From Coriobacteriales bacterium (GTDB taxonomy: Bacteria > Actinomycetota > Coriobacteriia > Coriobacteriales > UMGS124), in NCBI GenBank assembly GCA_048173955.1, contig DBEYOB010000022.1, positions 7,048-71,047 of the forward strand: a DNA stretch of 64,000 nucleotides. The letters run 5' to 3'. The position numbers were made by a program, and so were the translations under genes. This document shows, piece after piece, positions 1 to 64,000 of this stretch (its first letter is position 1; every line of letters starts with the position of its first letter). The notes beneath the pieces were generated by a model, which was not told the DNA's origin, did not search any database, and worked only from the letters and a program-made list of their open reading frames with translations.

Positions 1-170
1 GGATGTCGTACACAAGTTCGATTTTTCCCCAGCGCGGCCCGCCCCCCGGCTCGGCCCGTTTCACGATACGCGGGCGGCTTGCGCGACGACGCCTAGTTCC
101 AGTAGGACGTCCCGCCACACCGGGTGCACGGTGTCCCGTCGGGACGTCGCCGCGCGCAATTTCGCGCCGC

Positions 171-518
171 CTACTTCGCGTATGCCCCGAACAGCTCCTT
201 GGGGTCCTTCACCGGCTCGTAGTCCTCGGGCTTGAAGTGTCCATCGACCGTGAACGGCGAAGGTTTGCGCGTATAGGGTGCGCCGGTGTCGGGAATCTTG
301 CCGGCGGCCTCCATCGCGGCCTCCACGTCGGTCATGCCCAGCCGCTCGTAGGTCTCGCGCGTGGGCCAGCCGGTCGCGCGGTCCCAGCCCAGGCGCTCGT
401 AGTACAGGTCGATGGCGTCGTTCCAAGTTTGCCGTTTCGGTCCTCCCTCTCCGTCATGTTCGACCGATGAACGAGCTGGTTTATGACGCGATATACGGTG
501 GTCGCACCTAAATGTCAA
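171..518 (-). pseudogene. C-terminal remnant of an aldehyde:ferredoxin oxidoreductase (AOR)-family gene
   Basis: 115-aa ORF. Its distal part carries the AOR-family C-terminal signature (AIDLYYERLGWDRATGWPTRETYERLGM). The roughly 500-aa N-terminal catalytic part is absent. The frame is closed upstream by a stop in an AT-rich patch (about 519-560). Confidence 0.4.
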
Positions 519-596
519 TACGATTTAAATTGATAGTTCGCCACAAATGGGCGCATACTATCAACGATTGCCAGCAAGGGTGGCAAACGTCCACAC

Positions 597-1644
597 ATGT
601 CGGCGAACGGCGGCGGAGGGAGACTGGCCATGACGGGGCGTGGAGACGAGGGAGGTCGCTCGCTTTCGGGCGGGCACCTCCCGGGGCCTGTCGGCACCGA
701 CGAGTACATTGCGACGTGGAGCGTGCTTGTGGAACGCCCGCTTTCGTTCGACGAGTTTTCGGACCTCCCGATGCCGCCCGGCTGCACGCCCGTCGAGCTG
801 TGGCGCCACTTCGCCGCGCTGCGTCGGGTTGCCGGCGTGACGATGGGGGTCAAACCGTGGTTCCGGGTCGACCGCGACGTTTCGTGGGCGTTCGTCCCCA
901 AGAGCACCCAGCTCGCGCTCAACCAGATCATGTCCATGTCCTACCCCGATTCGGCGCTCAACGCGTTTGTGCGCCAGGGCGGCCGGGCCGACTATGGGCT
1001 GTTGCCGTTTGTGGTCGACGAGGTCTATTCGCTCGCGCGGCGCGACGGGCTCACCGAGCTCAACAAGACCGCCCTGCAGGCGATCTGGACGGGCGAGCGC
1101 GCGCCGGAGACTCCCGCCGAACGAATCGTCGCCAACCTGAGCGAGTTGTTCGCCGGCGCGGCGCGTGTTCTTCGTCAAGATCGAACGGCCCGTCCTGTCC
1201 TACGTTCCCTTCTCGCGCATGTCGGGCTATCGGACGAACGACTATGCCGGACGCTTCGTGACCGAGCACGCCCATCTGGTACGCGAGGTCGGCTCCGACG
1301 AGGGGCTCGACTGCACCTTCGAGTTTTCCGGGGCGGCGGACACCTATCTGAGGGGGCTGCTGCGCATCGCCGACAAGGTGGCCGCCCTCGAAAAGGAGGC
1401 CGCGTCGAGTCGCGAGCGCCTCGAGCACGTGGCGGGGCTCAACCGCCGGCAGAAGGATTTCCTGCTCGTCGCCCAACGCAATCCCGCGATGTCGATCAAG
1501 CTCAAGCACTACGCCGAACTCTACGGCGTCGTGTACGCCACCGCCCGAGCCGACCTGCTCGACCTGGTCGAGAAGGGCTACCTCTCCTATCGCAAGGAGG
1601 GGCGGGCGTTCGTGTTCTCTGGGGTCGCGGGTCGGTTGGGGTAG
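597..1644 (+). pseudogene. Fic-family-like protein (degenerate Fic motif, C-terminal winged HTH) interrupted by a frameshift near 1160-1167
   Basis: GC3-rich coding signal runs in frame 597 up to ..SELFAGAARV, then continues in the +1 frame (ORF 1165..1644: FFVKIERPVLSYVPFSRMSGYR...). The C-terminus LNRRQKDFLLVAQRNPAMSIKLKHYAELYGVVYATARADLLDLVEKGYLSYRKEGRAFVF looks like the wHTH tail of Fic/DOC proteins. HPFxxGNGR is replaced by VPFSRMSGYR. Confidence 0.4.
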
Positions 1645-1694
1645 GACGACGTGCGCCGGTGTACGTTTGGCGCGAGGGGCAAAGGGCGGATACC

Positions 1695-2432
1695 CTACCG
1701 CGCCAGCCGGCGGATGTGCTCCAAAAACGGCAGATGCGCGTTGCACAGGTTCACCAGCTTGCCCACGACGAGCGCCGAGATGACCGTACCCAGGCCGAGG
1801 CCCTGGATACCGTGGAAGAACACGAGGCTGAGCACGAGGGCAATCGCCACAAGGGAGAGGTCGAAGCAGATCTTCACCGTGCCGAAGCGTATCTTGCATG
1901 CGGCCGCGATGGCGCGCACGGCGCCTTCGCCGGGGACGAGGATGACGTTGGGTGCCACCTCGATGCTGATGCCGAGCGCGAGCACGACGCAGCCCATCGC
2001 CACGCATAGCAGCTGCACCGCGATGGAGGTGGGCTCGAAGAAACCGAGCAGGCGCGTGCTCACGTCGATGAACTCGCTGAACACGACGTTCACCACAAGC
2101 TGCAACAGCTGCACCGGCTGAAAGTCGCGCCTCAACAGGACGATCTGCAGCGCGATGAACAGCAAGTTCACGATGAACGTCGCCGTGCCGAAGGTCAGCA
2201 CCGGGAACTGCAGGCTCAGCACGTACGGCGTGCTTGAGATGGGCGAGGTGCCGAGTGCTCCCTTGGTGATGAGCGCGATGCCGAACGAGTTGATGAGCAC
2301 GCCTGCGACAAACCAGAGGTAGCGGGCCACCAGGTGGTGGGCCGAGTAGCTCGAGGTTTCGACGGGCTTGTCGGACGACGGGTTGCCGGACGGGGCGTTT
2401 GCGGGTGTTGTGCTTGCAGGTGCTTCGGTCAT
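1695..2432 (-). CDS. YczE/YitT-like polytopic membrane protein (DUF6198-type)
   Basis: 245 aa with about 6 hydrophobic segments. Motifs INSFGIALITKGALGTSPISS and APNVILVPGEG are typical of the YczE/YitT family. It lies immediately downstream of a MarR gene on the same strand. Confidence 0.7.
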   Translation of the reverse strand: MTEAPASTTPANAPSGNPSSDKPVETSSYSAHHLVARYLWFVAGVLINSFGIALITKGALGTSPISSTPYVLSLQFPVLTFGTATFIVNLLFIALQIVLLRRDFQPVQLLQLVVNVVFSEFIDVSTRLLGFFEPTSIAVQLLCVAMGCVVLALGISIEVAPNVILVPGEGAVRAIAAACKIRFGTVKICFDLSLVAIALVLSLVFFHGIQGLGLGTVISALVVGKLVNLCNAHLPFLEHIRRLAR

Positions 2433-2552
2433 AGGTGCTGCATCCTTTTGTACTCGTTTCGTTTGTGCGCGCTTCTTCTGTGTGCGCTTGCGTTTGGGCG
2501 CTCTTTGCGGTCTGCCTGCCGCCTGCGTCGTCGTCCTGCCTGTGCTACAGGG

Positions 2553-3110
2553 CTACTGCGGGATGGGGTTGGGACTCCCCGAAGGCGGCATGTCGTCATC
2601 TGCTCCTTCGGCTAACCCCGTCGTTACGTCGAGCGCCTCGTCGTCGAGGCCGACGATATGGCGCAGCGTGCGTATGGTCGCCGCCCGGTCGCTTTCGGGC
2701 ACGCCCTCGATCGAGCGCGCGTCGATGAGCCGCGCCCCTTCCCGAATGGCGCGCGCCAGCTCCCATCCCTGCTCGGTGAGGTACACGTGGGCCATGCGAG
2801 CGTCTTGCCTGCTCGTCTCGCGGCGGACGAGTCCCTGTTCTTCGAGTCGCGGCAGCAGAATCGCCATGGTCGACTTGTCGATGATGCATCCCTGGCAAAT
2901 GTCGCGCGCGGTGCACCCATCGTGCTCTGATAGGTATTCGAGCACCTTGGGCTGGCCGGGCTTGAGGCCCAGTCCCGCCGTGAAGCGCACCATGGCGCGG
3001 TTCGTGCGGTTGTAGGCCTTGCGTATGAGGACGTGCAGCTCGTCATCGAGCACGGCGGATTCCTTTCCGGCGGAGCCGGGGCGCGGCTTAGGGAGAATAG
3101 TAGTTTGCAT
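2553..3110 (-). CDS. MarR-family transcriptional regulator
   Basis: The winged-HTH core (LKPGQPKVLEYLSEHDGCTARDICQGCIIDKSTMAILLPRLEEQGLVRRETSRQDARMAHVYLTEQG) is classic MarR. Start chosen at the internal ATG at 3110 (MQTTILPK). The longer ORF to 3263 runs into an AT-rich promoter region. Confidence 0.85.
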   Translation of the reverse strand: MQTTILPKPRPGSAGKESAVLDDELHVLIRKAYNRTNRAMVRFTAGLGLKPGQPKVLEYLSEHDGCTARDICQGCIIDKSTMAILLPRLEEQGLVRRETSRQDARMAHVYLTEQGWELARAIREGARLIDARSIEGVPESDRAATIRTLRHIVGLDDEALDVTTGLAEGADDDMPPSGSPNPIPQ

Positions 3111-3118
3111 ACAAACTA
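3101..3118. promoter_or_regulatory. Inverted repeat TAGTTTG-N4-CAAACTA overlapping the MarR start codon (candidate MarR autoregulatory operator)
   Basis: tagtttgCATAcaaacta is read directly from the sequence. The two 7-bp arms are perfect and the central CAT is the MarR ATG on the minus strand. Confidence 0.45.
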
Positions 3119-3314
3119 ATTGACCGCTATAGAGTACGAGTTCCAAGCGGAGATTGCAAGGGGAGGGGTTTCCAATCCGTGTATGTCGGTCGAATGAGGA
3201 TGTTAGATTGCCATGGTTGGGGAACTTCGCGATGTCGACAAGCTGATTGCATATTTCCTGCAATGGTTTGCATAGCGATTTGCCGGTACGGGGAGAGCAA
3301 TCCAGAAATCACCC

Positions 3315-3589
3315 GAGCACTTGCTAAAAAGTCCTCTTGTTGAGTAAGCGGAGGGGCGGTTTTCGGGCCGCTGCGACATCAGGCGAAGATGAACCAGGGA
3401 ACGTGGCTTGGGAAAACCGCTGGTCAGATGGCTATGAACCGGTTTGAAAAGAGTGCGTGCTACATTTCGGTTGATACACAACCGCCCAAGGGTCTTCAAG
3501 CTTGCTCAGTAAGGCCACTTTTTCGCAAGTGCCCCTCTGTTTTCTGGAAGACAACCCGCAAAGATAGCGCCAAGTCGCGCAACGCTTCC
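3315..3589. repeat. Intergenic repeat family 2, copy A (35-bp inverted arms plus module M)
   Basis: Arms at 3315-3351 and 3499-3534 are inverted copies of AGCTTGCTCAGTAAGGCnnCTTTTTCnGCAAGTGCCC. Module M (3546-3589) matches 20461-20500 in the opposite orientation. The second copy is at 20233-20500. Confidence 0.7.
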
Positions 3590-3801
3590 TTTCGAAGGAC
3601 GGCGCGAAGGGAGTGGTTCGAGAAAAGCGTATTATGGTCCCCATGATCCCGTAAAGAACGTCGCGACGTCGGGTGCGGGGGCGGCGGCCATATGGGGAGG
3701 CAGTCATGCGGGTGGCGTGCGCTCGGAATCGCCGACTCGGCCGAACCGCCGCCACGCATTCAAGGACTGCCCTGAAAAGGGCAAGCGCGCAGAGAGGGCG
3801 G

Positions 3802-4656
3802 ATGCTCATGATTTTTGCTTTTTCGGGCACTGGCAACAGCAGCTACGTTGCCCGCCGCATTGCGGAGGTTGCCGGACACCAGGTCCGCTCCATCAACGAC
3901 GCGCTTGCGGGCAGGGGGCTTGCGGCCATGCCTGCCTCGCCGATGGAGCCGCTGGTGTTCGTAGCGCCGACCTATGCCTGGCAGCTGCCCCATGTCGTGC
4001 GCGACTGGATTGAGCGCTCCGACTTCGGGGGAAAGGCCAAGACCTCTTCCCGCCGGGGCGAAGAACGCGGTCCGAGTTTGGCGAGCAGGGGCCATGGACC
4101 CGTGCGTGCGCAGGACGCGGGCAACTGGCGCGACGCCTACTTTGTCTTGACCTGCGGGGGAGAGATCGGCAACGCACCGGCGTCGATTGCGCGCCTGTGC
4201 AGACGCGCTGGCCTTGCGTATCGTGGCTGTGCGCAGATCGTCATGCCCGACAACTACATCGTCATGTTCGATCCTCCGACCGAGGAGGAGTCGCGCCGCA
4301 TCGTTGCCGACGCCGAACCGGCGATTCTCGAGGTTGCTGAGCGCATCCGCCGGGGCGACGATTTGATTCCGCCTCGCCCCGGGCTGGGCGACATCGTCAA
4401 AAGCGGGCCGGTGAACGCCCTGTTCAACGCTGTGTACATCAAGTCGGTGACGCCGTCGGCGACCGATGCGTGCACGGGTTGCGGCGCGTGCGTCAGGCTG
4501 TGTCCGCTCGGGAACATCCGTCTTGAGGCGGGCCGACCCGCATGGGGCAAGGCCTGCACGCACTGCATGGCGTGCGTGAGCGGCTGTCCGCAGGGGGCGG
4601 TCGAGTGCGGGAAGGGAACGCGGGGGAAGCGCCGGTATCGCTGCCCAGTTGGGTGA
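3802..4656 (+). CDS. EFR1-type flavodoxin-like / 2x[4Fe-4S] ferredoxin fusion protein
   Basis: The N-terminus MLMIFAFSGTGNSSYVARRIAE is a flavodoxin-like P-loop. The C-terminus has two CxxCxxCxxxCP motifs (CTGCGACVRLCP and CTHCMACVSGCP). RBS agagaggg lies upstream of the ATG at 3802. Confidence 0.8.
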   Translation: MLMIFAFSGTGNSSYVARRIAEVAGHQVRSINDALAGRGLAAMPASPMEPLVFVAPTYAWQLPHVVRDWIERSDFGGKAKTSSRRGEERGPSLASRGHGPVRAQDAGNWRDAYFVLTCGGEIGNAPASIARLCRRAGLAYRGCAQIVMPDNYIVMFDPPTEEESRRIVADAEPAILEVAERIRRGDDLIPPRPGLGDIVKSGPVNALFNAVYIKSVTPSATDACTGCGACVRLCPLGNIRLEAGRPAWGKACTHCMACVSGCPQGAVECGKGTRGKRRYRCPVG

Positions 4657-4719
4657 TGGCGGCGTGATGGGCGGCCGGCGGGCGCCCGTCACGATGGCTG
4701 GCGACCGCCGCTGAGACGT

Positions 4720-4839
4720 CTGTGCGGGCTGACGGCTGTCTAATTTCTGAAAAACTCTTAAGTCCAACATGCGTTGCCTGCAGTTTTGCCGACCAGCCTT
4801 CGGCTTGCTCGAAAGTTAGACACGTGTCAGCCCACATAG
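4720..4839. mobile_element. MITE-like element, family 3, copy 1 (120 bp)
   Basis: Left end is CTGTGCGGGCTGAC and right end is GTCAGCCCACATAG (12/14 inverted match). The first ~45 bp align with the copy at 29958-30079. No ORF is present. Confidence 0.6.
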
Positions 4840-4889
4840 CCGCAACGACCTGCGCGCAACGGTCCCGCTAGAATATCAACCCACAAAAC

Positions 4890-4940
4890 GTCGGACGAAA
4901 GTCACGGTTTGTGGGTCACATTCCGTGACTTTCGTCCGAC
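4890..4940 (-). terminator. Perfect 18-bp stem hairpin; likely intrinsic terminator of the minus-strand reductase gene
   Basis: gtcggacgaaagtcacgg-N15-ccgtgactttcgtccgac. On the minus strand the stem is followed by GTTTTGTGGG. It lies 150 bp downstream of the stop at 5094. Confidence 0.5.
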
Positions 4941-5093
4941 AACAGCGCGTCAACGGAGGGCCCGTGTCGCCCGATACGGCCTGGCGCGCAGGTCTGCACG
5001 TATCCAAACAGGCTGGGGGCGAGTCGACATCGGCCCGCCCCCAGCCATCACGTCCATTCGCCTAGATGTGCCCCTCGGTCACCTGGCGTTATT

Positions 5094-7085
5094 TTAGATC
5101 TCTTCGCCCAGGGCGACCTTGGCGGCAAGCCACCCGAACGTAGCGCTCTTGCCGCCGGCTGCTCCGGCGGTGATGTTGGGATAGGTGTCGCAGAAGTAAC
5201 GGCCTGCGTCATTGCCCACGCAATACAGGCCGTCGATTACGCTGCCGTCGGGACGCAGCGCCTGGAGCTTGGTGTTTACCACGATGCCGTCGAACGTGCA
5301 CAGGATGAGGCCCGAGATGTAGGCGCCGTAGAACGGGGGCTGCGTGTAGTCCTGCATGCGGAAGGACTCCTTGCCAAAGTCTTCGTCGACGCCCTTGGCG
5401 CACAGCTCGTTGTAACGCTCCACGGTGGCGACCAGGTTTTCGACAGGCAGTCCGAGCTGCTCGGCGAGCTCCTCGATGGTATCGGCGCATGCGAAGCAGT
5501 CGGGGTTGTCGATCATGAACTGACCGCGCTGCTCGGTGGTGTCTTCCTTCATGTACTCGACCTCGCCGTCCCACAGGGGCATGGGAACGCTGCGGGAGCA
5601 GCCGTCGGTGTCGTAGGCGAGGTTGTGCTCGTGGTAGTTGCCGGGGATGATCTCGACCATCACGCCACCCTTGCCGGCGATGGCGTGCAGGCGGTAGTCG
5701 TAGGGGCCGCTCTCGTTGCAGAAGCGCTCGCCGTTGAGGTCCACGGTGAGGAAGGGCTGGCTACCCATCCAGAATAGCTTGCTTGCGTCTTCCTCAAGTG
5801 CCTTCTGCACGTCGGTGGTGCCGATGGGCAGCGCCGCGCGCTCGAACAGCATACAGGCCGTCTTGTCGTCCTTGGCTGCCCCTGCCCACAGGCACGCCTT
5901 GATGCCGTCGCCCTGGTTGGTGATGGGTGCGCGCTCGCCGGCGTAGACCTTGGCGGCCTGGGGCTGCAGGGCGCGCATCATCTCGCGGTTGTGGGCATAG
6001 CCGCCCGTGGCCATGATGACGCCCTTTTCGGCGTTGATGCGGATGTGGTCACCGTCCTCGTTGGTAGCGTACACGCCGAGCACTTTGCCGGTCTCGTCCT
6101 GGACGAGTTCGACCATCGAGGTGTTGTAGCGAAACGTGCCGCCGTTCTCTTCGACGTAGGCCTCCACGACCTGGGCGGGGTCGAGGCCGAGATCCTTGTC
6201 GGCGAGCACCTCGTTGCACTCGATGAAGCCGGTGTAGCGCGCCTCCTCATGGTTGGCGTAGTTCATGAGGTGCGGGCGCAGTCCGGCCTGCTTGCACAGG
6301 TCGTCGTAGAAGTCGAAGATGGCGCCGCTCTTGTCGTACCACAGGTGGACGAGCTTGGGGTCGTTCCAGTAGTTGGAGTAGCGGCCGAAATCCTCGGTGA
6401 TCTCGTTGCGGTCGATGGCGATGCCGGCGCTCTGCTGAAGTTTCGTGTTGATGGCGCCCATCTGGTAGCGGATGCCCAGGCCCACGGCGGCCTTGTCGAT
6501 GATGAGCGGGCTCGCGCCGGACTGGACGGCGCTCATGGCGGCAAAGTGACCCGCGGTGCCCGAGCCCACGATGAGCAGCTCGCAGTCGACGACCTCGACG
6601 CAGTCCTCGTCGGTGATGACGGGCTTCTCGCCGAGCCAGGAGGGAACCTCGGGAGAGGCGGTGCCGGGGGTCGCAGAGGCGTCCTCGACGGGCGCCGCGG
6701 CGCCGGTCGAGGCCTGCTCGAGCGCTGAGGCCATGGCTTTCTTGGCGGCGCCCGAGGTGATGGTGGCGCCGCTCACGCCCTCGATGTCGTCGGAGCCTGC
6801 GGCGAGCAGCTGGGCCTGCAGCTCGTCCTGGGCTGCGGCGCCGATCTCGGCGGTCTCGCCCGAGGTGTCAACGACGATGTCGGAGATGACGCCGGAGTCG
6901 TCGACGGTGATCGTCACGGTCACGGCGCTCTCGAGACCGTCGGCCGAGCCGGTATAGGTGCCGGGGACCAGTGCCCCGGCGGCCTCGTCGGCAAACGCGT
7001 GGGTTCCGGCGGCGGCCATCAGGCCGGTGGCGGCCAGGGCTGCTCCGGCTCCCGCGATGAAGCTTCTGCGCGATACGTTCTCCAT
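5094..7085 (-). CDS. Tat-signal flavoprotein reductase: N-terminal FMN_bind domain plus fumarate-reductase/flavocytochrome-c-like FAD domain
   Basis: Start is MENVSRRSFIAGAGAALAATGLMAAAGTHAFA (twin-arginine signal). FMN_bind domain has flavinylation-type motif DIEGVSGATITS. Dinucleotide fold is LLIVGSGTAGHFAAMSA. C-terminal motifs IEELAEQLGLP..LVATVERYNELCAKGVDEDFGK are typical of this family. Confidence 0.9.
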   Translation of the reverse strand: MENVSRRSFIAGAGAALAATGLMAAAGTHAFADEAAGALVPGTYTGSADGLESAVTVTITVDDSGVISDIVVDTSGETAEIGAAAQDELQAQLLAAGSDDIEGVSGATITSGAAKKAMASALEQASTGAAAPVEDASATPGTASPEVPSWLGEKPVITDEDCVEVVDCELLIVGSGTAGHFAAMSAVQSGASPLIIDKAAVGLGIRYQMGAINTKLQQSAGIAIDRNEITEDFGRYSNYWNDPKLVHLWYDKSGAIFDFYDDLCKQAGLRPHLMNYANHEEARYTGFIECNEVLADKDLGLDPAQVVEAYVEENGGTFRYNTSMVELVQDETGKVLGVYATNEDGDHIRINAEKGVIMATGGYAHNREMMRALQPQAAKVYAGERAPITNQGDGIKACLWAGAAKDDKTACMLFERAALPIGTTDVQKALEEDASKLFWMGSQPFLTVDLNGERFCNESGPYDYRLHAIAGKGGVMVEIIPGNYHEHNLAYDTDGCSRSVPMPLWDGEVEYMKEDTTEQRGQFMIDNPDCFACADTIEELAEQLGLPVENLVATVERYNELCAKGVDEDFGKESFRMQDYTQPPFYGAYISGLILCTFDGIVVNTKLQALRPDGSVIDGLYCVGNDAGRYFCDTYPNITAGAAGGKSATFGWLAAKVALGEEI

Positions 7086-7300
7086 GACGTGCTCCTTTCT
7101 ATCGGAACGTTCGGTCCCTGCGTGACGGACACCACGATGCGCCGCGAAGGCCGTAGACGAAAGGCGGAGCGAGGGGTGAAACCGTAGATGCATGCCGGCG
7201 TCTGGGGGGTGTGACAAACCTCACCCCGTCTGCGAGCTGCATGCGCAAGGGCGTTTGCCCCATAATGGGGCGCGGACGCGTGCGAAGCGTTTCGAGGAAG

Positions 7301-8821
7301 ATGGGGGTTGAGATGGGGGAGCAGCTCAGGGAAGGCCCTGGCGGTATGGTGGGCGGGGCGGGGGGCGAGGGCCTGTTCCGCCGTGTTTGCGGACCGTATG
7401 TCCCCGCCCTGTTCGGCCTCTGCTTCGCCCTGGCGTTTCCCATCCTGTTCATGGGGCGCACCGCTCTGGGTGCCCGCTCTCTCGGCTCGGCATCGATATA
7501 CGTGTTTTACACCGTATCGATCGCGGTGCACGTCTGCGTTGCCGTTCGTTCGCGAAGGGGCTTTTCCTTTGCGGGGCGCATGCCGCTCCTCGCTGTGGCG
7601 ACCGCGGCGTGCGTCACGGGGGCGGTTCTGGTCATGCTGTCCATAGGCCTGCCGGGCAGGGTTGCTGCCGGCGTGCTTTTCCTTGTTGGCACGCCGCTTG
7701 CCTCCGCGGGCATCAGCCTGCTTATGCTCGCCTGGTACGAGCAGCTTGCCCGCTTGAGTATCGACTACGCGATGCTCTACTACATTGCGGCCGCGCTCGT
7801 TGCCGGGCTGCTGCGCCTTGTCCAGTTCTTTGCCCCTCTTGTCTCGGGGGCGGCCGGCGTCGTTGCGGACGCCTGCATATGCTGCCTGCCCGCCTTTGCC
7901 TTCGCCTGTTTCGCCGTCGGCTCGCGCAAGGTGGCCGGCCTGCCCTATGCGGCCGGCGAGCAGGTGAGTCCTCGTTGGGAGTTTCCCCAGCAGCCGGTGC
8001 TGCTCCTGGTCGTCTTCTACCTGGCTGCCAAGTTCTCGCTCAACCTGATCAGCGAGGACGACAAAGGCTACAGCGCCGTGGCCAATATCGCGTGTTACGG
8101 AATTCTGCTCGCCGTCGTTGTCATGGGGTTCAAGCGGTTCCCCTATCGGGCTATTCGCTATGCCGTGCTGCCACTTATGCTGGCTGGCATGCTGTGCCAG
8201 CTCAACGGTCCCGGCATGGCGGTGGCGGGTGCGGTGGCCACGCGTGCGGCGCAGGAGTTGCTGCTGGCGTTTGTGGTGTCGCTTCTGTTCGACCTGTCGT
8301 ATCGACGTGGTGTCAATGCTCTGTGGGTCTTTGGTCTCACCCTGGCTTGTGGCAATGCGGGCACCTTGGCCGCCAATCTTTTGACGGTGGAACTTGCCGG
8401 GTGGCTTGCCGCCGAGGGCGCGACGCGTCTGGCGGTGTCCGTGCTCATCGTGGTGGTGACGGTGGCGTTCATGGCGCTTGCCTCGGAGCGCAACCTTGCA
8501 GGCACCTGGGGTATCAAACCGTCCGATGCCCCGAAGGGGAATGCGCACTCTCCGAGCCTTGCCGAGCTTTGCTCGCGCGCGGCACGTCTCTACGACTTGA
8601 CCCGCCGTGAGGAGGACGTGCTGCTCATGCGTCTTGAGGGAGCCTCGCTCAAAGAGGTGGAGGAGCGGCTTTGCATTGCGCATAACACGGTGAAGAGCCA
8701 TGTGCGCCACATCTATGCCAAGCTTGGGGTGACGGGCGTCGAGGAGGCACGCGCGGTGGTCGAGGGACGCGAACACAAAACCGAGGTGGCTGACACTAAG
8801 TCGACATGCCGTACAGGATGA
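7301..8821 (+). CDS. Polytopic-membrane LuxR-family transcriptional regulator
   Basis: About 10-12 hydrophobic segments followed by a C-terminal LuxR/GerE HTH (LTRREEDVLLMRLEGASLKEVEERLCIAHNTVKSHVRHIYAKLGV). It is divergent from reductase 5094..7085. The start is uncertain (7301 or 7313). Confidence 0.8.
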   Translation: MGVEMGEQLREGPGGMVGGAGGEGLFRRVCGPYVPALFGLCFALAFPILFMGRTALGARSLGSASIYVFYTVSIAVHVCVAVRSRRGFSFAGRMPLLAVATAACVTGAVLVMLSIGLPGRVAAGVLFLVGTPLASAGISLLMLAWYEQLARLSIDYAMLYYIAAALVAGLLRLVQFFAPLVSGAAGVVADACICCLPAFAFACFAVGSRKVAGLPYAAGEQVSPRWEFPQQPVLLLVVFYLAAKFSLNLISEDDKGYSAVANIACYGILLAVVVMGFKRFPYRAIRYAVLPLMLAGMLCQLNGPGMAVAGAVATRAAQELLLAFVVSLLFDLSYRRGVNALWVFGLTLACGNAGTLAANLLTVELAGWLAAEGATRLAVSVLIVVVTVAFMALASERNLAGTWGIKPSDAPKGNAHSPSLAELCSRAARLYDLTRREEDVLLMRLEGASLKEVEERLCIAHNTVKSHVRHIYAKLGVTGVEEARAVVEGREHKTEVADTKSTCRTG

Positions 8822-9195
8822 TCGGCTCCCCGTCAGCCCGTTAAATGGCCGTTTGGCTGCCAATTGCACGTTGCCGAAGAATTACCGGTGGTCAAACTTT
8901 GCCGCACGAATGACCGGCATTTTCCGTGGATGCGCATTCGACCGAAAGCCGACCGCCTCTCGCGCTTCCGCGTTTCTGCGCACCCCGCGCCGCCGTGTGC
9001 GTCCTGCCAGTTTGTCCCTGAAAACCGCGCGGTTTTGGGGAATCGCCCGGACGCGCCGTCTGCCGGCGCTATGGTGACGCTCGCGGTACGCATCGGGCCC
9101 GCACGATTCTTGCAACCGTACGGGCCCGACAGCGGGGGCGGCCCGGGACTTCCGGCCCCGCCTCTCCGCCTTTCGCTTTGCGCCTGCGGCGCCTC

Positions 9196-11682
9196 CTACA
9201 GCGCGCGGGCGACGAGGTTCGCGTTGGTCACGGCGCGCTGGATGTTCCAGGGCTCGGCGCAGTCGCCCACGGCGTGCACCTCATAGCCGGCCGCCGTCAG
9301 CTCGTCCGCCAGGGCGGTGTTCGCCACGACGTCGCAGCCCTCCACCACGGTGTCGCACGGCACGACGACCTCGGCGCCCGATGCATCGGTGATGGACAGG
9401 CCGCCATCCACCACGCCGTTGACCGTGGCGCTGTTGTAGACCTTGACGCCGTTCACCACGAGCTGGGCGAGCGCGTACTTGCGGATCCAGCCGGACTGCT
9501 GGGCGTCCAGGTCGTCGAACGTCGACCCGTGCACGAGCGCGACCTGCTTGCCCATGGCCTGCAGGCGCAGGGCCATGTCGGTCGCTTGCAGGCTGCCGCC
9601 CAGCAGCGCGACGCTGCCGCCGCAGCGGCACCCCGCTGCGCTCTCGAAGGGGATGACCTGCACGGCGTCGCTGCCTTCGAGCAGGCCTTCCTGGCGCGCG
9701 CCGCCGGTCGCCACGACGATGGCGTCGGGCGCGACGGAGGCGACCAGCCCGGCGTCGACCGCGGTGCCCGTCTCCACCGTCACGCCGGCGAGCTCGAGCT
9801 GGCGGGTCAGGTAGGCGCGGTAGTCCTCGAGGCGCTCGTGGTCGCCCTTGACGCCCTGGGCGAACGACAGGCTGCGCCCGAGCAGGGGCTGCGCCTCATA
9901 GAGGGTCACGCTGTGGCCGCGCTGCGCGGCGATGCGCGCGGCCTCCATGCCGGCGGGGCCGCCGCCAATCACCATGACGTTGCGGGGCGTCTCGGCGGGC
10001 ACCGGGTCGAAGCCCTCGGGCATCGCCTCGAGGTACGCGTGGCGCCAGGCGGCGCTGACGCGACACGACGAGGTGAACCTGCGGCTCGTGGATATGTTGT
10101 CGTGGCAGTGGAAGCAGCGCGTGCAAGGCATGGCCTCGTCGCGGCGGCCCTCCTGCAGCTTGTTGGGCAGCTCGGGGTCGACGTTGAGCGGGCGGTTCAT
10201 GTAGACCAGGTCGACCTTGCCGTCGGCCACGGCCTGGTTGATGAGGTCGGGCGCGGTGCGTGGGTCCATGTAGCCGGCGCAGCCCACGGGGACGCTCACG
10301 GCCTCCTTGATGGCGGTCGCCATGGGGATGAAGGCGCCCACGCCCGAGTGCGTCCCGTCCTCCAGCCCCTCGAAGGCGACGTCATAATCGAACAGGTGGC
10401 CGAAGCCGTCGACGCCGTCGGCGTGCCAGGCGAAGTGGTTGGTGTCGGGCGCCCAGCAGTTGGCCTCCTGGCCGGGGGTGCCCACGCGCACCTGGATGGC
10501 GTCGGTGCCCGCCGCCTCGAGGATTTGGGCGATCTGACGGGTCTCCTCGATGGAGAGGCAGGTCGGGTCGGTGCCGGGGGCGTTGTCGTACTCCTCGACG
10601 GCGTTGATGAGCGTCAGGACGACGAAGTCCTCGCCGCAGGCCTCCTTGACGGCGCGGATCATGTCGGTGAAGAACTTGCAACGGCTCTCGATGGTCTGGG
10701 GGCCGTACTCGTCTTCGCGCTGGTTCTTGCGGCGCGAGAGGAACGCGTTGAGGCCGTCCTGCGTGGCACCCTTGATCTCGATGGCGTCGCCGCCGGCCGC
10801 CTGGAAGCGCTGGGCAGCCGCCGCGACCTCGGCCACGTGGGCCTGGATGGTCTCGATGCTGTCCTCGTTCACGGTGGGCTCGCCGACCGGGCCGCCGTAG
10901 CTCACCTGCAGGCCGACGTAGGCGCCGCCCTGGTGGATGCGGTCGACGAGCGTCGCGGCGGTCGCGATGCCCTCCTCGACCGTCATGCCCTCGGCGGGAA
11001 CCTCGCCGGGCCCGATGCCCAGGTTGTCGAAGGCGCCGGCAAGCACGATCATGGCCACGCCGCCGTCGGCCATCTTGGCGTACAGGTCGAAGGCAACCGG
11101 GTTGATGCCCTCGTACTCGTCGGGCGACCAGGGGCTCGAGCCGGCCGACTTGATGATGCGGTTGCGCAGGGTGAGCGAGCCGATCTGGATGGGCTCGAAC
11201 AGGGCCGAGTAGTCGGTGGTGCAGGCGTCGTACGACTCGTCCTGCGGGGTGAGGGGCAGGTTGCGGAAGGCGTCCAGGCCGAGCGCCTGGAGCCAGCAGT
11301 CCTCGACGCCGTCGACGATGGCCTTGGTGCAAATGCTCGCGCCCGTGACGGCGTCGACTCCCTGGGTTCTGCCGGCCGCGGCGACGGCCTCGCAGTACGC
11401 GGCGCACGCGTCGGCAAGGGGGGTGAAGTAGTCGTTGTCCGACGTCTTGACGACCTTGTAGCCCACCGACGTCAGTTTGCCGTCCTCGAACGAGCAGGTG
11501 ACGACGACGTCGGCGTAGCCGGTGGTCTGGGCGCTCTCGTAGGTGCCCTGCGCCGCCCCGGAGGCTGCCGGCGCGGCCTCGTCGGCCACGGCGCTGTCCG
11601 CCCCGGCCGCAAGGGCCGACCCGATGACGCCGAGGGCCGCCGCCTTCACGAGGTTCCTGCGGGTAATCTCTGCAACTGCCAT
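9196..11682 (-). CDS. Tat-signal three-module flavoenzyme: FMN_bind + Old-Yellow-Enzyme/2,4-dienoyl-CoA-reductase-like TIM barrel with Cys cluster + FAD/NAD(P) Rossmann domain
   Basis: Start is MAVAEITRRNLVKAAALGVIGSALAAGA (RR signal, RBS aggagaaagg). FMN_bind motif is GVDAVTGASICT. OYE-like IQIGSLTLRNRIIKSAG. Cys cluster CTRCFHC-x13-C. Rossmann motif VMVIGGGPAGMEAARIAAQRGHSVTLYE. Confidence 0.88.
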   Translation of the reverse strand: MAVAEITRRNLVKAAALGVIGSALAAGADSAVADEAAPAASGAAQGTYESAQTTGYADVVVTCSFEDGKLTSVGYKVVKTSDNDYFTPLADACAAYCEAVAAAGRTQGVDAVTGASICTKAIVDGVEDCWLQALGLDAFRNLPLTPQDESYDACTTDYSALFEPIQIGSLTLRNRIIKSAGSSPWSPDEYEGINPVAFDLYAKMADGGVAMIVLAGAFDNLGIGPGEVPAEGMTVEEGIATAATLVDRIHQGGAYVGLQVSYGGPVGEPTVNEDSIETIQAHVAEVAAAAQRFQAAGGDAIEIKGATQDGLNAFLSRRKNQREDEYGPQTIESRCKFFTDMIRAVKEACGEDFVVLTLINAVEEYDNAPGTDPTCLSIEETRQIAQILEAAGTDAIQVRVGTPGQEANCWAPDTNHFAWHADGVDGFGHLFDYDVAFEGLEDGTHSGVGAFIPMATAIKEAVSVPVGCAGYMDPRTAPDLINQAVADGKVDLVYMNRPLNVDPELPNKLQEGRRDEAMPCTRCFHCHDNISTSRRFTSSCRVSAAWRHAYLEAMPEGFDPVPAETPRNVMVIGGGPAGMEAARIAAQRGHSVTLYEAQPLLGRSLSFAQGVKGDHERLEDYRAYLTRQLELAGVTVETGTAVDAGLVASVAPDAIVVATGGARQEGLLEGSDAVQVIPFESAAGCRCGGSVALLGGSLQATDMALRLQAMGKQVALVHGSTFDDLDAQQSGWIRKYALAQLVVNGVKVYNSATVNGVVDGGLSITDASGAEVVVPCDTVVEGCDVVANTALADELTAAGYEVHAVGDCAEPWNIQRAVTNANLVARAL

Positions 11683-11978
11683 GAACGTTCCCTTTCTCCT
11701 GGATGCACGCCGCACGGACGCCCCTGCCCCGCCGCACGGCTGCGCTCGGACGTCCCCATGGTGCCCGCCTCGGCCCGGCGACGTGGTACAGAAAACGGCC
11801 TATAGGGGCGGCCGGCGGGTGCCTATTTTTTCTGGTCCGGCATCTACCTGGCATTTTGCGCCCGACCGGTACGAGCCTCCCGTCTGCCTTCGCCGCCCTT
11901 CGGCGCGCTCCGGCGCGTTTTGGCGCATCAACCGCTACAATGGCAGGCGTGGGATTCGAGACGCGGGGGGTGCTGTGC

Positions 11979-13484
11979 ATGGCGGGTGACGATGTGTCAA
12001 AGACTTGGCGCCTGCCGTCGGTCAAGGTCGTCGGCTCGAGCCTTTCGGTGGCTTTTCTCGGCTATGCGCTTGTGACGTGCTGGTCGTCGTCGACCAATGG
12101 GATCAGCTGCGCGGGCGACCTGTCCGACCCCGCCTCGCTCTTCGCGGTGCTGGTGACGCTCTTCGACGCGCTGGCGCTGGTGTGCGCGGCGTGCCTGAGC
12201 TCGCGGATTGGGTCGCTGCGCTCGGGCCGCCGTGTCCCCGCGATTGCCGGGCTTGTGGTGGCCGCCTCGGTGCTCGCCGGGTTGGTCGACGCGGCCCCGG
12301 TCCCGGTAGCGGTGCTCGCGGTCGCCGCGCTTGTCACGGGTGCGGCGAAGGCCCTCGCAGTGCTCGTGTGGATGGAGGCGTTCTGTACGCTCAACCTGCG
12401 CGGCGCATGCGTCGCCTTCGTCGCTGCCTACCTGTTCAGCAAAGTTCTCGGTGCCGTGCCCCCGTTGACGGGCGATCTCGTCGAGCGCGCGCTCTTTGCC
12501 GTCGCCGGGGCGGTGGGCGTGCTGGCGGTGTCGTACGCGACGAGCTCCGACGGGCCGGCGTCCGAGGCGGAGGGGGACGCCGGGGCGCGCCGCTGGAGCT
12601 TTCCGCTCCACCCGACCCTGCTCATGGGCGTCTACTCCTTTGCGTACTCGTTTGTGCTCGACGCCGGGTTCGGCCGGATGCCGGGCGCCATCGACCAGGA
12701 GTACGCCGGCCTGGCCGTGCGCCTCCTGGTCCTGGCGGCCATGGTGCTGCTGTTTGCACGCTTCGACGTGAAGGTCCTGAGCGTCGCCTCCGCGCCGATC
12801 GTGTGCGCCGGCCTGCTCTGTACGACGGGCTCGTTCGGCTGGGCGGCCCCGGCGGCGACGGTCCTGGTGGCCCTCGGGTTCTACTGTATGTCGACCTTTA
12901 TCTACCTGTTGCTGTTCAACATCTCGTTCCGCTACGGCGTGAACCCCCTGTGGCTGTTCGGGTTCTCACGCGCGGCCCGCGCCGTGAGCACCCTGTGCGC
13001 GGGCTTTGCCGTGACCGGCCTGGAGATCGAGGGTCCCGGGCCTGCGTGCGACGTGTTGGCCGGCGTCCTGCTGGTCGTCATTGTCGCCGCGGCGGTGACG
13101 CTTGCCGCGGGGAAGGGCTTCGCGACGACGTGGGGCATCCGCCCGATCGAGGACGGGGCCGCGGAGGACGACGCCCCCGCGCGGCAGGGAGGCCGGGGGC
13201 GTTCGCTGCTGCTGTCCGGCGAGGCGTTCGACGATCGGCTGTCGTACATCGCCTACGTCTGGGGCCTCACCAAGCGCGAGGAGGAGGTCCTGGGGCTGCT
13301 CGCGCGCGGCATGGGCGTGCCCGACATCGAGCGCGAGCTGCTCATCTCGAACGGTACGGTGCGCAACCACGTGCAGCATGTCTACAAGAAGCTCGGCCTG
13401 CACTCGCGCGACGACGTGCGGGCGTTCATGGCGGACCCGGACGCGTGGGGCGACAAGGCTTCCGCGGCGGTCGACGGGGCATGA
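11979..13484 (+). CDS. Polytopic-membrane LuxR-family transcriptional regulator
   Basis: Multiple TM segments, then LTKREEEVLGLLARGMGVPDIERELLISNGTVRNHVQHVYKKLGL. It is divergent from 9196..11682. Start is ATG 11979 (G-rich RBS 8 nt upstream); 11940 is an alternative. Confidence 0.8.
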   Translation: MAGDDVSKTWRLPSVKVVGSSLSVAFLGYALVTCWSSSTNGISCAGDLSDPASLFAVLVTLFDALALVCAACLSSRIGSLRSGRRVPAIAGLVVAASVLAGLVDAAPVPVAVLAVAALVTGAAKALAVLVWMEAFCTLNLRGACVAFVAAYLFSKVLGAVPPLTGDLVERALFAVAGAVGVLAVSYATSSDGPASEAEGDAGARRWSFPLHPTLLMGVYSFAYSFVLDAGFGRMPGAIDQEYAGLAVRLLVLAAMVLLFARFDVKVLSVASAPIVCAGLLCTTGSFGWAAPAATVLVALGFYCMSTFIYLLLFNISFRYGVNPLWLFGFSRAARAVSTLCAGFAVTGLEIEGPGPACDVLAGVLLVVIVAAAVTLAAGKGFATTWGIRPIEDGAAEDDAPARQGGRGRSLLLSGEAFDDRLSYIAYVWGLTKREEEVLGLLARGMGVPDIERELLISNGTVRNHVQHVYKKLGLHSRDDVRAFMADPDAWGDKASAAVDGA

Positions 13485-13545
13485 GCCGGCGGAGCCCGGG
13501 GCGCCGTCGATGTGCAACGGGTTGACCGGGACGATGCGGGCTTCG

Positions 13546-15318
13546 CTACCCCTCCAGCCACACCTTGTCGAGCACAGCGGCGTTGTCGGGGCGGAAGTAC
13601 AGGTTGTGCACGCGGCTCGACGCCACGCAGCTATGCCGGTAGAACAGCAGCGGCACCACGGGGAAATCCTCCGCGAGGATGGCGTTGGCCTGCTGGTAGC
13701 CCGCGGTGCGCTCATCGGCGTCGAGCAGCTGCGCGGCGGCCAGGAACGTGTCGTCGAACTCGGGGTTCGAGTAGAACGACCAGTTGCCGCCCGTCCCGGT
13801 GCGGAACAGGTCGTTGAAGACGTAGTACGGCGACGGTACGAACCCGACCCAGCCGAGGCGCCCGAACTGGTAGTTGCCGCTCTCGAGCGCGTCGAGGTAG
13901 GTGGCCCACTCCTGCGTCTGCACCTGCGCGTCCACGCCGAGGCGCGCCAGGTCGGCCTGCACCATGAGCAGGATTGCCTCGTTCGAGGAGCCGGGGTTGC
14001 AGCCCAGCGTGATCGAGAGGCCGCGGCTGCCGTTCTCGTCGGCGGGGTAACCGGCCATGTCGAAATGCTCCGCCGCCTTGGCGTCGTCGTTGGTCGCGGG
14101 GCAGTGGGCCCACCCGCCCGCCTCGTAGCCGGGCATGATCGGCGTGAGCATGTTGTCGGCGGGAAGGCGCGTGCCCTGCATCACGGTGTCGCAGATTGCC
14201 TGGCGGTTGATGGCGTACGACATGCCGATGCGCACGTCCTTGTTCCCGGCGACCTCGTCGTCGAGGTTGCACAGGATGTAGTAGGTCGAGTTCTCGTCGC
14301 CGGTGAACGTCTGCTGTCCGGGGTTGGCGACGTAGCCGTTGTCGCCCGCCTCGCCGAACTGCGCGACGGTCGCCTCGAACAGGCCCGACGGGATGAACGT
14401 GTAGTCGAGGTTGCCGGCCTGGAACTCGGTCCAGGCGGTCTGGTCGTCGCTGAACACCTGGAAGTCGACCCCGTCGAGGAACGGCTTGTCGCCCCAGTAC
14501 CCGTCGAAGCGCTTGACGCGGATGTATTGGCCGTCGACCCACTCGCCGTCCATCATGAACGGGCCGTTGCCGATCGGGGCGATGCGGAAGGCTTGGAAGT
14601 CCTCCTCGGTGTCGGTGCATCCGGCGGGGACCGGGGCGGTCACCACGTCGGCGCACACGGCGTCGAACTCGGCGAACGGGAAGGCCAGGTTCACGACGAG
14701 CGTGTAGTCGTCGGGACATTCGACGTCGAGCTCGTCCGCCGTGCCCGCCATCATCTCGGTCGCTCCTTTGACCTGCTCGATCTTGTAGCCGACCGCCGAG
14801 GGGGCGGGCTTGAAGTCCGCGCGGCAGATGCGCTCCCACGCGTACTTGTAGTCGTGCGAGGTGACCGGCTGCCCGTTGTGGAACGTCGCGTCCTGGCGCA
14901 GGTGGAACGTGTACTGCGTGGCGTCCTCGTTGACCTCGTAGCTCTCGCACGCCTGCGGCACGACGCGGTTGTTCGCATAGTCGTAGCGGGTCAGCGTGTC
15001 GAAGAGGTTCGAGGCGATCTGGATGCCGTGGTTCTCCTCCGCGCCGAACGGCTCGATGGCGCCGGGGTTGGCGACGTACCACTTGAGGATGCCGCCCGCA
15101 ACGGCGCCATCGGTGTTCTCGCCATACGGGGCAACCTGGGCGTCCGCGGTGTCGGCGGCATCCGCCCCCGTGGCCTCTTCGGCGGGCTCCGCGTCGGCGA
15201 ATGCGGATCGGGTGCGCGCCCCAAGGGCGAGGGCCGCTGCGGTTGCGGCAGCGCCGGCGAGGAAGGTTCTGCGGGAAAGGTCGGCACGGGCGAAGCTGGT
15301 CGATGCGGACGTGCACAT
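13546..15318 (-). CDS. Family-5 (peptide/nickel/opine-type) ABC substrate-binding protein with twin-arginine-type signal; no cognate permease nearby
   Basis: Start is MCTSASTSFARADLSRRTFLAGAAATAAALALG with RBS aaggagg. Body motifs (YVANPGAIEPFGAEENHG, FHNGQPVTSHDYKYAWER, RVKRFDGYWG, GWVGFVPSPYYVF) are typical of SBP_bac_5. Confidence 0.85.
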   Translation of the reverse strand: MCTSASTSFARADLSRRTFLAGAAATAAALALGARTRSAFADAEPAEEATGADAADTADAQVAPYGENTDGAVAGGILKWYVANPGAIEPFGAEENHGIQIASNLFDTLTRYDYANNRVVPQACESYEVNEDATQYTFHLRQDATFHNGQPVTSHDYKYAWERICRADFKPAPSAVGYKIEQVKGATEMMAGTADELDVECPDDYTLVVNLAFPFAEFDAVCADVVTAPVPAGCTDTEEDFQAFRIAPIGNGPFMMDGEWVDGQYIRVKRFDGYWGDKPFLDGVDFQVFSDDQTAWTEFQAGNLDYTFIPSGLFEATVAQFGEAGDNGYVANPGQQTFTGDENSTYYILCNLDDEVAGNKDVRIGMSYAINRQAICDTVMQGTRLPADNMLTPIMPGYEAGGWAHCPATNDDAKAAEHFDMAGYPADENGSRGLSITLGCNPGSSNEAILLMVQADLARLGVDAQVQTQEWATYLDALESGNYQFGRLGWVGFVPSPYYVFNDLFRTGTGGNWSFYSNPEFDDTFLAAAQLLDADERTAGYQQANAILAEDFPVVPLLFYRHSCVASSRVHNLYFRPDNAAVLDKVWLEG

Positions 15319-15604
15319 GGCAAACCTCCTTATGTCGCATGATGCGCCCCGGCATGCAATCTTCGGGACCCTTCGCGACGCCGTCGCGGGACGTCCGATG
15401 CCGGGTGGTTTGCGCACGTATTATCCGACAACGACCGTTGTCGGCGCCATGGCGCGCCGGATGGGTCCGGGTGAGCGGCATAAAGCGGGCGGCATAAAGG
15501 CGCCCGGCGGCAGGGCGGCGCAGATGGCCGTCCCGCCGCCGGGCTTCAGGGGTCGTGCTTCGAGTTGGGCCCGACCGCGCGTGTGATTGGGCCCTGTGGG
15601 CCTC

Positions 15605-15883
15605 CTACATCCCGCTCGACCCGCGGTCGGGCTGGGCGGCGACGAGGATGCCCAGGATGACCGGCGTGGTGAAGAGGCCGATGAACCAGAGCTTGCCGCT
15701 GCCGAAGGGGCATCCCTTGGCGCGCGCCGTCTTGACGAGCGAGCTGATGGCCATGAAGTAGGCCACGATGAAGCAGATGAACACCGCAAGACCGATGATC
15801 AGGCTCACGATGCCCGCCCCCGCGATGAATCCGCCGAGGACGTCGGCGCCGCTGGAGTCGAAGTTGTAATAGTACTCGTGCAT
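15605..15883 (-). CDS. Small hypothetical membrane protein (92 aa, 2-3 TM)
   Basis: Start is MHEYYYNFDSS with RBS gggagg. Hydrophobic segments include GGFIAGAGIVSLIIGLAVFICFIVAYFMAI and LWFIGLFTTPVILGILVAA. No recognisable family. Confidence 0.55.
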   Translation of the reverse strand: MHEYYYNFDSSGADVLGGFIAGAGIVSLIIGLAVFICFIVAYFMAISSLVKTARAKGCPFGSGKLWFIGLFTTPVILGILVAAQPDRGSSGM

Positions 15884-16040
15884 GGTTGCCTCCCGTGCTC
15901 GTGTCTGTGGTGGAAACCGACAGCTGATGCCGTCCCGCCGCACAGGGCGGGATACTGCAGATTATAGGGAGGATGGCGATGCTGACGGAGTAGAAAGGCG
16001 AATATCTGCCACGGAGTCCCAAATGACAGCGATATACAGG

Positions 16041-17594
16041 TCAGCCCTTCTCGTCGCGCTCGCGCTCCCTCTCTATCAGGTCGAGAAGTTCTTGGCGACC
16101 ATGGATTCCCAATGTGGCGTAGAGCGACTTGCGGTACGATCTCACCGTGTTGGGGGAGAGACCTAAAGTGCGTGCAATGTGGTCGACATCTCGTCCTGTT
16201 GTCAGGAAGGACATGACCTCGGACTGCCGTTTTGAGAGGCCATAAGCGTGCGCGATGCTGTCGCAGGCTTCTTCAATGCTTGTTTGTGCGGGCTCGCGTG
16301 GAGACGGGCTGATTCCAGAAACAGGGCTGTCAATCTGGCCGGAGCCGTCCTTTTGCGCGCTTTCGCCCGAGCGGGCTCGTTTTGCCAGGGGTGCGATGAT
16401 AAAGAAGGCCGGAATCATCAGGACATACAGCAGGAGAAGGCCTGCGATGTACGGCATTATGTTGAGGGTCCCCTGGTTCACAAGCCTCTCGATGGCAAGG
16501 TGTGCCGTGTCGGTCAGATACATGAAGCCTGCAAACGCACCGTAAAGGGGTAGTGCGGCGACGCCCGCCTTTTCGGCACATTCCAGACTGCTTATGACCA
16601 TGAGAAGCGACACCAGAAAGTAGCAGCCGTTGCCGATGAACAATACGACCCATCCCATGTCTTCGTCCAACAGGAACAATATGAATATGATGCTCGCGAA
16701 GATGGGGAGGAAGATTCCATACAGGCGCGGGAGCGGGATGCCCCTGCGCAGCCTGAACCAAACAACGGCCAGAATGACGAGGCAAACAATGTGCGACAGC
16801 GCCACAATCGTCTCATGCGAGAGCGGCAGCGAGTCGGATGCGCCAAAAACGGAGCTGGCGATGGGCGTGATGAGCGTCAGCGCCACGCCGCACAGTATGG
16901 ACAGCGGAAGCCCTTCGGGTATCCGGGCTTTGCTCGGTTCGCTCTCATGCCGAGCGAAGTCGACCGTGCGCGCATTGAGCGCTAGGCATGCCGTTCCCGC
17001 AATGCCGCATACGCCGTAGACGACGAGCATCCTCGCGGTTTCGGAAGGCAGCTGGCCGACGCCGAACGTCAGGGCGATATGGGCGAGCGACCCCCAGAGG
17101 AGCAGCCGCTTGGCACGAGAGAGCTCGAACGACGCAAGCATGCGGAACCATTGGCAAAACCCGCACGCCTTGCCGAACGCGAGGGCGATCGAGCCGATGT
17201 AGAGCGCGGGAGGGGCGTCAAAAGTAAGGCCGCAGCCCACGAGCAACAATGCCGCCACGAGCGAACCGATGGTCGCTGCGGTTAAGGAGCCCCGACCGAG
17301 TCTTCCCCTCACCGCCCACCATGCAACGACAAAGAACGAGAGCGCATAACAGAGCGATTGGACGATGCCGATCGGCGTCACGATGCCCGTTCCGTCTGCG
17401 AACGGGTATGTCGTAGAGCTCGATGCGGCGAAGGTGAGCCAAACGGCGTTGCCCGCCCAGTAGAGGACGGATGTGCGGTCGAGCGCAAAGTCGGTTATCC
17501 GCACGCCGTTCGCCCCCTTGCCAAATCTCGCACGCCGTGTCTGTGTCGACAATTGTACGCGGTATGGTCCGTCGGCATTTAAGAAAATCGGCAA
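16041..17594 (-). CDS. Polytopic-membrane LuxR-family transcriptional regulator
   Basis: TM-rich body, then LSKRQSEVMSFLTTGRDVDHIARTLGLSPNTVRSYRKSLYATLGI. GC3 is visibly lower than in neighbouring genes (many ata/tta/ttt codons around 16300-16900). The TTG start at 17594 is uncertain. Confidence 0.8.
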   Translation of the reverse strand: MPIFLNADGPYRVQLSTQTRRARFGKGANGVRITDFALDRTSVLYWAGNAVWLTFAASSSTTYPFADGTGIVTPIGIVQSLCYALSFFVVAWWAVRGRLGRGSLTAATIGSLVAALLLVGCGLTFDAPPALYIGSIALAFGKACGFCQWFRMLASFELSRAKRLLLWGSLAHIALTFGVGQLPSETARMLVVYGVCGIAGTACLALNARTVDFARHESEPSKARIPEGLPLSILCGVALTLITPIASSVFGASDSLPLSHETIVALSHIVCLVILAVVWFRLRRGIPLPRLYGIFLPIFASIIFILFLLDEDMGWVVLFIGNGCYFLVSLLMVISSLECAEKAGVAALPLYGAFAGFMYLTDTAHLAIERLVNQGTLNIMPYIAGLLLLYVLMIPAFFIIAPLAKRARSGESAQKDGSGQIDSPVSGISPSPREPAQTSIEEACDSIAHAYGLSKRQSEVMSFLTTGRDVDHIARTLGLSPNTVRSYRKSLYATLGIHGRQELLDLIERERERDEKG

Positions 17595-17761
17595 CCTGCG
17601 CGCCGCATTGCCGCGCTACCCCTTTTGCGGGGGCATTCGGTGGGTGGGCACCATCGGTGGCAACCCCTTGCAGGGGCGTAGCGGCGAGGCCTGCCCCGAC
17701 CGTATCGTTGGTGCTGTCCGCACGGCAATATACCAATCGGTATCGTGAAAGGGGATGCGCT

Positions 17762-19435
17762 ATGACTATGGATCGCAGGTCGTTTCTCAAGGGGAGTGCC
17801 GCGGTGGCAGGCGGCGTAGCGGCCGTCGGTGCAATGGGCGCGACTGCGTTTGCCGACGAGGCTGAGGCCCCGTCGTGGGGCACCGTCGAGGTCGACGAGG
17901 ACGTCATTGCCGCGGTGGATGCCGAGAAGAGCGACGAGCCCCCCGCGTGGCTTGGCACGCCGCCCGACATCAGCGTCGACGACTGCGTCGAGACAGTCGA
18001 GACTGATATCGTGGTGGTCGGCTCCGCGTTGGCGGGCGTGCTCTCCGCGTATTCGGCCATCCAGAACGGTGCACAGGTTGTGATGATCGAGCGCAACGGT
18101 GCACCGCACATCAGCGGTTCGGGCATCGGCTTCTTCAACTCCGAATACCAGAAGGCCGGCGGACAGCCCGAGCACAACGAGCAGATCATCATGAACAAGG
18201 TGATCAACGAGGGGAACCTGCGCGTCGACGCGGCCCTGGTTGCCATGTGGGCCTACCACAGCGGCGAGATTCTCGACGAGCTCGAGGAGAACGTGCTACA
18301 GCCTGCTGGGCTGCCGGGCACCATCAGCATCGGCGAGCCGCTCGACGAGGAGGAGCTCGACCAGTACGAGGAGGCCTTCCACGTCGATTTCGACGACACG
18401 GGCAACGACAGCCTCGAGAAGTTCGACTACATCTTCCACGATTGGATCCGCGAGCATGGTGGCACCATCGCGTTCAACACCTGCGCTCGGGTGCTCACGC
18501 AGGACGAGGACGGCACGGTGACCGGCCTCATCGCGACCAATGAGAACGGCGAGTACGTGTATTACAAGGCGAACAAGGCCGTTATCATGTGCGCCGGCTC
18601 GTACGGCGGTAACGAGGAGATGGTCGACGCTCTGTGCTATCCGTCGATGGCCCAGTTCATCAAGAAGTACAGCGGCTATAACGCCAAGGCGAGCGAGACG
18701 GCGCCTATCACCACGGGCGAGAAGATGGACGACGGTATCGGCCACAGGATGATGTGCTGGGCCGGCGCCATCATGGAGGAAATCGACCCGTCGTATCAGG
18801 CATGGTCGAACACGGGCTACTGGATCGCCGCCCCGCTGGCCGTCAACAACAAGGGCGAGCGCTTCTTCAACGAGGCCATCTCGTCGCTGTCCTCGAGCTT
18901 TGCCATCTTCGAGCTTCCTGATGGGGCAAACTACGTGTGGCAGATCATGGGTTCCGACGACTTCGACTTCCCGGCTCTGCTGCCCATGCCCGGCGCCAAC
19001 CGCGAGATGATGGAGGCCATGGCTGCCGGCTCAGAGATGTACGAGGCCGACACCATCGAGGAGCTCGCCGGTCTGATCGGCGTGCCGGCCGACACGCTCG
19101 TGGCGACGGTCGAGCGCTACAACGAGCTGTGCGCGCTCGGAAAGGACGAGGATTACGGAAAGGGCGCGAACCACCTGCATCCCATCGACACCCCGCCGTT
19201 CAAGGCATACAAGGAAGCCTACTACTTCTTTGGCATGAGCTCTGGTGTCAAGGTGAACAAGAACCTGCAAGTCGTTGATGCCAACTGGGATCCCATCCCC
19301 CATCTGTATGCGGCTGGCAACTGCGTCGGTTGGCGCATGGGCTCCGGATACCAGAATGTGATTCCGGGCCTGTGCAACGCCTATGCGGCCGTGCATGGCT
19401 ACTACGCAGGCAAGAACGCGGCGGCCGAGGCCTAA
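17762..19435 (+). CDS. Tat-signal FAD-dependent reductase (fumarate-reductase/flavocytochrome-c-like), no FMN_bind domain
   Basis: Start is MTMDRRSFLKGSAAVAGGVAAVGAMGATAFA. It shares the paralog motif PAWLGTPPDISVDDCVETVETDIVVVGSALAG. C-terminal IEELAGLIGVPADTLVATVERYNELCALGKDEDYGK matches the other two FAD_binding_2-type paralogs. Confidence 0.88.
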   Translation: MTMDRRSFLKGSAAVAGGVAAVGAMGATAFADEAEAPSWGTVEVDEDVIAAVDAEKSDEPPAWLGTPPDISVDDCVETVETDIVVVGSALAGVLSAYSAIQNGAQVVMIERNGAPHISGSGIGFFNSEYQKAGGQPEHNEQIIMNKVINEGNLRVDAALVAMWAYHSGEILDELEENVLQPAGLPGTISIGEPLDEEELDQYEEAFHVDFDDTGNDSLEKFDYIFHDWIREHGGTIAFNTCARVLTQDEDGTVTGLIATNENGEYVYYKANKAVIMCAGSYGGNEEMVDALCYPSMAQFIKKYSGYNAKASETAPITTGEKMDDGIGHRMMCWAGAIMEEIDPSYQAWSNTGYWIAAPLAVNNKGERFFNEAISSLSSSFAIFELPDGANYVWQIMGSDDFDFPALLPMPGANREMMEAMAAGSEMYEADTIEELAGLIGVPADTLVATVERYNELCALGKDEDYGKGANHLHPIDTPPFKAYKEAYYFFGMSSGVKVNKNLQVVDANWDPIPHLYAAGNCVGWRMGSGYQNVIPGLCNAYAAVHGYYAGKNAAAEA

Positions 19436-19544
19436 TCGAACGGGGTCGCGGTCCTGATCGCAGCGCGGCCAAGGCGGCAACCACCGCAGCCTTTATACGG
19501 CTGGTGCCGGCAGGCGTCGAAGGCGGCCATTGGCCAGTTTAAGA

Positions 19545-19584
19545 GCCGCCCGCTCCGGGAACGTCTCCGGGGCGGGCGGTTTTG
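19545..19584 (+). terminator. Rho-independent terminator after reductase 17762..19435
   Basis: gccgcccgctccgg-loop-ccggggcgggcgg followed by TTTTG. Confidence 0.7.
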
Positions 19585-19806
19585 TATGCACGGATTTCCG
19601 TACGCCGGAAGGCGGGGTACGGCCGCGGGTTAAGCGGATTTCTTCACTCAACCCCGGCGTTCTTGTGCACCGAACGCGGCTGCGCCAGGCCGACTCTGGC
19701 CGAACGGCCATGCGTGGGGTACCATGCTGTTCCGCACGGTAATCATGCGCGACGTTTCCCACCCCGTGCTGTCTCGTTGGAAATCCGTCCCTTCAGAAAG
19801 CCCGCC

Positions 19807-20091
19807 ATGCCCGGATTCGCCTTGTTCGCTGTTTTCTGCCTGGTTGCCGTCAACCTTGCGGGATTCGTTATGATGCGTGCGGACAAGGTTCGTGCCCGGT
19901 GTGGGGAGTGGCGCATCCCCGAAGAGGACCTGTTCGCCGTCGCCGCCATCGGCGGGAGTGTTGGCGTGCTCATCGGGATGCACGTGTTTCGCCACAAGAC
20001 GCTGCACAAGCGGTTTGTTTTCGGGATTCCCGCAATCATGGTTGTCCAGCTTGCAGTCGGTGCCCTCCTTGTTTGGAGGCTTGCAGCTTAG
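19807..20091 (+). CDS. DUF1294-family small membrane protein
   Basis: MPGFALFAVFCLVAVNLAGFVMMRADKVRARCGEWRIPEEDLFAVAAIGGSVGVLIGMHVFRHKTLHKRF is the characteristic DUF1294 pattern (DK..A....WRI.E..L......GG..G......HKT.K..F). Confidence 0.8.
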   Translation: MPGFALFAVFCLVAVNLAGFVMMRADKVRARCGEWRIPEEDLFAVAAIGGSVGVLIGMHVFRHKTLHKRFVFGIPAIMVVQLAVGALLVWRLAA

Positions 20092-20232
20092 GGGCTCGAG
20101 AGCCGGAAGCCGGCCGGTTTGCGAAGGTGCGGCAACGCGTGCGAGCCTTGAGATTCGTCAAGAAAATCAATATCCAAATACATTAATCAATCTCGTAAAA
20201 TTCACCTATGCCCTTTCCAGATTCTGGCGGTC

Positions 20233-20500
20233 GGCTAGCGAAAAAACCGCCTTACTGAGCAAGCACAGCTCCTCTGTCAAGGGATGAAAGCACGCAAGAT
20301 GGATACCCGAAAAATAGACGGAGGCATATCCGGGGTTAATACCTGGTGCTTTACCTAATTATCAATTATGCATATAATAACGTCATTCGCCCGTACCGGC
20401 CACGTTCCGAGCGAGCTTGCTCAGTAAGGCAGTTTTTCAGCAAGTGCCCTTCTGCAATCGGGAAGAAGTTGCGCGACTTGCTCATCAAGGCGGGTTTTTC
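20233..20500. repeat. Intergenic repeat family 2, copy B (inverted arms plus module M)
   Basis: Arms at 20233-20264 and 20414-20449 contain GCTTGCTCAGTAAGGC in inverted orientation. Module M is at 20461-20500. The core is AT-rich. The copy lies upstream of pepC. Confidence 0.7.
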
Positions 20501-20584
20501 GCAGGCCATGCATGGCGCCGGGCGGCTATGAATGGCTATCATGGGGGCGTCCGCCATCCATAATTGCGAGGAGGTCATATCGAT

Positions 20585-21931
20585 ATGCCAGTCAATCCCT
20601 ATCTCGCCCCGGTGCCGCCCTCGTCGGCCGAGTTTGCACGCGATGTCGCCTACACCGTGGCAAAAAACGCCGTTACCTCCAGCGGTCTCGTGAAGAGCGC
20701 CCGCGTGCCCGAGCGCGTCGCCAAGGCCACCAGGAGCTTTACCTACCAGGTGCAGCCGCAGGGCGCCATCACCAACCAGAAGCAGTCGGGACGCTGCTGG
20801 ATGTTCGCCGCCCTCAACATCATGCGCTTCGAGATCATGCAGCAATGGAACCTCGAGACGTTCGAGTTCTCGCAGAGCTACCCGCTCTTCTACGACAAGC
20901 TCGAACGCGCCAACTGGTTCCTCTGCCAGGTCCTCGACATGGTCGACGAGCCTCTCGAAGGCCGTGAGATGGCGTTTCTCCTGGCCGACCCGCTTGGCGA
21001 CGGCGGCCAGTGGGACATGTTCATGGCGCTCGTGCGCAAGTACGGCGTGGTGCCCAAGGAGGCCATGCCCGAGACGGCCTGCTCGAGCAACACGCGCGAG
21101 ATGGACGCCTATCTGACCAAGCTGCTGAGGGGCTATGCCGCTGAGCTGCGCCGGGCGCATGAGGCAGGTGCGAGCGCCGACGAGCTGTGCGACCGCATCC
21201 CGCAGATGATGGCTACGGTGCGCCGCGCCCTGTGCATCTGCCTGGGCGAGCCGCCCGCGTCGTTCGATGTGCGCGCGCACGACAAGGACAAGAAACTTGT
21301 GGAGCATCTCGGCATGACGCCGCTTGGGTTCTACCGCGGGTTTTTGGCTGAGCGCTTCGACGACTACGTGAGCGTCATCAGCGCCAACACGGCGGACAAG
21401 CCCTTCGGGCGCACCTACACGATCGAGCGCCTGGGCAACGTGGCCGAAGCAGGCCAGGTCAAGCATCTCAACCTGCCCATCGAGCGCCTCAAGGAGCTTG
21501 CGCTTTCCATGCTGCGCGACAACCGCCCGGTGTGGTTCGGCAGCGACGTGGGCCAGAGCAGCCTGCGCGACGACGGCCTGCTCGACCCGGCCGCCATCGA
21601 CGTCGACGCGATCTTCGGAACCCAGGTTGAGATGGACCGCGCCACGCGCCTCGACTACGGCGATTCGTGCATGACGCACGCCATGGTGCTGCAGGGTGTC
21701 GACGTTGACGCCTCCGGCAAGACGACCCAATGGCGCGTCGAGAACAGCTGGGGCAAGGATTTCGGCAACGACGGCTTCTACATCATGGACGACGCCTGGT
21801 TCGACGAGTTCGTGTACCAGATCGCCGTGCCCAAGTCGCTGCTCACTGCCGAGGAGCGGGCTGCATGGGAGACCGAGCCCGTCAACCTGCGCCCCTGGGA
21901 CCCCATGGGGACGCTTGCCACGGTGAGATAG
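20585..21931 (+). CDS. pepC: Aminopeptidase C / bleomycin hydrolase (peptidase C1B)
   Basis: RBS gaggagg 9 nt upstream. Catalytic-Cys motif NQKQSGRCWMFAALN. C-terminal HAMVLQGVD..WRVENSWG (His/Asn region). Confidence 0.9.
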   Translation: MPVNPYLAPVPPSSAEFARDVAYTVAKNAVTSSGLVKSARVPERVAKATRSFTYQVQPQGAITNQKQSGRCWMFAALNIMRFEIMQQWNLETFEFSQSYPLFYDKLERANWFLCQVLDMVDEPLEGREMAFLLADPLGDGGQWDMFMALVRKYGVVPKEAMPETACSSNTREMDAYLTKLLRGYAAELRRAHEAGASADELCDRIPQMMATVRRALCICLGEPPASFDVRAHDKDKKLVEHLGMTPLGFYRGFLAERFDDYVSVISANTADKPFGRTYTIERLGNVAEAGQVKHLNLPIERLKELALSMLRDNRPVWFGSDVGQSSLRDDGLLDPAAIDVDAIFGTQVEMDRATRLDYGDSCMTHAMVLQGVDVDASGKTTQWRVENSWGKDFGNDGFYIMDDAWFDEFVYQIAVPKSLLTAEERAAWETEPVNLRPWDPMGTLATVR

Positions 21932-22012
21932 CGCGGTTTGCGGGCGGACCAGCTCGTGGCAGGTGGAATGCCAACCGCTCGCGGGCATCCTCGCCGCGAC
22001 GTTAGGCGTTGA

Positions 22013-22055
22013 CAGAACGGGGGAGGCGGTTCAGTGCCTCTCCCGTTCTTCTGTT
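22013..22055 (+). terminator. Rho-independent terminator after pepC
   Basis: cagaacgggggaggc-loop-gcctctcccgttct followed by TCTGTT. Confidence 0.7.
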
Positions 22056-22187
22056 GCGGTGGATGGGCGGAGAGGTAATGCCTTGTCTTTCAAGTCTGGG
22101 CTTATCGAACGCTCTGGGCCGAACTTCTGGCTTGCGCTATAGTGGTTCCCGCAAGACCCGGTACCGTCTCCGCCGGAGGAGGAGCCC

Positions 22188-22856
22188 ATGGCGCGCATCT
22201 ATGTGATTGAGGACGACGAGGCCGTGCGCGGCGAACTTGCCACGCTGTTGCGCCGCGCGGGCCACGAGCCCCTGTGCGCCGAACGGTTCGACCGCCTGGC
22301 GGCCGACGTGGAAGACGCCGCGCCCGACGTGGTCCTGCTCGACCTCGGGCTGCCGGGGACCGACGGTCTCTACGTCTGCCGCGAGCTTCGCCAGACCTCG
22401 AACGTGCCGATCATCGTGGTGACGAGCCGCACCACCGACCTCGACGAGCTCATGAGCATGTCGCTCGGAGCGGACGACTTCATCGCCAAGCCCTACAACG
22501 GCCAGGTGCTCCTTGCGCACATCGACGCCGTGCTGCGCCGTGCGCAGGGTGCCCAGGAACAGGGGCGCGTGGTCGAGTATCGGGGCCTTTCGCTCGACCT
22601 CGCCCGTTCCAAGGCGACCTACGAGGGACGTTCGGTCGAGCTCACCAAGAACGAGCTGCGCATCCTCGCCTTACTCATGCGCCGCAAGGGCGAGATCGTC
22701 TCGCGCGAGGACATCATGGTCGAGCTGTGGAACTCCGACACGTTCATCGACGACAACACGCTCACGGTGAACATGAACCGCCTGCGCAAGACGCTCGCGA
22801 GCATCGGGGTGACCGACTATCTCACCACCCATCGCGGCCAGGGGTACTCGGCCTAG
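22188..22856 (+). CDS. OmpR/BceR-type response regulator
   Basis: Receiver domain MARIYVIEDDEAVR...VVLLDLGLPGTDG...ADDFIAKP, followed by a winged-helix output domain (LTKNELRILALLMRRKGEIVSRE..YLTTHRGQGY). RBS ggaggagg. Confidence 0.92.
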   Translation: MARIYVIEDDEAVRGELATLLRRAGHEPLCAERFDRLAADVEDAAPDVVLLDLGLPGTDGLYVCRELRQTSNVPIIVVTSRTTDLDELMSMSLGADDFIAKPYNGQVLLAHIDAVLRRAQGAQEQGRVVEYRGLSLDLARSKATYEGRSVELTKNELRILALLMRRKGEIVSREDIMVELWNSDTFIDDNTLTVNMNRLRKTLASIGVTDYLTTHRGQGYSA

Positions 22857-22884
22857 GCAGCCTGCGTCACCGAGACGCCTTTTG

Positions 22885-22926
22885 TCTGCGGCGGGCCGCT
22901 TGCCTGAGGCGGCGGCCCGCCGCAGA
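22885..22926. other. Perfect 15-bp stem hairpin between the convergent response-regulator and Rpn genes
   Basis: tctgcggcgggccgc-N12-gcggcccgccgcaga. There is no U-tract on either strand, so this may be an I-shaped actinobacterial terminator. Confidence 0.5.
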
Positions 22927-22942
22927 ACTCAAGGGTGGGCTC

Positions 22943-23827
22943 CTACGCGATGCCGTAGTTGCGATACAGTTCTTCGCGCAGCTGCCTGTCGGTGGCGGCA
23001 CGTGCGACGTCGTCGGTCCTGCCGTCGGCGGCGAGCGCCGCTATCAGGCGCGACAGGCGTTCTTCACCCTGCTCGCGACCTTCGGCCAAGCCCTCGGCTC
23101 TTCCTTGCTCGAGGCCTTCTTCTCGCCCCTGCAGTACGCCGCGGTCGAAGTTCAGTTGGTCTCTGACCTGGAGCATCATGAATTCCAGCCTCCATTTCTG
23201 ATTGTCGAGCACCTCGGCAACCTCTTCCGCGAGCCGTGCGGAAAGACCCCCGGACACTTTGCCGGTAGCCACATAGTCGAGGAACTCGTTGAGGCGGTCG
23301 CCGGCTTGCTCTTGCCGGGGCGCGGTGGCGGAGAGGAAGATCGTCTTGCAGCCGTCGCCCAACCGAAGTCCCTCGACGTCCTGGCAGGTGTTCTCAAAGG
23401 AGTATACCCGCCGGCCGCACTTGAACGGGTCGAACCCGCAGACGAATATGACGTAGGAGTCTTTGAGACTCCGGTAGGGGAGGCCTTTGCCCAGCTGGTC
23501 GAGGGACATCAAGGCATGGTAGTAGCGCGAACGCTGGGGCAGCTCGCGGGTGTCGGTCGACTGCATCTCGACGTTGTAGACGGTCCCTGCCCCATCGCGC
23601 ACATAGACGTCGAGACGGATTCCCTTGCCTGCCGGCGAGGCGTCGAGATCCTCTTGGCGACCGATGTAGTCGATGCGCTCGATTGCCACGCCGAGCACTG
23701 CTTCGAGCACCTCGCGGCACAGGTCGGCGTTGAGCATGGCCTTGCAGAACACGAAGTCGTCTGCGATGGTGAGGTTTTCCCAACGTTCGTTTATCTTGCT
23801 GAGCACTTCCGGAATGGTGTCAGTCAT
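22943..23827 (-). CDS. Rpn-family recombination-promoting nuclease / PD-(D/E)XK putative transposase
   Basis: MTDTIPEVL..DDFVFCKAMLNADLCREVLEAVLG..IRLDVYVRDGAGTVYNVEMQSTDTRELPQRSRYYHA matches the PD-(D/E)XK core of the Rpn/YhgA-like family. The C-terminal EG/QG-rich repeat (QGREEGLEQGRAEGLAEGREQGEE) is typical. Confidence 0.75.
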   Translation of the reverse strand: MTDTIPEVLSKINERWENLTIADDFVFCKAMLNADLCREVLEAVLGVAIERIDYIGRQEDLDASPAGKGIRLDVYVRDGAGTVYNVEMQSTDTRELPQRSRYYHALMSLDQLGKGLPYRSLKDSYVIFVCGFDPFKCGRRVYSFENTCQDVEGLRLGDGCKTIFLSATAPRQEQAGDRLNEFLDYVATGKVSGGLSARLAEEVAEVLDNQKWRLEFMMLQVRDQLNFDRGVLQGREEGLEQGRAEGLAEGREQGEERLSRLIAALAADGRTDDVARAATDRQLREELYRNYGIA

Positions 23828-24153
23828 GAGATATCCCTCTTCTCTGAACGGGGGTGTGATTGAGCCAGCGGCCATGCATGGCACATCGGCGGGGTGTATA
23901 TGATGCTGAATCGAGGGTTTGCGATGACTCCTGCAGGATGTAGACAGTTTACGAACATTTGTTCTACTTTGCAAGAGTTCTCGACGATTTCGGGTTGTCA
24001 GAACTTCGCCGTGCACGCCTCCTTTACAATCATGCGGCAAGGGGCGCCCCGCATTGCGGCGACCGCTGGCCGGCATAGCCCAGCCTGGCCCGGTGCGGGC
24101 GACGCCTGCCTTTCGGATGGTTTCGGGCGGACCTCTCGGGGGAGGCGTGCGGC

Positions 24154-25308
24154 ATGAGCGTCTGGGCGTATCTGCGCGGCCATGTGCTTGCGGTGGCCAT
24201 TGCGCTGCTCACCGTGGGGCTGCTCTGGCCGATGCTGCGCCTGGTGGGTTTGGGCGGCGAGCTCGTGACCCTCATCGTGCTGTGCGTGGCGCTCGCCCTG
24301 CTCGCCATAGGCATCGCCAACTACCTGCATACGCGCGCGTGGTGCAGGCGGTTCGCCGAGGTCGCGCGGGCGGGCGGCGACGCTCCCGAGCTTGCCCTGT
24401 CGATGGAGGAGCCCGACGCCCCCGAGGCCCAGGTCGTCTTCGAGGCGCTGCAAGCCGTGGCGACCGAGGCCAACGCCCGCGTCTCCGACTCGCGGCTGCG
24501 CGAGCGCGAACACCGCGAGTTCGTGGAGACGTGGGTGCACGAGGTCAAGACCCCGCTCGCCGCCATCGACCTCATGCTCGAGAACCTTGACGACGCGCGC
24601 CTCGCCCCGCTCGCCCGCGAACTCGACCGCGTGGGGTCGCTCGTGGAACAGGCGCTCTACTTCGCCCGCTCCTCTTCGGTCGAGAGCGACTACCTGGTGC
24701 GCACATGCACGCTCGAGGCGCTCGTGCGCGGGGCGGTCAAGTCGCGCGCCCACGCCCTCGTCGGGGCGCATGTTGCCGTGGGTATGGAGGGGCTCGACCG
24801 CACGGTCTTCGCCGACCTCAAGTGGATGCAGTTCGTGCTGGGCCAGCTCATCGACAACGCGGTGCGCTACCGGCGCGACCCTGCTTGCCCTGCCGGCGGC
24901 GACGCCCCCGCCGACTCTGCCGACCCCGCTGCCTGCGACGCCGAAGCCGCGGGCGGTGCCGCCGCGGACGGGCCGCGCATCGACTTTTCGGCGCGCGCGC
25001 TCGACGAGGGGCGCGCCGACGAGCGCGTAGTGCTGAGCGTGCGCGACAACGGGTGCGGCATCTCGGCCGCCGACATCGGCCGGGTGTTCGACAAAGGCTT
25101 CACGGGGAGCAACGGCCGCGTCTACGCCAAGTCGACCGGCATCGGCCTCTACCTCGTGCGCTCCCTGTGCGAAAAGATGGGCCTCTCGGTGAGCGCGTCG
25201 AGCGTCGAAGGGGAGTGGACGTGCTTCGAGATCGTCTTCCCCACCAACCGGATGAAGGTGTTCGGCGACGACGCTACGGCGTCCCTCGGCGGGGGGCGCA
25301 TCCTGTGA
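24154..25308 (+). CDS. BceS-like intramembrane-sensing histidine kinase
   Basis: Two N-terminal TM helices with almost no external loop. H-box is EFVETWVHEVKTPLAAIDL. ATPase motifs are QLIDNAVRY, VRDNGCGI and GIGLYLV. RBS gggggagg. Confidence 0.9.
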   Translation: MSVWAYLRGHVLAVAIALLTVGLLWPMLRLVGLGGELVTLIVLCVALALLAIGIANYLHTRAWCRRFAEVARAGGDAPELALSMEEPDAPEAQVVFEALQAVATEANARVSDSRLREREHREFVETWVHEVKTPLAAIDLMLENLDDARLAPLARELDRVGSLVEQALYFARSSSVESDYLVRTCTLEALVRGAVKSRAHALVGAHVAVGMEGLDRTVFADLKWMQFVLGQLIDNAVRYRRDPACPAGGDAPADSADPAACDAEAAGGAAADGPRIDFSARALDEGRADERVVLSVRDNGCGISAADIGRVFDKGFTGSNGRVYAKSTGIGLYLVRSLCEKMGLSVSASSVEGEWTCFEIVFPTNRMKVFGDDATASLGGGRIL

Positions 25309-26750
25309 TCACCTACGACCTCGACCGGCGTGCGCCTCACCAGCCCAAGTACGAGTATCTCTACCGCTGCATCCGCACGGACATCCGCGCGGGGACGCTG
25401 CCGCCCGGCATGCGCCTCCCCTCGAAGCGCGCGCTCGCCGAGCACCTCGCCGTGAGCGTGAGCACCATCGAGCACGCGTACGACACGCTCGCGAGCGAGG
25501 GGTACGTCGAGGCGCGCCCGGGCAGCGGGTTCTACGTCGCGGCACACCAGGAGGCGGGCTCCGCCGCTCCCGCGGACGACGAGGGGCGCTCGCCCGGGTG
25601 CGGGGAGCAGGCGGGGGAGGACCGTGCTTCCGATACGATCGACTTCAAGGCCAACTGGTGCAGCATGAGCCTGTTCCCGGCGGAGACGTGGGCGCGCATG
25701 ATGCGCAAGGTGCTCTCCGACCGCAGCCCCGAGCTGTTCGAGACGGTCCCCTTCAACGGCCTGTGCGAACTCAGGAGCGCCATTGCGGGCTACCTCTACG
25801 AGTTCAAGGGCATCAGGACGACGCCCGACAACATCGTGGTGGGCGCGGGGACCGAGTACCTCTACGGTAAGCTATTGCAGCTGTTCGGCCCCAACGCCGT
25901 CATTGCGATCGGCGACCCCGGTTACAAGAAGCTCGCCGACATCTCGCGCAACTCGGGCGTGCTGTGGGACTACATCCCGCTCGACAGCGAGGGCCCCGAC
26001 GTGCGTCGGCTCGCCGCGGGCGGCGCCGACGCGGTGCACGTCTCGCCGGCGAATATCTTCCCCACGGGCATCGTCATGACGGCGGAGCGGCGCGCCGAGA
26101 TGCTTGCGTGGCTTCACGCCCGGCCGGGCCGTTACCTCATCGAGGACGACTACGACAGCGAGCTGCGCTTTTCGGGGCGCGCCCTACCCACCCTGTTCAC
26201 GCAGGACGCCTCGGGCGGGGTCGTGTACCTCAACACGTTCTCCAAGACGCTCGTGCCGTCGTTGCGCATCTCGTACATGGTGCTGCCCGACACCCTCATG
26301 GAGCTCTACCGCAGCCAGCTCAGCTTCTATTCGTGCACGGTGTCGAGCTTCGAGCAGCTCGCGCTGGCGCGGTTCATCTCGGAGGGGCATTTCGAGCGGC
26401 ACATCAACCGCCTGCGCCGCTACTACGGCCGGCAGCGCGCCGTGGCGATCGAGGCGTTCGAGACGTCGCCCCTCGCCTCCGTTGCCGAGGTGAAGGCACC
26501 CGACGTGGGCACCCACCTGCTTCTTGCGGTGCGCACGGGCATGTCGGACGACGCCGTGAAGCGCGAGGCGCGCCGCCGGGGCATGAACCTGGCGATGCTC
26601 TCGGACTATTGCGTGCACCCCGTGGCGCGCTATGCCCACAACGTGGTGGTGAACTTTGCCAGCATCGAGCCGGAGCGCCTGCAGCGCGCGGTCGACCTGC
26701 TCGCTGACGTCTTTCGGGGCGACATCGAGCGTGCGGGCCGCAGCACCTGA
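25305..26750 (+). CDS. MocR/GabR-type regulator (GntR wHTH fused to PLP-dependent aminotransferase-fold domain)
   Basis: The GTG start overlaps the kinase stop (GTGA). N-terminal YEYLYRCIRTDIRAGTLPPGMRLPSKRALAEHLAVSVSTIEHAYDTLASEGYVEARPGSGFYV is a GntR HTH. The remainder is aminotransferase fold I, including YLNTFSKTLVPSLRISYMV with the PLP lysine. Confidence 0.88.
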   Translation: MITYDLDRRAPHQPKYEYLYRCIRTDIRAGTLPPGMRLPSKRALAEHLAVSVSTIEHAYDTLASEGYVEARPGSGFYVAAHQEAGSAAPADDEGRSPGCGEQAGEDRASDTIDFKANWCSMSLFPAETWARMMRKVLSDRSPELFETVPFNGLCELRSAIAGYLYEFKGIRTTPDNIVVGAGTEYLYGKLLQLFGPNAVIAIGDPGYKKLADISRNSGVLWDYIPLDSEGPDVRRLAAGGADAVHVSPANIFPTGIVMTAERRAEMLAWLHARPGRYLIEDDYDSELRFSGRALPTLFTQDASGGVVYLNTFSKTLVPSLRISYMVLPDTLMELYRSQLSFYSCTVSSFEQLALARFISEGHFERHINRLRRYYGRQRAVAIEAFETSPLASVAEVKAPDVGTHLLLAVRTGMSDDAVKREARRRGMNLAMLSDYCVHPVARYAHNVVVNFASIEPERLQRAVDLLADVFRGDIERAGRST

Positions 26751-26886
26751 TTTGCGGCCCGCCGGCCGTGGGGTTCCCGCTGGTCGCGAGGTGCCGGTCG
26801 CACGGGGGCACCGCGGGTGCTGGCCGAGAGGGCACCCGCTGTCTGTGCGGGCGTCCGCTGGCTGCTTGGGAATCCGCCAGCCGCGC

Positions 26887-27220
26887 GGTCGTTTTGGCGC
26901 TGAGTGCGTGTTTCTGGAAAAGTGTTGGTCATTTCGCCAGCGAGTGCATGCTGATTTGAAGGCTCTGCCAGAGCCACGAATCGCGTGCATCCTCCCTACC
27001 TGGCCATTTACGTACATGGTTCGGGAAGGGGCGGCGCGCGGTGCCGGTTTCCGCATGCACTCACTGGCTATATGACCAACAGTTTTCCCAAAGCACGCAC
27101 TCGGCGCTTATTTGACCATGCCCGCCGCCCAAACCACGCATTCGGCACCTGTTTGACCGCTCTCGCCACCCGTGTCCCATCGCCCGCCGCCCAAACCACG
27201 CACTCGGCGCCCGTTTGACC
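26887..27220. repeat. Intergenic repeat family 1, copy A: 2 forward and 4 reverse 24-bp units facing each other
   Basis: The unit is GGTCAwww-N5-6-CnGAGTGCRTG. Forward units are at 26887 and 26927 (spacer TTTCTGGAAAAGTGTT). Reverse units are at 27054-27077, 27094-27117, 27135-27158 and 27197-27220. The central segment is 103 bp. Confidence 0.8.
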
Positions 27221-27530
27221 TGCCTATCAGCCTGACTGCCTGCCGCCCGCCGGTTGCCCCTCGACATCCGACCTTATTTTATGTGCTAGCTATTAATGGC
27301 AATTCTCAGGTCGGTAACGACATTCACCGATAAGAAACAGCATCCAACAGGCCATTCTCTCCATCTTCACATCAATCGTGCGAAACCCCTCCAAAACCGA
27401 CCCGACTTTTTTGTCACGCTCCGGGGCTGCATTTCCCCGAGGCGGGGACGTACCGTTGTGCGCAGCGTTATCGACCGCGCCGCGCGCCGTTGCGGTCCCC
27501 CCGTTGCGGCCCCAAGAGAAAGGTCTGGCC

Positions 27531-29015
<1,485 letters not shown>

Positions 29016-29205
29016 ACGCCGAGCTCGCCGCGGCGGCATCGGCGCGGCATAGCAAGGTTCAGGGGGAGGCGGCCCCATGTCCCCCATGCGAGGCCCCGTC
29101 GGTACGGCGACGTCCTGTCGCTTGGCCGGCGGGGCCTTGTTTGGTGGCTGCTTTCTGAGTTAGCGGCGTTTTTGGGGCTCATTCGTTCTGTTTTAGCGGC
29201 ATATG

Positions 29206-29847
29206 TTATCCGGCGCGATACACGAGCACCGTCTCCCGTGGGTCGCCACCGCCGAACAGGTCGCGGCAGTCGATGCGTGCGTCGGGGTCGGCCGCGAGCC
29301 AGGGCGTCTGAGCTAGCAGGTCGAGGTAGGCGTCGTCGGGGTAGTAGAGGAGCACGGCCGCCGTGCGCGGGGCGTCCGCAAGCGAGCGGCGGATGCGCTC
29401 GAGCACCTGCGCGAACACCTCGACCGAAAACGGGTTGAAGAAGTAGAAGCGGTCCGCTTCCTGCGGTGGGTCGTACGCTGCGGCGTCGGCGAGCTCGAAC
29501 GCGACGCGGTCTGCGGCGTAGGGCCCCTGCAGGAAGGGCGCCGCGCGGCGGTTGCGCCGCGCCGCCTCGAGCAGCAGCGGGTCGCGCTCGACGCCGACAC
29601 TGCGACAGCGTGCCTGGTAGGCAAGGTAGAGCCCCACCCGCCCCTTGCCGCACCCGTAGTCCACGAGCAGGTTGCGCTTGCCCGCCAGGCCGCTGTTGGC
29701 CAGCCGCTCGAGCACCGCGTAGGGCGTGGGCTCGTAGGGGTTGCTGTCCTGGGTGGCGTGCGACTCGTCGCGCCCGGTGGTGCGGATGCCGAGCAGCGCG
29801 TCCATGCGCAGCTCGAAGGCCTCGGTCGTGTCGGTGCGCGGGGGCAT
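29206..29847 (-). CDS. Class I SAM-dependent methyltransferase
   Basis: SAM motif I is LLVDYGCGKGRVGLYLA, and post-I is VGVERD. The start at 29847 (MPPRTD) is uncertain because longer in-frame extensions run into the MITE-like element. Confidence 0.7.
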   Translation of the reverse strand: MPPRTDTTEAFELRMDALLGIRTTGRDESHATQDSNPYEPTPYAVLERLANSGLAGKRNLLVDYGCGKGRVGLYLAYQARCRSVGVERDPLLLEAARRNRRAAPFLQGPYAADRVAFELADAAAYDPPQEADRFYFFNPFSVEVFAQVLERIRRSLADAPRTAAVLLYYPDDAYLDLLAQTPWLAADPDARIDCRDLFGGGDPRETVLVYRAG

Positions 29848-29957
29848 GGCGGGTCCTGTTCTCGACGGTTTGGGTGCGCTGCCGGTTCGCGGGCAAGCAT
29901 AGCATGCCGCTGCGGCGCGGACGCTCCGCATGCTGTCGGCGCCCCGTCCCGGAACGG

Positions 29958-30079
29958 CTGTGCGGGCTGACACGTGTCTCATTTTCGGAAAACCCTCAAG
30001 TAGGCAGATGGGCGACCAGGCATTTTCCGCCAAACCCTCAACCCACTTGACGATAATCAATCGTAGTCAGCCCGCACAG
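29958..30079. mobile_element. MITE-like element, family 3, copy 2 (122 bp, perfect 14-bp TIR)
   Basis: CTGTGCGGGCTGAC at 29958-29971 and GTCAGCCCGCACAG at 30066-30079 are exact reverse complements. The 5' 45 bp align with 4720-4765. It sits in the divergent promoter region between the methyltransferase and the ABC transporter. Confidence 0.65.
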
Positions 30080-30339
30080 CCGAAATTACCCCGCCCCGCT
30101 GCCCGCAGCCGGCCCGCCCCGCTGCCCGCCCGCGGCCTCCCTTACACAACTGCAAGCCGCCGGCAAGCTCCTTCGATGGCACGCCGCGCCCCGTACGGGC
30201 ATTCTGGTAGGCGTACGATGGCATCCGTTTGGCGCCCGCCCGGCCGTCTGGACCGCCCGTCTGGCCGTCCGGACCGCCGGACTCGTCCGTCCGGGGCGCG
30301 AGGCAGGTGCGGGGCCTGCGATACGAAGGGAGACCGCCC

Positions 30340-31107
30340 ATGGCTGCGGTTCTGGAGGTCAAGAACGTCGAGAAGGTCTACGGGGGCCGCGGGTCGTCGA
30401 CCCGGGCGCTCGCGGGGGTGTCGTTTTCGGTCGAGAAGGGCGACTACGTGGGCATCATGGGCGCGTCGGGCTCCGGCAAGACCACGCTGCTCAACTGCAT
30501 CGCCACCATCGACGTCCCCACGAGCGGCGCGGTGCTCATCAACGGGCAGGACGTCACGCGCATGTCGCCCCGCCAGCTCTCCGACTTCCGCCGAGAGCAG
30601 CTCGGCTTCGTGTTCCAGGACGCCAACCTGCTCGACACGCTCACGGCGCGCGAGAACATCGCCCTGCCGCTCACCATCGGCCGCGTCGCGCCCAGGCAGA
30701 TCCGTGAGCGCGTCGAGGGCATGGCGGCCATGCTCGGCATCGAGGCTGTGCTCGACAAGTATCCCTACCAGATGTCGGGCGGCCAGCGCCAGCGCGTGGC
30801 GGCGGCGCGCGCCATGGTGGGCGACCCCAAGCTCGTGCTCGCCGACGAGCCCACCGGCGCGCTCGACTCCAAGAACGCCAAGCTTTTGCTCGAGTGCTTC
30901 GACATGCTCAACGAGCGCCTCGGCGCCACCATCCTCATGGTGACGCACGACTCGTTTGCCGCGAGCTACTGCAAGCGGGTCGTGTTCATCCGCGACGGCA
31001 AGGTGTTTACCGAGGTCGTGCGCGGGGCCGCCACGCGCAGGCAGTTCTTCGACCGCATCATGGAGGTCGTGGCGGTCATCGGGGGTGACCAGAGCGATGC
31101 TCGCTAA
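30340..31107 (+). CDS. ABC transporter ATP-binding protein (BceA/MacB-type)
   Basis: Walker A is GASGSGKTT, signature is QMSGGQRQRVAAARA, Walker B is LVLADEPTGALD. RBS gaaggga. Confidence 0.93.
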   Translation: MAAVLEVKNVEKVYGGRGSSTRALAGVSFSVEKGDYVGIMGASGSGKTTLLNCIATIDVPTSGAVLINGQDVTRMSPRQLSDFRREQLGFVFQDANLLDTLTARENIALPLTIGRVAPRQIRERVEGMAAMLGIEAVLDKYPYQMSGGQRQRVAAARAMVGDPKLVLADEPTGALDSKNAKLLLECFDMLNERLGATILMVTHDSFAASYCKRVVFIRDGKVFTEVVRGAATRRQFFDRIMEVVAVIGGDQSDAR

Positions 31108-33265
31108 ACTCGCCCTCGGCAACGTCCGCAAGTCGGCGCGCGACTATGCGGTGTACTTCGTGACCATCGTGCTCGGCGTCGCGGTGTTCTACGCGTTCAA
31201 CACGATTTCCGACCAGGCCGACTTCTTGAGCGGCTCGGCCGGCGACCTGCTCGAGGCGCTCGGCGGCATCATGCTCGGGCTCACGGTGTTCTTGGCGCTC
31301 GTCCTGGGCTTCCTCATGGTGTACGCCAACAACTACCTCGTGCGCCGGCGCAAGCGCGAGCTCGGCCTGTACCAGGTGCTCGGCATGCGGCGGGGCCAGG
31401 TCTCGGCCGTGCTTGCGCTTGAGACGCTCGTCGCCTCGGCGGCGTCGTTCGTGGCGGGTATCGTGCTCGGCGTCCTGCTCTCGCAGTTGCTCGTGTTCGT
31501 GACGGCGGCGCTGTTCCAGAGCCGCGTGGACTACTTCACGTTCCGCTTCTCGCCCTACGCGTTCTTCCTCACCCTGGGGTGCTTCGCCGTGATGTTCGCG
31601 GTGATGCTCCTGTTCAACCTGCGCGCCATCCGCAAGGTGCGCCTCGTGGAGCTCATGGAGAGCGAGCGGGTGAACGAGGACATCAAGGTGCGCAGCCTGC
31701 CGCTCGCCGTGGCGCTGTTCCTCGCGGGTGCCGCGCTCATCGCCGCCGCCTACGTGCGCCTGCTGCGCGACGGTCTGCCCATCTACGGCACCGAGAACGG
31801 CGAGGGCGTGCAGTTCGCCATCACCACCGTCATGGTCGTGGTGGGCACCCTGCTGTTCTTCTACGCGCTCTCGGGCTTTCTGCTGTCGCTCGTGCGCCGC
31901 GCGGGCTCGGTGTACTGGAGCGGGCTCAACATGTTCACGCTGCGCCAGCTCAACGCCAAGATCAACACCGCGTCGGTCTCGATGGCGGTCATCTCGCTCA
32001 TCCTGTTCCTCGCCATCACGAGCGTGACGGGCGGCATGAGCATCTGCAACACGATGAACCGCATGCTCGACCAGCATACCCCCTACGACGCCTCGCTGAG
32101 CGTGGTGCACTTCGGCGAGGAGGGGCTCAACTCGCTGCCCATGGGTGCCGACGGCGAGCCGGCCGAGGGCTACACGGTGGCGCAGGAGGAGCACGACGTG
32201 GCCGCGATGCTCGTCGACGGCGGTTACGACCTGGGCTCCATCGGCACCTACGTGCAGTCGACCCTGCGCGACGGGTCCACGGGCGACGGCGCCGAGGGGC
32301 TCGACATGATGCGCATTGCGCAGGAGACCGGTGCGGAAATTCCTTCGGCGCTGCGCAGCTCGATCGCGATGTCAGGCGACCGGACGGGCACCCTCGACGT
32401 GCTCTCGCAGAGCGACTACGCCGCCGTCCGCGCCTTCCTGGGGCTCGACCCCATCGAGATGGGGGAGGACGAGTACCTGTTCACCACCGATATCGGCGAC
32501 ACGATGGGCGCGTTCTACCGGGGTGTTGTGGATTCCGGGTACACCATCGAGATGGGCGGCCGCACCCTGACGCCGTGCGCGGAGGGCGTGGTGGGCGACC
32601 GGTCGGCGACCCTGATGAACAACCCCGCAGGCACCAACTACGGCACGGTCGTGCTGCCCGACGACATCGCTTCGCAGTTCGCGCCCTACATGACCTTCCT
32701 CAACGTGGACTACACCGTTCCGACCGAAGAGGGCGACGCCTACTTCGACGCGATGGGCGACCCTGACACCTCCGGCATCTTCGTCGAGGACGGCAAGACG
32801 TTCGCCTACATCGGGACCATCGTCACCGCCACGACCAACTACGAGTCCTCGGCCGGCATGACGGGCATCATCAGCTACATGGCCATCTACATCGGTTTTG
32901 TGCTCGTCATCTCCTGCGCCGCCATCCTCGCGATCCAGCAGCTCTCGGCGGCGAGCGACGCGCAAGGCAGCTACCGGCTGCTCTCCGAGCTCGGGTGCCC
33001 GCGGCGCCTCATGTACCGCTCGCTGCTTGTGCAGACGTGCGTCTACTTCCTGTTTCCGCTCGCGGTGGGCCTTGCCCACAGCCTCGTGGCACTGCGGGTG
33101 GTGACCGACGTGGTGGCGCTCTTCGGCAACCTCGACATCACGACCTCGGCGCTCATGACCGGAGGGCTGTTCGTGGTGGTGTACGGAGGCTATCTGCTCG
33201 TGACGTATCGGGTGGCGCGCGGCGTGATCCGTCAGGGCATGGTGGGCGCGCGGCGGGTCGAGTAA
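31097..33265 (+). CDS. BceB-type FtsX-family ABC permease with large extracytoplasmic domain
   Basis: Start is MLAKLALGNVRKSARDYAVYF, overlapping the ATPase gene by 11 bp. It has 10 predicted TM segments with a roughly 200-aa hydrophilic insert between TM7 and TM8, which is the BceB architecture. Confidence 0.85.
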   Translation: MLAKLALGNVRKSARDYAVYFVTIVLGVAVFYAFNTISDQADFLSGSAGDLLEALGGIMLGLTVFLALVLGFLMVYANNYLVRRRKRELGLYQVLGMRRGQVSAVLALETLVASAASFVAGIVLGVLLSQLLVFVTAALFQSRVDYFTFRFSPYAFFLTLGCFAVMFAVMLLFNLRAIRKVRLVELMESERVNEDIKVRSLPLAVALFLAGAALIAAAYVRLLRDGLPIYGTENGEGVQFAITTVMVVVGTLLFFYALSGFLLSLVRRAGSVYWSGLNMFTLRQLNAKINTASVSMAVISLILFLAITSVTGGMSICNTMNRMLDQHTPYDASLSVVHFGEEGLNSLPMGADGEPAEGYTVAQEEHDVAAMLVDGGYDLGSIGTYVQSTLRDGSTGDGAEGLDMMRIAQETGAEIPSALRSSIAMSGDRTGTLDVLSQSDYAAVRAFLGLDPIEMGEDEYLFTTDIGDTMGAFYRGVVDSGYTIEMGGRTLTPCAEGVVGDRSATLMNNPAGTNYGTVVLPDDIASQFAPYMTFLNVDYTVPTEEGDAYFDAMGDPDTSGIFVEDGKTFAYIGTIVTATTNYESSAGMTGIISYMAIYIGFVLVISCAAILAIQQLSAASDAQGSYRLLSELGCPRRLMYRSLLVQTCVYFLFPLAVGLAHSLVALRVVTDVVALFGNLDITTSALMTGGLFVVVYGGYLLVTYRVARGVIRQGMVGARRVE

Positions 33266-33526
33266 GGGGGTTCCGCAGTTTCGCAGGGCGCCTCTGGCTG
33301 GCACGGTGGCCGAGGGCGCCCTGCGGCTGGGAAATTCCCCGATTCGTAAACTCATTTTTTGGTTGAAAAAGTCTTTCATATTTATGGATATTTTATTACA
33401 ATACAGGTAAACACATATTGCAGAACGATATGTGTGTTTGTAACAACATGCGACGCGTCGCCAAGAGAGCAACTCAAAGTGCGGTGCCGTGCCCGGCAAC
33501 GGTTTGCCGCACAGATTGGTGGCACC

Positions 33527-34501
33527 ATGGACGCCGATTACCTTGCGCGCGTCACGTCGCTCTGCGTTCCCGCCTTCTACTTCGACTGCGTCGCCGCCGC
33601 GGCGATGCACAGCGCCGACCCGCTTGTCGCCGTGATTGCCCCGTTCTACTACGCCGGGGCGCTTCTGCTGCTCGCCTCCGCCGCGGTTCGCTGCCTGTTC
33701 GTCCGCATCGTCAGCATGCGGTTGGTTTTCGCGCTCGGCTCGGCGCTCCTCGCGCTGATCGGCGCGGCGTGCTGTTTTTGGGGGCGGCTGTGGGTCTCCC
33801 CGGTCGTGCTGTACATCCTGCTGTGGGGCATCGGGCTGCAGTTTTGCGCGAACGCGCTCGTCTGGTGCGCGGGGCTTGCGTGGACGAGATACCTCCCCGC
33901 CCTGGCTGCCATGGCCGTGTTTGCCTGCATGGGCGGTGCGCTCGGGGCGTTTCTTGCCCCGCGGATTGACTCCCTGGTCGGCCTGCAGGACTTGGTCTTC
34001 GCGGGGCTCGCCGTCGGGTCCGTGCTCGAGCTGCTGCTGAAGATGCGGCTGTGCATGGCGGCGGGCCCCGTGAAGGACGATGCGGCCTGCCCGAGTGAGG
34101 GGTCGCAGATTACGCAGGTGGCAGAGCCGCCCGCGGAACCCGTTCCGATTCCGGCCGCCGACCCGCCCCCGGCCTCCGATGCGCCGACCACGGCGCGGGA
34201 GGTTCTGGCCAAGTACGACGACATGTGCCGGTGGCTGATCGAGACGTTCCGGCTTACTAAGCGCGAGGGCGACGTCCTGTTCTTTGTCGCGCGCGGCTAC
34301 AAAGCCGCCTACTGCGCGCATGCGCTCGGCATCGCCGAGACGACGGTGCGCAGCCATATCCGCAGCATATACAGCAAGACGGGGGTCTACACGAGCGACG
34401 GGCTCATCAGCATGGTCGAGAGTTACCTGGAAGGAGAGGGCCGTCGGGCGCCTACCGAGGAGACGTCCCGTCGCCGGCAGCCAGCTCGACCGCGTCGATG
34501 A
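33527..34501 (+). CDS. Polytopic-membrane LuxR-family transcriptional regulator (short form)
   Basis: About 6 TM segments, a Pro/Ala-rich linker, then LTKREGDVLFFVARGYKAAYCAHALGIAETTVRSHIRSIYSKTGV. It is preceded by a roughly 200-bp AT-rich island. Confidence 0.75.
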   Translation: MDADYLARVTSLCVPAFYFDCVAAAAMHSADPLVAVIAPFYYAGALLLLASAAVRCLFVRIVSMRLVFALGSALLALIGAACCFWGRLWVSPVVLYILLWGIGLQFCANALVWCAGLAWTRYLPALAAMAVFACMGGALGAFLAPRIDSLVGLQDLVFAGLAVGSVLELLLKMRLCMAAGPVKDDAACPSEGSQITQVAEPPAEPVPIPAADPPPASDAPTTAREVLAKYDDMCRWLIETFRLTKREGDVLFFVARGYKAAYCAHALGIAETTVRSHIRSIYSKTGVYTSDGLISMVESYLEGEGRRAPTEETSRRRQPARPRR

Positions 34502-35945
34502 GCTCCTGCTGCGAGTGCACCTCGAGCTTGGCGTAGACGTTGCGGATGTGCGTCTTCGCCGTGCTGCGCGACACGACCATGCGCTCCTGGATGGCCTGCG
34601 CGTTGCGCCCGTGGGCGAGCAGTTCGAGCGCCTCCGTCTCGCGCGGCGTGAGGCCGCGGTCGGCCGCGATGCGCTCGACGCCGGCGGCGAGCAGGTCGGC
34701 GGGCGCGGCGACCTGGAGGGGTTCGACCGCCTCGATGGAACGGGCCGCCTCGTCGAAGTCGAAGTCCTTGGGCGAAAGCACGTTGTAGGCGACGAACAGG
34801 AAGACGATGGCGGCGAGCAGCAGCGCGAACGTGCCGGGGTCGCTGGCGAGCGCGTTGTTGGCGAGGATGCCGAGCTGCGCCCCCACGACGCTGCCGAGCG
34901 AGCTTGCCGCCGAGATGTAGAACGACAGGCACAGCGCGTTCACGGGGTTGCGCGCGCCGAGGTGCGCCACGAGCAGGAAGACGAGCATGCGCGTGAGGTC
35001 GCCCCCGGCGCGCAGCACCACGTTGGCGAGCCACGGCGTGCCTGTCACGCTCTCGATGAGCGGGTTGACGAGCAGAAACCCGGCGAGCACGCACAGCATG
35101 GTCGCCTTGTAGAAGGCGTTGAGACCGGATCGGTTCGCCACGACGAACCCCACCGCCACCACGAGGGCGGGCACGCAGGCGAGGATGGTGGAGAGCTGGT
35201 CGGTGTAGCTGCCGGCGAACGTCATGGCGAAGCCGAACGACGCCTTGAGCAGCACGATGGTGACGAACACGGCGTGGCCGAGCGGGAGGAACGACCGGGG
35301 GTTGGTGACGCGCAGGCTCGCGGTCGGCGGGGCGGCGGCGGTTCGGGCGCACACGCCGGCCGACATGCGGTACACGAGCGCGGCCTCGAGGAACGGGGTT
35401 GCAAAGAACACGACGAGCTGGGCGTTGAGGTCGAGGAGGGAGCAGGCTCCCTCGAGCACGTAGCTTGCGGCCCAGCCGGCGCACAGGCAGACGAGCAGCG
35501 CCCTGCTCCCGTGCCGTTCGAGAAGGGAGACGAGGGCGAGCATGAGGAGGCAGCCGATCCACGACTCTCCCGCGCTCCGTATGCATGCGCCCGCCGCGAG
35601 CACCGCCGGATTCTGAAGGGCGATGCCGCCCGCCGTGGCCGCCAGGCCGAGGGCGATGCATGCGAACGAGGCGAAGAGGAGCGGCAGCGGCTTGAACAGC
35701 GCGGGCCTTCGGGCGGCCAGGGCGTACAGCACGAGGTCGAACACGGCCCCGAACAGGGAGCCGGCGTCCTTCGCCTCGGAGAGGATCCCGTCGAAGAGGG
35801 GGAACAGCGCGGTGTTGAGCAGCGTCACGTTCAGCTGGTGGGCCGCGACGGCGCCGACGCACAGCCACAGGGCGGGTGCGGCGAGGGCGGCCCGGAAGAG
35901 GGGGGTCGAGGCGTCCCTATGGCCAAGCGCGGGCCCGTGATCCAT
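34452..35945 (-). CDS. Polytopic-membrane LuxR-family transcriptional regulator
   Basis: TM-rich body, then LTPRETEALELLAHGRNAQAIQERMVVSRSTAKTHIRNVYAKLEV. ATG at 35945 with RBS gagaaagg. It is divergent from reductase 36290..38332. Its 3' end overlaps 33527..34501 by 50 bp. Confidence 0.82.
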   Translation of the reverse strand: MDHGPALGHRDASTPLFRAALAAPALWLCVGAVAAHQLNVTLLNTALFPLFDGILSEAKDAGSLFGAVFDLVLYALAARRPALFKPLPLLFASFACIALGLAATAGGIALQNPAVLAAGACIRSAGESWIGCLLMLALVSLLERHGSRALLVCLCAGWAASYVLEGACSLLDLNAQLVVFFATPFLEAALVYRMSAGVCARTAAAPPTASLRVTNPRSFLPLGHAVFVTIVLLKASFGFAMTFAGSYTDQLSTILACVPALVVAVGFVVANRSGLNAFYKATMLCVLAGFLLVNPLIESVTGTPWLANVVLRAGGDLTRMLVFLLVAHLGARNPVNALCLSFYISAASSLGSVVGAQLGILANNALASDPGTFALLLAAIVFLFVAYNVLSPKDFDFDEAARSIEAVEPLQVAAPADLLAAGVERIAADRGLTPRETEALELLAHGRNAQAIQERMVVSRSTAKTHIRNVYAKLEVHSQQELIDAVELAAGDGTSPR

Positions 35946-36289
35946 GGCCGACCTTTCTCGAGGCTTTGCCCACAGTGTAACCCTGGCCCGTGCCCGGCCG
36001 GCCCGCGTGTTCCGCGATGTGGAGATACCGTGCGGCGCCGAAATGGCCGCGAAGGACGAAAGGCCTGCTCAGCGTGGTTCATCCCAGGGGGACGAGGACA
36101 ACTCCCCGCGGTCGCACCGCTGTGCCGAGCTTGCTCAAAAGCGCTGGCAGAAGGCGGTGTTGAGGTTTCATCCCGCGGGGTCGAGGGCGGTTTGCGCCCG
36201 GCGTGGCATAGTCCGCATCGTCAAGCCCGCCGCGCAGGGCGCAGGCGGCGCGAACAGCGTGCGTCACCACGACAGAAAGGGAACGCAAC

Positions 36290-38332
36290 ATGGAACTCAC
36301 CCGTCGCAACTTCCTCGCAGGCGCCGCGACCACCGCCGCGGTCGCCACCGCGGCCGGCAGCGTCACGCTCGCCGCCGCCCCCGAGGCCGCCCAGGCCAAG
36401 GCCCCCGCCGAGGACAACTCCGACTGGCTCGGCACCGCCCCCGATATCTCCGAGGACGAGATCGTCGAGACCCGCGAGTGCGAGCTGCTCATCGTGGGCG
36501 CCGGCAACGGCGGCATGCCCGCTGCCGCTACCGCGGCCGAGCTCGGTGTCGACTTCATCATCGCCGAGAAGAGCACGATGGTGTGCGGCGAGCGCGGCTG
36601 GCTCGGCGCCGTGAACTCCCACTACCTCACCGATCAGGGCCTCGAGGACGACAAGGGCAAGATTCTCAACGAGCTCGCCCGCTACGCCTCCGGCAAGTGC
36701 GACATGCGCGTGTGGAAGGTCTGGATCGACGAGTCCGCCGAGATGATCGACTGGCTCGACCAGGTCTACGCCCCGCTCAACCTCACCTGCACGCTCGACG
36801 TCGACAACCAGGACCCCACGGGCGGCACCCTCTACTACATCCCCCGCACCGAGCACTTCTACAACGGCGAGGACGGCCGCCCTGCCCGCAACGCCATCTT
36901 CGAGCGCTACATCAACAGCCTCGGCTACCAGGTGACCTATGAGACGGCCCTCGTCAAGCTCGAGCGCGAGGAGGGCGGCCGCGTGACCGGCGGCATCTTC
37001 ACCACGCCCAACGGCTACGTGCGCATCAACGCCTCCGCCGGCGTGCTGCTCACCACGGGCGGCTACCCGGCCAACCCGCAGATGGTGCAGGCCTGCGCCC
37101 CCATCATCGAGCGCGTCGTGACCCTGGTGTACTACAACACCAATGACACCGGCGACGGCATCAAGGCCGCCATGTGGGTCGGCGCCCAGAAGGACGAGGA
37201 CCAGGCCCCCATGCTCTTCAACCGCGGTCTCGTGAAGCCCGGCGAGAGCGCCGGCTACACCTCCACCGAGGGCACCGGCAGCTTCGCCGGCGTGGGCAAG
37301 CAGTACAACATCGGCTCGCAGCCGTTCCTCAAGGTCGACCGTACCGGCCGCCGCTACGGAAACGAGTCGGTGCCCTACGACTTCGACCTCAACGCGATCG
37401 CCGAGCGTCCGGGCGGCGTCTTCTGCCAGGTGTTCGACGCCAACGCCAAGGAAGACATCATGCGCTTCAACACCATCGGCTGCTCGCGCCAGATTCAGCA
37501 GCAGCTGGCCGCGCATGAGGGCACCCTCGAGGAGTTCTTCGCCGACAAGATCGAAGAGGGCACCATCTTCGTGGCCGACACCATCGAGGAGCTTGCCGAC
37601 AAGCTCGGCTTCGAGGGCGAGGCCAAGGACACGTTCCTGGCCGAGGTCGACCGCTACAACACTCTCTACGACAACCAGCTCGACGAGGACTTCGGCAAGG
37701 AGGCCTACCGCCTCTCCGAGCTGCGCACCCCGCCGTTCTTCGGCGGTTGGTACGGTGCGAGCTTCCTTACCACGGTCGACGGCCTGCGCATCAACGAGAA
37801 CATGCAGGTGCTCGACATGGAGGACCAGGTCATCCCCGGCCTGTACGCCGCCGGCGACTGCTCGGGCAGCCTGTTCGCCAACAACTACCCCGAGCTCATC
37901 GTGGCCAACGCCTGCGGCCGCACGGTGACCTTCGGCCGCCACGCCGTTCGCCATATCGCCGAGCAGGCCGGCTACGACATCACGGCCGTCACCATGGGCG
38001 ACGCGACCTACGGTGCCGACGCGGAGGCCGAGGCCGAGGAGGCCGCCGCTCCCGCCGGCCCCCTGGCCGACGGCACCTACGAGGGCACCGGCAAGGGCAT
38101 CGGCGGCGACGTGCCGGTGACCGTGACCGTCGAGGGCGGCGCCATCACCGCCGTCGAGGTCGGCGACAACTCCGAGACCCAGGGCATCGGCTCCAACGCC
38201 ATCGAGCAGCTGCCCGCGGCCATCGTCGCGGCCAACGGCACGAGCGGCGTGGAGGGCGTCTCCGGCGCCACCATCACCTCGACGGCCATCTTCGACGCGG
38301 TGAACGACTGCCTGGCTCAGGCGAGCGCGTAG
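36290..38332 (+). CDS. Tat-signal flavoprotein reductase: FAD (fumarate-reductase-like) domain plus C-terminal FMN_bind domain
   Basis: Start is MELTRRNFLAGAATTAAVATAAGSVTLAAAPEAAQA. Then SDWLGTAPDISEDEIVETRECELLIVGAGNGG. The C-terminal FMN_bind domain (GTYEGTGKGIGGDVPVTVTVEGGAITAVEV) has flavinylation-type motif GVEGVSGATITS. Confidence 0.9.
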   Translation: MELTRRNFLAGAATTAAVATAAGSVTLAAAPEAAQAKAPAEDNSDWLGTAPDISEDEIVETRECELLIVGAGNGGMPAAATAAELGVDFIIAEKSTMVCGERGWLGAVNSHYLTDQGLEDDKGKILNELARYASGKCDMRVWKVWIDESAEMIDWLDQVYAPLNLTCTLDVDNQDPTGGTLYYIPRTEHFYNGEDGRPARNAIFERYINSLGYQVTYETALVKLEREEGGRVTGGIFTTPNGYVRINASAGVLLTTGGYPANPQMVQACAPIIERVVTLVYYNTNDTGDGIKAAMWVGAQKDEDQAPMLFNRGLVKPGESAGYTSTEGTGSFAGVGKQYNIGSQPFLKVDRTGRRYGNESVPYDFDLNAIAERPGGVFCQVFDANAKEDIMRFNTIGCSRQIQQQLAAHEGTLEEFFADKIEEGTIFVADTIEELADKLGFEGEAKDTFLAEVDRYNTLYDNQLDEDFGKEAYRLSELRTPPFFGGWYGASFLTTVDGLRINENMQVLDMEDQVIPGLYAAGDCSGSLFANNYPELIVANACGRTVTFGRHAVRHIAEQAGYDITAVTMGDATYGADAEAEAEEAAAPAGPLADGTYEGTGKGIGGDVPVTVTVEGGAITAVEVGDNSETQGIGSNAIEQLPAAIVAANGTSGVEGVSGATITSTAIFDAVNDCLAQASA

Positions 38333-38420
38333 TCTCACCTCGTCTGCCTGCGCGGCCCTTCGGGTTCCGGAAGGGCGTCGCCGTGCATCGCATTTCCCTG
38401 TAGTTCGGTTCGTTCTTGCA

Positions 38421-38454
38421 ACCCGGCTCGCCTTCAGGGCGGGCCGGGTTTTTG
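38421..38454 (+). terminator. Rho-independent terminator after reductase 36290..38332
   Basis: acccggctcgcc-ttcag-ggcgggccgggt followed by TTTTT. Confidence 0.8.
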
Positions 38455-38895
38455 GCATCGTCGGCGATTCGATGCTGGCGATGGACTTAATGCCAGCGAT
38501 TCGATGCTGCCGGCGGTCCGTGTCAGCGAAAAGCGGTCGGGCTGGCCAAAAAGCGGGATCGTGAATGCCAGGCGGCGCTCCGTGGGGCGATTTTGACCCC
38601 GCGGGACCTGGTTCGACTCCCGCCCGCGTCTCGGTACATGAAGCTCCTGCATCGGCGTTTTGACGTTCGTGCTGGTAGCGGTCGCACGGGCGCCGATGGC
38701 CAAGGCGTGTCCCCATATATCAAAATACGATATATTCGCACGATCGCCGATTTTGGCCACTCCATGCTCGTTTTCTTGACGCGGGGCGTTCCGTTCGGCG
38801 CGTGCGGGGCGTCTTCGGGGTATACGGGAGACAGGTGGCGCACATGTGGAGCGCTGCCGGTTGCCCGCACGTGCCGGACAAAGGAGGAACCACCG

Positions 38896-39195
38896 TTGAA
38901 ATGCCCCGTCTGCAACGTCGACCTTGTCATGAGCGAGCGCCAGGGCATCGAGATCGACTATTGCCCGCAGTGCCGCGGCGTATGGCTCGACCGCGGCGAG
39001 CTCGACAAGATCATCGAGCGCAGCACCGCGCAATTCGCCGCACCTGCCGCGTCTTCCGTTCGCCCTGCGGCGAAACCCGAGCGCCGCTACGACGACGATG
39101 ACTATCGTTCCCGTGATTGGGACGACGATCATCGCCACGGCAAGCGCAAAAAGCGCGAGAGTTTTCTGAGCGATCTGTTCGACTTCGGGGATTAG
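38896..39195 (+). CDS. TFIIB-type zinc-ribbon protein with charged C-terminal tail
   Basis: A TTG start at 38896 lies 8 nt after a perfect AAGGAGG. The nearby ATG at 38901 is out of frame. CPVC..x15..CPQCRGVWLDRGELDKIIE is the zf-TFIIB pattern. The tail is RRYDDDDYRSRDWDDDHRHGKRKKRESFLSDLFDFGD. Confidence 0.75.
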   Translation: MKCPVCNVDLVMSERQGIEIDYCPQCRGVWLDRGELDKIIERSTAQFAAPAASSVRPAAKPERRYDDDDYRSRDWDDDHRHGKRKKRESFLSDLFDFGD

Positions 39196-39286
39196 GCCGT
39201 TCGGTCGCCATGCGCCGTGCGAAGCGGGCCGCCGCCGATTCCGGCTGGCGGCCCGCTTCGCATGCGGCACGACCTCGGGGAGGTGC

Positions 39287-40228
39287 CTATGCCTTGCCGC
39301 CTTCCAGCGGCCGCCCGCTGTAGTCCAGGTCGCAGGCCTGCACGAGCTCGGCATCGTTGCCGGTTGCAAACCGCTCGATCAGCCCGGCGTAGTCGGCCAG
39401 GGCGCGCTCGAACACCTCGGCAAACCCCTCGTTCGAGGCGCCGCCCTTGAACGGGTCGGTCCAGGTGCGCCGCCACGGGTTCATCGAGGGGTTGTCTGCC
39501 CCCTGGTCGGTGCGGTGCGCGAGCGCCGCGAGCTGCGAGTGCGGGCGTACGACCCGTTCGAGCACACCCAGCCAGCGGGTGCGCTGCGACCCGGATGGCT
39601 CGATGAGGCGGTAGCAGAGCCGCATGTCGCCGAGCGCGCCCTCGTAGTCGACGGGCCGCAGCCCCAGGCCGAACACCCGGTTGGCGACGTCCGCCATGAG
39701 CGCCCCCGCGGGCCGGGTCGCCTGCGGGTCGCCCTCGAGCACGGAGACGGGCGGCACCTCCGCGGTGCTGCGCCCGCGATATGCGTCGAGGACGCCGCAG
39801 TCGATCTCGCTCTCGATGATCGCGTGCACCTCGTGGTGGGCGTCGGCCAGCGCCTCGTCCGCGCCGCACAGCTCGTCCTCCATCGCATAGACGTACGGAT
39901 GGGCGCAGCGGTCGAGCGCATAGTGCGCGAGCAGGCCGTATGCGAACGCCCGTCCGGCGGGCCGGTCGGCTGCTGGCAGGCGCGCGATGCCGGCGCGCAC
40001 CGCGGCGAAGGCCTCGCCGACCTTGTCGCGGTGCATGGCCCCCGCAAGCTTTCGGGCGACGCTGCCGCGCGGCGTGGTGACGGCGAAAAAGAACGGGTCG
40101 GGTCCCTGGCATCCCAGACAGAAGGCGCGCAGCGCGTACGCGGGGACGTCCGCGCCGTCGAGCTGCGGGACGGCCCCCCGGTTGACGGCTTCCTCTCCGA
40201 ACAGGCAGTGCGTTATGAGTGCGGGCAC
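39287..40228 (-). CDS. Zinc-dependent phospholipase C-family (Zn_dep_PLPC-like) protein
   Basis: GTG start at 40228 (VPALITHCLFGEE) with RBS gaagggag 5 nt upstream. His-rich motifs GAMHRDK, LLAHYALDRCAHPYVY and HHEVHAIIESEID resemble the metal ligands of this family. Confidence 0.6.
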   Translation of the reverse strand: MPALITHCLFGEEAVNRGAVPQLDGADVPAYALRAFCLGCQGPDPFFFAVTTPRGSVARKLAGAMHRDKVGEAFAAVRAGIARLPAADRPAGRAFAYGLLAHYALDRCAHPYVYAMEDELCGADEALADAHHEVHAIIESEIDCGVLDAYRGRSTAEVPPVSVLEGDPQATRPAGALMADVANRVFGLGLRPVDYEGALGDMRLCYRLIEPSGSQRTRWLGVLERVVRPHSQLAALAHRTDQGADNPSMNPWRRTWTDPFKGGASNEGFAEVFERALADYAGLIERFATGNDAELVQACDLDYSGRPLEGGKA

Positions 40229-40565
40229 GGCGGCTCCCTTCGATGCATGCGGCGTTCGGTCTGTATGGTACCCGCCGGATTCGGGCGGCGGCATGCCTTC
40301 GCCAGCTCTCCGCATCCGCCCTCCTGCGGCGGTCCCGGATCCCGCCCGCCGGCCCCTCCGCGGGTCGGCGGTGGCCGTTTTGCGCTCGCACCTCCCCGGG
40401 CGGCGCCCGAAGCGCTACCATACGTGGGTCGACGGACGGTCGAATCGGCCGCCGGATGGCCGAACGAGTTGGCAGGACCCCGAACGGGTCGACGGAAGAC
40501 CGAACATCGGTGCGGCGCAGGGCGGAACGGCGCCCGCGCCCACTGCTCGAGGAGGGCATGTGGAC

Positions 40566-41915
40566 GTGAGGGACGTTGAAGTGGTCGCGGGTCCGGAGGG
40601 CGGGGAGGCGGGGGCGCCCGCCGGCGCCCCGTCGGCGTCGGGCAGGCTGACGAAGCTCGAGCGCAACTGGGTGCTCTACGACGTGGCGAACTCCGCCCTC
40701 GTCCTGCTGTCGACCGCCGTGGTCCCCATCTACCTCGACTCGCTGCTCGAGGCGGCCGGCCGCAGCGACGTGGTGACGTCGTTCGGGTATGCCCAGACCA
40801 TCGCGAGCCTCGCGGTCGCGGTCCTGATGCCCATCCTGGGGTCGCTCGCCGACTTCCAGGGCAAGAAGATCCGTTTCTTCCTCGGCTTCTTCCTCACCGG
40901 CCTGGTCTGCTGCTTCGGCATGGCGCTGCCGCTGGGCTGGCTGGCGTTCCTCGCGGTGTACGTCGTGGCGACCGTCGGCCTCAACTCGAGCATGACGTTC
41001 TACGACGCCATGCTGGTCGACGTCACGACCGACGCCCGCATGAACAAGGTGTCCTCGCACGGGTACGCCTGGGGCTACGTGGGGTCGACGATTCCGTTCG
41101 TGGCATGCCTCGCGCTCATCCTGGCCGGGCCTTCCATCGGCATTCCCACCGAGCTCGCCACCCGCGCGTCGTTCGTGATAACCGGTGCGTGGTGGCTCGC
41201 CTTCACGGTGCCGCTCCTCCGCACCTACCGGCAGACGCACTGCAAGCCTGCCGAGGACGCGCGCCATGCCGTGCGCGACACCTTTGCGGGCCTCATGGCG
41301 ACCATGCGCAAGATCGCGCGCGACAGGGCGCTGCTCTACTTCATGATCGCGTTCTTCTTCTACATCGACGGGGTCCACACGGTCATCAGCATGAGCACCT
41401 CGTACGGCACGAGCCTGGGCATCGATTCGACGCAGCTCGTGCTCGCCCTGCTCGTGACCCAGTTCGTGGCGTTTCCGAGCGCCATCGCCTACGGCAGGCT
41501 CGCCGACGCGTTCGGCACGCGCCGCATGATCGTCATAGCGGTCGTCGCCTACGCCTGCATCGTCCTGTTTGCGGCGTTCTTCCTCAAGTCGGCGACCGAG
41601 TTCTGGATCCTCGCCATCGCGGTCGGCCTGTTCCAGGGCGGCATCCAGGCGCTTTCGCGCAGCTATTTCGGCAAGCTCGTTCCCAAGGAGAACGCCAACG
41701 AGTTCTACGGGTTCTTCGACATATTCGGCAAGTACGCGAGCGTCATGGGGACCCTGCTCGTCTCGGTCATCACGCAGCTGACGGGCAATGCGAGCCTCGG
41801 GGTGCTCTCGATCGGCGTGCTGTTGGTGGTCGGCCTGGTGTTCCTGCTGAGGATGCCCCAGACCGGCAGGCGCGCCGGACACGACGCCGGCGCGGACGAT
41901 CGGGTCGCTGCGTAG
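40566..41915 (+). CDS. MFS transporter, UMF1 / Atg22-like family
   Basis: LERNWVLYDVANSALVLLSTAVVPIYL is the family's N-terminal signature. There are 12 predicted TM segments. The start is uncertain (GTG 40560 or 40566 after gaggaggg). Confidence 0.8.
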   Translation: MRDVEVVAGPEGGEAGAPAGAPSASGRLTKLERNWVLYDVANSALVLLSTAVVPIYLDSLLEAAGRSDVVTSFGYAQTIASLAVAVLMPILGSLADFQGKKIRFFLGFFLTGLVCCFGMALPLGWLAFLAVYVVATVGLNSSMTFYDAMLVDVTTDARMNKVSSHGYAWGYVGSTIPFVACLALILAGPSIGIPTELATRASFVITGAWWLAFTVPLLRTYRQTHCKPAEDARHAVRDTFAGLMATMRKIARDRALLYFMIAFFFYIDGVHTVISMSTSYGTSLGIDSTQLVLALLVTQFVAFPSAIAYGRLADAFGTRRMIVIAVVAYACIVLFAAFFLKSATEFWILAIAVGLFQGGIQALSRSYFGKLVPKENANEFYGFFDIFGKYASVMGTLLVSVITQLTGNASLGVLSIGVLLVVGLVFLLRMPQTGRRAGHDAGADDRVAA

Positions 41916-41924
41916 GGGAGCGGT

Positions 41925-42920
41925 ATGGATGCGGAAAGGAGCGCGGTGGCCATGGCGGCAGCGCGTGCAGCGGGACCGGGGGCGGGTATGGCGGGGCCGA
42001 AAGCCGGCGCGACGGGGCAGGGGGCGGGCGCAGCCGGCGGCAGGCGCCGCGTCCCCGGGGTCGCCCTCATGTTCGAGGGCGGCGGGATGCGGGCGAGCTA
42101 TACGTCGGCCGTGGTCGCGACCCTCGTCGAGCAGCGCATCGACTTCGAGTTCGTGTGCGGGCTGTCGGCGGGGGCGAGCAACTCGGTCAACTACCTGTCG
42201 GGCGACGCGCCCCGCGCCCGCCGGAGCTTCGTCGACCTGGTGCGCGAGCCCGAGTTCGGCGACTGGCGCACGTTCGTGCGGGGCAAAGGGCTCTTCTCGG
42301 CCGCGTGGATCTATCAGGAGACGGGCAAGCCCGAGGGCGTCCTGCCCTTCGACATGGATGCCTTTCTGGGCAACCCCGCCGGACTCGCCATCCAGGCGTT
42401 CGACCGCGACAGCGGCGAGACGGTCGTGTGGCGCAAGGAGGATATGCCCACGCTCGACGACGTGATGGTGCGCGTCCGGGCGAGCAGCACCCTGCCGGTT
42501 GTGATGCCCCCGGTCACCATCGACGGACGCACCTTCTACGACGGTGGGCTCGGCTGCGGCGGCGGCATCCCGCTGCAGCTCGCGCTCGACGCCGGTTACA
42601 CCCGCGTGTTCGCCGTGCTCACCCGGCCGCGCGGCTACCGCAAGGGCGCCCCGAACGCGATGGCGCGGGCGGTGGCGAACCTCTACCGGCGCTATCCCAA
42701 GGTTCGCGAGGCCCTGCTTACCCGGTTCGAGCGGTACAACGCCGAGCTCGACCGGCTCGAGGCCATGGCGGAGCGGGGCGATGCCTGCATCGTCTACGCC
42801 GACAAGATGGCCGTGCAGAACAACACGACCGACTACGACGCCCTCGTGCGCAGCTACGAGGACGGCTACGCGCAGGCCCAGGCCGAGCTCCCACGCTGGC
42901 TGGAGTGGCTCGGCGCATAG
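41925..42920 (+). CDS. Patatin-like phospholipase
   Basis: Oxyanion motif is FEGGGMRASY, nucleophile elbow is GLSAGAS, and the Asp of the dyad lies in FYDGGLG. The N-terminus is a roughly 45-aa Ala/Gly-rich extension. It starts 10 nt after the MFS stop. Confidence 0.85.
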   Translation: MDAERSAVAMAAARAAGPGAGMAGPKAGATGQGAGAAGGRRRVPGVALMFEGGGMRASYTSAVVATLVEQRIDFEFVCGLSAGASNSVNYLSGDAPRARRSFVDLVREPEFGDWRTFVRGKGLFSAAWIYQETGKPEGVLPFDMDAFLGNPAGLAIQAFDRDSGETVVWRKEDMPTLDDVMVRVRASSTLPVVMPPVTIDGRTFYDGGLGCGGGIPLQLALDAGYTRVFAVLTRPRGYRKGAPNAMARAVANLYRRYPKVREALLTRFERYNAELDRLEAMAERGDACIVYADKMAVQNNTTDYDALVRSYEDGYAQAQAELPRWLEWLGA

Positions 42921-42966
42921 GGGAGGGGCGCGGGAGCTGCGCCGGCGGCGGTGGGGCGGGGCCGAT

Positions 42967-43290
42967 GGCCAAAAAGCGCCCGATTGCGTGCCCGGGGGCC
43001 GGAGGGCGGTCAAAACAGGCTCGAGTGCGTGCGCGTGGGCTGGAGGGCGGTCAAAACAAGCCCGAGTGCGTGATTCTAGAAAAGTGTTGGTCATTTGAAC
43101 GGCGAGTGTATGCGGCGAAGGGGCTTTGGGCGACACGTGCCTTTTTAGTCGACAAGGAAAGGCCAGGTAGAACGTTTGCCCGTGAGGTCATCGCTTCGAC
43201 GGGTGGCGCCGGGTCGCCTCAATTGGCACGCACTCGTTGGTTTATTGACCACTACTTTTCTAGAAACATACATTCGCCGGGAAAATGACC
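42967..43290. repeat. Intergenic repeat family 1, copy B: 4 forward and 2 reverse 24-bp units (mirror image of copy A)
   Basis: Forward units are at 42967, 43008, 43049 and 43089 (period 41, 41, 40 bp). Reverse units are at 43227-43250 and 43267-43290. Spacer TTCTAGAAAAGTGTT is conserved with copy A. The central segment is 114 bp. Confidence 0.8.
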
Positions 43291-43574
43291 GCCCCGCCGC
43301 CTGCACCCCGCCGCCCGCCATCGCTCTGCCTGCCGCCAGACCGCCCCGCCACCCCGCCGCGCCACCCACCGACCCCCGCGCTGTCGCGTCCTTCCATGAC
43401 CCTCGACGTGCGCGCGGTCGATGGAAAGGGTCGGCGCAATTGCGGCGCATCCGTTCCTAGGCGTATAGTGAATCCGTGTGAACCGCCGCCGCATCGCCGC
43501 CGCGCCGCGTTCTGTGCCGGGGTCGACAACACGGCCAGCCGCACTGCGGCCTGTCAAATCGAGGAGACTTTCGC

Positions 43575-44129
43575 ATGCGCATCGCCATCGCTTCCGACCA
43601 CGCCGGGTTCGACCAGAAGACCGAGCTTGTACCGTTCCTCCAGGGGTTGGGCCACGAGGTGGTCGATCTGGGGCCCGAGACGGGCGACCGCGTCGACTAC
43701 CCCGACTACGCCGAGAAGGTCGCTCGGGCGGTTGCCGCCGGCGAGGCCGACCGCGGCGTGCTGATCTGCGGCACGGGCATCGGCATGGCGGTTGCGGCGG
43801 ACAAGGTGGCGGGCATCCGCGCCGTCAACATCACCTCGCCCGAGTTCGCCGAGCTCGCCCGCCGTCACAACGACGCCAACGTCATCACGCTCTCGGGGCG
43901 CTTCGTCTCGCTCGAGGAGAACGAGCGCATCCTCAAGGTGTTCCTCGTTGCCGAGTTCGAGGGCGGCCGCCATGCCCAGCGCGTCGCGAAGATCATGGCG
44001 CTCGACCTGTCGGGCAAGCGCTCCGCGGCGACGGCGCCCCGCGTGACCCCCATGCGCTCGACGCTGGCCGAGAGCCTCAACGCCGCCGTCGAGGCGAAGC
44101 TGGGCCCGGTCGACGCCCAGCAGAACTGA
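43575..44129 (+). CDS. rpiB: Ribose-5-phosphate isomerase B
   Basis: [15 protein letters not shown]...[23 protein letters not shown]...[13 protein letters not shown]. It has a C-terminal extension of about 35 aa. RBS gaggaga. Confidence 0.92.
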
Positions 44130-44181
44130 CCTCGGCCGCACCCCCGCACGCTCGCCCGACATCGAACGGGAGGAACCTTCT

Positions 44182-44862
44182 ATGTCTGAAACCCTCGCCA
44201 ACGGCTCCGCGCTGCGCGACAGCGTCCTCGCGTCCGAGCGCGTCCACGTGATCGACCATCCCATGGTGCAGCACAAGCTGGCCATTCTGCGCGACAAGGA
44301 GACGAGCTGCAAGCAGTTCCGCGAGCTCGTGCGCGAGGTCGCCCTGTTCGAGGGCTACGAGGCGACGCGCGACTTCCCGCTGCGCGACGTCGAGGTCGAC
44401 ACTCCCGTCGCCCGGGCGACCTGCCGCATGATCGAGGGCAAGAAGGTCGCCGTCATCCCGATCTTGCGCGCGGGCCTCGGCATGGTCGAGGGGCTGCTCG
44501 ACCTGATTCCCGCGGCGCGCGTCGGCCACATCGGCCTGTACCGCGACCCCGAGACCCACGAGCCCCACACGTACTACTGCAAGTTCCCGGCCGACATCGA
44601 CCAGCGGACCTGCCTCGTGGTCGACCCGATGCTCGCCACGGGCGGCTCCATCGTCGCCGCGGTCGACTACCTGCGCGGGGCGGGGGTCAAGGACGTGCGC
44701 GTCCTGTGCGTCCTGGCTGCCCCGGAGGGCCTGTCGCGCGTGCTCGAGGCCGACCCCGAGGTCCAGCTCTATGTGGGGTCCGTCGACGACGGGCTGAACG
44801 AGAGCGCCTACATCGTCCCCGGCCTCGGCGACGCGGGCGACCGCATCTTCGGCACCATCTAG
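44182..44862 (+). CDS. upp: Uracil phosphoribosyltransferase
   Basis: [28 protein letters not shown]; PRPP loop is [12 protein letters not shown]; [16 protein letters not shown]. Confidence 0.95.
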
Positions 44863-44879
44863 CGGCGGGGAGGGCAGCG

Positions 44880-45338
44880 ATGGCGCAGGACGGCCGCCCC
44901 TCGTGGGACGAGTACTTCATGCAGATCGCCGATGTCGCCGCGACACGCTCGACGTGCATCCGCCGCCATGTCGGCGCAGTCATCGTGTACGACCGGCGCA
45001 TCCTCGCGACCGGGTACAACGGGGTCCCGTCCGGCATCGAGCACTGCGCCCAGCGCGGCTGCCTGCGCGAGGAGCTCGGCATCCCCAGCGGCACGCAGCA
45101 CGAGCTGTGCCGCGGCCTGCATGCCGAGCAGAACGCCCTCATCCAGCTCGCCCGCCACGGCGGCATCGCGGCGGACGGGGCCACGGTGTACTGCACCGCC
45201 CACCCCTGCGTCCAATGCACCAAGATGCTCATCAACGCGGGCGTCCGCCGCATCGTGTACCGGGATTCATACCCCGACGAGCTGAGCGCGTCGCTGTTGA
45301 GGGAGGCCGGGGTCGCCACCGAGCGTTTCGGCGGATGA
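44880..45338 (+). CDS. dCMP deaminase (ComEB-type cytidine/deoxycytidylate deaminase)
   Basis: [20 protein letters not shown]; zinc motifs are HAEQNA and [13 protein letters not shown]. Confidence 0.9.
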
Positions 45339-45429
45339 GTCGGCGGAGGCCGGGGCGGCCGAGTTAGGCACGTCTAATGCGTTGTCTGCGGTTTGTGGCG
45401 AAATGGAGCGCCTGGCGGGCCGATGGCCC

Positions 45430-45465
45430 AAATCGGCACCTTTCACGGTTGAAAGGCGCCGATTT
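45430..45465. other. 16-bp stem hairpin (15/16 paired) flanked by A- and T-tracts; candidate bidirectional terminator overlapping the atp promoter -35
   Basis: aaatcggcacctttca-cggt-tgaaaggcgccgattt. Confidence 0.5.
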
Positions 45466-45477
45466 CATAGGTACTAT
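45449..45477 (+). promoter_or_regulatory. Sigma-70-like promoter of the atp operon
   Basis: TTGAAA-17 bp-TACTAT, about 55 bp upstream of atpI. Confidence 0.55.
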
Positions 45478-45532
45478 AGCTGCGTTTGCGTAGCTTTCGG
45501 GTTCTTGGCGTGGGAGGAGTGCGGCTGAGCAT

Positions 45533-45814
45533 ATGGAATACGTCGCGCCGATAGTCGCAGGTATCGTCTGCGGCCTGCTGGCAGGCGCACCCTATGTTGT
45601 CGCGCTGAAACTTTCCAAGCGCTCGCACGACGCGTCGGTCCTGCCGGCGTTGGCTGCCGTTGGCGTTTCGATTGTTGTCATTGCCCTTTCCGTTCTCGTG
45701 GCCTGGGTGCTTTTGCGCGAATTGCTGATATTATTTGCAGGTAGTCTGGTCGTTGCGTTTCTGGCAGTCGTGGTTGCGGGCGTGGCTCTGCTTGGCCGCA
45801 AGCCTCGGTCCTAA
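45533..45814 (+). CDS. atpI: AtpI/AtpZ-like small membrane protein
   Basis: 93 aa with 3 hydrophobic segments. It is the first gene of the atp operon. Confidence 0.65.
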   Translation: MEYVAPIVAGIVCGLLAGAPYVVALKLSKRSHDASVLPALAAVGVSIVVIALSVLVAWVLLRELLILFAGSLVVAFLAVVVAGVALLGRKPRS

Positions 45815-45834
45815 CGTGTGAGGAGTCAAGTCAG

Positions 45835-46635
45835 ATGGAAGCATTGGCAAACATTTCGGCGGAGATCGACCACCTTGTGTCGTCTTTCCTCTCTCCGGCC
45901 ATCGTGGGCAACGACATCGTCGGCCTGACCCAGTACACGTTCTGGATGGCGGTCGCCATCGTCCTGCTGCTCGTCGTGGTCTTCGCCGCGAAGAAGCGTC
46001 TCTCGCTCGTTCCCAAGGGCCGCTTCATCAACGGCTTCGAGTTCGTGGCCGAGTTCGTGCGCAACGACGTCGTCCTGGGCACCATCGGCCCGAAGGCCGA
46101 CAAGCACGCCCCCTTCCTGCTGACGCTGTTCTTCTTCATCCTCATCAACAACCTGGTGGGCATCATCCCCGGCTGCAAGCCGGGCACGGGCACCATCGGC
46201 GTGACGGTGGCGCTCGCCCTGTGCTCGTTCGTGTACTTCATCGTCATCGCGATCAAGCATCTGGGCGCGGTCGGGTACATCAAGTCGTTCGCCCCGGCCG
46301 GCGTCGCCTTCCCCATCAACCTGCTCGTGGGCATCATCGAGGTCTTCTCGACCATCCTGCGCCTCGTGACGCTTGCCGTGCGACTGTTCGCCAACATGTT
46401 CGCGGGCCACATCTGCCTGGGCGCCTTCGCGCTCATGACGAGCCTGTGCTTCACGTTCATGCTTGACAACTTCACGATGGGCACCCTGCTGGGCAGCGGC
46501 CTTCCCTCGCTGCTCTGGATGGTCATCCTCACCATCATCTACGCCATCGAGATGGTCGTCGCCGTCATCCAGGCATACGTGTTCACGGTGCTTTCGGCGG
46601 TGTACATCCAGCTCGCTGAGGCGGACGCCCACTAA
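45835..46635 (+). CDS. atpB: F0F1 ATP synthase subunit a
   Basis: Conserved LRLVTLAVRLFANMFAGH (essential Arg) and operon position. Confidence 0.95.
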   Translation: MEALANISAEIDHLVSSFLSPAIVGNDIVGLTQYTFWMAVAIVLLLVVVFAAKKRLSLVPKGRFINGFEFVAEFVRNDVVLGTIGPKADKHAPFLLTLFFFILINNLVGIIPGCKPGTGTIGVTVALALCSFVYFIVIAIKHLGAVGYIKSFAPAGVAFPINLLVGIIEVFSTILRLVTLAVRLFANMFAGHICLGAFALMTSLCFTFMLDNFTMGTLLGSGLPSLLWMVILTIIYAIEMVVAVIQAYVFTVLSAVYIQLAEADAH

Positions 46636-46808
46636 GGGCACCCACCCTCATCGCTTCCGGTGCGCACGGGCCGGAGCGACGCCCGGGTTCGGGCGAAAGC
46701 CCCGCGCGCTGTGTATCTTGGTCAATGCGGTCGTGCCACGGCCGATGACATTGGCTCTGTTGGTTTTCGCTCGGCACAGGGCCGGGCGGCCGTCCCTGAG
46801 GAGGAATC

Positions 46809-47000
46809 GTGGCTGTTATCGGTTATGGTCTTGGCGTTATTGGTGCTGGTCTCGGCATTGGTCTGGCTGCGTACGGCGCTGCCACTGGTATGGCTCGCCA
46901 GCCCGAGGTTCAGGGCCGTCTGTTCACCGTCTTCATCCTGGCCGCCGCCTTCGTTGAGGCCCTGGGCCTCATCGGCTTCGTGGCTACCCTCATCGCTTAA
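46809..47000 (+). CDS. atpE: F0F1 ATP synthase subunit c
   Basis: GTG start. Hairpin protein with loop ARQPE and proton-binding Glu in AAFVEALGLIGF. Confidence 0.9.
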   Translation: MAVIGYGLGVIGAGLGIGLAAYGAATGMARQPEVQGRLFTVFILAAAFVEALGLIGFVATLIA

Positions 47001-47044
47001 TTGCGATGAGCAGCGTACGCCCGATTGTCGATGGAGGTGAGTCA

Positions 47045-47653
47045 ATGAGCATTCGTAAACACGGCGCGGTTGCCACCATGCCCTTCGCTATGGCCGCCGT
47101 CGCCCTGGCTGCCCCGTCGCTCGCCTTCGCCGAAGAGGAGTCTGCCGCCGGAATCAACATCCTGATTCCCAAGCTGTCGGAGTTCATCCCTGCCCTGATT
47201 GCATTCCTGGTGATCTGGTTTATCTTCGCCAAGTTCGCCTGGCCTGCAGTCATCGGCATGCTTGACAAGCGCCAGGAGACCATCAAGAACAACCTTGATG
47301 AGGCCGAGGCTGCCAAGATCGAGGCACAGCAGTCCCTCGAGGAGTACAAGAAGCAGCTTGCCGATGCCCGCCGCGAGGCTGCCGGCATCGTCGACGAGGC
47401 CCGTCGCGCCGGCGAGCAGGTCAAGGCCGACATCACGGCCCAGGCTCAGGCCCAGGCCGACGAGATGATCGCCAAGGCCAAGAAGTCCATCGAGAAGGAG
47501 AAGCTGGCCGCGATTGCGGACCTGCAGGCTTCCGTCGCGGACGTCTCGGTCGCCGTGGCCGGTCGCTTCATCGGCGAGGATCTTTCCGATGACGCTCAGC
47601 GCAAGCTGATCGAGAAGTACGTCGCGGAAGCGGGGACCCTCAATGCCAACTAA
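47045..47653 (+). CDS. atpF: F0F1 ATP synthase subunit b
   Basis: RBS ggaggtg. One N-terminal TM helix followed by a long charged helix (KRQETIKNNLDEAEAAKIEAQQSLEEYKKQL). Confidence 0.9.
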   Translation: MSIRKHGAVATMPFAMAAVALAAPSLAFAEEESAAGINILIPKLSEFIPALIAFLVIWFIFAKFAWPAVIGMLDKRQETIKNNLDEAEAAKIEAQQSLEEYKKQLADARREAAGIVDEARRAGEQVKADITAQAQAQADEMIAKAKKSIEKEKLAAIADLQASVADVSVAVAGRFIGEDLSDDAQRKLIEKYVAEAGTLNAN

Positions 47654-48211
47654 TCGCATGCTGGTCAAGCAAGAAGTGACAACATATGCCCAGTGCCTCC
47701 TCGCCGCCGCGCAGGAGGCGGGTCGTGCCTTCGAGGATATCGAAGACATCAAGAGCGCCCGTCAGGCAGTCACCAAGTCTTCCCAGATGCGTGAGTTCCT
47801 GCAGGACGCCAACGTCTCTGCAGAGAGCAAGTCGGCGCTCGTCAAGGACGCCTTCGCCGGTCTTGCCCCCGAGGTTGTCTCGGTGGTTGCCGTCATGGCC
47901 GAACGCGGCGACATCAAGCTGCTCGGCCGCGTCGCCACCGCCTACGAGGCAGCGGCGGAGGAGGCCCTCGACATGGTGGTCGTGGATGTCACCACGGCCG
48001 TTCCGCTCGATGACCATCTGCGCGACGTCATCAGCACCAAACTGTCCGCCGACCTCGGTCGTTCGGTCCGTCTCAACGAGACGGTCGACCGCTCGATTCT
48101 CGGCGGCATCATCATGAGCACTCACGGCAGGCGCATGGATGCAAGCGTCCGCACGCAGCTTTCCAATGCACGCCAGGTGCTCGCGACCGCATCTACCGGA
48201 GGTGAAGAGTA

Positions 48212-48212
<1 letters not shown>
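47643..48212 (+). CDS. atpH: F0F1 ATP synthase subunit delta
   Basis: Operon position. OSCP-like C-terminus ([25 protein letters not shown]). Overlaps atpF by 11 nt. Confidence 0.9.
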
Positions 48213-49783
<1,571 letters not shown>

Positions 49784-49785
49784 CC

Positions 49786-52085
<2,300 letters not shown>

Positions 52086-52120
52086 GCGCACAGCCTATCC
52101 GTAAGGAAGAGGTCAGGCTT

Positions 52121-52540
52121 ATGACGGATATGCTTACCTGCGAGATTGTCACACCGGTGAAGACCGTCTTCTCGAGCGAGGCGACCTATGTCGGCCTGCC
52201 CGGCGAAGTCGGCTCCTTCGGTGTCATGCGTCGTCACGAGCCTCTGGTTTCTGCCCTGCAGCCCGGCGTGGTGAACGTCGCCACGCCGGCTTCGGGCCGA
52301 GACAGCAAGGTCACCTTTGTCGTCTCGGGCGGCTACACCGAGATCAACGACAACAAGGTCATCGTTCTTGCCAACGATGCCGTTGCGGTCAGCGATATCG
52401 ATGCCGACGCCGTCAGGGCCGAGCTTGACAAGGTGGAGAAGACCCTCGCCGGGCTCGGCGAGGGCGATTCCACCGCCGCATACTACAAGGGCCAGAAGGC
52501 CTGGAACGAACTCCAGCTCAAAGCCGTTCTGGGCGAGTAG
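52121..52540 (+). CDS. atpC: F0F1 ATP synthase subunit epsilon
   Basis: Operon position. LTCEIVTPVKTVFSSEATYVGLPGEVGSFGVM. Confidence 0.93.
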   Translation: MTDMLTCEIVTPVKTVFSSEATYVGLPGEVGSFGVMRRHEPLVSALQPGVVNVATPASGRDSKVTFVVSGGYTEINDNKVIVLANDAVAVSDIDADAVRAELDKVEKTLAGLGEGDSTAAYYKGQKAWNELQLKAVLGE

Positions 52541-52555
52541 CAGGAGGGCACCCGC

Positions 52556-53833
52556 ATGGACGTCATCAAGGTCGAAGGCGGTCACAAGCTGCACGGCACG
52601 ATACGCGTCGAGGGTGCCAAGAACTCAGCCTTGAAGCTCATGGCTGCAACCATCATGGCGCCGGGCGTCTACCACCTGTCCAACGTGCCGTACATCTCCG
52701 ATGTGCGGCTGATGGGCAAGGTGCTCGAGACGCTCGGCGCCTCTGTTGTCTACGACGACCACCATCTCACCATCGACACCTCGACCGCGACGGAGTGGGT
52801 CACCCCCTACGAGCTCGTGTCGAAGATGCGGGCGAGCATCTCGATCCTCGGCCCGCTCATCACGCGCTTCGGCAAGGCCGTCGTGTCCATGCCGGGCGGC
52901 TGCAACCTCGGCGCGCGCTCCATCGACCAGCATCTCGCCGGCCTGAGCGCGCTCGGCGTCGAGTTCTCCAACGAGCACGGCAACATCCACGCCAAGGTCC
53001 CCCACGGGCTCAACGGCACCATTGTGACCCTCGATTTCCCGAGCGTCGGTGCGACCGAGAACGTGATGATGGGCGCCGTGACGGCGAAGGGCCGCACGAT
53101 CATCGAGAACGCGGCGCGCGAGCCCGAGATCGTCGACCTCGCCAACTTCCTGAACAAGATGGGCGCCGACATCCGCGACGCCGGCTCGCACGTCATCGAG
53201 ATCCACGGCGTCGAGGACCTCCATGCCTGCGACCACACCGTCGTCGGCGACCGTATCGAGGCGGGCACGTTCCTGGTCGCGGGCGCGCTCTGCGCCGACG
53301 AGGGGCTCACCGTCACGGGCTTCGACCCGGTCCACCTCGACATCCCGCTCAGCAAGATGGCGCTGATGGGCATCCCGGTCGAGCGGCACGAGCGCGGCGT
53401 CACCGTCGCCAAGGCGGACCGGCTGCTGCCGACCGACATCCAGACGCTCCCGTTCCCCGGTTTCCCGACCGACATGCAGGCCCAGTTCATGGTCCTCACC
53501 GCCATGGCGGACGGGGCGAGCTTCATCACCGAGAACATCTTCGAGAACCGCTTCATGCTCGTCGCCGAGCTCGCCCGCATGGGTGCGAACATCCGCGTCG
53601 AGGAGCGCCATGCGCTGGTAAAGGGCCCTTGCCATCTCACGGGCGCCCAGGTCAAGTCGCCCGACTTGCGCGGCGGCGCCGCCCTGGTGCTCGCCGGCCT
53701 CGTGGCCGACGGCACGACCTACGTTTCCGAGACGCGCCACATCAAGCGAGGCTACGAGCGCTTCGTCGAAAAGCTCTGCTCTGTCGGTGCGGCCGTCGAG
53801 CACATCGACATGCCGGCCCCCGACGAGGAGTAG
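52556..53833 (+). CDS. murA: UDP-N-acetylglucosamine 1-carboxyvinyltransferase
   Basis: VEGAKNSALKLMAA; active-site loop is MPGGCNLGARSIDQH. Confidence 0.96.
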   Translation: MDVIKVEGGHKLHGTIRVEGAKNSALKLMAATIMAPGVYHLSNVPYISDVRLMGKVLETLGASVVYDDHHLTIDTSTATEWVTPYELVSKMRASISILGPLITRFGKAVVSMPGGCNLGARSIDQHLAGLSALGVEFSNEHGNIHAKVPHGLNGTIVTLDFPSVGATENVMMGAVTAKGRTIIENAAREPEIVDLANFLNKMGADIRDAGSHVIEIHGVEDLHACDHTVVGDRIEAGTFLVAGALCADEGLTVTGFDPVHLDIPLSKMALMGIPVERHERGVTVAKADRLLPTDIQTLPFPGFPTDMQAQFMVLTAMADGASFITENIFENRFMLVAELARMGANIRVEERHALVKGPCHLTGAQVKSPDLRGGAALVLAGLVADGTTYVSETRHIKRGYERFVEKLCSVGAAVEHIDMPAPDEE

Positions 53834-53992
53834 CCGCCCCCGCACAACCTTCTTTGCCGCCGGTGCAGCCTTCTGCGCGCCGATTCGCGCCGTCTCCGCC
53901 CTGGCCGGTGCCGCGCGGCCGGCATCCGCACGCCCCATTCGCTATAGTCGTCGCAACGTTCGGATTGTCAGGCATGGCGAAACGGGGGCCGT

Positions 53993-55324
53993 ATGGACCG
54001 CATCGAGCAGCGTATCGTCGAGCTTATCGACCGGAGGCGCGGCGACATCGTCTCGTTCGCCCGCGACGTCTTTGACCACGCCGAGCTCGGCTACAAGGAG
54101 TTTCGGACCGCCGAGAGGTTTGCGCGGGCGTTGCGGGCGCAGGGTATCGAGACGCACGAGGGGCTCGCCCTGACCGGCGTCAAAGGGTATCTTCGCCAGA
54201 CGGGCGCCGCCGCTGCCGGTCCCACGGTCGCCCTTATCGGCGAGCTCGACGCCCTGCGCATTCCCGAGCACCCCCATGCCAACCCCCAGACCCAGGCCGC
54301 CCACTCGTGCGGGCACCACGCCCAGCTCGCCGGCGTCGTGGGCGCGGCGTTCGCCCTCGCCGACCCGGAGGTCGCCGCGGCGCTCGACGGCAGCGTCGTG
54401 TTCTTCGGCGTCCCGTCGGAGGAGTACGGCGAGGTCGAGTTCAAGCGGGGTCTGGTCTCCGAGGGGAAGATCGAATGCCTGGGCGGCAAGGCAGAGCTCA
54501 TCCGCATCGGGGCGTTCGACGACGTCGACCTTGCGGTCGTGCACCATTCCGACGCCGGCGGCATCTCGGTCGGGACGCGGAGCTGCAACGGCTTCGTCGC
54601 CAAGGTGATCCGCATCCTCGGCCGCGAGGCGCATGCCGCGGGGGCTCCCGAACGGGGCGTCAACGCGCTCAACGCGGCGAGCCTCGGCCTGGCGGCGCTC
54701 GCCTACCAGCGCGAGACCTTCCGCGACGAGGACATGGTGCGCGTCCACCCCATCATGACGCGTGGCGGGAACCTGGTGAACGTGGTGCCCGCCGAGGCGG
54801 TCGTCGAGACGCTCGTGCGCGCCAGGACGCTCGAGGCGATCGAGGACGCCGACCTCAAGACGGACCGGTCCTTCAAGGCGGGGGCCGACGCGCTCGGCGC
54901 CGGCTACGACATCGAGACCATGGCGGGCTACCTTCCCGGCATCTACCAGCCGGCAAACCCCCTGCTGCTCGAGGCGGCCCGCGAGGTGGCGGCCGGACGC
55001 CCCGTGTCGTGCATCGAGCCGGGCGACCACGAGGCGGCCTCGACCGACGTGGGCGACCTGCAGCACGTCAAGCCGGTGCTCACGTTCCGCACCGGCGGCG
55101 TGGCGGGCGCGTTCCACGCGAAGGACTTCGCGGTTGTCGACGAGGAGGAGGCGTATATCGTCACGGCGAAGATCTTTGCGCTCGGCGCGTACAAGCTGCT
55201 CAAGGATGGCGCGTGCGGCGCGAGGGAGGTCGTCGACACCTACCGGCCGGTCTTCACCAAGCAGGGCTATCTCGACTACCTGGCGGGTTTCGGGCGCCGC
55301 GAGACCAAGGAGGTGCGGGCATGA
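53993..55324 (+). CDS. M20D-family amidohydrolase
   Basis: HAELGYKEFRTAERFA, metal-ligand region AHSCGHHAQLAGVVGAA, and GVPSEE. Confidence 0.8.
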   Translation: MDRIEQRIVELIDRRRGDIVSFARDVFDHAELGYKEFRTAERFARALRAQGIETHEGLALTGVKGYLRQTGAAAAGPTVALIGELDALRIPEHPHANPQTQAAHSCGHHAQLAGVVGAAFALADPEVAAALDGSVVFFGVPSEEYGEVEFKRGLVSEGKIECLGGKAELIRIGAFDDVDLAVVHHSDAGGISVGTRSCNGFVAKVIRILGREAHAAGAPERGVNALNAASLGLAALAYQRETFRDEDMVRVHPIMTRGGNLVNVVPAEAVVETLVRARTLEAIEDADLKTDRSFKAGADALGAGYDIETMAGYLPGIYQPANPLLLEAAREVAAGRPVSCIEPGDHEAASTDVGDLQHVKPVLTFRTGGVAGAFHAKDFAVVDEEEAYIVTAKIFALGAYKLLKDGACGAREVVDTYRPVFTKQGYLDYLAGFGRRETKEVRA

Positions 55325-55920
55325 GCGATGCGGGCACGGACGTCGGGCCGTCCAGCCTCGACCTGTTCGACGCCGACTACGACGAAGGCCGCGTTTCGGA
55401 ACAGCAGTATGAGGTGCGCAAGGCGACCCGCCATTTCGCGATGCTGTACTTCCATTTCGTCAAGACGCTCGTGGAGGAGCTCGGCGAAGACCGGGCCCGG
55501 GCACTCGTCCAGAAGGCGGTGTTCGAGCTGGCGTGCGACCGCACCGACCAGCTGCGCGCCAAGGCCGACCGGCTCGGGATCGCCCACGACGATATGGACA
55601 ACTTTAACGACTACGCCGACCTCGCGCTTTCGGGCTGGGTGCCGGAGCTGGGGGAGGACCACTGCCCGTATGCCCAGGTGTGGCGCACCTACTACGGCGA
55701 TTATCCGTGGTTCCGCCGGTTCGCGCCCCTGTACTGCGACGTCATCGACACCACGGTGGCCGAGAACCTCACGCGCCGCGTGTCGCACCGCATCACCGAG
55801 AACGTCCTGACCGGCGCCGAAACCTGTCGGCGCGTGTATTTCGACTCGCCCAACGTCGCCCAGGGGTGGTACACCTACGGGGTTCGGGACGGCTCGTCGC
55901 CGGAGGACGCCTGTCGGTGA
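55321..55920 (+). CDS. L-2-amino-thiazoline-4-carboxylic acid (ATC) hydrolase-like protein
   Basis: 199 aa. ATGA overlap with the upstream amidohydrolase gene. Cys-containing motifs EDHCPYAQVW, LYCDVIDTTVAENL and TCRRVYF resemble the ATC_hydrolase family. Confidence 0.55.
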   Translation: MSDAGTDVGPSSLDLFDADYDEGRVSEQQYEVRKATRHFAMLYFHFVKTLVEELGEDRARALVQKAVFELACDRTDQLRAKADRLGIAHDDMDNFNDYADLALSGWVPELGEDHCPYAQVWRTYYGDYPWFRRFAPLYCDVIDTTVAENLTRRVSHRITENVLTGAETCRRVYFDSPNVAQGWYTYGVRDGSSPEDACR

Positions 55921-55981
55921 GACGCGTGCCCCGCTCGCCGGACACGGTGCGAGCCGGAGGGCGCCCGGCGGGATCCCCGCC

Positions 55982-56024
55982 ATAAAGAGCGGCCCCCGGG
56001 CCGGCGATTCGGCTCGGGGGCCGC
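55982..56024 (-). terminator. Intrinsic terminator of pepT
   Basis: gcggcccccg-N16-cgggggccgc. On the minus strand the stem is followed by TCTTTATGG. Confidence 0.6.
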
Positions 56025-56063
56025 GGCGCGTCGCGGAACCGGGGGCGATGCCCCGCCGTCCGG

Positions 56064-57302
56064 CTACGCCTGCTGTGCGTAGAGCTTGCAGAGCTCCTGC
56101 AAGAAGTCGACCATGCCCTCGACCTGCTCGACCACGGCGAACTCGCGCACGCTGTGGTAGTTCTCGCCGCCGGTGGAGAGGTTGGGGCAGGGCAGGCCGC
56201 GGAACGAGAGCTGCGCGCCGTCGGTGCCGCCGCGGATCGGCTTGGTGTGGGCAACCACGCCGATGTTCTCGAACGCCTTGTAGGCGTTGTCGATGAGGTG
56301 CTGGTGGGGTGCCACGATCTCGGCCATGTTGCGGTACTGGTCGCGCACCTCGACGGTCACGCGCGGCTCGTCCCAGCGCTTGTTCATGAGGTCGGCGATG
56401 TCCTTGACCAGCTGCTTCTTGCGGTCGAACTCGACGGCGTCGTGGTCGCGGATGATGTAGTGCGCCGTGGTCTCCACGCACGTGCCGCTGACGTCGCACA
56501 GGTGGAAGAAGCCCTCGTAGCCGCAGGTGTGCTCGGGGCGCTGCCAGGCGGGCAGCATCGCGTCGAACTCCTCGAACACGTGCAGCGAGTTGATCATGAT
56601 GTCCTTGGCGCTGCCGGGGTGGATCTCGTGGCCGCGCACCGTGACCGTCACGCTCGCGGCGTTGAAGCACTCGTACTCGACGCCGCCGATGAGGTCGCCG
56701 TCGAGGGTGTAGGCGTATTCGGCGCCGAACTTCTCGAGATCGAGCAGCTCGCAGCCGTGCCCGATCTCTTCGTCGGGGGCGAAGCACACGGCCAGCGGCG
56801 GGTGGGGGATGCTCGGGTCGGCGGCGATGCGCGCGACGAGCGCCATGATCTCGGCGACGCCGGCCTTGTCGTCGACGGCGAGCAGCGTGCTGCCGTCGCT
56901 CGTGAGGAGCTCCTTGCCCACGAACTGGGGCAGCGCCGGGGTGTTCTCCGGCGTGAGCGAGACGGGCTCGCCGTTGACGGTGCCCAGCACGAGCTCGCCG
57001 CCCTCGTAGGTCACGATCTGGGGATGGATGTCGTGGGCGGGCGCGTCGGGGCTCGCGTCGATGTGGGCGATGAGGCCCAGGCACGGCAGGCCCTCGCAGC
57101 CGACCGAGGCGGGCACGTGGCCGACCACGTAGGCGTGCTCGTCGGCCGCGGCGTCGGCGATGCCGAGCTGCTGCAGCTCGTCGGCGAGCAGGCGGGCGAG
57201 ATCGTGCTCTTCGGGGTTCGAGGGCACCTCGGCCTCGTTGGCGGGGTTCGAGGGTGTGGGTACCTTGCAGTAGCGGATCAGTCGTTCGATGACGTCGCTC
57301 AT
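56064..57302 (-). CDS. pepT: Peptidase T (tripeptide aminopeptidase, M20B)
   Basis: MSDVIERLIRYCKVPTPS, LIAHIDASPD, DDKAGVAEIM, FAPDEEIGHG and GGTDGAQL motifs. Confidence 0.93.
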   Translation of the reverse strand: MSDVIERLIRYCKVPTPSNPANEAEVPSNPEEHDLARLLADELQQLGIADAAADEHAYVVGHVPASVGCEGLPCLGLIAHIDASPDAPAHDIHPQIVTYEGGELVLGTVNGEPVSLTPENTPALPQFVGKELLTSDGSTLLAVDDKAGVAEIMALVARIAADPSIPHPPLAVCFAPDEEIGHGCELLDLEKFGAEYAYTLDGDLIGGVEYECFNAASVTVTVRGHEIHPGSAKDIMINSLHVFEEFDAMLPAWQRPEHTCGYEGFFHLCDVSGTCVETTAHYIIRDHDAVEFDRKKQLVKDIADLMNKRWDEPRVTVEVRDQYRNMAEIVAPHQHLIDNAYKAFENIGVVAHTKPIRGGTDGAQLSFRGLPCPNLSTGGENYHSVREFAVVEQVEGMVDFLQELCKLYAQQA

Positions 57303-57406
57303 GGGCGCGCTCCAATCTCGGGGCAGTCGGGGACGGACGGAAGTAGTGTAGCGCTTTGGGGAGACGGGGTGCGCCTGATCCGCCGCCGAATCGCCCCGCC
57401 GGCGGT

Positions 57407-58948
57407 CTACCCCCGCGCCGCGAGCCAGGCCTCCACGCTCGCCTCGATGCCCTCGCACGTGGCTTCGACCACGGTGGAGAACCTTCGCTCGGCCCCCTCG
57501 AGGGCCTCGATGCCGGCGGGGACGGCCTTGCCCGTCTCGCGTGCGATGAGCCGGTCGAGCTCGATGCCGCCGAGCGCGGCGACCTCGGCGGGCAGATCCG
57601 CGCCCGCTCCCAGGCCGTGCAGGCCGCGCCACACGTCGGCGCCGAACTTGGCCCAATGCGCCGTCGAGGCCACGATTACCGGGCGCTCGCCCTTCAGGCG
57701 GCGGGCGACCTCCAGGGCGACGGCCGTGTGGGGGTCGCACAGATAGCCGTCCTCCTCGAACGTGCGCCCGATGGAGCGCAGGCAGTCGTCGTTCGTCACG
57801 AAGCCTGCGGCGTAGAGGTCCTGGAGGCGCGCGCGCGTCTCGGGGTCGACCTCGAAGCGCCCCTCCACGTTGAGCTCGCCCATCCAGGCGCGGATGCGCG
57901 CGGCGTCGCGGTCAGTGAGCTCGAACAGCTGGCGCTCGAGGTTCGAGCTCACCAGGATGTCCATGCTCGGCGAGGGCGTGAGGTGCAGCGAGCGCCCGCG
58001 GATGTCGTACACGCCGGTGCCGATGAAGTCGGTGAGCACGTTGTTCTCGTTGCTCGCGCACAGCAGGCGCGCGATGGGCGCGCCCATGCGCCGCGCGTAG
58101 TAGGCGGCGAGGATGTTGCCGAAGTTGCCGGTCGGCACGCACACGTCGACCTCGTCGCCCGCGGCGAGCTCGCCGGCGGCCACCAGGTCGGCGTAGGCGG
58201 AGAGGTAGTACACGATCTGGGGCATGAGGCGCCCCCAGTTGATCGAGTTGGCGCTCGAGAGGGCCACGTTGCGCTCCTCGAGCAGCCGCGTGCAGAACGC
58301 CCAGTCGCCGAAGGCGCGCTTGACCGAGGTCTGGCAGTCGTCGAAGTCGCCCCGCGCGCCGAACACCGCCACGTTTTCGCCCCGCTGGGTGGTCATCTGG
58401 AGCAGCTGCACGTCCGAGACGCCGCCGTCGGGGTAGAACACGGCGATCGAGACGTGCTCGCGCCCGGCAAACCCCTCGAGCGCCGCCTTGCCCGTGTCGC
58501 CCGAGGTCGCCACGAGGATGAGGTGGTCGTGGTCGAGCTTGCCCGCCTCGCGCAGCGAGCCGGCGGCGTGCTCGAAGAAGCGGGGCAGGCACTGCAGCGC
58601 CATGTCCTTGAACGCCGAGGTGGGGCCGTGGAAGAGCTCAAGCACGTACGTGCCGCCGCCCAGGGGCACCACCGGCGCGATGCGGGCGTCGTCCCACTGG
58701 TCGCCGTAGGAACCCGCCATGAGCGCCGCGACGTCGGAGGAAGGCACGTCGATGCCGAACGCGTCGTAGACGCGGGCGGCGCGCTGCGCGTAGGGGAGCG
58801 CGGCCAGGCCGCAGATCTCGCCGAGCGCGAGGGAGGGGATCTCGCGGGGCACGAACAGGCCGCCGCCCGGGGCGATGCCCTGGACGATGGCCTCGCAGAA
58901 CGAGAGCGCCTCGGTGACGTTGCCGCGCGTGTCGATGAATGCGTTCAT
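57407..58948 (-). CDS. thrC: Threonine synthase (long form)
   Basis: GGLFVPREIP; PLP-lysine motif is GPTSAFKDMALQ; ATSGDTGKAALEGF. Confidence 0.93.
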   Translation of the reverse strand: MNAFIDTRGNVTEALSFCEAIVQGIAPGGGLFVPREIPSLALGEICGLAALPYAQRAARVYDAFGIDVPSSDVAALMAGSYGDQWDDARIAPVVPLGGGTYVLELFHGPTSAFKDMALQCLPRFFEHAAGSLREAGKLDHDHLILVATSGDTGKAALEGFAGREHVSIAVFYPDGGVSDVQLLQMTTQRGENVAVFGARGDFDDCQTSVKRAFGDWAFCTRLLEERNVALSSANSINWGRLMPQIVYYLSAYADLVAAGELAAGDEVDVCVPTGNFGNILAAYYARRMGAPIARLLCASNENNVLTDFIGTGVYDIRGRSLHLTPSPSMDILVSSNLERQLFELTDRDAARIRAWMGELNVEGRFEVDPETRARLQDLYAAGFVTNDDCLRSIGRTFEEDGYLCDPHTAVALEVARRLKGERPVIVASTAHWAKFGADVWRGLHGLGAGADLPAEVAALGGIELDRLIARETGKAVPAGIEALEGAERRFSTVVEATCEGIEASVEAWLAARG

Positions 58949-59130
58949 GGTTGGCGATGCTCCCTTGTGCCTCGGGCGGCGCCTGTGCCGCGGTGTGGTG
59001 GGCACCATGGTAGCCCCTCCGGGCGGGCCCGGTGGCGCGGCGGCCGTTTTTGCTGCCCGCTGCCGAGAAAGAACCATGCTTGGCGGCGCGCGGGACCCCG
59101 TCCGTGCGCGGGACGCCACAACGGGGCGCC

Positions 59131-59172
59131 CAAACAGAAAAGGGGCCGGACCGCACGACGGCGATCCGGCCC
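59131..59172 (-). terminator. Rho-independent terminator after the YhgE/Pip-like gene
   Basis: Minus strand reads gggccgga-N14-tccggccc followed by CTTTTCTGTTTG. Confidence 0.65.
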
Positions 59173-59215
59173 TGCGGCGCCCGCCTCCTGCCGGCGGGCC
59201 CCTGCCCGTTCGGGG

Positions 59216-60985
59216 CTACTCGAAGAGCGCCTTCAGCTTCTCGAAGAAGGTCCGGTCGTCCGGCGAAGCGGCGGCGTCCCCCTGCTGCGCCGCCTCGTCC
59301 TCCTCGGGCGCCTCGATGGCCTCGGTCATGATCACGAACTGGACGGTGCCGATGTTGTCGCTGCTCCCGTTCACGAAGTCGACCATCGTGAAGTCGGGGT
59401 TGAGGTAGGTGTCGAGCTGCTCGGCCGCCGCGTCGGCGATCTTGCCGTCGAGGCCTTCGGTCTGGTCGGCGAGCTCCTGGGTCCCGTCGGCGAGGCTCGA
59501 CGCGCCGTCGGAGAGCTTCCGGGCGCCCCGCTGCAGCTCGGCGGCGCCCGCCGTGTAGTCCGCGATGCCCTGGTCGAGGTCGCCGCAGCCGGTGTCGAGG
59601 GCGGCGAGGCCGTCCGAGAGCTCCTGGGCCGCGTCGCGCAGGGCGTAGACGCTCGCGTCGCCCTCCTTGTCCACGAGGCTCTGAATGCCCGCGTCGATGT
59701 CGGCGTAGCCGCTCGCCGCCCCGTCGAGCGCGTCGGCCGCCGACTGGTAGCCCGAGACGGTCGCCTGCGCGGTCACGAAGTCGGTCAGGGCCTGCTGCAT
59801 GGCGGCCTGCGCGGCGGTCGCCGTCTCGTCGGCGGCGGGGTCGACCCCGTTGAGGGTGCACTGCACATAGGCGCCGATGTAGTTCTGCAGCGCGGTCTCA
59901 TAGGCCGCCTGCGCCGCCGCGACGTCGACGGAGCCCGCCGCGGCTCGGGCGTCGGAGGCCTGGCCCGCGAGCGAGGAGCTGTAGGTCGTCGAGCCGGAAG
60001 CGAGGGTCTCGGCGCCGCCGACCAGATCGTCCGAGACGGCGGAGGCGAGCTCGGACGCCCCGCTGCTCGCGTCGGAGACGCCCTGCGCGACGTCCGACGA
60101 CCCCTTGGTCAGGCCTTCGCTCGACGCCGCGAGCGCGTCGGCGCCGTCGGCGAGCTCGGACGCCCGGTCGCGCACATCGGCGGCGCCCGCGTTCGTATCG
60201 GCGATGGCGTCGGTCAGCCTGTCGATGTCGGCGTTGTCACCCATGACCTGCTGGGCGTCCACGTCGATCGAGAGCGCGAGCGGGATGCCGACGATCTGCC
60301 ATCCGTCGAACGAGAAGTCCTCCACGTCGGCGTCGACCACGAACGTGGCCTCCTTGCCCGGCATGACCATGTAGGTGAGCTGGATGTCGGAGCCGGCCCG
60401 GGCGATGCTCGCGTCGGGCGCCTCGACGTTCTCGGCGCTGTCGCCGTCCAGGGATGCGGTCACCTGGAGCAGGTAGTTGTCCACGTAGGTCGCGAGCTTC
60501 GCCGACTCGGCGGCGTGCTTGCTCGGCTTGACGTCGAGCACCATGGTCAGCCTGCCCTCGGCCCCCGCGAGCTCCTCGGGGTCGACCTCCTCGCCGTCGA
60601 GGAAGTAGGTTGCGGCGACCTCCCAGGGCAGCTCCGTGGTCGCCGAGAGGTCCCCGCGGTAGTAGAACGTCTCGTCCTCCGCCACCTCGAAGGCCACCTC
60701 GCCGCGCGCCGAGTCGAGCGGGCGCTGGTCGGTGAGGTTTTCGACCTGCCGGTAGTCCGCCTCCTCGGTGAGGGTCCCGTCTTCGTTCGCGTCGACCTCG
60801 TTCACCACGTAGACGCCCTGCGTGTCGCCCTCCGCGTCGGTCTTGACGTAGACGACCTCGTTCTTCTCGTAGTCGGAGACCCCGTCGTCGGAGGTCGCCG
60901 CCCAGGCCGTGAGCGGGGCCAGAGCCGCCAGAAGTCCCGCGCACACCGCGAGGTTGCGGGCGAAGCCCCTATGCATGGTGTTCAT
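59216..60985 (-). CDS. Secreted YhgE/Pip-like protein with X-X-X-Leu-X-X-Gly heptad-repeat region
   Basis: Sec-type signal MNTMHRGFARNLAVCAGLLAALAPLTAWA. The central ~300 aa are Ala/Asp/Gly/Ser-rich with recurrent ..ELADGADAL.., ..ELSDGLAAL.., ..KLSDGASSLADGTQELADQ.. heptads. The start overlaps the MMPL stop by 17 nt. Confidence 0.7.
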   Translation of the reverse strand: MNTMHRGFARNLAVCAGLLAALAPLTAWAATSDDGVSDYEKNEVVYVKTDAEGDTQGVYVVNEVDANEDGTLTEEADYRQVENLTDQRPLDSARGEVAFEVAEDETFYYRGDLSATTELPWEVAATYFLDGEEVDPEELAGAEGRLTMVLDVKPSKHAAESAKLATYVDNYLLQVTASLDGDSAENVEAPDASIARAGSDIQLTYMVMPGKEATFVVDADVEDFSFDGWQIVGIPLALSIDVDAQQVMGDNADIDRLTDAIADTNAGAADVRDRASELADGADALAASSEGLTKGSSDVAQGVSDASSGASELASAVSDDLVGGAETLASGSTTYSSSLAGQASDARAAAGSVDVAAAQAAYETALQNYIGAYVQCTLNGVDPAADETATAAQAAMQQALTDFVTAQATVSGYQSAADALDGAASGYADIDAGIQSLVDKEGDASVYALRDAAQELSDGLAALDTGCGDLDQGIADYTAGAAELQRGARKLSDGASSLADGTQELADQTEGLDGKIADAAAEQLDTYLNPDFTMVDFVNGSSDNIGTVQFVIMTEAIEAPEEDEAAQQGDAAASPDDRTFFEKLKALFE

Positions 60986-63191
60986 CGTTGCCGCCTTTCT
61001 GATCGCCGTCCGGGTTGCGGTCGGCGTCCGTCGTTTTGTCGTTGCCGTCGCCGGCGGCCCGTCCGGCCGGCACCGGAAGCTCCCCGGCGGGTCCGGCATC
61101 TTCCTCGATGGGCCGCGCGTCGGGATGGTTGCTGCAGAAGTTCGCGTGCCGCGTCGTCATCCCGATGAGCCCGTCGAACAGCCACAGGTAGCCGGGGAGC
61201 ACGAAGATCACCGCCGCAAGCGACAGCAGCACGCCCGTGCACAGGAACCAGCCGAGCTGCGAGAGGAGCCCGTGGGTCGAGAACGCCCCGAGCAGCCCCG
61301 CCACCACCGCCACGACCGTGCCCGACGTCATGACGGGGACCGTCGCCACCTCGACCATGGCGCGGACCGCCTGGCCCTTGGGCAGCGTGCGGCGGAACTC
61401 CTTGTAGCGGTCGGCGAACAGGATGGCGTAGTCCACGGTGACGCCGAGCAGGATGGTGCTTGCGATGAGGTAGGAGATGTAGAACTCCGGGTTGCCCGTG
61501 AAGTAGGGGATGGAGAAGTTGAGCCAGATGGACGTCTCGATGACGAAGACCAGGATGATCGGGAGCACGAGCGAGCGGGTCGCCAGGAACAGCACCGCGA
61601 GCACGGCGGCGATGGAGGCGAGGTCGACGAGGTCCTTGTCGTGCGAGACCGTGGTCATGAGGTCGTAGGTCGACACGCCCTGGCCCGCCAAGTAATACGC
61701 GTCGGGGTAGTACTTCTGGGCGAGGGAGCGGATCTGCTCGACGAGCGCGAAGGTCTCGTCGCCCTCGTAGGGCACCTCGACGGAGACGACCAGGCGGCTG
61801 TAGTCGGGCGACTCGACCTGCTCGAGCTCGCTTGCCGAGGCCATCTCGGGAGGAATCTCCGCCCCGGCGACGTCGACGTAGGACACGACCGACTTGACGG
61901 CGGGCAGCGCCTTGAGGTCGTCGGAAAGGGCCTGCTCCGCCGCGACGTTGCCGCGCGGCACGAGCAGGGCGTAGGTGTCTCCCTCGCCGAACAGCGCGGT
62001 GATGGCGTCGGTGTCCTGGCCGACCCGCGTGTCGGACCCGTAGATGTGCGACGCGCCGTACCAGTACGAGATGCCCTCCGAGTTCGAGGCGAGGTAGGCG
62101 GGGATGCACAGCAGCGCGAACGCGCATGCGAGCGGAACCATGACGTGCGCCACCAGGTTGCCCAGCGGCTTGAGGCTGCCGATGAAGGGGCGGTGGCGCG
62201 ACTTCTCGATTGCCGCGTTGCAGGTCGCGAAGACCGCCGGCACGAACGTGAAGACGGTGACCAGGCTGATGAGCATGCCCTTGGCCAGGGCGAGGCCGAG
62301 GTCGGGGCCGATCTTGAACTGCATGGCGGCCAGCGACAGGAAGCCGAACGTGATGGCGAGGCCGCTCGTGAAGATGGCCGTCGACGACTTGCACAGGGCG
62401 CTCACGATGTCGGCGCCCACACTGGCGGTCGTGCCCCGGCATTCGTGGTAGCGGTGGAGGAAGAACACCGCGAAGTCCAGCGAGATGGCGATCTGCAGAA
62501 TGGCGCCCGCCGCGTTGGTGACGAACGATATCTCGCCGAACACGAGGTTGCTGCCCGCGTTGATGAGCACCGCGACGCCGAGGCCCGCCATGACGAGGAA
62601 CGGTTCGAGCCACGATTGCGTGGTGAGGAAGAGCACGAGCATGATGACCACGATGGCGACGGCGGTGACGAGGTTGATCTCGTCGACCGTGCCGGTCGTG
62701 GCCACCGCGGTTGAGACGGCGGCCCCGTCGAGGGCGGCCCCGTCCCCGACGACCGCGCGGATGCCGTCGACGGCCTCGACCTCGCGCCCCTCCTCGACCG
62801 TCACCGAGAACAGCGCCGCGCCGTCCCGGTAGTAGGTCTCGACGGTGTCGGCGTCCTGCATCTCGATCGGCTCGCGGATGTCGACCGCGTCGTCGAGCCA
62901 CATGACGTCCTCGACGCCGTCGACCGCGGATATGGCGTCCTTGCACGCCAGCGCATCCTCGATGCCGACGTTGCGCACCATGACGCGCATGTTGGGGATG
63001 CCCCCGTCGAACTCCTCGTCCATGACGTCGATCGCCTCGGTCGAGGCGACGCCGTCGGGCAGGTAGTCGTTGAGGTCGTAGTTGACGCCGACGAGCGGTT
63101 GCAGGAACGCGCAGACGACGGCGGCGACGACGAAGAGGACGATCACCGCCTTCCGGTGTTTGACGACGCCCTTGAAGAACAGTTTGCGCAT
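60969..63191 (-). CDS. MMPL-family (RND superfamily) transporter
   Basis: 740 aa. Two blocks of about 6 TM segments are each preceded by a soluble domain. The N-terminus is MRKLFFKGVVKHRKAVIVLFVVAAVVCAFL. The C-terminal tail is acidic and Gly-rich. Confidence 0.88.
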   Translation of the reverse strand: MRKLFFKGVVKHRKAVIVLFVVAAVVCAFLQPLVGVNYDLNDYLPDGVASTEAIDVMDEEFDGGIPNMRVMVRNVGIEDALACKDAISAVDGVEDVMWLDDAVDIREPIEMQDADTVETYYRDGAALFSVTVEEGREVEAVDGIRAVVGDGAALDGAAVSTAVATTGTVDEINLVTAVAIVVIMLVLFLTTQSWLEPFLVMAGLGVAVLINAGSNLVFGEISFVTNAAGAILQIAISLDFAVFFLHRYHECRGTTASVGADIVSALCKSSTAIFTSGLAITFGFLSLAAMQFKIGPDLGLALAKGMLISLVTVFTFVPAVFATCNAAIEKSRHRPFIGSLKPLGNLVAHVMVPLACAFALLCIPAYLASNSEGISYWYGASHIYGSDTRVGQDTDAITALFGEGDTYALLVPRGNVAAEQALSDDLKALPAVKSVVSYVDVAGAEIPPEMASASELEQVESPDYSRLVVSVEVPYEGDETFALVEQIRSLAQKYYPDAYYLAGQGVSTYDLMTTVSHDKDLVDLASIAAVLAVLFLATRSLVLPIILVFVIETSIWLNFSIPYFTGNPEFYISYLIASTILLGVTVDYAILFADRYKEFRRTLPKGQAVRAMVEVATVPVMTSGTVVAVVAGLLGAFSTHGLLSQLGWFLCTGVLLSLAAVIFVLPGYLWLFDGLIGMTTRHANFCSNHPDARPIEEDAGPAGELPVPAGRAAGDGNDKTTDADRNPDGDQKGGNDEHHA

Positions 63192-63503
63192 GGGTGGCGA
63201 GCTCCTTCCGGTCGGTGCCGCACGCGGAGGTTGTCCTTTTTCGACCGGGCCCCTTGCCCCGGTGGCATGGGCGGCCTACAATCGCGTGCAACAGTACGAT
63301 AAGTAACAACTGTTGTTTTACGTAGCGGCATCCTACCCACGAAGCGGGGACGGCTCAAGCGACAAGTTGCTCGAAACGTAGCCAAAGCGACACCGCACGG
63401 CGCGGTGTTTCCCAACGTGTGGCAAAAGCGTGGATGCCTCCGAGAGGACCGAAGACCGCATGGCAGAAAAGCCGCGTGGCGGAGAAAGGCTGGTTGCGAC
63501 GGC

Positions 63504-64000
63504 ATGGCAACACAGACACCTGCGAAGCTCGACCTTCGTATCGAGAAGACCTACCGGGCGCTGTGCGAGGCGTTCACCGCGCTTCTGGAGGAGCGTCACT
63601 ACGAGGAGATCACGGTGAGCGACCTGTGTGACCGCGCCCTGATCCGCCGCACGACGTTCTACAAGCACTTCGCCGACAAGCAGGAGTTCCTCGCCTTCTA
63701 CGTGCGCCGCATCCGCGAGGAGTTCCAGCGTCGCGCCGAGCCCAAGGGCGGCTGCGAGGACATGCGCGAGCGCAGTTCGCGCATGATCCACGAGCTCATG
63801 CTGTTCCTGCGCGAGAACGACCGGCTCGTGCAGAGCTGCCTGTCGAGCAACGCGATCGAGACCATCGCGACCGTCGTGACCCACGAGGTCGCGACGCTTT
63901 TGAACGCGCAGCTGTCCGAGGAGGTGGAGCGGGGGGCTCGCCTGTGCGCCCCGGCGTCGGTGCTGGCGGCCTATGTCGCCGGCGGGCTGCTGACCACGTT
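63504..64000 (+). CDS. TetR/AcrR-family transcriptional regulator (3' end outside window)
   Basis: My own translation from ATG 63504: MATQTPAKLDLRIEKTYRALCEAFTALLEERHYEEITVSDLCDRALIRRTTFYKHFADKQEF... This is a canonical TetR N-terminal HTH. It is absent from the ORF track because there is no stop inside the window. It is divergent from the MMPL operon. Confidence 0.85.
   Translation, partial: MATQTPAKLDLRIEKTYRALCEAFTALLEERHYEEITVSDLCDRALIRRTTFYKHFADKQEFLAFYVRRIREEFQRRAEPKGGCEDMRERSSRMIHELMLFLRENDRLVQSCLSSNAIETIATVVTHEVATLLNAQLSEEVERGARLCAPASVLAAYVAGGLLTT

Follow-up and report, generated by a model that had tools for sequence, protein, structure and literature searches.

Why should a gut bacterium carry, within 33 kb, five genes for membrane-spanning regulators that end in a GerE DNA-binding domain, four of them divergent from a gene for a Tat-signal flavoenzyme? 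The host is an uncultured Coriobacteriia, known from a metagenome-assembled genome and related to Rubneribacter among the gut Eggerthellaceae. We analysed a 64,000-nt stretch of its DNA (the window), naming the enzymes R1 to R4, their divergent neighbours L1 to L4, and the remaining regulator L5 (Table 1). In our judgement it is fairly likely that each of the four pairs on this Eggerthellaceae chromosome is a modular ‘sensor plus enzyme’ cassette, independent of the others, that senses a substrate and acts reductively.

Layout of the cassette region

All nine genes were recovered where the first-pass annotation had placed them, except for the start of L3. This start is most likely at 17504 and not 17594, since the shorter length agrees with the gene call on the conspecific contig L002 and with the L006 orthologue. 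Divergent transcription of enzyme and regulator was borne out for the four pairs, and L5, annotated as one extra regulator, does have a GerE domain and no adjacent reductase. It lies downstream of same-strand genes for an ABC ATPase and an FtsX permease, and is convergent with L4, which it overlaps by 50 bp. The term ‘island’, in contrast, had to be dropped: housekeeping genes separate the pairs, the region has no tRNA or integrase gene, and its GC content is even. Genes between the pairs encode a peptide-binding protein, aminopeptidase C, a two-component system, an aldehyde dehydrogenase, and an ABC transporter, and the ATP synthase operon comes after the cassette region. Such cassettes are likewise clustered on related contigs. 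As had been noted for electron-donating partners, neither an ApbE nor a cytochrome gene is encoded within the window. This is normal for enzymes such as R1, R2, and R4, which have their own flavinylatable FMN_bind domain.

Table 1. Genes and candidate regulatory elements of the cassette region (positions counted from the first nucleotide of the window).
Feature	Position	Strand	Description
R1	5094..7085	-	Tat-signal flavoenzyme, 663 aa; N-terminal FMN_bind, then FAD_binding_2 (Pfam)
R1-L1 block	7158-7181		Candidate operator/promoter, CGAAAGGCGGAGCGAGGGGTGAAA
R1-L1 inverted repeat	7206-7227		Candidate operator/promoter, imperfect inverted repeat, GGGGTGTGACAAACCTCACCCC
L1	7301..8821	+	Polytopic membrane regulator, 506 aa, at least 10 TM helices, C-terminal GerE helix-turn-helix
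R2	9196..11682	-	Tat-signal enzyme, 828 aa; weak FMN_bind, Oxidored_FMN, Pyr_redox_2 (Pfam)
R2-L2 block	11788..11837		Candidate promoter/operator, ACAGAAAACGGCCTATAG ... GCCTATTTTTTCTGGTC
L2	11979..13484	+	12-TM regulator, 501 aa, C-terminal GerE helix-turn-helix (Pfam)
L3	16041..17504	-	12-TM regulator, 487 aa, GTG start (most likely), C-terminal GerE helix-turn-helix
R3-L3 palindromes	17613-17634 and 17662-17683		Type CCCCTTGCA(A)GGGG, centres about 44 bp apart
R3	17762..19435	+	Tat-signal FAD_binding_2 enzyme, 557 aa, no FMN_bind (Pfam)
L5	33527..34501	+	Short regulator, 324 aa, about 6 TM helices (hydropathy), GerE helix-turn-helix (Pfam)
L4	34452..35945	-	Polytopic regulator, 497 aa, about 11 TM helices (hydropathy), C-terminal GerE helix-turn-helix
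L4-R4 direct repeat	36078-36097 and 36167-36186		Possible operator, 20 nt, TTCATCCCAGGGGGACGAGG and TTCATCCCGCGGGGTCGAGG
R4	36290..38332	+	Tat-signal enzyme, 680 aa; FAD_binding_2, then C-terminal FMN_bind (Pfam)

The exported flavoenzymes

All four enzyme ORFs begin with ATG downstream of a GAAAGG ribosome-binding site. The Tat signals ascribed to them are present in every N-terminus, where a twin-arginine motif (SRRSFIA in R1, TRRNLVK in R2, DRRSFLK in R3, TRRNFLA in R4) precedes a hydrophobic segment and an AxA cleavage site. The enzymes had been described as four paralogues, but only R1, R3, and R4 belong to PF00890, with 28–35 per cent identity among them (35 per cent between R4 and R1). 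R2 is an OYE/Fe-S/Rossmann enzyme that has only FMN_bind in common with the others. R1, R3, and R4 do have the WLG...VG junction motif, but it is family-wide rather than paralogue-specific, being found in 58 of the 110 R3 homologues of other organisms. Flavinylation motifs of the type [S/T]GA[S/T] fall inside the FMN_bind domains of R1 (SGAT, residues 105–108), R2 (TGAS, 113–116), and R4 (SGAT, 658–661). In R3, just two cysteines are kept at 95 per cent or more, and there is no conserved cysteine set for an Fe-S cluster.

Database searches found no named or characterised close relative for any of the four enzymes and no near-identity to characterised reductases, and none of the four reached a curated family cut-off. 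The nearest 50% cluster representatives of R1 are 77 and then 45 per cent identical, none of them named, and R4’s 90% cluster has no named member. Homologues of R3 outside its own cluster reach at most 77 per cent identity. The best PDB match for R1 is urocanate reductase (6t85, E = 1.7e-28). In the R1 alignment, the substrate-site Arg, His, and Arg of urocanate/fumarate reductases are replaced by other residues, and the aligned C-terminal motifs of R3 and R4, read from sequence, resemble those of R1. The substrates are probably something other than simple carboxylates of the fumarate or urocanate type. Because PF00890 also includes dehydrogenases (KstD), the catalytic direction of R1, R3, and R4 is assumed.

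R2 consists of an FMN_bind-like domain, an OYE-type TIM barrel, a 4Fe-4S cysteine motif (C520..C540), and two Rossmann domains, and it matches FadH (1ps9) and NCR (6qkg) in the PDB. The TIM-barrel FMN domain and two Rossmann domains are common to FadH, clostridial enoate reductases, BaiCD, and BilR; unlike these, R2 is Tat-exported and has an extra flavinylation domain. Its four-cysteine motif aligns with that of FadH, with the gap between the second and third cysteines one residue shorter in R2. At the position of the OYE His, which is Met in FadH, R2 has Lys304, and at that of the proton-donor Tyr of FadH/OYE it has Asp309. The equivalents of both are invariant across 117 members of the R2 family, which largely keep the [S/T]GA[S/T] motif (107/116) and its threonine or serine (108/117). 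Its scores fall well short of all curated cut-offs, with 268 bits for BilR-long (cut-off 750) and 210 for BaiCD (cut-off 825). Judged by its sequence, R2 is a member of a widespread uncharacterised family with Lys and Asp for the usual catalytic His and Tyr.

Regulators and the shared promoter regions

As annotated, a LuxR/GerE domain lies at the C-terminus of the regulators (Pfam GerE in 5/5; 5.9e-11 for L1). Crude hydropathy gives 10, 10, 8, 11, and 6 TM helices for L1 to L5, and AlphaFold models of L2 (pLDDT 81, pTM 0.75; helices arranged as 6+6) and L3 (pLDDT 78) have twelve each. L5, with about 6, falls short of the proposed 10–12 helices. L1 is 31 per cent identical to L2 across 382 aa, L4 is colinear with the L2 family across 390 alignment columns, and a motif in the TM10-11 loop is common to L1–L4; in L5 the helix-turn-helix alone aligns with the L2 family. 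MFS transporters made up all of the top fifty PDB matches for the L2 model (Foldseek), and all of the top fifty for L3 were MFS-type transporters, the L3 model not being independent of L2’s because its input alignment is dominated by L2 relatives. None of twenty-five aligned regulators had a Pfam MFS match, even at E ≤5, and comparing profiles with a genuine MFS protein encoded in the window gave a negative result. The membrane domain is predicted to have an MFS-type 6+6-helix fold (L2, L3), a likeness at the predicted-fold level only. Transporter-fold membrane proteins act as ligand sensors in the UhpC-UhpB-UhpA pathway (UhpC) and in the yeast transceptors Snf3 and Rgt2, and the Uhp pathway has as its output UhpA, a DNA binder of the GerE/NarL family. 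Compared with UhpC, the L regulators have sensor and DNA-binding domain fused, with no kinase or phosphorelay, and resemble it in predicted structure only, without a sequence signal.

Three of the four pairs are still adjacent in other species, in neighbourhoods that are otherwise unrelated. Enzyme and regulator orthologues are 77 and 62 per cent identical for R1 and L1 (linked in L014); 79 and 54 per cent, and 55 and 35 per cent, for R2 and L2 (linked in L011 and L013); and 75 and 47 per cent, and 70 and 42 per cent, for R3 and L3. The regulator diverged faster than the enzyme in every linked pair compared. No orthologous locus was found for the L4-R4 region.

Within the divergent promoter regions are conserved candidate operators. 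Both R1-L1 blocks are kept in the orthologous region of L014, where the remainder barely aligns, and the R2-L2 block is mostly kept in L013 and partly in L011. For an L3 dimer, the R3-L3 palindromes would be the candidate operator sites; in L004, L006, and L007 the orthologous regions differ in sequence but retain the dyad symmetry.

Known systems, proposed mechanism, and alternatives

The first-pass annotation had recognised an Eggerthellaceae-type reductase architecture, and this matches the E. lenta cassette of a 10–12-TM LuxR regulator and a flavoenzyme (PMC9734109; 10.1101/2022.12.26.521950). Dong et al. (2022) list eighty-three E. lenta TM-LuxRs, fifty with flavin-enzyme neighbours, and DadR, HcdR, and CadR are substrate-specific activators that require the TM domain (PMC9734109). 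The regulators studied here share a polytopic N-terminus and C-terminal GerE/LuxR domain with DadR, HcdR, CadR, and Cac3 (PMC9734109). As in the E. lenta TM-LuxRs, conservation is high in the helix-turn-helix and low in the TM domain, the gene lies beside and mostly divergent from that of a secreted redox enzyme, and the host belongs to the Coriobacteriia. The three characterised E. lenta members control molybdopterin catechol dehydroxylases, whereas L1–L4 adjoin flavoenzymes, and L5 departs from the 10–12-TM type in both its helix count and its lack of an enzyme.

Little et al. reported sixty-four reductase genes directly beside regulators of this kind, each reductase being induced by its substrate (10.1101/2022.12.26.521950). 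Like the E. lenta ‘respiratory flavin reductases’ of that study, UrdA, CrdA-D, and IrdA among them, R1, R3, and R4 are PF00890 proteins with an export signal and a TM-regulator neighbour; they lack the UrdA-type arginine pair (aligned in R1, read from sequence in R3 and R4), as do clades 2–4 of Little et al. No close identity to any named protein was found, with R1 at or below 45 per cent outside its own cluster and R3 at 55 per cent in its best cultured-organism match (Eggerthella sp. YY7918). R2, not being PF00890, would fall outside that census. The label ‘cgr-type’ fits only loosely. The cgr locus (Koppel et al. 2018, PMC5953540) likewise pairs a Tat-exported FAD_binding_2 reductase that has a non-canonical active site, Cgr2, with a LuxR-type neighbour, Cac3, and Cgr2 lacks FMN_bind as R3 does. 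It also has the multihaem cytochrome Cgr1, whereas the window has no Cgr1-like gene and three of the four enzymes have a flavinylation domain. The closest homologues of Cgr2 are less than 28 per cent identical (PMC5953540), so orthology with these enzymes is unlikely. Through FMN_bind domains, extracytosolic PF00890 reductases are connected to membrane donors whose genes lie elsewhere, and in the UrdA/FrdA cases the genes for ApbE and the membrane electron donor are at other sites (PMC8238504). Like Shewanella UrdA and Listeria FrdA (Meheust et al. 2021, PMC8238504), R1, R2, and R4 are exported-reductase fusions with FMN_bind and [S/T]GA[S/T]. The order of the domains varies, FMN_bind being N-terminal in R1 and R2 but C-terminal in R4, and an R2-style fusion to an OYE/Fe-S enzyme has no mention in that survey (PMC8238504).

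We infer that the cassettes are substrate-induced and respiratory. The enzymes would be folded with their cofactors in the cytoplasm, exported by Tat, and would then reduce a small organic electron acceptor. Electrons would enter R1, R2, and R4 through the covalently flavinylated FMN_bind domain, with ApbE and the membrane donor presumably encoded at other genome sites; R3, having no FMN_bind, would need some separate electron partner. Each regulator may be a one-component membrane sensor whose 12-helix MFS-type domain binds the substrate of the cognate enzyme. A change at the cytoplasmic face could then reach the GerE helix-turn-helix by way of the conserved TM10-11 loop and a TWG motif after TM12. 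The helix-turn-helix, probably dimeric, would bind the repeats in the shared promoter region and activate, rather than repress, the enzyme gene.

One alternative is that the enzymes are mainly xenobiotic-transforming or oxidative (e.g. KstD-like dehydrogenation feeding the chain) and not energy-conserving terminal reductases, with the regulators still in control. R1, R3, and R4 score about equally against 3-ketosteroid dehydrogenase and urocanate/fumarate reductase models and structures, the substituted substrate-site residues of R1 point the same way, and extracytosolic oxidases also use flavinylated modules (PMC8238504). We nevertheless consider this unlikely: no oxidase partner is encoded nearby, Cgr2, whose active site is likewise non-canonical, is a reductase (PMC5953540), and the E. 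lenta signal-peptide PF00890 enzymes beside TM regulators that were tested are acceptor-induced reductases supporting ATP synthesis (10.1101/2022.12.26.521950). Slightly less plausible again is that the 12-TM domains function as MFS transporters, the regulator importing the substrate and the fused helix-turn-helix reporting flux. The predicted fold does resemble genuine transporters, aromatic carboxylate and monoamine carriers included, and the L2 and L3 models have an intact 6+6 topology with both termini cytoplasmic. However, substrate import would be purposeless with exported cognate enzymes, Pfam recognises no MFS domain in the aligned regulators, and the very fast divergence of the TM domain (<20–30 per cent identity; also PMC9734109) suits ligand-specific sensors.

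The R3-upstream palindromes could also be RNA hairpins in the mRNA leader (attenuation or riboswitch-like) and not DNA operators, as they are hairpin-capable, lie 80–150 nt ahead of the R3 start codon, and change symmetrically so that pairing is preserved. This seems quite improbable, as the predicted RNA folding of the region is no stronger than that of shuffled sequence (z = −0.84), no Rfam family matched, the stems are short (4–7 bp), and paired similar dyads about 44 bp apart are typical of dimeric helix-turn-helix protein sites. It is very improbable that adjacency is incidental, with the regulators controlling other genes or sensing a general redox or membrane signal instead of the enzyme substrate. 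L5, behind an ABC/FtsX transporter and without a neighbouring reductase, does show that TM-GerE proteins are not always tied to an enzyme here, but three pairs remain linked across species despite changed surroundings, and published deletions revealed strict control of the neighbouring gene without cross-reaction (PMC9734109).

Substrate-sensing, reductive cassettes thus remain our preferred reading. Their design is already well documented in Eggerthella lenta, and the four uncharacterised reductases with their regulators are further examples of it.

Gene layout and chromosomal setting

The best-supported reading of our comparisons is that R1 to R4, four Tat-signal flavoenzymes, and L1 to L4, the polytopic GerE/LuxR regulators beside them, would form four substrate-inducible cassettes of the type published for Eggerthellaceae. 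The window has a GC content of 61-72% and many spurious ORFs, and real genes were picked out by a third-position GC filter. All nine genes of the first-pass annotation proved real and lie where it had placed them, though the start of L3 was moved. This start is probably at 17504 (487 aa), in agreement with the gene call of a conspecific contig and with the orthologues. R1 to R4 each have an ATG start with a GAAAGG ribosome-binding site ahead of it. The Tat signals predicted for the enzymes were also found, with twin-arginine motifs at the N-termini (R1 SRRSFIA, R2 TRRNLVK, R3 DRRSFLK, and R4 TRRNFLA), each followed by a hydrophobic region and an AxA cleavage site. The gene layout agrees with the proposed four divergent pairs and one extra regulator, L5, which is convergent with L4 and overlaps it by 50 bp.

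Coordinates of the features discussed (window positions unless another contig is named)
Feature	Coordinates	Strand	Content
R1	5094-7085	-	FMN_bind + FAD_binding_2 (Pfam)
R2	9196-11682	-	weak FMN_bind + Oxidored_FMN + Pyr_redox_2 (Pfam)
R3	17762-19435	+	FAD_binding_2 only (Pfam)
R4	36290-38332	+	FAD_binding_2 + C-terminal FMN_bind (Pfam)
ABC ATPase, FtsX-type permease, and L5	30211-34501		
Fer4 ORF	3673-4656	+	flavodoxin-like N-terminus, C-terminal 2x[4Fe-4S]
R1-L1 palindrome	7257-7271		
Solute-binding protein	13546-15420	-	Tat signal, family 5
118-aa ORF	15605-15961	-	no Pfam match
Response regulator	22188-22856		
Transposase-like gene	22943-24076	-	PD-(D/E)XK
Histidine kinase	24154-25308		
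24-nt motif clusters	26887-27220; 43008-43290		
Hairpin	26885-27175		291 nt
Intergenic repeat pair, 85% identical	3499-3551; 20414-20466		roughly 50 nt
Intergenic repeat pair, 79% identical	4716-4763; 29954-30001		roughly 50 nt
MMPL-family gene and 646-aa ORF	59216-63275	-	
Internal 66-nt repeat of the preceding region	59502-59567; 60141-60206		
R3 and L3 homologues, contig L004 (MAG)	8264-11672		
Two-reductase operon, contig L014	4115-7777		

The genes had also been described as an island, which did not hold up. The pairs are interspersed with or flanked by genes for a MarR regulator, a Tat-signal peptide-binding protein, aminopeptidase C, a two-component system, and a MocR-type regulator, and an aldehyde dehydrogenase, a methyltransferase, and an ABC/FtsX transporter are likewise encoded between or around them. 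Farther along the window are genes for an MFS protein and a patatin, rpiB, upp, and a complete ATP synthase operon. With housekeeping genes between the pairs, and with no tRNA genes, no integrases, and no GC shift in the window, a mobile island was ruled out; the region is ordinary chromosome. Gene order is the same in conspecific metagenome contigs.

The window also holds several repeats. The 24-nt motif GGTCRWW-N8-GARTGCRTG occurs in eleven copies (0.02 expected), all in two intergenic clusters lying upstream of the aldehyde dehydrogenase gene and of rpiB. Copies are ~40 nt apart, and those on the plus and minus strands face each other; a fold computation gave the hairpin listed in the table (-147.7 kcal/mol, z -9.2). 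The clusters matched no Rfam family; they may represent a MITE- or REP-like element, or operator arrays. Two pairs of shorter intergenic repeats were also found. The transposase-like gene lies inside the two-component system, flanked by the response regulator and the histidine kinase, and this layout recurs in three conspecific contigs (L001 to L003). Near the end of the window, a 646-aa ORF lacking a Pfam match is directly downstream of an MMPL-family gene; the open frames overlap, and the region has an internal repeat.

Pairs R1-L1, R2-L2, and R3-L3 are also found side by side in other species, in altered surroundings, and in every tested pair the regulator has diverged faster than the enzyme. 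This linkage gives indirect support to the idea that each regulator may activate its neighbour in response to the enzyme's substrate. A metagenome scan for R4 returned two fragments only. The host is an uncultured member of the Coriobacteriia. Among species representatives, the nearest relative of R3 is in a MAG (95% identity), with Candidatus Rubneribacter avistercoris (L007) at 70%. In the MAG contig L004, identity to R3 is 95% over the final 443 residues of the R3 homologue and only 76% over its first 115. The L3 homologue beside it is 52-67% identical, and both genes are split across reading frames. This pattern points to a copy that is recombinant or decaying, or to errors in the assembly.

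Conserved enzyme-regulator pairs on other contigs (identity to the window's proteins)
Pair	Contig	Enzyme	Regulator
R1-L1	L014, one extra reductase gene inserted	77%	62%
R2-L2	L013	79%	54%
R2-L2	L011	55%	35%
R3-L3	L006	75%	47%
R3-L3	L007	70%	42%

Regulators and candidate operators

A GerE helix-turn-helix (PF00196) is present at the C-terminus of L1 to L5 (E 6e-9 to 6e-14, above the gathering score). A count of 10-12 TM segments stands for L1 to L4 and fails for L5 (~6). By hydropathy, L1 to L5 have 10, 10, 8, 11, and 6 hydrophobic segments, respectively, and AlphaFold models have twelve helices in both L2 and L3. In the 10-12-TM LuxR family (Dong et al. 2022, PMC9734109), DadR, HcdR, and CadR are substrate-specific activators, and DadR without its TM domain is inactive. 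L1 to L4 have the tested defining features of this family: the helix-turn-helix, the TM count (12 in L2 and L3, at least 10 in L1, and ~11 in L4), and an adjoining secreted enzyme in Coriobacteriia. L5 shares the first of these but has neither of the others. It also has only the helix-turn-helix in common with the L2 family. Upstream of L5, in the same orientation, are genes for an ABC ATPase and a 773-aa FtsX-type permease, which suggests that L5 is tied to the ABC/FtsX transporter rather than to a reductase. As a separate observation, the Tat-signal solute-binding protein gene has no neighbouring permease or ATPase genes. L3, the 118-aa ORF, and this downstream, same-strand gene may be co-transcribed; in Ca. 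Rubneribacter avistercoris the solute-binding protein gene is unlinked to L3.

Dong et al. (PMC9734109) defined the family and left its mechanism open, and their text mentions neither MFS, transporters, AlphaFold, nor operators. A survey of transmembrane regulators counted about 117 per Eggerthella genome and did not discuss their fold. We modelled L2 from an alignment of L2, twenty-three relatives, and L1. The model (pLDDT 81, pTM 0.75) has twelve helices arranged 6+6, a disordered linker, and a helical DNA-binding domain. In a Foldseek search against the PDB, its top 50 matches were all MFS transporters (probability 1.00, target-normalised TM-score 0.47-0.68). The L3 model gave the same outcome, with MFS-type proteins as all of its top 50 PDB matches, though its alignment was dominated by L2 relatives and the model is therefore not independent of L2's. 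This likeness is one of predicted fold and not of sequence profiles. No MFS Pfam family matched any of twenty-five members at E <=5, and a profile comparison of the regulators with the window's own MFS protein gave a probability of 0.06, so sequence-level homology was negative. L1 to L4 have in common a (R/K)xxV(N/A)(A/P)LxLxG motif in the TM10-11 loop, which should face the cytoplasm, and TWG directly after helix 12 is invariant in the L2 family.

One hypothesis from these models is that the polytopic domains of L1 to L4 may have the MFS fold and have been put to new use as ligand sensors, in which case each regulator would be a single-chain 'transceptor'. Such a protein can be likened to the UhpC-UhpB-UhpA pathway collapsed into one polypeptide. 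A rocker-switch movement of the MFS-fold domain would be passed to the GerE helix-turn-helix, which would bind cassette-specific dyads beside the regulator's own gene. If true, this would give a concrete, testable mechanism for regulators of this kind, of which an Eggerthellaceae genome has roughly one hundred.

The divergent regions contain candidate operators. Upstream of R3 are two dyads of the type CCCCTTGCA(A)GGGG, 44 bp apart. Their counterparts between R3 and L3 homologues are CCCTTTGCAAGGG in L007, CCCTGTCAGGG and CCCCTTGCGAGGGG in L004, and CCCCTTGCAAGGGG in L006, with symmetry kept through the sequence changes in each. Structure in the R3 leader RNA was rejected (z -0.84, no better than shuffled sequence; no Rfam matches in the window). 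The R1-L1 region has a conserved GGGGTG..CACCCC inverted repeat and a further GGGGTGA copy, the R2-L2 region a conserved AT-rich CAGAAAA/GCCTAT block, and the L4-R4 region a 20-nt direct repeat. An inverted-repeat tool found nothing at its thresholds in the four intergenic regions, and the short dyads came to light through direct reading of the sequence and a custom scan. A single CCCC-N5-GGGG operator common to all pairs was ruled out, since the palindrome between R1 and L1 is not kept in L014, unlike the other blocks. Judged from these alignments, the motif differs from pair to pair and is cassette-specific.

The enzymes and their electron supply

The four enzymes had been called paralogous. 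This holds for R1, R3, and R4, which from their pairwise identities (35%, 31%, and 28%) are old paralogs; R2 shares only its FMN_bind domain with the others. FAD_binding_2 (PF00890) matched R1, R3, and R4 with E of 9e-38, 3e-32, and 1e-34, and its sole match in R2 is a 42-residue Rossmann stretch, which does not qualify. The WLG..P.I...VG junction motif is real but not paralog-specific as first proposed, since 58 of 110 R3 homologues from other taxa have it. A loose twin-arginine-type N-terminal pattern is present in 91 of the same 110. In the searches run here, none of the four turned out to be near-identical to a characterised reductase. None reaches any NCBIfam cut-off (best scores 146-192 against 600 bits for vinyl-phenol reductase and 268 against 750 for long bilirubin reductase), and database searches found no close named relatives. 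R3 homologues outside its own cluster are at most 77% identical (55% in a cultured organism). R1's nearest relative is at 77%, with the next at 45% or less and none named, and R4's 90% cluster has no named members.

The closest solved relatives of R1, R3, and R4 are urocanate reductase (UrdA) and flavocytochrome c3. In alignments of R1, the UrdA SR containing the catalytic Arg is opposite K-L, HHTMGG is opposite LCTFDG, and the Arg of the flavocytochrome c3 GYNR motif (1qo8) is opposite Asn. R1 thus lacks the UrdA/fumarate-reductase arginine pair, and inspection of the equivalent C-terminal motifs gave the same picture for R3 and R4. All three have the domain and export signal of the secreted PF00890 reductases (Little et al., 10.1101/2022.12.26.521950) but not the arginine pair of UrdA-type clade 1. 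With the Arg/His/Arg substrate-site residues replaced, they resemble that study's non-arginine clades, which on sequence would place them in these clades, still inside the superfamily. The most that follows is an argument against simple fumarate- or urocanate-type substrates.

Three enzymes have an [S/T]GA[S/T] motif within the FMN_bind match: SGAT at 105 in R1, TGAS at 113 in R2, and SGAT at 658 in R4. The R2 match scores 21.4 against a 22-bit cut-off, and its domain is 37% identical to R4's. R3 has no FMN_bind domain and differs in this from the ApbE-flavinylated extracytosolic reductases. The motif is the ApbE flavinylation signature, which joins exported PF00890 reductases to membrane donors encoded elsewhere (Meheust et al. 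2021, PMC8238504). The first-pass annotation had noted that no electron-donating partner or ApbE is encoded in the window, and we found neither ApbE nor a cytochrome domain among the Pfam-scanned ORFs of the 64-kb window. This is expected because donors in known cases are encoded elsewhere in the genome. The Fer4 ORF beside R1 was ruled out as the missing donor: it has no TM segments and is, by its domains, a cytoplasmic flavodoxin-ferredoxin fusion. An Arg/Gly-rich low-complexity stretch interrupts it and its third-position GC is below that of neighbouring genes. The ORF may be decaying. In L014, the R1 orthologue is the second gene of a two-reductase operon whose first gene encodes a 532-aa FAD_binding_2 enzyme without FMN_bind, which raises the possibility of one flavinylated enzyme serving a partner that lacks this domain.

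R2 combines an Oxidored_FMN TIM barrel (Pfam 1.4e-32) with C-terminal Rossmann domains (1.8e-15), and its closest solved relatives are 2,4-dienoyl-CoA reductase (FadH, 1ps9) and NCR. It aligns with FadH across the barrel and the 4Fe-4S cysteines (CTRCFHC..C opposite CIGCNQAC..C). On this evidence R2 belongs to the OYE/FadH/enoate reductase superfamily, yet it has neither the Tyr that serves as proton donor in catalysis nor the His/Asn pair of the OYE (old yellow enzyme) branch. Lys304 is opposite the His of an OYE-type enzyme (8e5h) and the Met of FadH, Asp309 is opposite the proton-donor Tyr of both, and both are conserved without exception across 117 family members. The idea that R2 had lost its NAD(P)H site was dropped, since in most of the family the second Rossmann motif still reads GxGxxA. 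Full-length relatives with 45-57% identity come from many metagenome clusters and from Bellilinea, Lachnospiraceae, and Adlercreutzia records (48% for an Adlercreutzia aquisgranensis protein). The loose twin-arginine-type pattern is present in 111 of 116 homologues and the flavinylation motif in 107. NCBIfam, solved structures, and the literature yielded no characterised member. R2 may represent a class of OYE/Fe-S reductases that is widespread and whose members are exported, flavinylated, and equipped with a Lys/Asp active site. If so, the class would have been missed by respiratory-reductase censuses built on PF00890 and PF00384. We regard these readings, the MFS-fold 'transceptor' sensors in LuxR regulators and this exported Lys/Asp class, as quite possible, if a little short of probable.

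Relation to known systems

The cgr-type architecture first suggested for the locus is right insofar as it means 'Tat flavoenzyme plus LuxR', and the likeness ends there. No membrane-anchored multihaem cytochrome c like Cgr1 is beside R1 to R4, and a Cgr2-like Fe-S cluster was ruled out for R3, in which only Cys75 and Cys457 are conserved at >=95%. The closest homologues of Cgr2 have less than 28% identity (Koppel et al. 2018, PMC5953540), which argues against orthology of R1 to R4 to this reductase.

In the cassette reading, a cofactor-loaded enzyme would be exported by Tat, electrons would arrive by way of the flavinylated FMN_bind domain in R1, R2, and R4, and a one-component membrane sensor with a predicted MFS-fold domain would activate the adjoining promoter. 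The functional side of this reading is drawn by analogy from the published systems. The features are real and their outline was correctly recognised, but they are more members of a documented design; the four cassettes contribute uncharacterised enzymes without introducing a new principle. The leads that merit follow-up are the transporter fold predicted for the sensor domain, the dyads particular to each cassette, and the R2 family, which points to exported ene-reductases outside the families usually counted. Eggerthellaceae alter drugs, dietary polyphenols, and host metabolites via dozens of such reductases per genome. The regulator-promoter pairs could be used as reporters leading from inducer to substrate, and the predicted MFS fold hints at a ligand site and a signal-relaying loop.

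Follow-up and report, generated by a model that had tools for sequence, protein, structure and literature searches.

A gut member of the Coriobacteriia, Coriobacteriales bacterium, encodes a protein of the FadH/Old Yellow Enzyme (OYE) iron-sulfur flavoprotein family that starts with a predicted twin-arginine (Tat) signal peptide and an FMN_bind domain and carries a second, NAD(P)H-type Rossmann domain. This raises the question of whether the enzyme is exported with its Rossmann module repurposed, or is not exported at all, two outcomes that the preliminary description of the locus had set side by side. Here we address this question within a window of 64,000 nt (contig DBEYOB010000022.1, positions 7,048-71,047, forward strand); all coordinates below are those of the window.

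Results

In the ORF list, the gene extends from a GTG start over 9196..11715 (-), equivalent to 839 aa. Translation from the ATG at 11682 yields a complete coding sequence of 828 aa plus stop at 9196..11682 (-), with AGGAGAAAGGG located about 8-17 nt upstream, in the position of a ribosome-binding site, and the N-terminus so obtained agrees with those of homologues beginning with MAVAELTRR (84% identity) and MATLECTRR (79% identity). By Pfam, AF2 and Foldseek, the chain comprises the predicted Tat signal, FMN_bind domain, OYE TIM barrel, [4Fe-4S] linker, FAD domain and second Rossmann domain; the 828-aa length, the four parts initially listed and the divergent polytopic LuxR gene were each recovered at the place given for them (ORF list, motifs, Pfam). 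The full-length protein scored 113.7 bits against Oxidored_FMN, 57.6 bits against Pyr_redox_2 and 21.4 bits against FMN_bind, the last slightly below the Pfam cut-off of 22. The predicted structure was confident (pLDDT 92.1, pTM 0.89) and about 55 full-length homologues (43-84% identity) share the architecture, which together argue against a chance pattern. The best PDB sequence matches were 2-naphthoyl-CoA reductase (NCR; E = 9e-49) and FadH (E = 4e-47), and a Foldseek search with the model returned the same two enzymes (NCR 6qkg, TM 0.82; FadH 1ps9, TM 0.80). NCBIfam matches lay far under their cut-offs (BilR-long, 268 vs 750; BaiCD, 210 vs 825). In a tree, a single clade of 115 tips unites the Tat-bearing proteins and contains no cytoplasmic sequence; its members come from Coriobacteriia, Oscillospirales and Chloroflexota; no established name for it was found in the sources searched. 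Conservation within this clade was counted on a 114-sequence alignment, and 39 cytoplasmic relatives served as the control set for the loop and active-site comparisons.

The predicted signal peptide covers residues 1-33 (11584..11682, (-)), as judged from sequence, clade conservation, hydropathy and the AF2 model, and consists of T7-R-R-N-L-V-K13 (nt 11644-11664), followed by AAALGVIGSALAAGA and the putative cleavage site A31-V-A33|D-E. R8 is present in 114/114 and R9 in 112/114 clade members, the other two having RK. When the best 120 homologues were compared with 42 cytoplasmic relatives, the RR motif occurred in 113 of the former, 47 of which also carry a lipobox-like Cys, with RK in two more and mostly truncated gene calls making up the remainder; a single cytoplasmic relative had the motif, and that one belongs to the Tat-bearing clade. 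The AxA|DEA c-region is common to the reductase and a neighbouring canonical Tat/FMN_bind/FAD_binding_2 reductase, and pLDDT falls below 50 at residues 1-4 and 25-38. Export thus looks like a clade-wide trait, and the reductase itself is probably exported. If its N-terminus were instead a cytoplasm-facing anchor or non-functional, the protein would be an ordinary cytoplasmic Fe-S flavoenzyme that depends on NAD(P)H and is flavinylated by an ApbE inside the cell, like Klebsiella FRD and Vibrio ARD. There are indeed ApbE proteins that reside in the cytoplasm, as well as cytoplasmic FMN_bind enzymes with an NADH-oxidising OYE-like domain, and the Pfam TAT_signal HMM gave no match to the N-terminus of the reductase, where N-L-V-K stands against the consensus x-F-L-K. 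However, the RR motif, which cytoplasmic relatives lack, is nearly invariant in the clade, cleavage sites of the lipoprotein or AxA type are found in many of its members, and hydropathy analysis of the reductase found no segment of transmembrane strength, the h-region included, which speaks against the membrane anchor raised in the preliminary description. The domain order is also unlike that of FRD and ARD, and a FAD_binding_2 catalytic domain is missing.

The FMN_bind domain (residues ~45-135; 11278..11550, (-)) was assigned by Pfam, profile search and conservation. When taken alone, the N-terminal domain scored 26.4 bits against FMN_bind, as a match shared by 25/25 aligned homologous domains, and a profile built from it matched the covalent-FMN domains 8p2b, 8p2a, NqrC and RnfG. 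It carries the ApbE-type motif D110-AVTGA-S116 (nt 11335-11355), in which D, G and A never vary and 55/56 sequences have S or T as the acceptor; the motif makes Ser116 (nt 11335-11337) the predicted site of covalent FMN attachment. The domain is present in roughly half of the homologues and absent from the rest (~730 aa), near whose genes no dedicated partner gene was seen in the contexts examined; the 64,000-nt window yielded neither an apbE nor a tat gene. Since FMN_bind-bearing members occur at at least three places in the clade tree, the distribution suggests a repeated, and hence probably selected, fusion.

The OYE-type TIM barrel, which is predicted to hold the non-covalent FMN and the substrate site, spans residues 158-515 (10138..11211, (-)) and contains a ~40-aa insertion, N408..G449 (nt 10336-10461). 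In alignments with FadH and 39 cytoplasmic relatives, whose active site is mostly H-x-x-H-G-Y (HGDR in BilR), the clade has K-G-A-T-x-D (K304 to D309; nt 10753-10773), such that the H/H/Y triad becomes K/T/D. At the proton-donor position NCR keeps Tyr, whereas the clade has Asp. The enzyme probably reduces C=C bonds, although the replacement of both the catalytic Tyr and His of OYE/FadH makes even ene-reduction, as a reaction type, an extrapolation. A K/T/D active site that matches no known reductase would also suit an exported but oxidative enzyme, namely a dehydrogenase passing electrons from an extracellular substrate through FMN_bind to the membrane chain, and the three-domain family does include amine dehydrogenases whose electrons go to a protein acceptor (trimethylamine and histamine dehydrogenases, TMADH and HADH). 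Against this, the closest sequences are all reductases (NCR and FadH, with BilR and BaiCD by NCBIfam), and the gene lies in an island of Tat/FMN_bind flavin reductases and LuxR sensors in an anaerobe. We regard an oxidative role as improbable.

The linker downstream of the barrel holds the [4Fe-4S] ligand motif C520-x2-C523-x2-C526-x13-C540 (10063..10125, (-)), which aligns to the cluster cysteines of FadH. All four Cys are present in 114/114 sequences and are flanked by the clade-specific residues H527 (113/114) and R541 (114/114). The C-x2-C-x2-C spacing was correctly read at the outset but has no diagnostic value, being common among cytoplasmic relatives too and thus not peculiar to the clade.

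The GGGPAG motif, initially taken to mark a site for FAD/NAD(P)H, is indeed present but belongs to the FAD-binding loop, V571-IGGGPAG-578 (nt 9949-9972), and the would-be NAD(P)H loop is the stretch LLGGSLQATD (residues 693-702). The first part of the FAD domain covers residues 561-680 (9643..10002, (-); Pyr_redox_2, Pyr_redox and conservation) and includes the clade motif H615-E-R617 (nt 9829-9846); its C-terminal part, residues 790-828 (9199..9315, (-)), was delimited by conservation and model secondary structure and carries the FAD motif A-V-G-D-C (nt 9259-9273). Judged by the alignment, the FAD site is kept across the clade (G573, G575 and acidic 596, 114/114 each; G578, 113; G806, 112/114). 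These figures bear on the possibility that the enzyme is exported and flavinylated, with the covalent FMN feeding the cluster or the barrel FMN directly and both Rossmann domains persisting as a structural relic. TMADH and HADH, which are close structural relatives, work in this manner, with ADP in the FAD site and electrons leaving through the cluster (PMC6502838), and the linker LNPQDESYD, which joins FMN_bind to the N-terminus of the barrel, is short, conserved and ordered in the model. The strictly constrained FAD fingerprints and the high conservation of the second domain are unlike a relic, however, and we consider direct feeding unlikely, if worth keeping in view.

The second alpha/beta domain occupies residues 681-789 (9316..9642, (-)). 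By alignment, its dinucleotide loop (nt 9577-9606) is no longer canonical across the clade, unlike that of FadH and 39 cytoplasmic relatives, which is mostly GxGxxG: position 697, the middle Gly, is Asn in 49, Gly in 32 (28%) and Ser in 22 of the 114 sequences. The remainder of the domain is strongly conserved (Q699 in 111, A700 in 112 and D702 in 114 of 114; also K712 and W732). At the end of beta2 (V-A-L-V-H-G in the reductase, nt 9523-9543) the clade has His in 81 and Asn in 26 of 114, as compared with Glu in 19 and Asp in 6 of the 39 cytoplasmic controls. About 28% of the members keep G-x-G-x-x-A, a legitimate variant of the NADPH-type loop. Since the domain is otherwise so well conserved, dinucleotide binding remains compatible with the sequence, and the second domain may bind one. 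The retained G-x-G-x-x-A also speaks for an unexported, NAD(P)H-dependent enzyme, and the lost acidic or basic specificity residue at the end of beta2 against it; with the nearly invariant export signal, we judge that reading very improbable. The degenerate loop, together with the lost acidic beta2 residue, argues for NAD(P)H independence, for which NCR may serve as a precedent. NCR has no NADPH site, and its FAD lies at the surface, where one-electron entry from a protein donor is thought to occur at a postulated dock lined by N540 and I542 (PMC6502838). In our alignment both residues fall in the loop equivalent to the second loop of the reductase, N540 at position 697, where NCR has Asn for the middle Gly. 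Overall, the evidence (clade-wide RR motif, kept FAD site, degenerate second loop and NCR precedent) favours a repurposed Rossmann domain over a lack of export.

Divergent from the reductase gene, 11979..13484 (+) encodes a LuxR-family regulator of 501 aa with a C-terminal GerE HTH (residues 430-480; Pfam 51.8 bits) preceded by about eight or more hydrophobic segments (hydropathy). The intergenic region, 11683..11978, is presumed from the gene arrangement to be a shared control region; no sigma-70-like promoter or inverted repeat was detected in it. The reductase gene is monocistronic, and a GerE regulator adjoins the clade gene in 6/7 independent contexts. Clade genes sit among Tat/FMN_bind flavin reductases; here the immediate neighbour, 5094..7085, is a FAD_binding_2 reductase of this kind, and four such reductase/regulator pairs lie within the window. 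The membrane part of the LuxR protein is 31% identical to that of the regulator paired with the neighbouring reductase. The early suggestion that this protein is the substrate sensor for the reductase gene fits the context. The arrangement is that of the reductase arsenals of Eggerthellaceae, which in related bacteria serve electron-acceptor use (Little et al.), a further point against an oxidative role.

Discussion

We think it reasonably likely that the reductase is a Tat-exported, ApbE-flavinylated and LuxR-regulated extracytosolic enzyme on a FadH/NCR-type scaffold. It would fold in the cytoplasm, be loaded there with FMN, FAD and [4Fe-4S], and be exported folded by Tat, with the signal cut after A31-V-A33. 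Once outside the membrane, the protein would receive FMN on Ser116 from an ApbE-type flavin transferase, and the membrane electron-transport chain would reduce this covalent FMN through an intermediate carrier. Single electrons would then pass to FAD, within or close to the pocket where cytoplasmic relatives hold NAD(P)H, and on through the cluster to the TIM-barrel FMN, which would reduce a small-molecule substrate. The second Rossmann domain would be a structural and docking module, not a pyridine-nucleotide site, and the polytopic LuxR would switch expression on upon sensing the substrate.

The proposed enzyme shares features with several known systems. NCR, a type III aryl-CoA reductase, is closest by sequence and fold and has the same three domains with a four-Cys cluster linker, but is cytoplasmic, lacks a signal peptide and FMN_bind, and works at very low potential on a CoA thioester; its NADPH site is blocked by W459, where the clade has Arg or His. 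Cytoplasmic FadH-type enzymes likewise combine an FMN-bearing OYE barrel, [4Fe-4S] and FAD in a Rossmann domain, wired FAD to cluster to FMN. They are mostly described as NAD(P)H-dependent, with the exception of IsmB, which also does not use NAD(P)H efficiently. TMADH and HADH have the same three-domain fold and Rossmann domains that make no use of NAD(P)H, and their electron exchange with ETF, a protein partner, runs via the cluster (PMC6502838), yet they are oxidative cytoplasmic amine dehydrogenases with ADP in the FAD site and neither FMN_bind nor an export signal.

The design logic is that of the extracytosolic FAD_binding_2 reductases (Shewanella UrdA, Listeria FrdA, and the cinnamate, itaconate and other reductases of Eggerthella lenta): a signal peptide, FMN_bind with [S/T]GA[S/T], a soluble reductase module and a monocistronic gene, with electrons supplied, as proposed here, by chain components encoded elsewhere. 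In the window and related contigs examined, FAD_binding_2 reductase genes are regulator-paired too. The catalytic superfamily differs (PF00724 plus cluster vs PF00890), as does the number of redox centres (four vs two). To our knowledge, the other known proteins with PF00724 and PF04205 in one chain are Klebsiella pneumoniae NADH:fumarate reductase and Vibrio ARD and Crd, which are OYE-like/FMN_bind/FAD_binding_2 proteins. In these, covalent FMN shuttles electrons between an NADH-oxidising OYE-like input domain and a catalytic FAD_binding_2 output domain; unlike the reductase, they are cytoplasmic, lack an Fe-S cluster and differ in domain order.

The surveys that defined reductase arsenals counted only PF00384 and PF00890. 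The export signal and the covalent-flavin domain, found here in a PF00724 protein, suggest that this enzyme probably acts extracellularly, drawing its electrons from the membrane and not from NAD(P)H.

Start codon and predicted export signal

The reductase open reading frame spans 9196..11715 on the minus strand, and its likeliest start is the ATG at 11682, which gives a product of 828 aa. This ATG is preceded by AGGAGAAAGGG, and the homologues of 84% and 79% identity begin with MAVAELTRR and MATLECTRR, respectively; together, these two observations make it the most plausible start. Read from this position, the N-terminus contains T7-RRNLVK-13, followed by AAALGVIGSALAAGA and then by A31-V-A33|DE. 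On motif reading, the protein therefore displays a [ST]-R-R-x-F-L-K-like motif, a moderately hydrophobic h-region, here rich in Ala and Gly, and an AxA c-region, as expected of a Tat signal. The TAT_signal HMM (PF10518) returned no score for this particular N-terminus; homologues do score, for instance the protein P0016 with 29.4 bits.

Among the best 120 homologues, 113 carry a [ST]RRxF[LIV]K-type motif near the N-terminus and two more have RK in its place, while the leftover sequences lacking the motif are mostly obvious truncations or mis-called genes. A lipobox-like Cys is present as well in 47 of the 113 RR-bearing proteins. As a control we used 42 FadH-like (2,4-dienoyl-CoA reductase-like) genes collected by a profile scan of genome contigs with the family alignment, the output of which consisted largely of generic cytoplasmic genes of this type. 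Only one of them encodes a twin-arginine motif, and it is itself a clade member, from Ca. Limivicinus, at 39% identity; in the other 41 the OYE barrel begins directly at the N-terminus.

In most public gene calls the same protein (P0001 and P0121; loci L001-L003) begins at an internal GTG (V12 in LVKAAALG; window 11650-11715) and is 817 aa long; in the 90%-identity cluster to which the reductase belongs, nine of 13 members have this start. Since the internal GTG drops the twin-arginine motif, signal-peptide surveys would score such proteins as cytoplasmic.

Fold and family membership

Every element listed in the preliminary description, namely the Tat-type N-terminus, DAVTGAS, the OYE barrel, the cysteine cluster and GGGPAG (within V571-IGGGPAG), was found in the 828-aa product. 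Pfam assigned 113.7 bits to Oxidored_FMN and 57.6 bits to Pyr_redox_2. The AlphaFold2 prediction proposed at that stage was run from 114 sequences and gave a confident model (pLDDT 92.1, pTM 0.89), in which disorder is limited to residues 1-4 and 25-38, as expected for a signal peptide. Foldseek placed 2-naphthoyl-CoA reductase (NCR; 6qkg, TM 0.82) first, followed by E. coli FadH (1ps9, TM 0.80), histamine dehydrogenase (HADH) and trimethylamine dehydrogenase (TMADH), and a sequence search of the PDB produced the same ranking. The FadH/NCR-type arrangement of an OYE TIM barrel and two α/β domains is thus confirmed, with TM values of 0.80-0.82 over about 720 columns. The cysteines C520-x2-C523-x2-C526-x13-C540 lie in the linker that joins the barrel to the FAD domain and align with the cluster cysteines of FadH. 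The C-x2-C-x2-C spacing recorded in the preliminary description is real, but it does not distinguish the clade, as it is common in cytoplasmic relatives also.

Several characterized families were considered and rejected. BilR is defined by an HGDR active-site motif (PMC10769871); our protein has K-G-A-T-Q-D-G instead and reaches 268 bits against NF045599, whose cut-off is 750. The BaiCD model NF041087 gave 210.5 bits against a cut-off of 825, NCBIfam scores for the mycofactocin OYEs fell far under their cut-offs, and the resveratrol reductase RER of E. lenta is of another enzyme class. Membership in PF00890, the UrdA/FrdA-type family, was likewise discarded, the protein being devoid of the FAD_binding_2 catalytic domain with its active-site arginines and matching solely through a 40-residue GxG segment (residues 569-610). 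The enzyme appears to resemble the extracytosolic respiratory flavin reductases of PF00890 in its working, not in its membership.

A clade of long and short forms

The reductase belongs to a clade and is not a one-off. Protein searches retrieved about 55 full-length homologues (~825-860 aa) together with some 60 of only ~720-775 aa, which align from residue ~140 onward and have no FMN_bind domain. A neighbour-joining tree built on the catalytic body, without bootstrap support, groups the Tat-bearing proteins in one clade of 115 tips that contains no cytoplasmic sequence. Members bearing FMN_bind occupy one large subclade, which includes our protein, and two or more further spots among the short forms; P0091 and P0093, two of the homologues, have a more canonical FMN_bind. 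This scatter suggests that the domain was gained or lost repeatedly. The named sources of clade members are Rubneribacter, Ca. Aphodovivens, "Coriobacteriia bacterium", Oscillospiraceae and Bellilinea, and all of these proteins are annotated merely as "FAD-dependent oxidoreductase". Long and short forms alike carry, before the TIM barrel, an L-N-P-Q-D-E-S-Y-D...T-T-D segment (residues 141-157, window ~11212-11262) in which conservation reaches 90% or more at N145, P146 and Q147; the model shows this segment as ordered, and cytoplasmic relatives do not have it.

The FMN_bind domain and its flavinylation motif

In the full-length protein FMN_bind scored 21.4 bits, just below the Pfam cut-off of 22, whereas the N-terminal domain alone reached 26.4 bits against the same gathering score, and all 25 aligned homologous domains matched. 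Precomputed PF04205 matches exist for only three of the ~55 full-length homologues. Two annotation artefacts, the internal GTG gene calls and this narrowly subthreshold score, are thus able to hide the clade from surveys. A profile built from the FMN_bind domains of the clade matches two covalent-FMN domains of known structure, 8p2b and 8p2a, as well as NqrC and RnfG. D110-AVTGA-S116 fits the flavinylation motif D-x-x-[ST]-G-A-[ST], and in the alignment of the FMN_bind-bearing members the D, G and A of the motif are invariant, while 55 of 56 sequences have S or T at the acceptor position.

The domain (window 11278-11550, residues 45-135) represents a divergent subtype, with an S-x-x-D-Y-F insertion replacing the usual E-T-x-G-I-G. 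It contains up to four conserved Cys (V-x-C-x-F, Y-C, GA[ST]-x-C and C-x-x-Q-A), so that disulfides are possible. When a docking surface was sought through positions conserved solely in FMN_bind-bearing members, seven scattered positions and no signal emerged. No ApbE match was obtained among the ORFs scanned in the 64-kb window, and no tat genes were seen within it.

When the FMN_bind-domain profile was run against 1.84 billion representatives, the output consisted mainly of multi-flavinylated proteins, which accumulate score over their repeats, and of N-terminal fragments of the same fusion, so that it gave no family size. The multi-flavinylated proteins include very large ones (P0203, P0212) with 5 to 15 tandem FMN_bind repeats, and the N-terminus of P0203 is of the RK type (SISRKALAKG). 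Such proteins might act in trans as electron conduits for the short forms devoid of FMN_bind.

Residues kept and residues changed

Residue frequencies were compared between 114 clade members and 39 cytoplasmic relatives. The four cluster cysteines (C520, C523, C526 and C540) are present in all 114 members, as are G573 and G575 of the FAD loop and an acidic residue (E/D596) at the end of the first β2 strand; G578 is invariant or nearly so, and G806 is kept in 112 of 114.

The active site is altered. At the positions of OYE1 H191/N194/Y196, of which the Tyr corresponds to the FadH proton donor Y166, the clade has K304 (108 of 114), T307 (T or S in 107) and D309 (108), vs H, H and Y in 24, 23 and 25 of the 39 controls. 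Our protein accordingly lacks both the His/His(Asn) pair that binds substrate and the Tyr that donates the proton in the OYE/FadH catalytic machinery. The barrel also contains an insertion of about 40 residues that is conserved in the clade (NCWAPD...DGSHSG), and among the changed positions are H527 and R541 on either side of the cluster ligands.

The preliminary description had singled out the second dinucleotide site, and there the alignment gives a divided answer. The loop reads G-[AG]-x-x-Q-A-x-D, with G695 in 113, Q699 in 111, A700 in 112 and D702 in all 114 members, and it is noncanonical in that the middle glycine persists in just 32, the remainder having mostly Asn (49) or Ser (22), as in our protein (G-G-S-L-Q-A). 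Likewise, the second β2 strand ends in His (81) or Asn (26), vs Glu or Asp in 25 of the 39 controls. On the other side, GxGxxA is retained by 28% of the clade and the second domain as a whole is strongly conserved; from this pattern we consider it likely that the domain binds some ligand or partner, and the ligand may still be a dinucleotide. A 41-residue FadH segment absent from the clade was at first read as deletion of an NADPH element; most cytoplasmic controls are without it too, which makes it a non-diagnostic insertion of the FadH lineage.

Regulator and gene surroundings

The divergent polytopic LuxR postulated at 11979..13484 was borne out as a 501-aa protein in which many hydrophobic segments precede a C-terminal GerE/LuxR HTH. 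The intergenic region 11683-11978 contains no inverted repeat and no sigma-70-like promoter. In six of seven independent contexts the clade gene forms a monocistronic unit that has a GerE regulator as its pair; none of the seven has a conserved electron-transfer partner near the clade gene, and no donor gene for the short forms is visible nearby.

Four reductase/LuxR pairs make the window a reductase island, with the same layout as the Eggerthellaceae reductase arsenals. The other three pairs contain FAD_binding_2 enzymes, two of them with FMN_bind, in one case C-terminal. A Tat- and FMN_bind-bearing FAD_binding_2 reductase (5094-7085) is paired with the LuxR at 7211-8821, and the two LuxRs that flank our gene are paralogues with 31% identity through the membrane part. 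A further LuxR (16041-17594) is paired with the FAD_binding_2 reductase at 17471-19435, these ORFs overlapping and their starts being uncertain, and the reductase with C-terminal FMN_bind (36290-38332) adjoins LuxR-like genes at 33359-34501 and 34452-35945.

Directly downstream of the divergent LuxR, a family-5 solute-binding protein (13546-15417, minus strand; SBP_bac_5, 268 bits) has a Pfam-significant TAT signal. Its gene adjoins the locus in the same-species contigs L001-L003 and is not beside the 79%-identical homologue in locus L090; genes for an ABC permease or ATPase did not turn up next to it. An ORF at 3673-4656 on the plus strand combines a flavodoxin-like N-terminus (MLMIFAFSGTGNS...) with a C-terminal 4Fe-4S dicluster (Fer4), and is conserved beside the neighbouring flavin reductase in L001-L003. 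We considered it as a membrane partner and set it aside as not an obvious one, the protein being cytoplasmic-looking and having no hydrophobic segment.

In L002 (contig_13448, 1.56 Mb; apparently the same species) the locus is flanked by pairs of IS3-family transposases, the LuxR of the neighbouring reductase is shortened to 365 aa vs ~500, and at a distance of about 8 kb there is a second Tat-OYE paralogue, a short form of 748 aa. Elsewhere in the window are a PD-(D/E)XK transposase-like ORF (22943-24076), the F-type ATP synthase operon (45835-52085; atpB 45835-46635, atpA 48212-49783, atpG 49786-50667, atpD 50673-52085) and murA (52556-53833). Exact-sequence matches of these genes assign the window to MAGs of uncultured Coriobacteriia, and AtpD belongs to a 90%-identity cluster in which the members with a name are "Coriobacteriaceae bacterium" MAGs.

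Discussion

Taken together, the sequence data are best explained by a Tat-exported, flavinylated and LuxR-controlled Fe-S flavoenzyme reductase whose NAD(P)H domain has probably been repurposed. The FadH/NCR three-domain family already includes members with Rossmann domains that do not use NAD(P)H. The NADPH site of DCR (2,4-dienoyl-CoA reductase) is absent in NCR, where a near-surface FAD accepts electrons from a ferredoxin-like donor, and in TMADH and HADH electrons are exchanged between the cluster and ETF (PMC6502838). In our HMMER alignment, NCR N540 coincides with the middle glycine lost in the clade, at which Asn is also the commonest clade residue. IsmB, a gut Fe-S flavoenzyme, uses NAD(P)H inefficiently. 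Given these precedents, an exported enzyme with an FAD fed by a protein-bound flavin would be a modest step from known biochemistry. Electron donation by the covalent FMN of an FMN_bind domain is a known job in extracytosolic urocanate and fumarate reductases, and FMN_bind relays electrons between domains in FRD and ARD, the cytoplasmic enzymes of Klebsiella and Vibrio. The covalent FMN of the fused domain would be the obvious donor to the FAD.

Fe-S flavoenzymes such as BaiCD, BilR, IsmB and daidzein reductase are among the best-known agents of gut microbial reductions, and they are described as two-domain NAD(P)H/flavin enzymes, with no signal peptide or extracytosolic form mentioned (PMC7371122, PMC11574389). 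Exported or FMN_bind-fused versions are mentioned neither in these two papers, nor in the flavinylation surveys PMC8238504, PMC11334425 and PMC12052999, nor in the paper on the Eggerthellaceae arsenals, which were surveyed for PF00384 and PF00890 only. A full-text literature search likewise yielded no account of Fe-S flavoenzymes that are exported or flavinylated, bearing in mind that absence there is not proof of absence.

A broader proposal, to which we give slightly less than an even chance, is that in gut anaerobes Tat-exported Fe-S flavoenzymes stand beside the molybdopterin and FAD_binding_2 enzymes as a third superfamily of reductases for extracytosolic respiration, with the ancestral NAD(P)H pocket turned into the port of a covalent-FMN domain, whether that domain is fused or acts in trans, and the K/T/D site and 40-residue insertion acting on gut metabolites. 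The respiratory reductase arsenals known from Eggerthellaceae and related bacteria would then gain a third superfamily, and the exported clade would provide a natural case of a pyridine-nucleotide enzyme rewired for membrane electrons via a covalent flavin. It would also point to further substrates, each of them probably sensed by a LuxR of its own.

Follow-up and report, generated by a model that had tools for sequence, protein, structure and literature searches.

What are the phased arrays of a 24-bp unit that lie between a MocR-type regulator gene and an aldehyde dehydrogenase (ALDH) gene in this coriobacterial DNA? An earlier note on the window, which here means the whole 64-kb stretch of DNA that was analyzed, had described the arrays as two facing arms that recur in mirror image at a second locus, and had offered three readings for them: an iteron-like array, a landing pad for a multimeric transcription factor, or a structured non-autonomous element. 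We refer to the two loci as elements A and B. On balance, we lean towards the view that A and B are copies of a species-restricted, MITE-like, non-autonomous and non-coding element, the units of which would bind a transposase or recombinase that acts in trans.

Architecture of elements A and B

The window is ordinary chromosome. The genes that frame the two elements are as follows.

25305-26750: GntR/aminotransferase (MocR-type) regulator
27531-29015: aldehyde dehydrogenase (ALDH)
ending at 42920: patatin-like gene
43575-44129: rpiB, followed by upp, cdd and the ATP synthase operon

A two-component system also lies near A, and the stretch from A to B carries ABC/FtsX transporter genes, LuxR-type regulators and flavin reductases. 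No DDE transposase gene was found in the window, where the sole gene resembling one from a mobile element is a PDDEXK_2/Rpn-type ORF at 22943-24076. Judging from homologues of RpiB, the organism belongs among uncultured Coriobacteriia, and even its closest named relatives, Collinsella and Coriobacterium, show no more than ~70% identity.

The pattern GGTCA-N10-GAGTGCRTG, allowing at most one mismatch, was matched 10 times in the 64-kb window as compared to 0.05 matches expected, and none of 100 dinucleotide-preserving shuffles reached 10 matches. When up to three mismatches were allowed, 24 matches were obtained against 15.4 expected, and these surplus matches are at the level of noise. A profile search of the window with the unit detected exactly 12 units (E<=0.04), none of them outside the two loci: two forward and four reverse units at 26887-27220, and four forward and two reverse units at 42967-43290. 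The six units that the earlier note had counted between the MocR regulator and ALDH, two forward and four reverse, were found where it had placed them, as was the mirror-image copy at 42967-43290. The degenerate unit-like fragments that it had listed at 3448-3470 and 8899-8925 were significant neither with the unit profile (best E=2.3) nor with a profile of the whole element.

The start-to-start spacings in A are 40 bp on the short arm and 40, 41, and 62 bp on the long arm, the same values as in the note. In B, they are 41/41/40 bp on the long arm and 40 bp on the short arm, and a 41-bp period was called independently at 42978-43072 by Tandem Repeats Finder. Adjacent units are 39-41 bp apart in 20 of 24 cases. 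A period of 40-41 bp amounts to ~3.8-3.9 helical turns, so the proposal that the units share a similar face of the DNA holds only approximately.

The unit consists of a GGTC box, an A/T tract, ~6 free bases, and then a CGAGTGCGTG box, and is thus bipartite and non-palindromic. Among 31 confident units, positions G1, G2, C4, A17, T19, and G20 are invariant, positions 6-9 form the A/T tract in either polarity (AAAA or TTTT), and positions 9-14 are nearly free. A bipartite, non-palindromic unit is the footprint that would be expected of one protomer with two DNA-binding subdomains, and the A/T tract, which lies between the two sequence-specific boxes, is probably read by shape.

The features of element A are as follows (unit positions from the unit profile).

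26753-26765, no strand: left flanking direct repeat (TGCGGCCCGCCGG; CGCCG at 26760-26764), repeat spacing 488
26766-26886, plus strand: GC-rich outer flank on the short-arm side, strain-variable in the strain alignment
26887-26910, plus strand: outer unit of the short arm (GGTCGTTTTGGCGCTGAGTGCGTG)
26911-26926, plus strand: leader, or spacer, TTTCTGGAAAAGTGTT, read from the sequence, with the near-palindrome TTTC-NN-GAAA
26927-26950, plus strand: inner unit of the short arm (GGTCATTTCGCCAGCGAGTGCATG)
26951-27053, plus strand: centre, 103 nt (sequence and strain alignment)
26961-26975: small hairpin GGCTCTG-C-CAGAGCC in the centre
26994-27012: family-wide motif CCCTACCTGGCCATTTACG in the centre
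27054-27077, minus strand: inner unit of the long arm (GGTCATATAGCCAGTGAGTGCATG)
27078-27093, minus strand: leader, or spacer, of the long arm (CTTTGGGAAAACTGTT on the unit strand), within the 58-nt inverted repeat I1, 84% complementary
27094-27117, minus strand: second unit of the long arm
27135-27158, minus strand: third unit of the long arm
27197-27220, minus strand: fourth (outer) unit of the long arm
27241-27253, no strand: right flanking direct repeat (TGCCGCCCGCCGG), repeat spacing 488

The corresponding features of element B are as follows.

42943-42947, no strand: left copy of the duplicated pentamer CGGCG, single copy in the empty site of a sister species (L036)
42948-42966, plus strand: G-rich flank on the long-arm side, hypervariable in length among strains
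42967-43112, plus strand: long arm, with units at 42967, 43008, 43049, and 43089
43073-43088: leader of the long arm, ATTCTAGAAAAGTGTT
43113-43226, minus strand: centre, 114 nt
43156-43171, minus strand: family motif in the centre (GGAAAGGCCAGGTAGA)
43227-43290, minus strand: short arm, with units at 43227 and 43267 and the leader between them
43291-43431, plus strand: C-rich, low-complexity flank on the short-arm side, absent from the sister species
43432-43436, no strand: right copy of the duplicated pentamer, followed by the conserved rpiB promoter region

B aligns with the reverse complement of A from end to end, the centre included. The core build is unit, leader, unit, a centre of ~100-125 bp with a fixed motif, unit, leader, unit, to which one or two extra tandem 41-bp repeats, each a unit plus a G-rich spacer, are added on one side only. 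The arms are accordingly asymmetric, with two units against three or four, in all six element versions (A, B, C, D, D', and E; copies C-E are introduced below). The conserved spacer that the earlier note had seen joining the units of each arm, TTTCTGGAAAAGTGTT on the left and CTTTGGGAAAACTGTT on the right (unit strand), is borne out: the 16-nt spacer from the outer to the inner unit is conserved on all four arms of A and B, and holds the palindrome TTTC-NN-GAAA. In most other strains, the short-arm leader of A reads TTTCCGGAAA. The motif common to the centres of A and B is TCTACCTGGCC-TTTMC, and the distance, counted by eye, that separates the central motif from the inner unit of the long arm is 41-43 nt in each of A, B, and C. 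The inverted repeat of 58 nt lies within the element and not at its ends.

Conservation peaks at the inner units, the leaders, and the central motif and then falls outward, the lowest-scoring units being the outermost. The outer edges of the elements, which are ~0.4-0.5 kb in size, are GC-rich, of low complexity, and decaying. The outer long-arm units are more alike within one element than they are to their counterparts in other copies, suggesting that the arrays grow and shrink locally as 41-bp tandem repeats. The outermost long-arm spacing of A is 62 bp in the window and 83 bp in strain L023, and the long arm of B has four units in the window and only three in some strains. The elements also extend beyond the arrays. 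The DNA gained at B spans 42948-43431 (484 bp), and the B arrays sit 19-141 bp inside it. This build, in which a bipartite site is regularly phased at 40-41 bp on two facing arms around a conserved centre with decaying edges, is unusual.

Further copies, gains, and strain variation

Within the 64-kb window there are only two copies, 16 kb apart and inverted, as would be left by a simple segmental duplication of one intergenic region, which is how the earlier note would have had them read if no further copies existed. However, a scan of metagenomes with a "leader plus inner unit" pattern identified a third copy, C (L030), which has two forward and four reverse units 40-41 bp apart and lies upstream of a LysR-type gene. 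Proteins of the 90%-identity cluster of this LysR occur on the two near-complete long-read contigs bearing B, ENA ERZ28751500 contig_13448 of 1.56 Mb and ERZ28761794 contig_8610 of 1.77 Mb, indicating that C comes from the same species as B. Two more copies, D and E, were found in six longer loci around the LysR-type gene of C. D has a flavin reductase gene on one side and a CitMHS transporter gene on the other, and E lies between two convergent LuxR genes. At least five copies (A-E) therefore occur in ~77 kb of the host species, all five of them intergenic and at unrelated loci. In ~77 kb from five related species, the profile search detected 0 copies. The presence of C, D, and E at unrelated loci refutes the duplication; in addition, A and B are only about 57% identical outside the conserved blocks, have unrelated flanks, and are each an independent gain. 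A segmental duplication has next to no chance of being the explanation.

C, D, and E form a young subfamily, in which C and D are 84% identical overall and ~95% identical over the short arm and the centre. Outside the conserved blocks, identity is 48-57% both between A and B and when either is compared with the other copies. A and B are old, diverged copies, about 57% identical over aligned columns.

In plasmid records, a distant blastn search with element A gave no match, and four patterns run against viral contigs gave nothing real. A two-unit pattern gave nine matches among species-representative genomes, which is by estimate about the chance number. The one notable match among these genomes comes from a Coriobacteriaceae MAG (L007), where a lone good unit scored 15.8 bits. 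The host species itself is among the non-matches, and the scan of representative genomes thus understates the distribution of the family. The earlier note had kept open a match to an already catalogued repeat family; none was found in Rfam, plasmid records, viral contigs, or the literature, and the literature search found no element of such kind described for Coriobacteriia.

At the B locus, the gap between the patatin-like gene and rpiB is 125 bp in a sister species (GCA_048503055.1; L036/L037; RpiB 93% identical) as compared to 655 bp in the window. The comparison is base-precise: the empty site of the sister species reads ...gccgcgc[CGGCG]cgattgcgg..., with CGGCG once, and the occupied site of the window reads ...gctgcgc[CGGCG], 484 bp, [CGGCG]caattgcgg.... 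In more distant relatives, the DNA upstream of rpiB is only 78-154 bp. At the A locus, the gap between the MocR and ALDH genes is 153 bp in the one relative recovered (L044; ALDH 86% identical) as compared to 780 bp in the window, and the alignment with L044 gave no exact boundaries of A because the intergenic DNA is too diverged. On the strength of these alignments with relatives, A and B are lineage-specific gains.

TGCGGCC-CGCCG-G stands on one side of A and TGCCGCC-CGCCG-G on the other, at a distance of 488 bp; the CGGCG pair of B is 489 bp apart. Since A is inverted relative to B, the pentamer shared by its flanks reads CGGCG in the orientation of the element. By analogy with B, whose 141-nt flank is absent from the sister species, the flank of A at 26766-26886 probably belongs to the insertion. 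At D, a 9-bp repeat, ATAATCGCG, was read from the sequence on both sides of the element, its copies 418 bp apart. The flanking repeats are thus 5 bp (B), 9-13 bp (A), and 9 bp (D) long, with the empty site known for B only. In this GC-rich DNA, an all-GC 5-mer recurs within a 25-nt window 12% of the time, and microhomology-mediated gain or loss would have the same look as flanking duplications. An attP-like reading, with CGGCG as the core, arm-type sites, and a circular form, was also considered, and was rejected because, by eye, A and B do not share the sequences adjacent to the pentamers.

All of the close strains sampled carry both A and B. Insertion polymorphism among strains, which the earlier note had suggested looking for, is seen at C, which is present in three strain contigs (L047/L048/L051) and absent from three (L046/L049/L050). 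The strains without C have a different upstream segment, and homology returns 4 nt past the last unit of C. The GC-rich flanks differ in length among strains. The start of A and of B lies within 2-22 nt of the upstream gene's stop codon, both elements end before the next promoter, and the copies lie in both orientations relative to the neighbor genes. That the family is, or recently was, mobile is well supported. Among the three readings of the earlier note, the non-autonomous element is favored, because the family is dispersed, both window copies are gains relative to related genomes, one copy is polymorphic, and both orientations occur; the iteron and the transcription-factor landing pad were not supported.

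As a separate observation, the elements adjoin the borders of strain-variable reductase/regulator cassettes, and IS elements insert there too.

The iteron was weighed together with a plasmid-style centromere and a promoter inverton. Direct repeats of ~24 bp, placed in two facing arrays round a short centre, bear a superficial likeness to an iteron-type origin or to such structures, and B holds a promoter-like match, TTGACC-18-TACATT, at 43245-43274. However, this match occurs in B only, and no rep, par, or recombinase gene lies beside any of the five copies. Iterons are spaced ~22 bp apart, whereas the period here is 40-41 bp, and at least five copies are found on one chromosome. As for the inverton, the centre has the same orientation in 17 of 17 assemblies, although consensus assemblies would hide minority orientations. 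We consider this group of explanations very improbable.

A landing pad specific to a gene is not supported, since the neighbor genes are unrelated and the ancestral rpiB promoter lies outside the element. A MocR operator was rejected, since B, C, D, and E are not beside MocR genes, as was a CIRCE/HrcA site, suggested by the resemblance of GCACTC/GAGTGC, since the arrangement and the distance are wrong.

Constraint and folding

The elements carry no coding signal: GC content shows no dependence on codon position, and all six frames of element A are interrupted by stops. At gathering thresholds, Rfam 15 gave no match, and a permissive Rfam search gave only a chance miRNA match (E=0.76) to the flank of A at 26806-26867, outside the arrays, and nothing for C.

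Within the species, 7 of 156 positions in the unit cores are polymorphic, as compared to 62 of 481 in the N10 segments and spacers (p=0.003) and 91 of 764 in the surrounding intergenic DNA (p=0.004), an apparent 3-fold depletion. Among the copies, the unit cores are near-invariant, whereas the spacers of the same copies are essentially randomized. These differences would be in favor of arrays that, whatever their origin, now serve the host, being bound by a nucleoid-associated factor, acting as a roadblock or insulator, or bound by a domesticated transposase, and kept for that function. It also accords with such a role that all five copies lie between genes, with A and B ending upstream of the next promoter, and that the leader palindrome TTTC-NN-GAAA could bind a second, dimeric factor. 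However, against four-fold degenerate sites in the flanking genes (6.6%, 56/854), the polymorphism of the unit cores (4.5%) is not lower (p=0.37). The outliers in this comparison are the hypervariable spacers (p=1e-4). In addition, the number of units (three or four), the outermost spacing (62 or 83 bp), and the presence of C vary by strain, the orientation to the neighbors is inconsistent, the neighbors are functionally unrelated, and related species are without the elements at the same loci. A host function for the arrays is unlikely in our estimation, albeit with an appreciable chance of being correct.

Both elements fold far more stably than shuffled controls, with energies of -144.9 kcal/mol for A (z=-10.8) and -116.3 kcal/mol for B (z=-7.2). 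The object under selection might then be a structure, either a hairpin in a read-through transcript, acting as a target of RNase III, as a terminator or insulator, or as a stabilizer, or a cruciform in the DNA; such a structural role has been proposed for Correia, ERIC, and BOX elements. In line with this, pairing is retained despite changes on both sides at 15 of 62 consensus pairs, including the leader columns 62/256 and 68/250, and the small hairpin in the centre of A has changed on both sides among strains. Several short-read contigs and one scaffold gap also break inside elements.

However, z-scores of this size are given by any long inverted repeat, and the co-varying pairs fall in the leader palindrome and derive from only three independent lineages. 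When the facing inner units are compared by eye, their N10 interiors agree at only 5-7 of 10 positions, and each is closer to the interior at the same position in other copies than to that of its partner. Furthermore, the third and fourth long-arm units are without a pairing partner and keep their boxes all the same, which speaks against hairpin pairing as the constraint. No terminator-like site was found in A, and no Rfam family was matched. We therefore find it doubtful that structure is what has been selected, and give this explanation a small chance.

Relation to known elements and a proposed mechanism

Searches of the window, of the loci fetched (which cover ~77 kb of the host), of viral contigs, and of plasmid records found no autonomous partner or candidate transposase. 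The rve-domain genes that were seen are part of an IS3-family IS element with its own ends. No units surround the Y1-transposase (Y1_Tnp) gene at L050 807-1220, which is the only Y1-transposase gene seen.

As genomic objects, the closest likenesses are the pneumococcal BOX element (boxA-boxB(n)-boxC) and BrickBuilt of Porphyromonas gingivalis, the latter a MITE containing a 23-nt minisatellite (PMC4596501; review PMC10969869). Like the elements described here, BOX and BrickBuilt are small, non-coding, species-restricted, intergenic, multi-copy, and modular, without a known autonomous partner; they have a tandem module whose copy number differs among loci and strains, and can form a stable hairpin. 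In contrast to both, the module here is a 24-bp bipartite box with a 16-17 bp spacer (41-bp period), which occurs on both arms in opposite orientation, and conservation is greatest in the centre and the inner units rather than in short terminal inverted repeats. The host also differs, being of an actinobacterial (Coriobacteriia) lineage; Actinobacteria are absent from the text of a 2024 review of prokaryotic MITEs (PMC10969869).

In common with MITEs, the elements are small (<~600 bp) and non-coding, and have dispersed copies with occupied and empty sites. The lack of terminal inverted repeats sets them apart from MITEs, as the boundaries of B, GCGGTGGGG... and ...GGAAAGGGT, are not mutual inverted copies. 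In addition, a classical MITE has the reverse pattern of conservation, whereas here the middle is better conserved than the ends.

In the organization of the units, the elements resemble the ends of transposons of the Mu, Tn7, Tn402-Tn5053, and IS21 types, in which a DDE transposase works with an AAA+ partner. These ends have several transposase-binding repeats of ~20-25 bp each, to which the units on the arms here would correspond; for the Mu, Tn7, and Tn402 types, the ends are also inverted and the number of sites is asymmetric, as here, and a 5-bp duplication is made, which is seen here at B, the one insertion with an empty site. The terminal repeats of Tn402 in plasmid R751, read directly, are TGTCGTTTTCAGAAGACGGCTGCAC and TGTCATTTTCAGAAGACGACTGCAC; one end has two abutting 25-bp copies, and the other has copies at 1-25 and 71-94, plus apparent inverted copies. 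The unit resembles the Tn402 25-bp repeat (GTCATTT...CGAsTGCA) at ~17 of 24 positions by count, but is phased directly and regularly at 40-41 bp, whereas the Tn402 repeats are abutting or irregular and of mixed orientation. The boundaries of B also differ from the Mu, Tn7, and Tn402 ends, in that they begin with GCGG and end with GGGT, not TG..CA, and the extreme ends are without an inverted repeat. No tniA-, tnsB-, or istA-type gene was found here, and the whole element is only ~0.5 kb. By analogy with these transposons, the elements may work like Mu/Tn7/Tn402-type ends, and the units are probably binding sites for a transposase or recombinase that acts in trans.

REP, BIME, and REPIN sequences of Proteobacteria are likewise dispersed intergenic inverted pairs with variable tandem arrays (BIME-2) and are hot spots for IS elements. 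However, REP units are short palindromic hairpins tied to a RAYT gene, whereas the units here are non-palindromic and bipartite.

For protein binding, the enzyme involved, and the mode of movement, we infer the following steps. A transposase or recombinase encoded elsewhere would bind the units, one protomer on each, and the 40-41 bp phasing would lead to cooperation among the protomers on an arm. The two opposed arms would then be joined into a paired complex, and the element would enter intergenic DNA by being copied or moved, with a short duplication left behind. The arrays would later gain or lose units through slippage or unequal exchange, and the elements could serve as hot spots for IS insertion and rearrangement.

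Alternatively, the element might be a self-contained assembly platform for a lineage-specific DNA-binding machine and not the relic of a cut-and-paste element. A recombinase or domesticated transposase would polymerize on the phased sites of the two arms, with a second, dimeric factor at TTTC-NN-GAAA and a fixed motif in the centre; the machine would either move the element without terminal inverted repeats or shuffle the strain-variable LuxR/LysR-reductase cassettes at these positions. We regard this alternative as quite improbable.

With the non-autonomous, MITE-like element as the preferred reading, the family is best described as new, species-restricted, MITE-like intergenic elements built from phased bipartite units on facing arms. 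Bacterial genomes are shaped by small dispersed repeats, which provide promoters, terminators, and RNase sites, start rearrangements, and distinguish strains; the Coriobacteriia are a lineage of the gut noted for their metabolism of drugs and diet. The elements account for the breaks of contigs when this organism is assembled from short reads, and differences in the number of units offer a ready marker for strain typing. If the protein that binds the units is found, it would represent a transposase-end architecture of a new kind or else a new factor that organizes the chromosome.

Assembly breaks and a hairpin within the elements

A scaffold gap of 100 N lies inside element D, a further copy of the family (compared locus L047, 9160-9259), and several short-read contigs break off within element A or B, the two copies in the window (starts of L016, L017 and L025-L027). 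The family elements assemble poorly, the cause being hairpin formation, GC-rich sequence or the presence of repeat copies. In the D' version of element D, an additional AT-rich stretch of ~230 bp lies directly to the right of the element (L048/L051, ~9460-9690).

The centre of element A contains a small hairpin.

26961-26975: hairpin GGCTCTG-C-CAGAGCC

In other strains this hairpin reads GGCTCCG-C-CGGAGTC, with changes on both sides, and the pairing is kept, one G-U pair included.

Neighbouring genes and a unit in another lineage

Other features of the window are as follows.

22943-24076, minus strand: PDDEXK_2 ORF (Rpn/YhgA-type 'transposase')
30090-30137 and 30233-30294: tandem repeats rich in C, with periods of 11-23 and 21, near the start of an ABC-transporter ATPase gene

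The PDDEXK_2 ORF, which related strains also keep, lies on the opposite strand between a response regulator (22143-22856) and a histidine kinase (24154-25308), which look like one two-component pair. The aldehyde dehydrogenase (ALDH, 27531-29015) beside element A shares 86% identity with its closest relatives outside the species, and has 80-81% identical homologues that the sources name as coming from Clostridia/Bacillota MAGs. These identities indicate that the MocR-ALDH pair may have been acquired by horizontal transfer.

In the species-representative collection, one good unit (GGTCAATCGGGCGGCGAGTGCGTG, 15.8 bits) was observed in a Coriobacteriaceae MAG (L007, 2529-2573), with a GGTCA without a second box 16 nt further on. 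This single unit may be what is left of the family in a different lineage, or a chance match.

Differences between strains at elements C and B

Element C, a further copy in the species, lies at the exact border of a strain-variable segment (L046-L051, ~5240-5905). One haplotype carries type I-C cas genes, a MerR gene and a reductase gene on the minus strand, and the other carries element C with two LuxR genes and a reductase gene on the plus strand; homology between them restarts at TGCAG, 4 nt past the last unit of C. Roughly 3 kb away from the site that lacks C are two transposase genes, and no units were present around them.

L050, 807-2735: solitary Y1 transposase gene of the IS200/IS605 or RAYT type; ISL3 transposase gene

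Both flanks of element B (42948-42966 and 43291-43431) are GC-rich and of low complexity. The G-rich side spans 19 nt in the window, compared to about 60-100 nt in other strains, and the C-rich side contains a tandem repeat; the element edges seem to expand as simple sequence.

43333-43367: 13-bp tandem repeat
L012, 4066-5387, and L013, ~4190-5510: IS3-family insertion sequence (IS), ends TGAGCTGT...ACAGCTCA

In one strain this IS has inserted into the G-rich flank of B, with a 3-bp GTG duplication. A second strain has a copy immediately next to the inner unit (GG|TCATTTG), and there the upstream genes are replaced. Therefore, element B is a target for IS insertion and a point of rearrangement.
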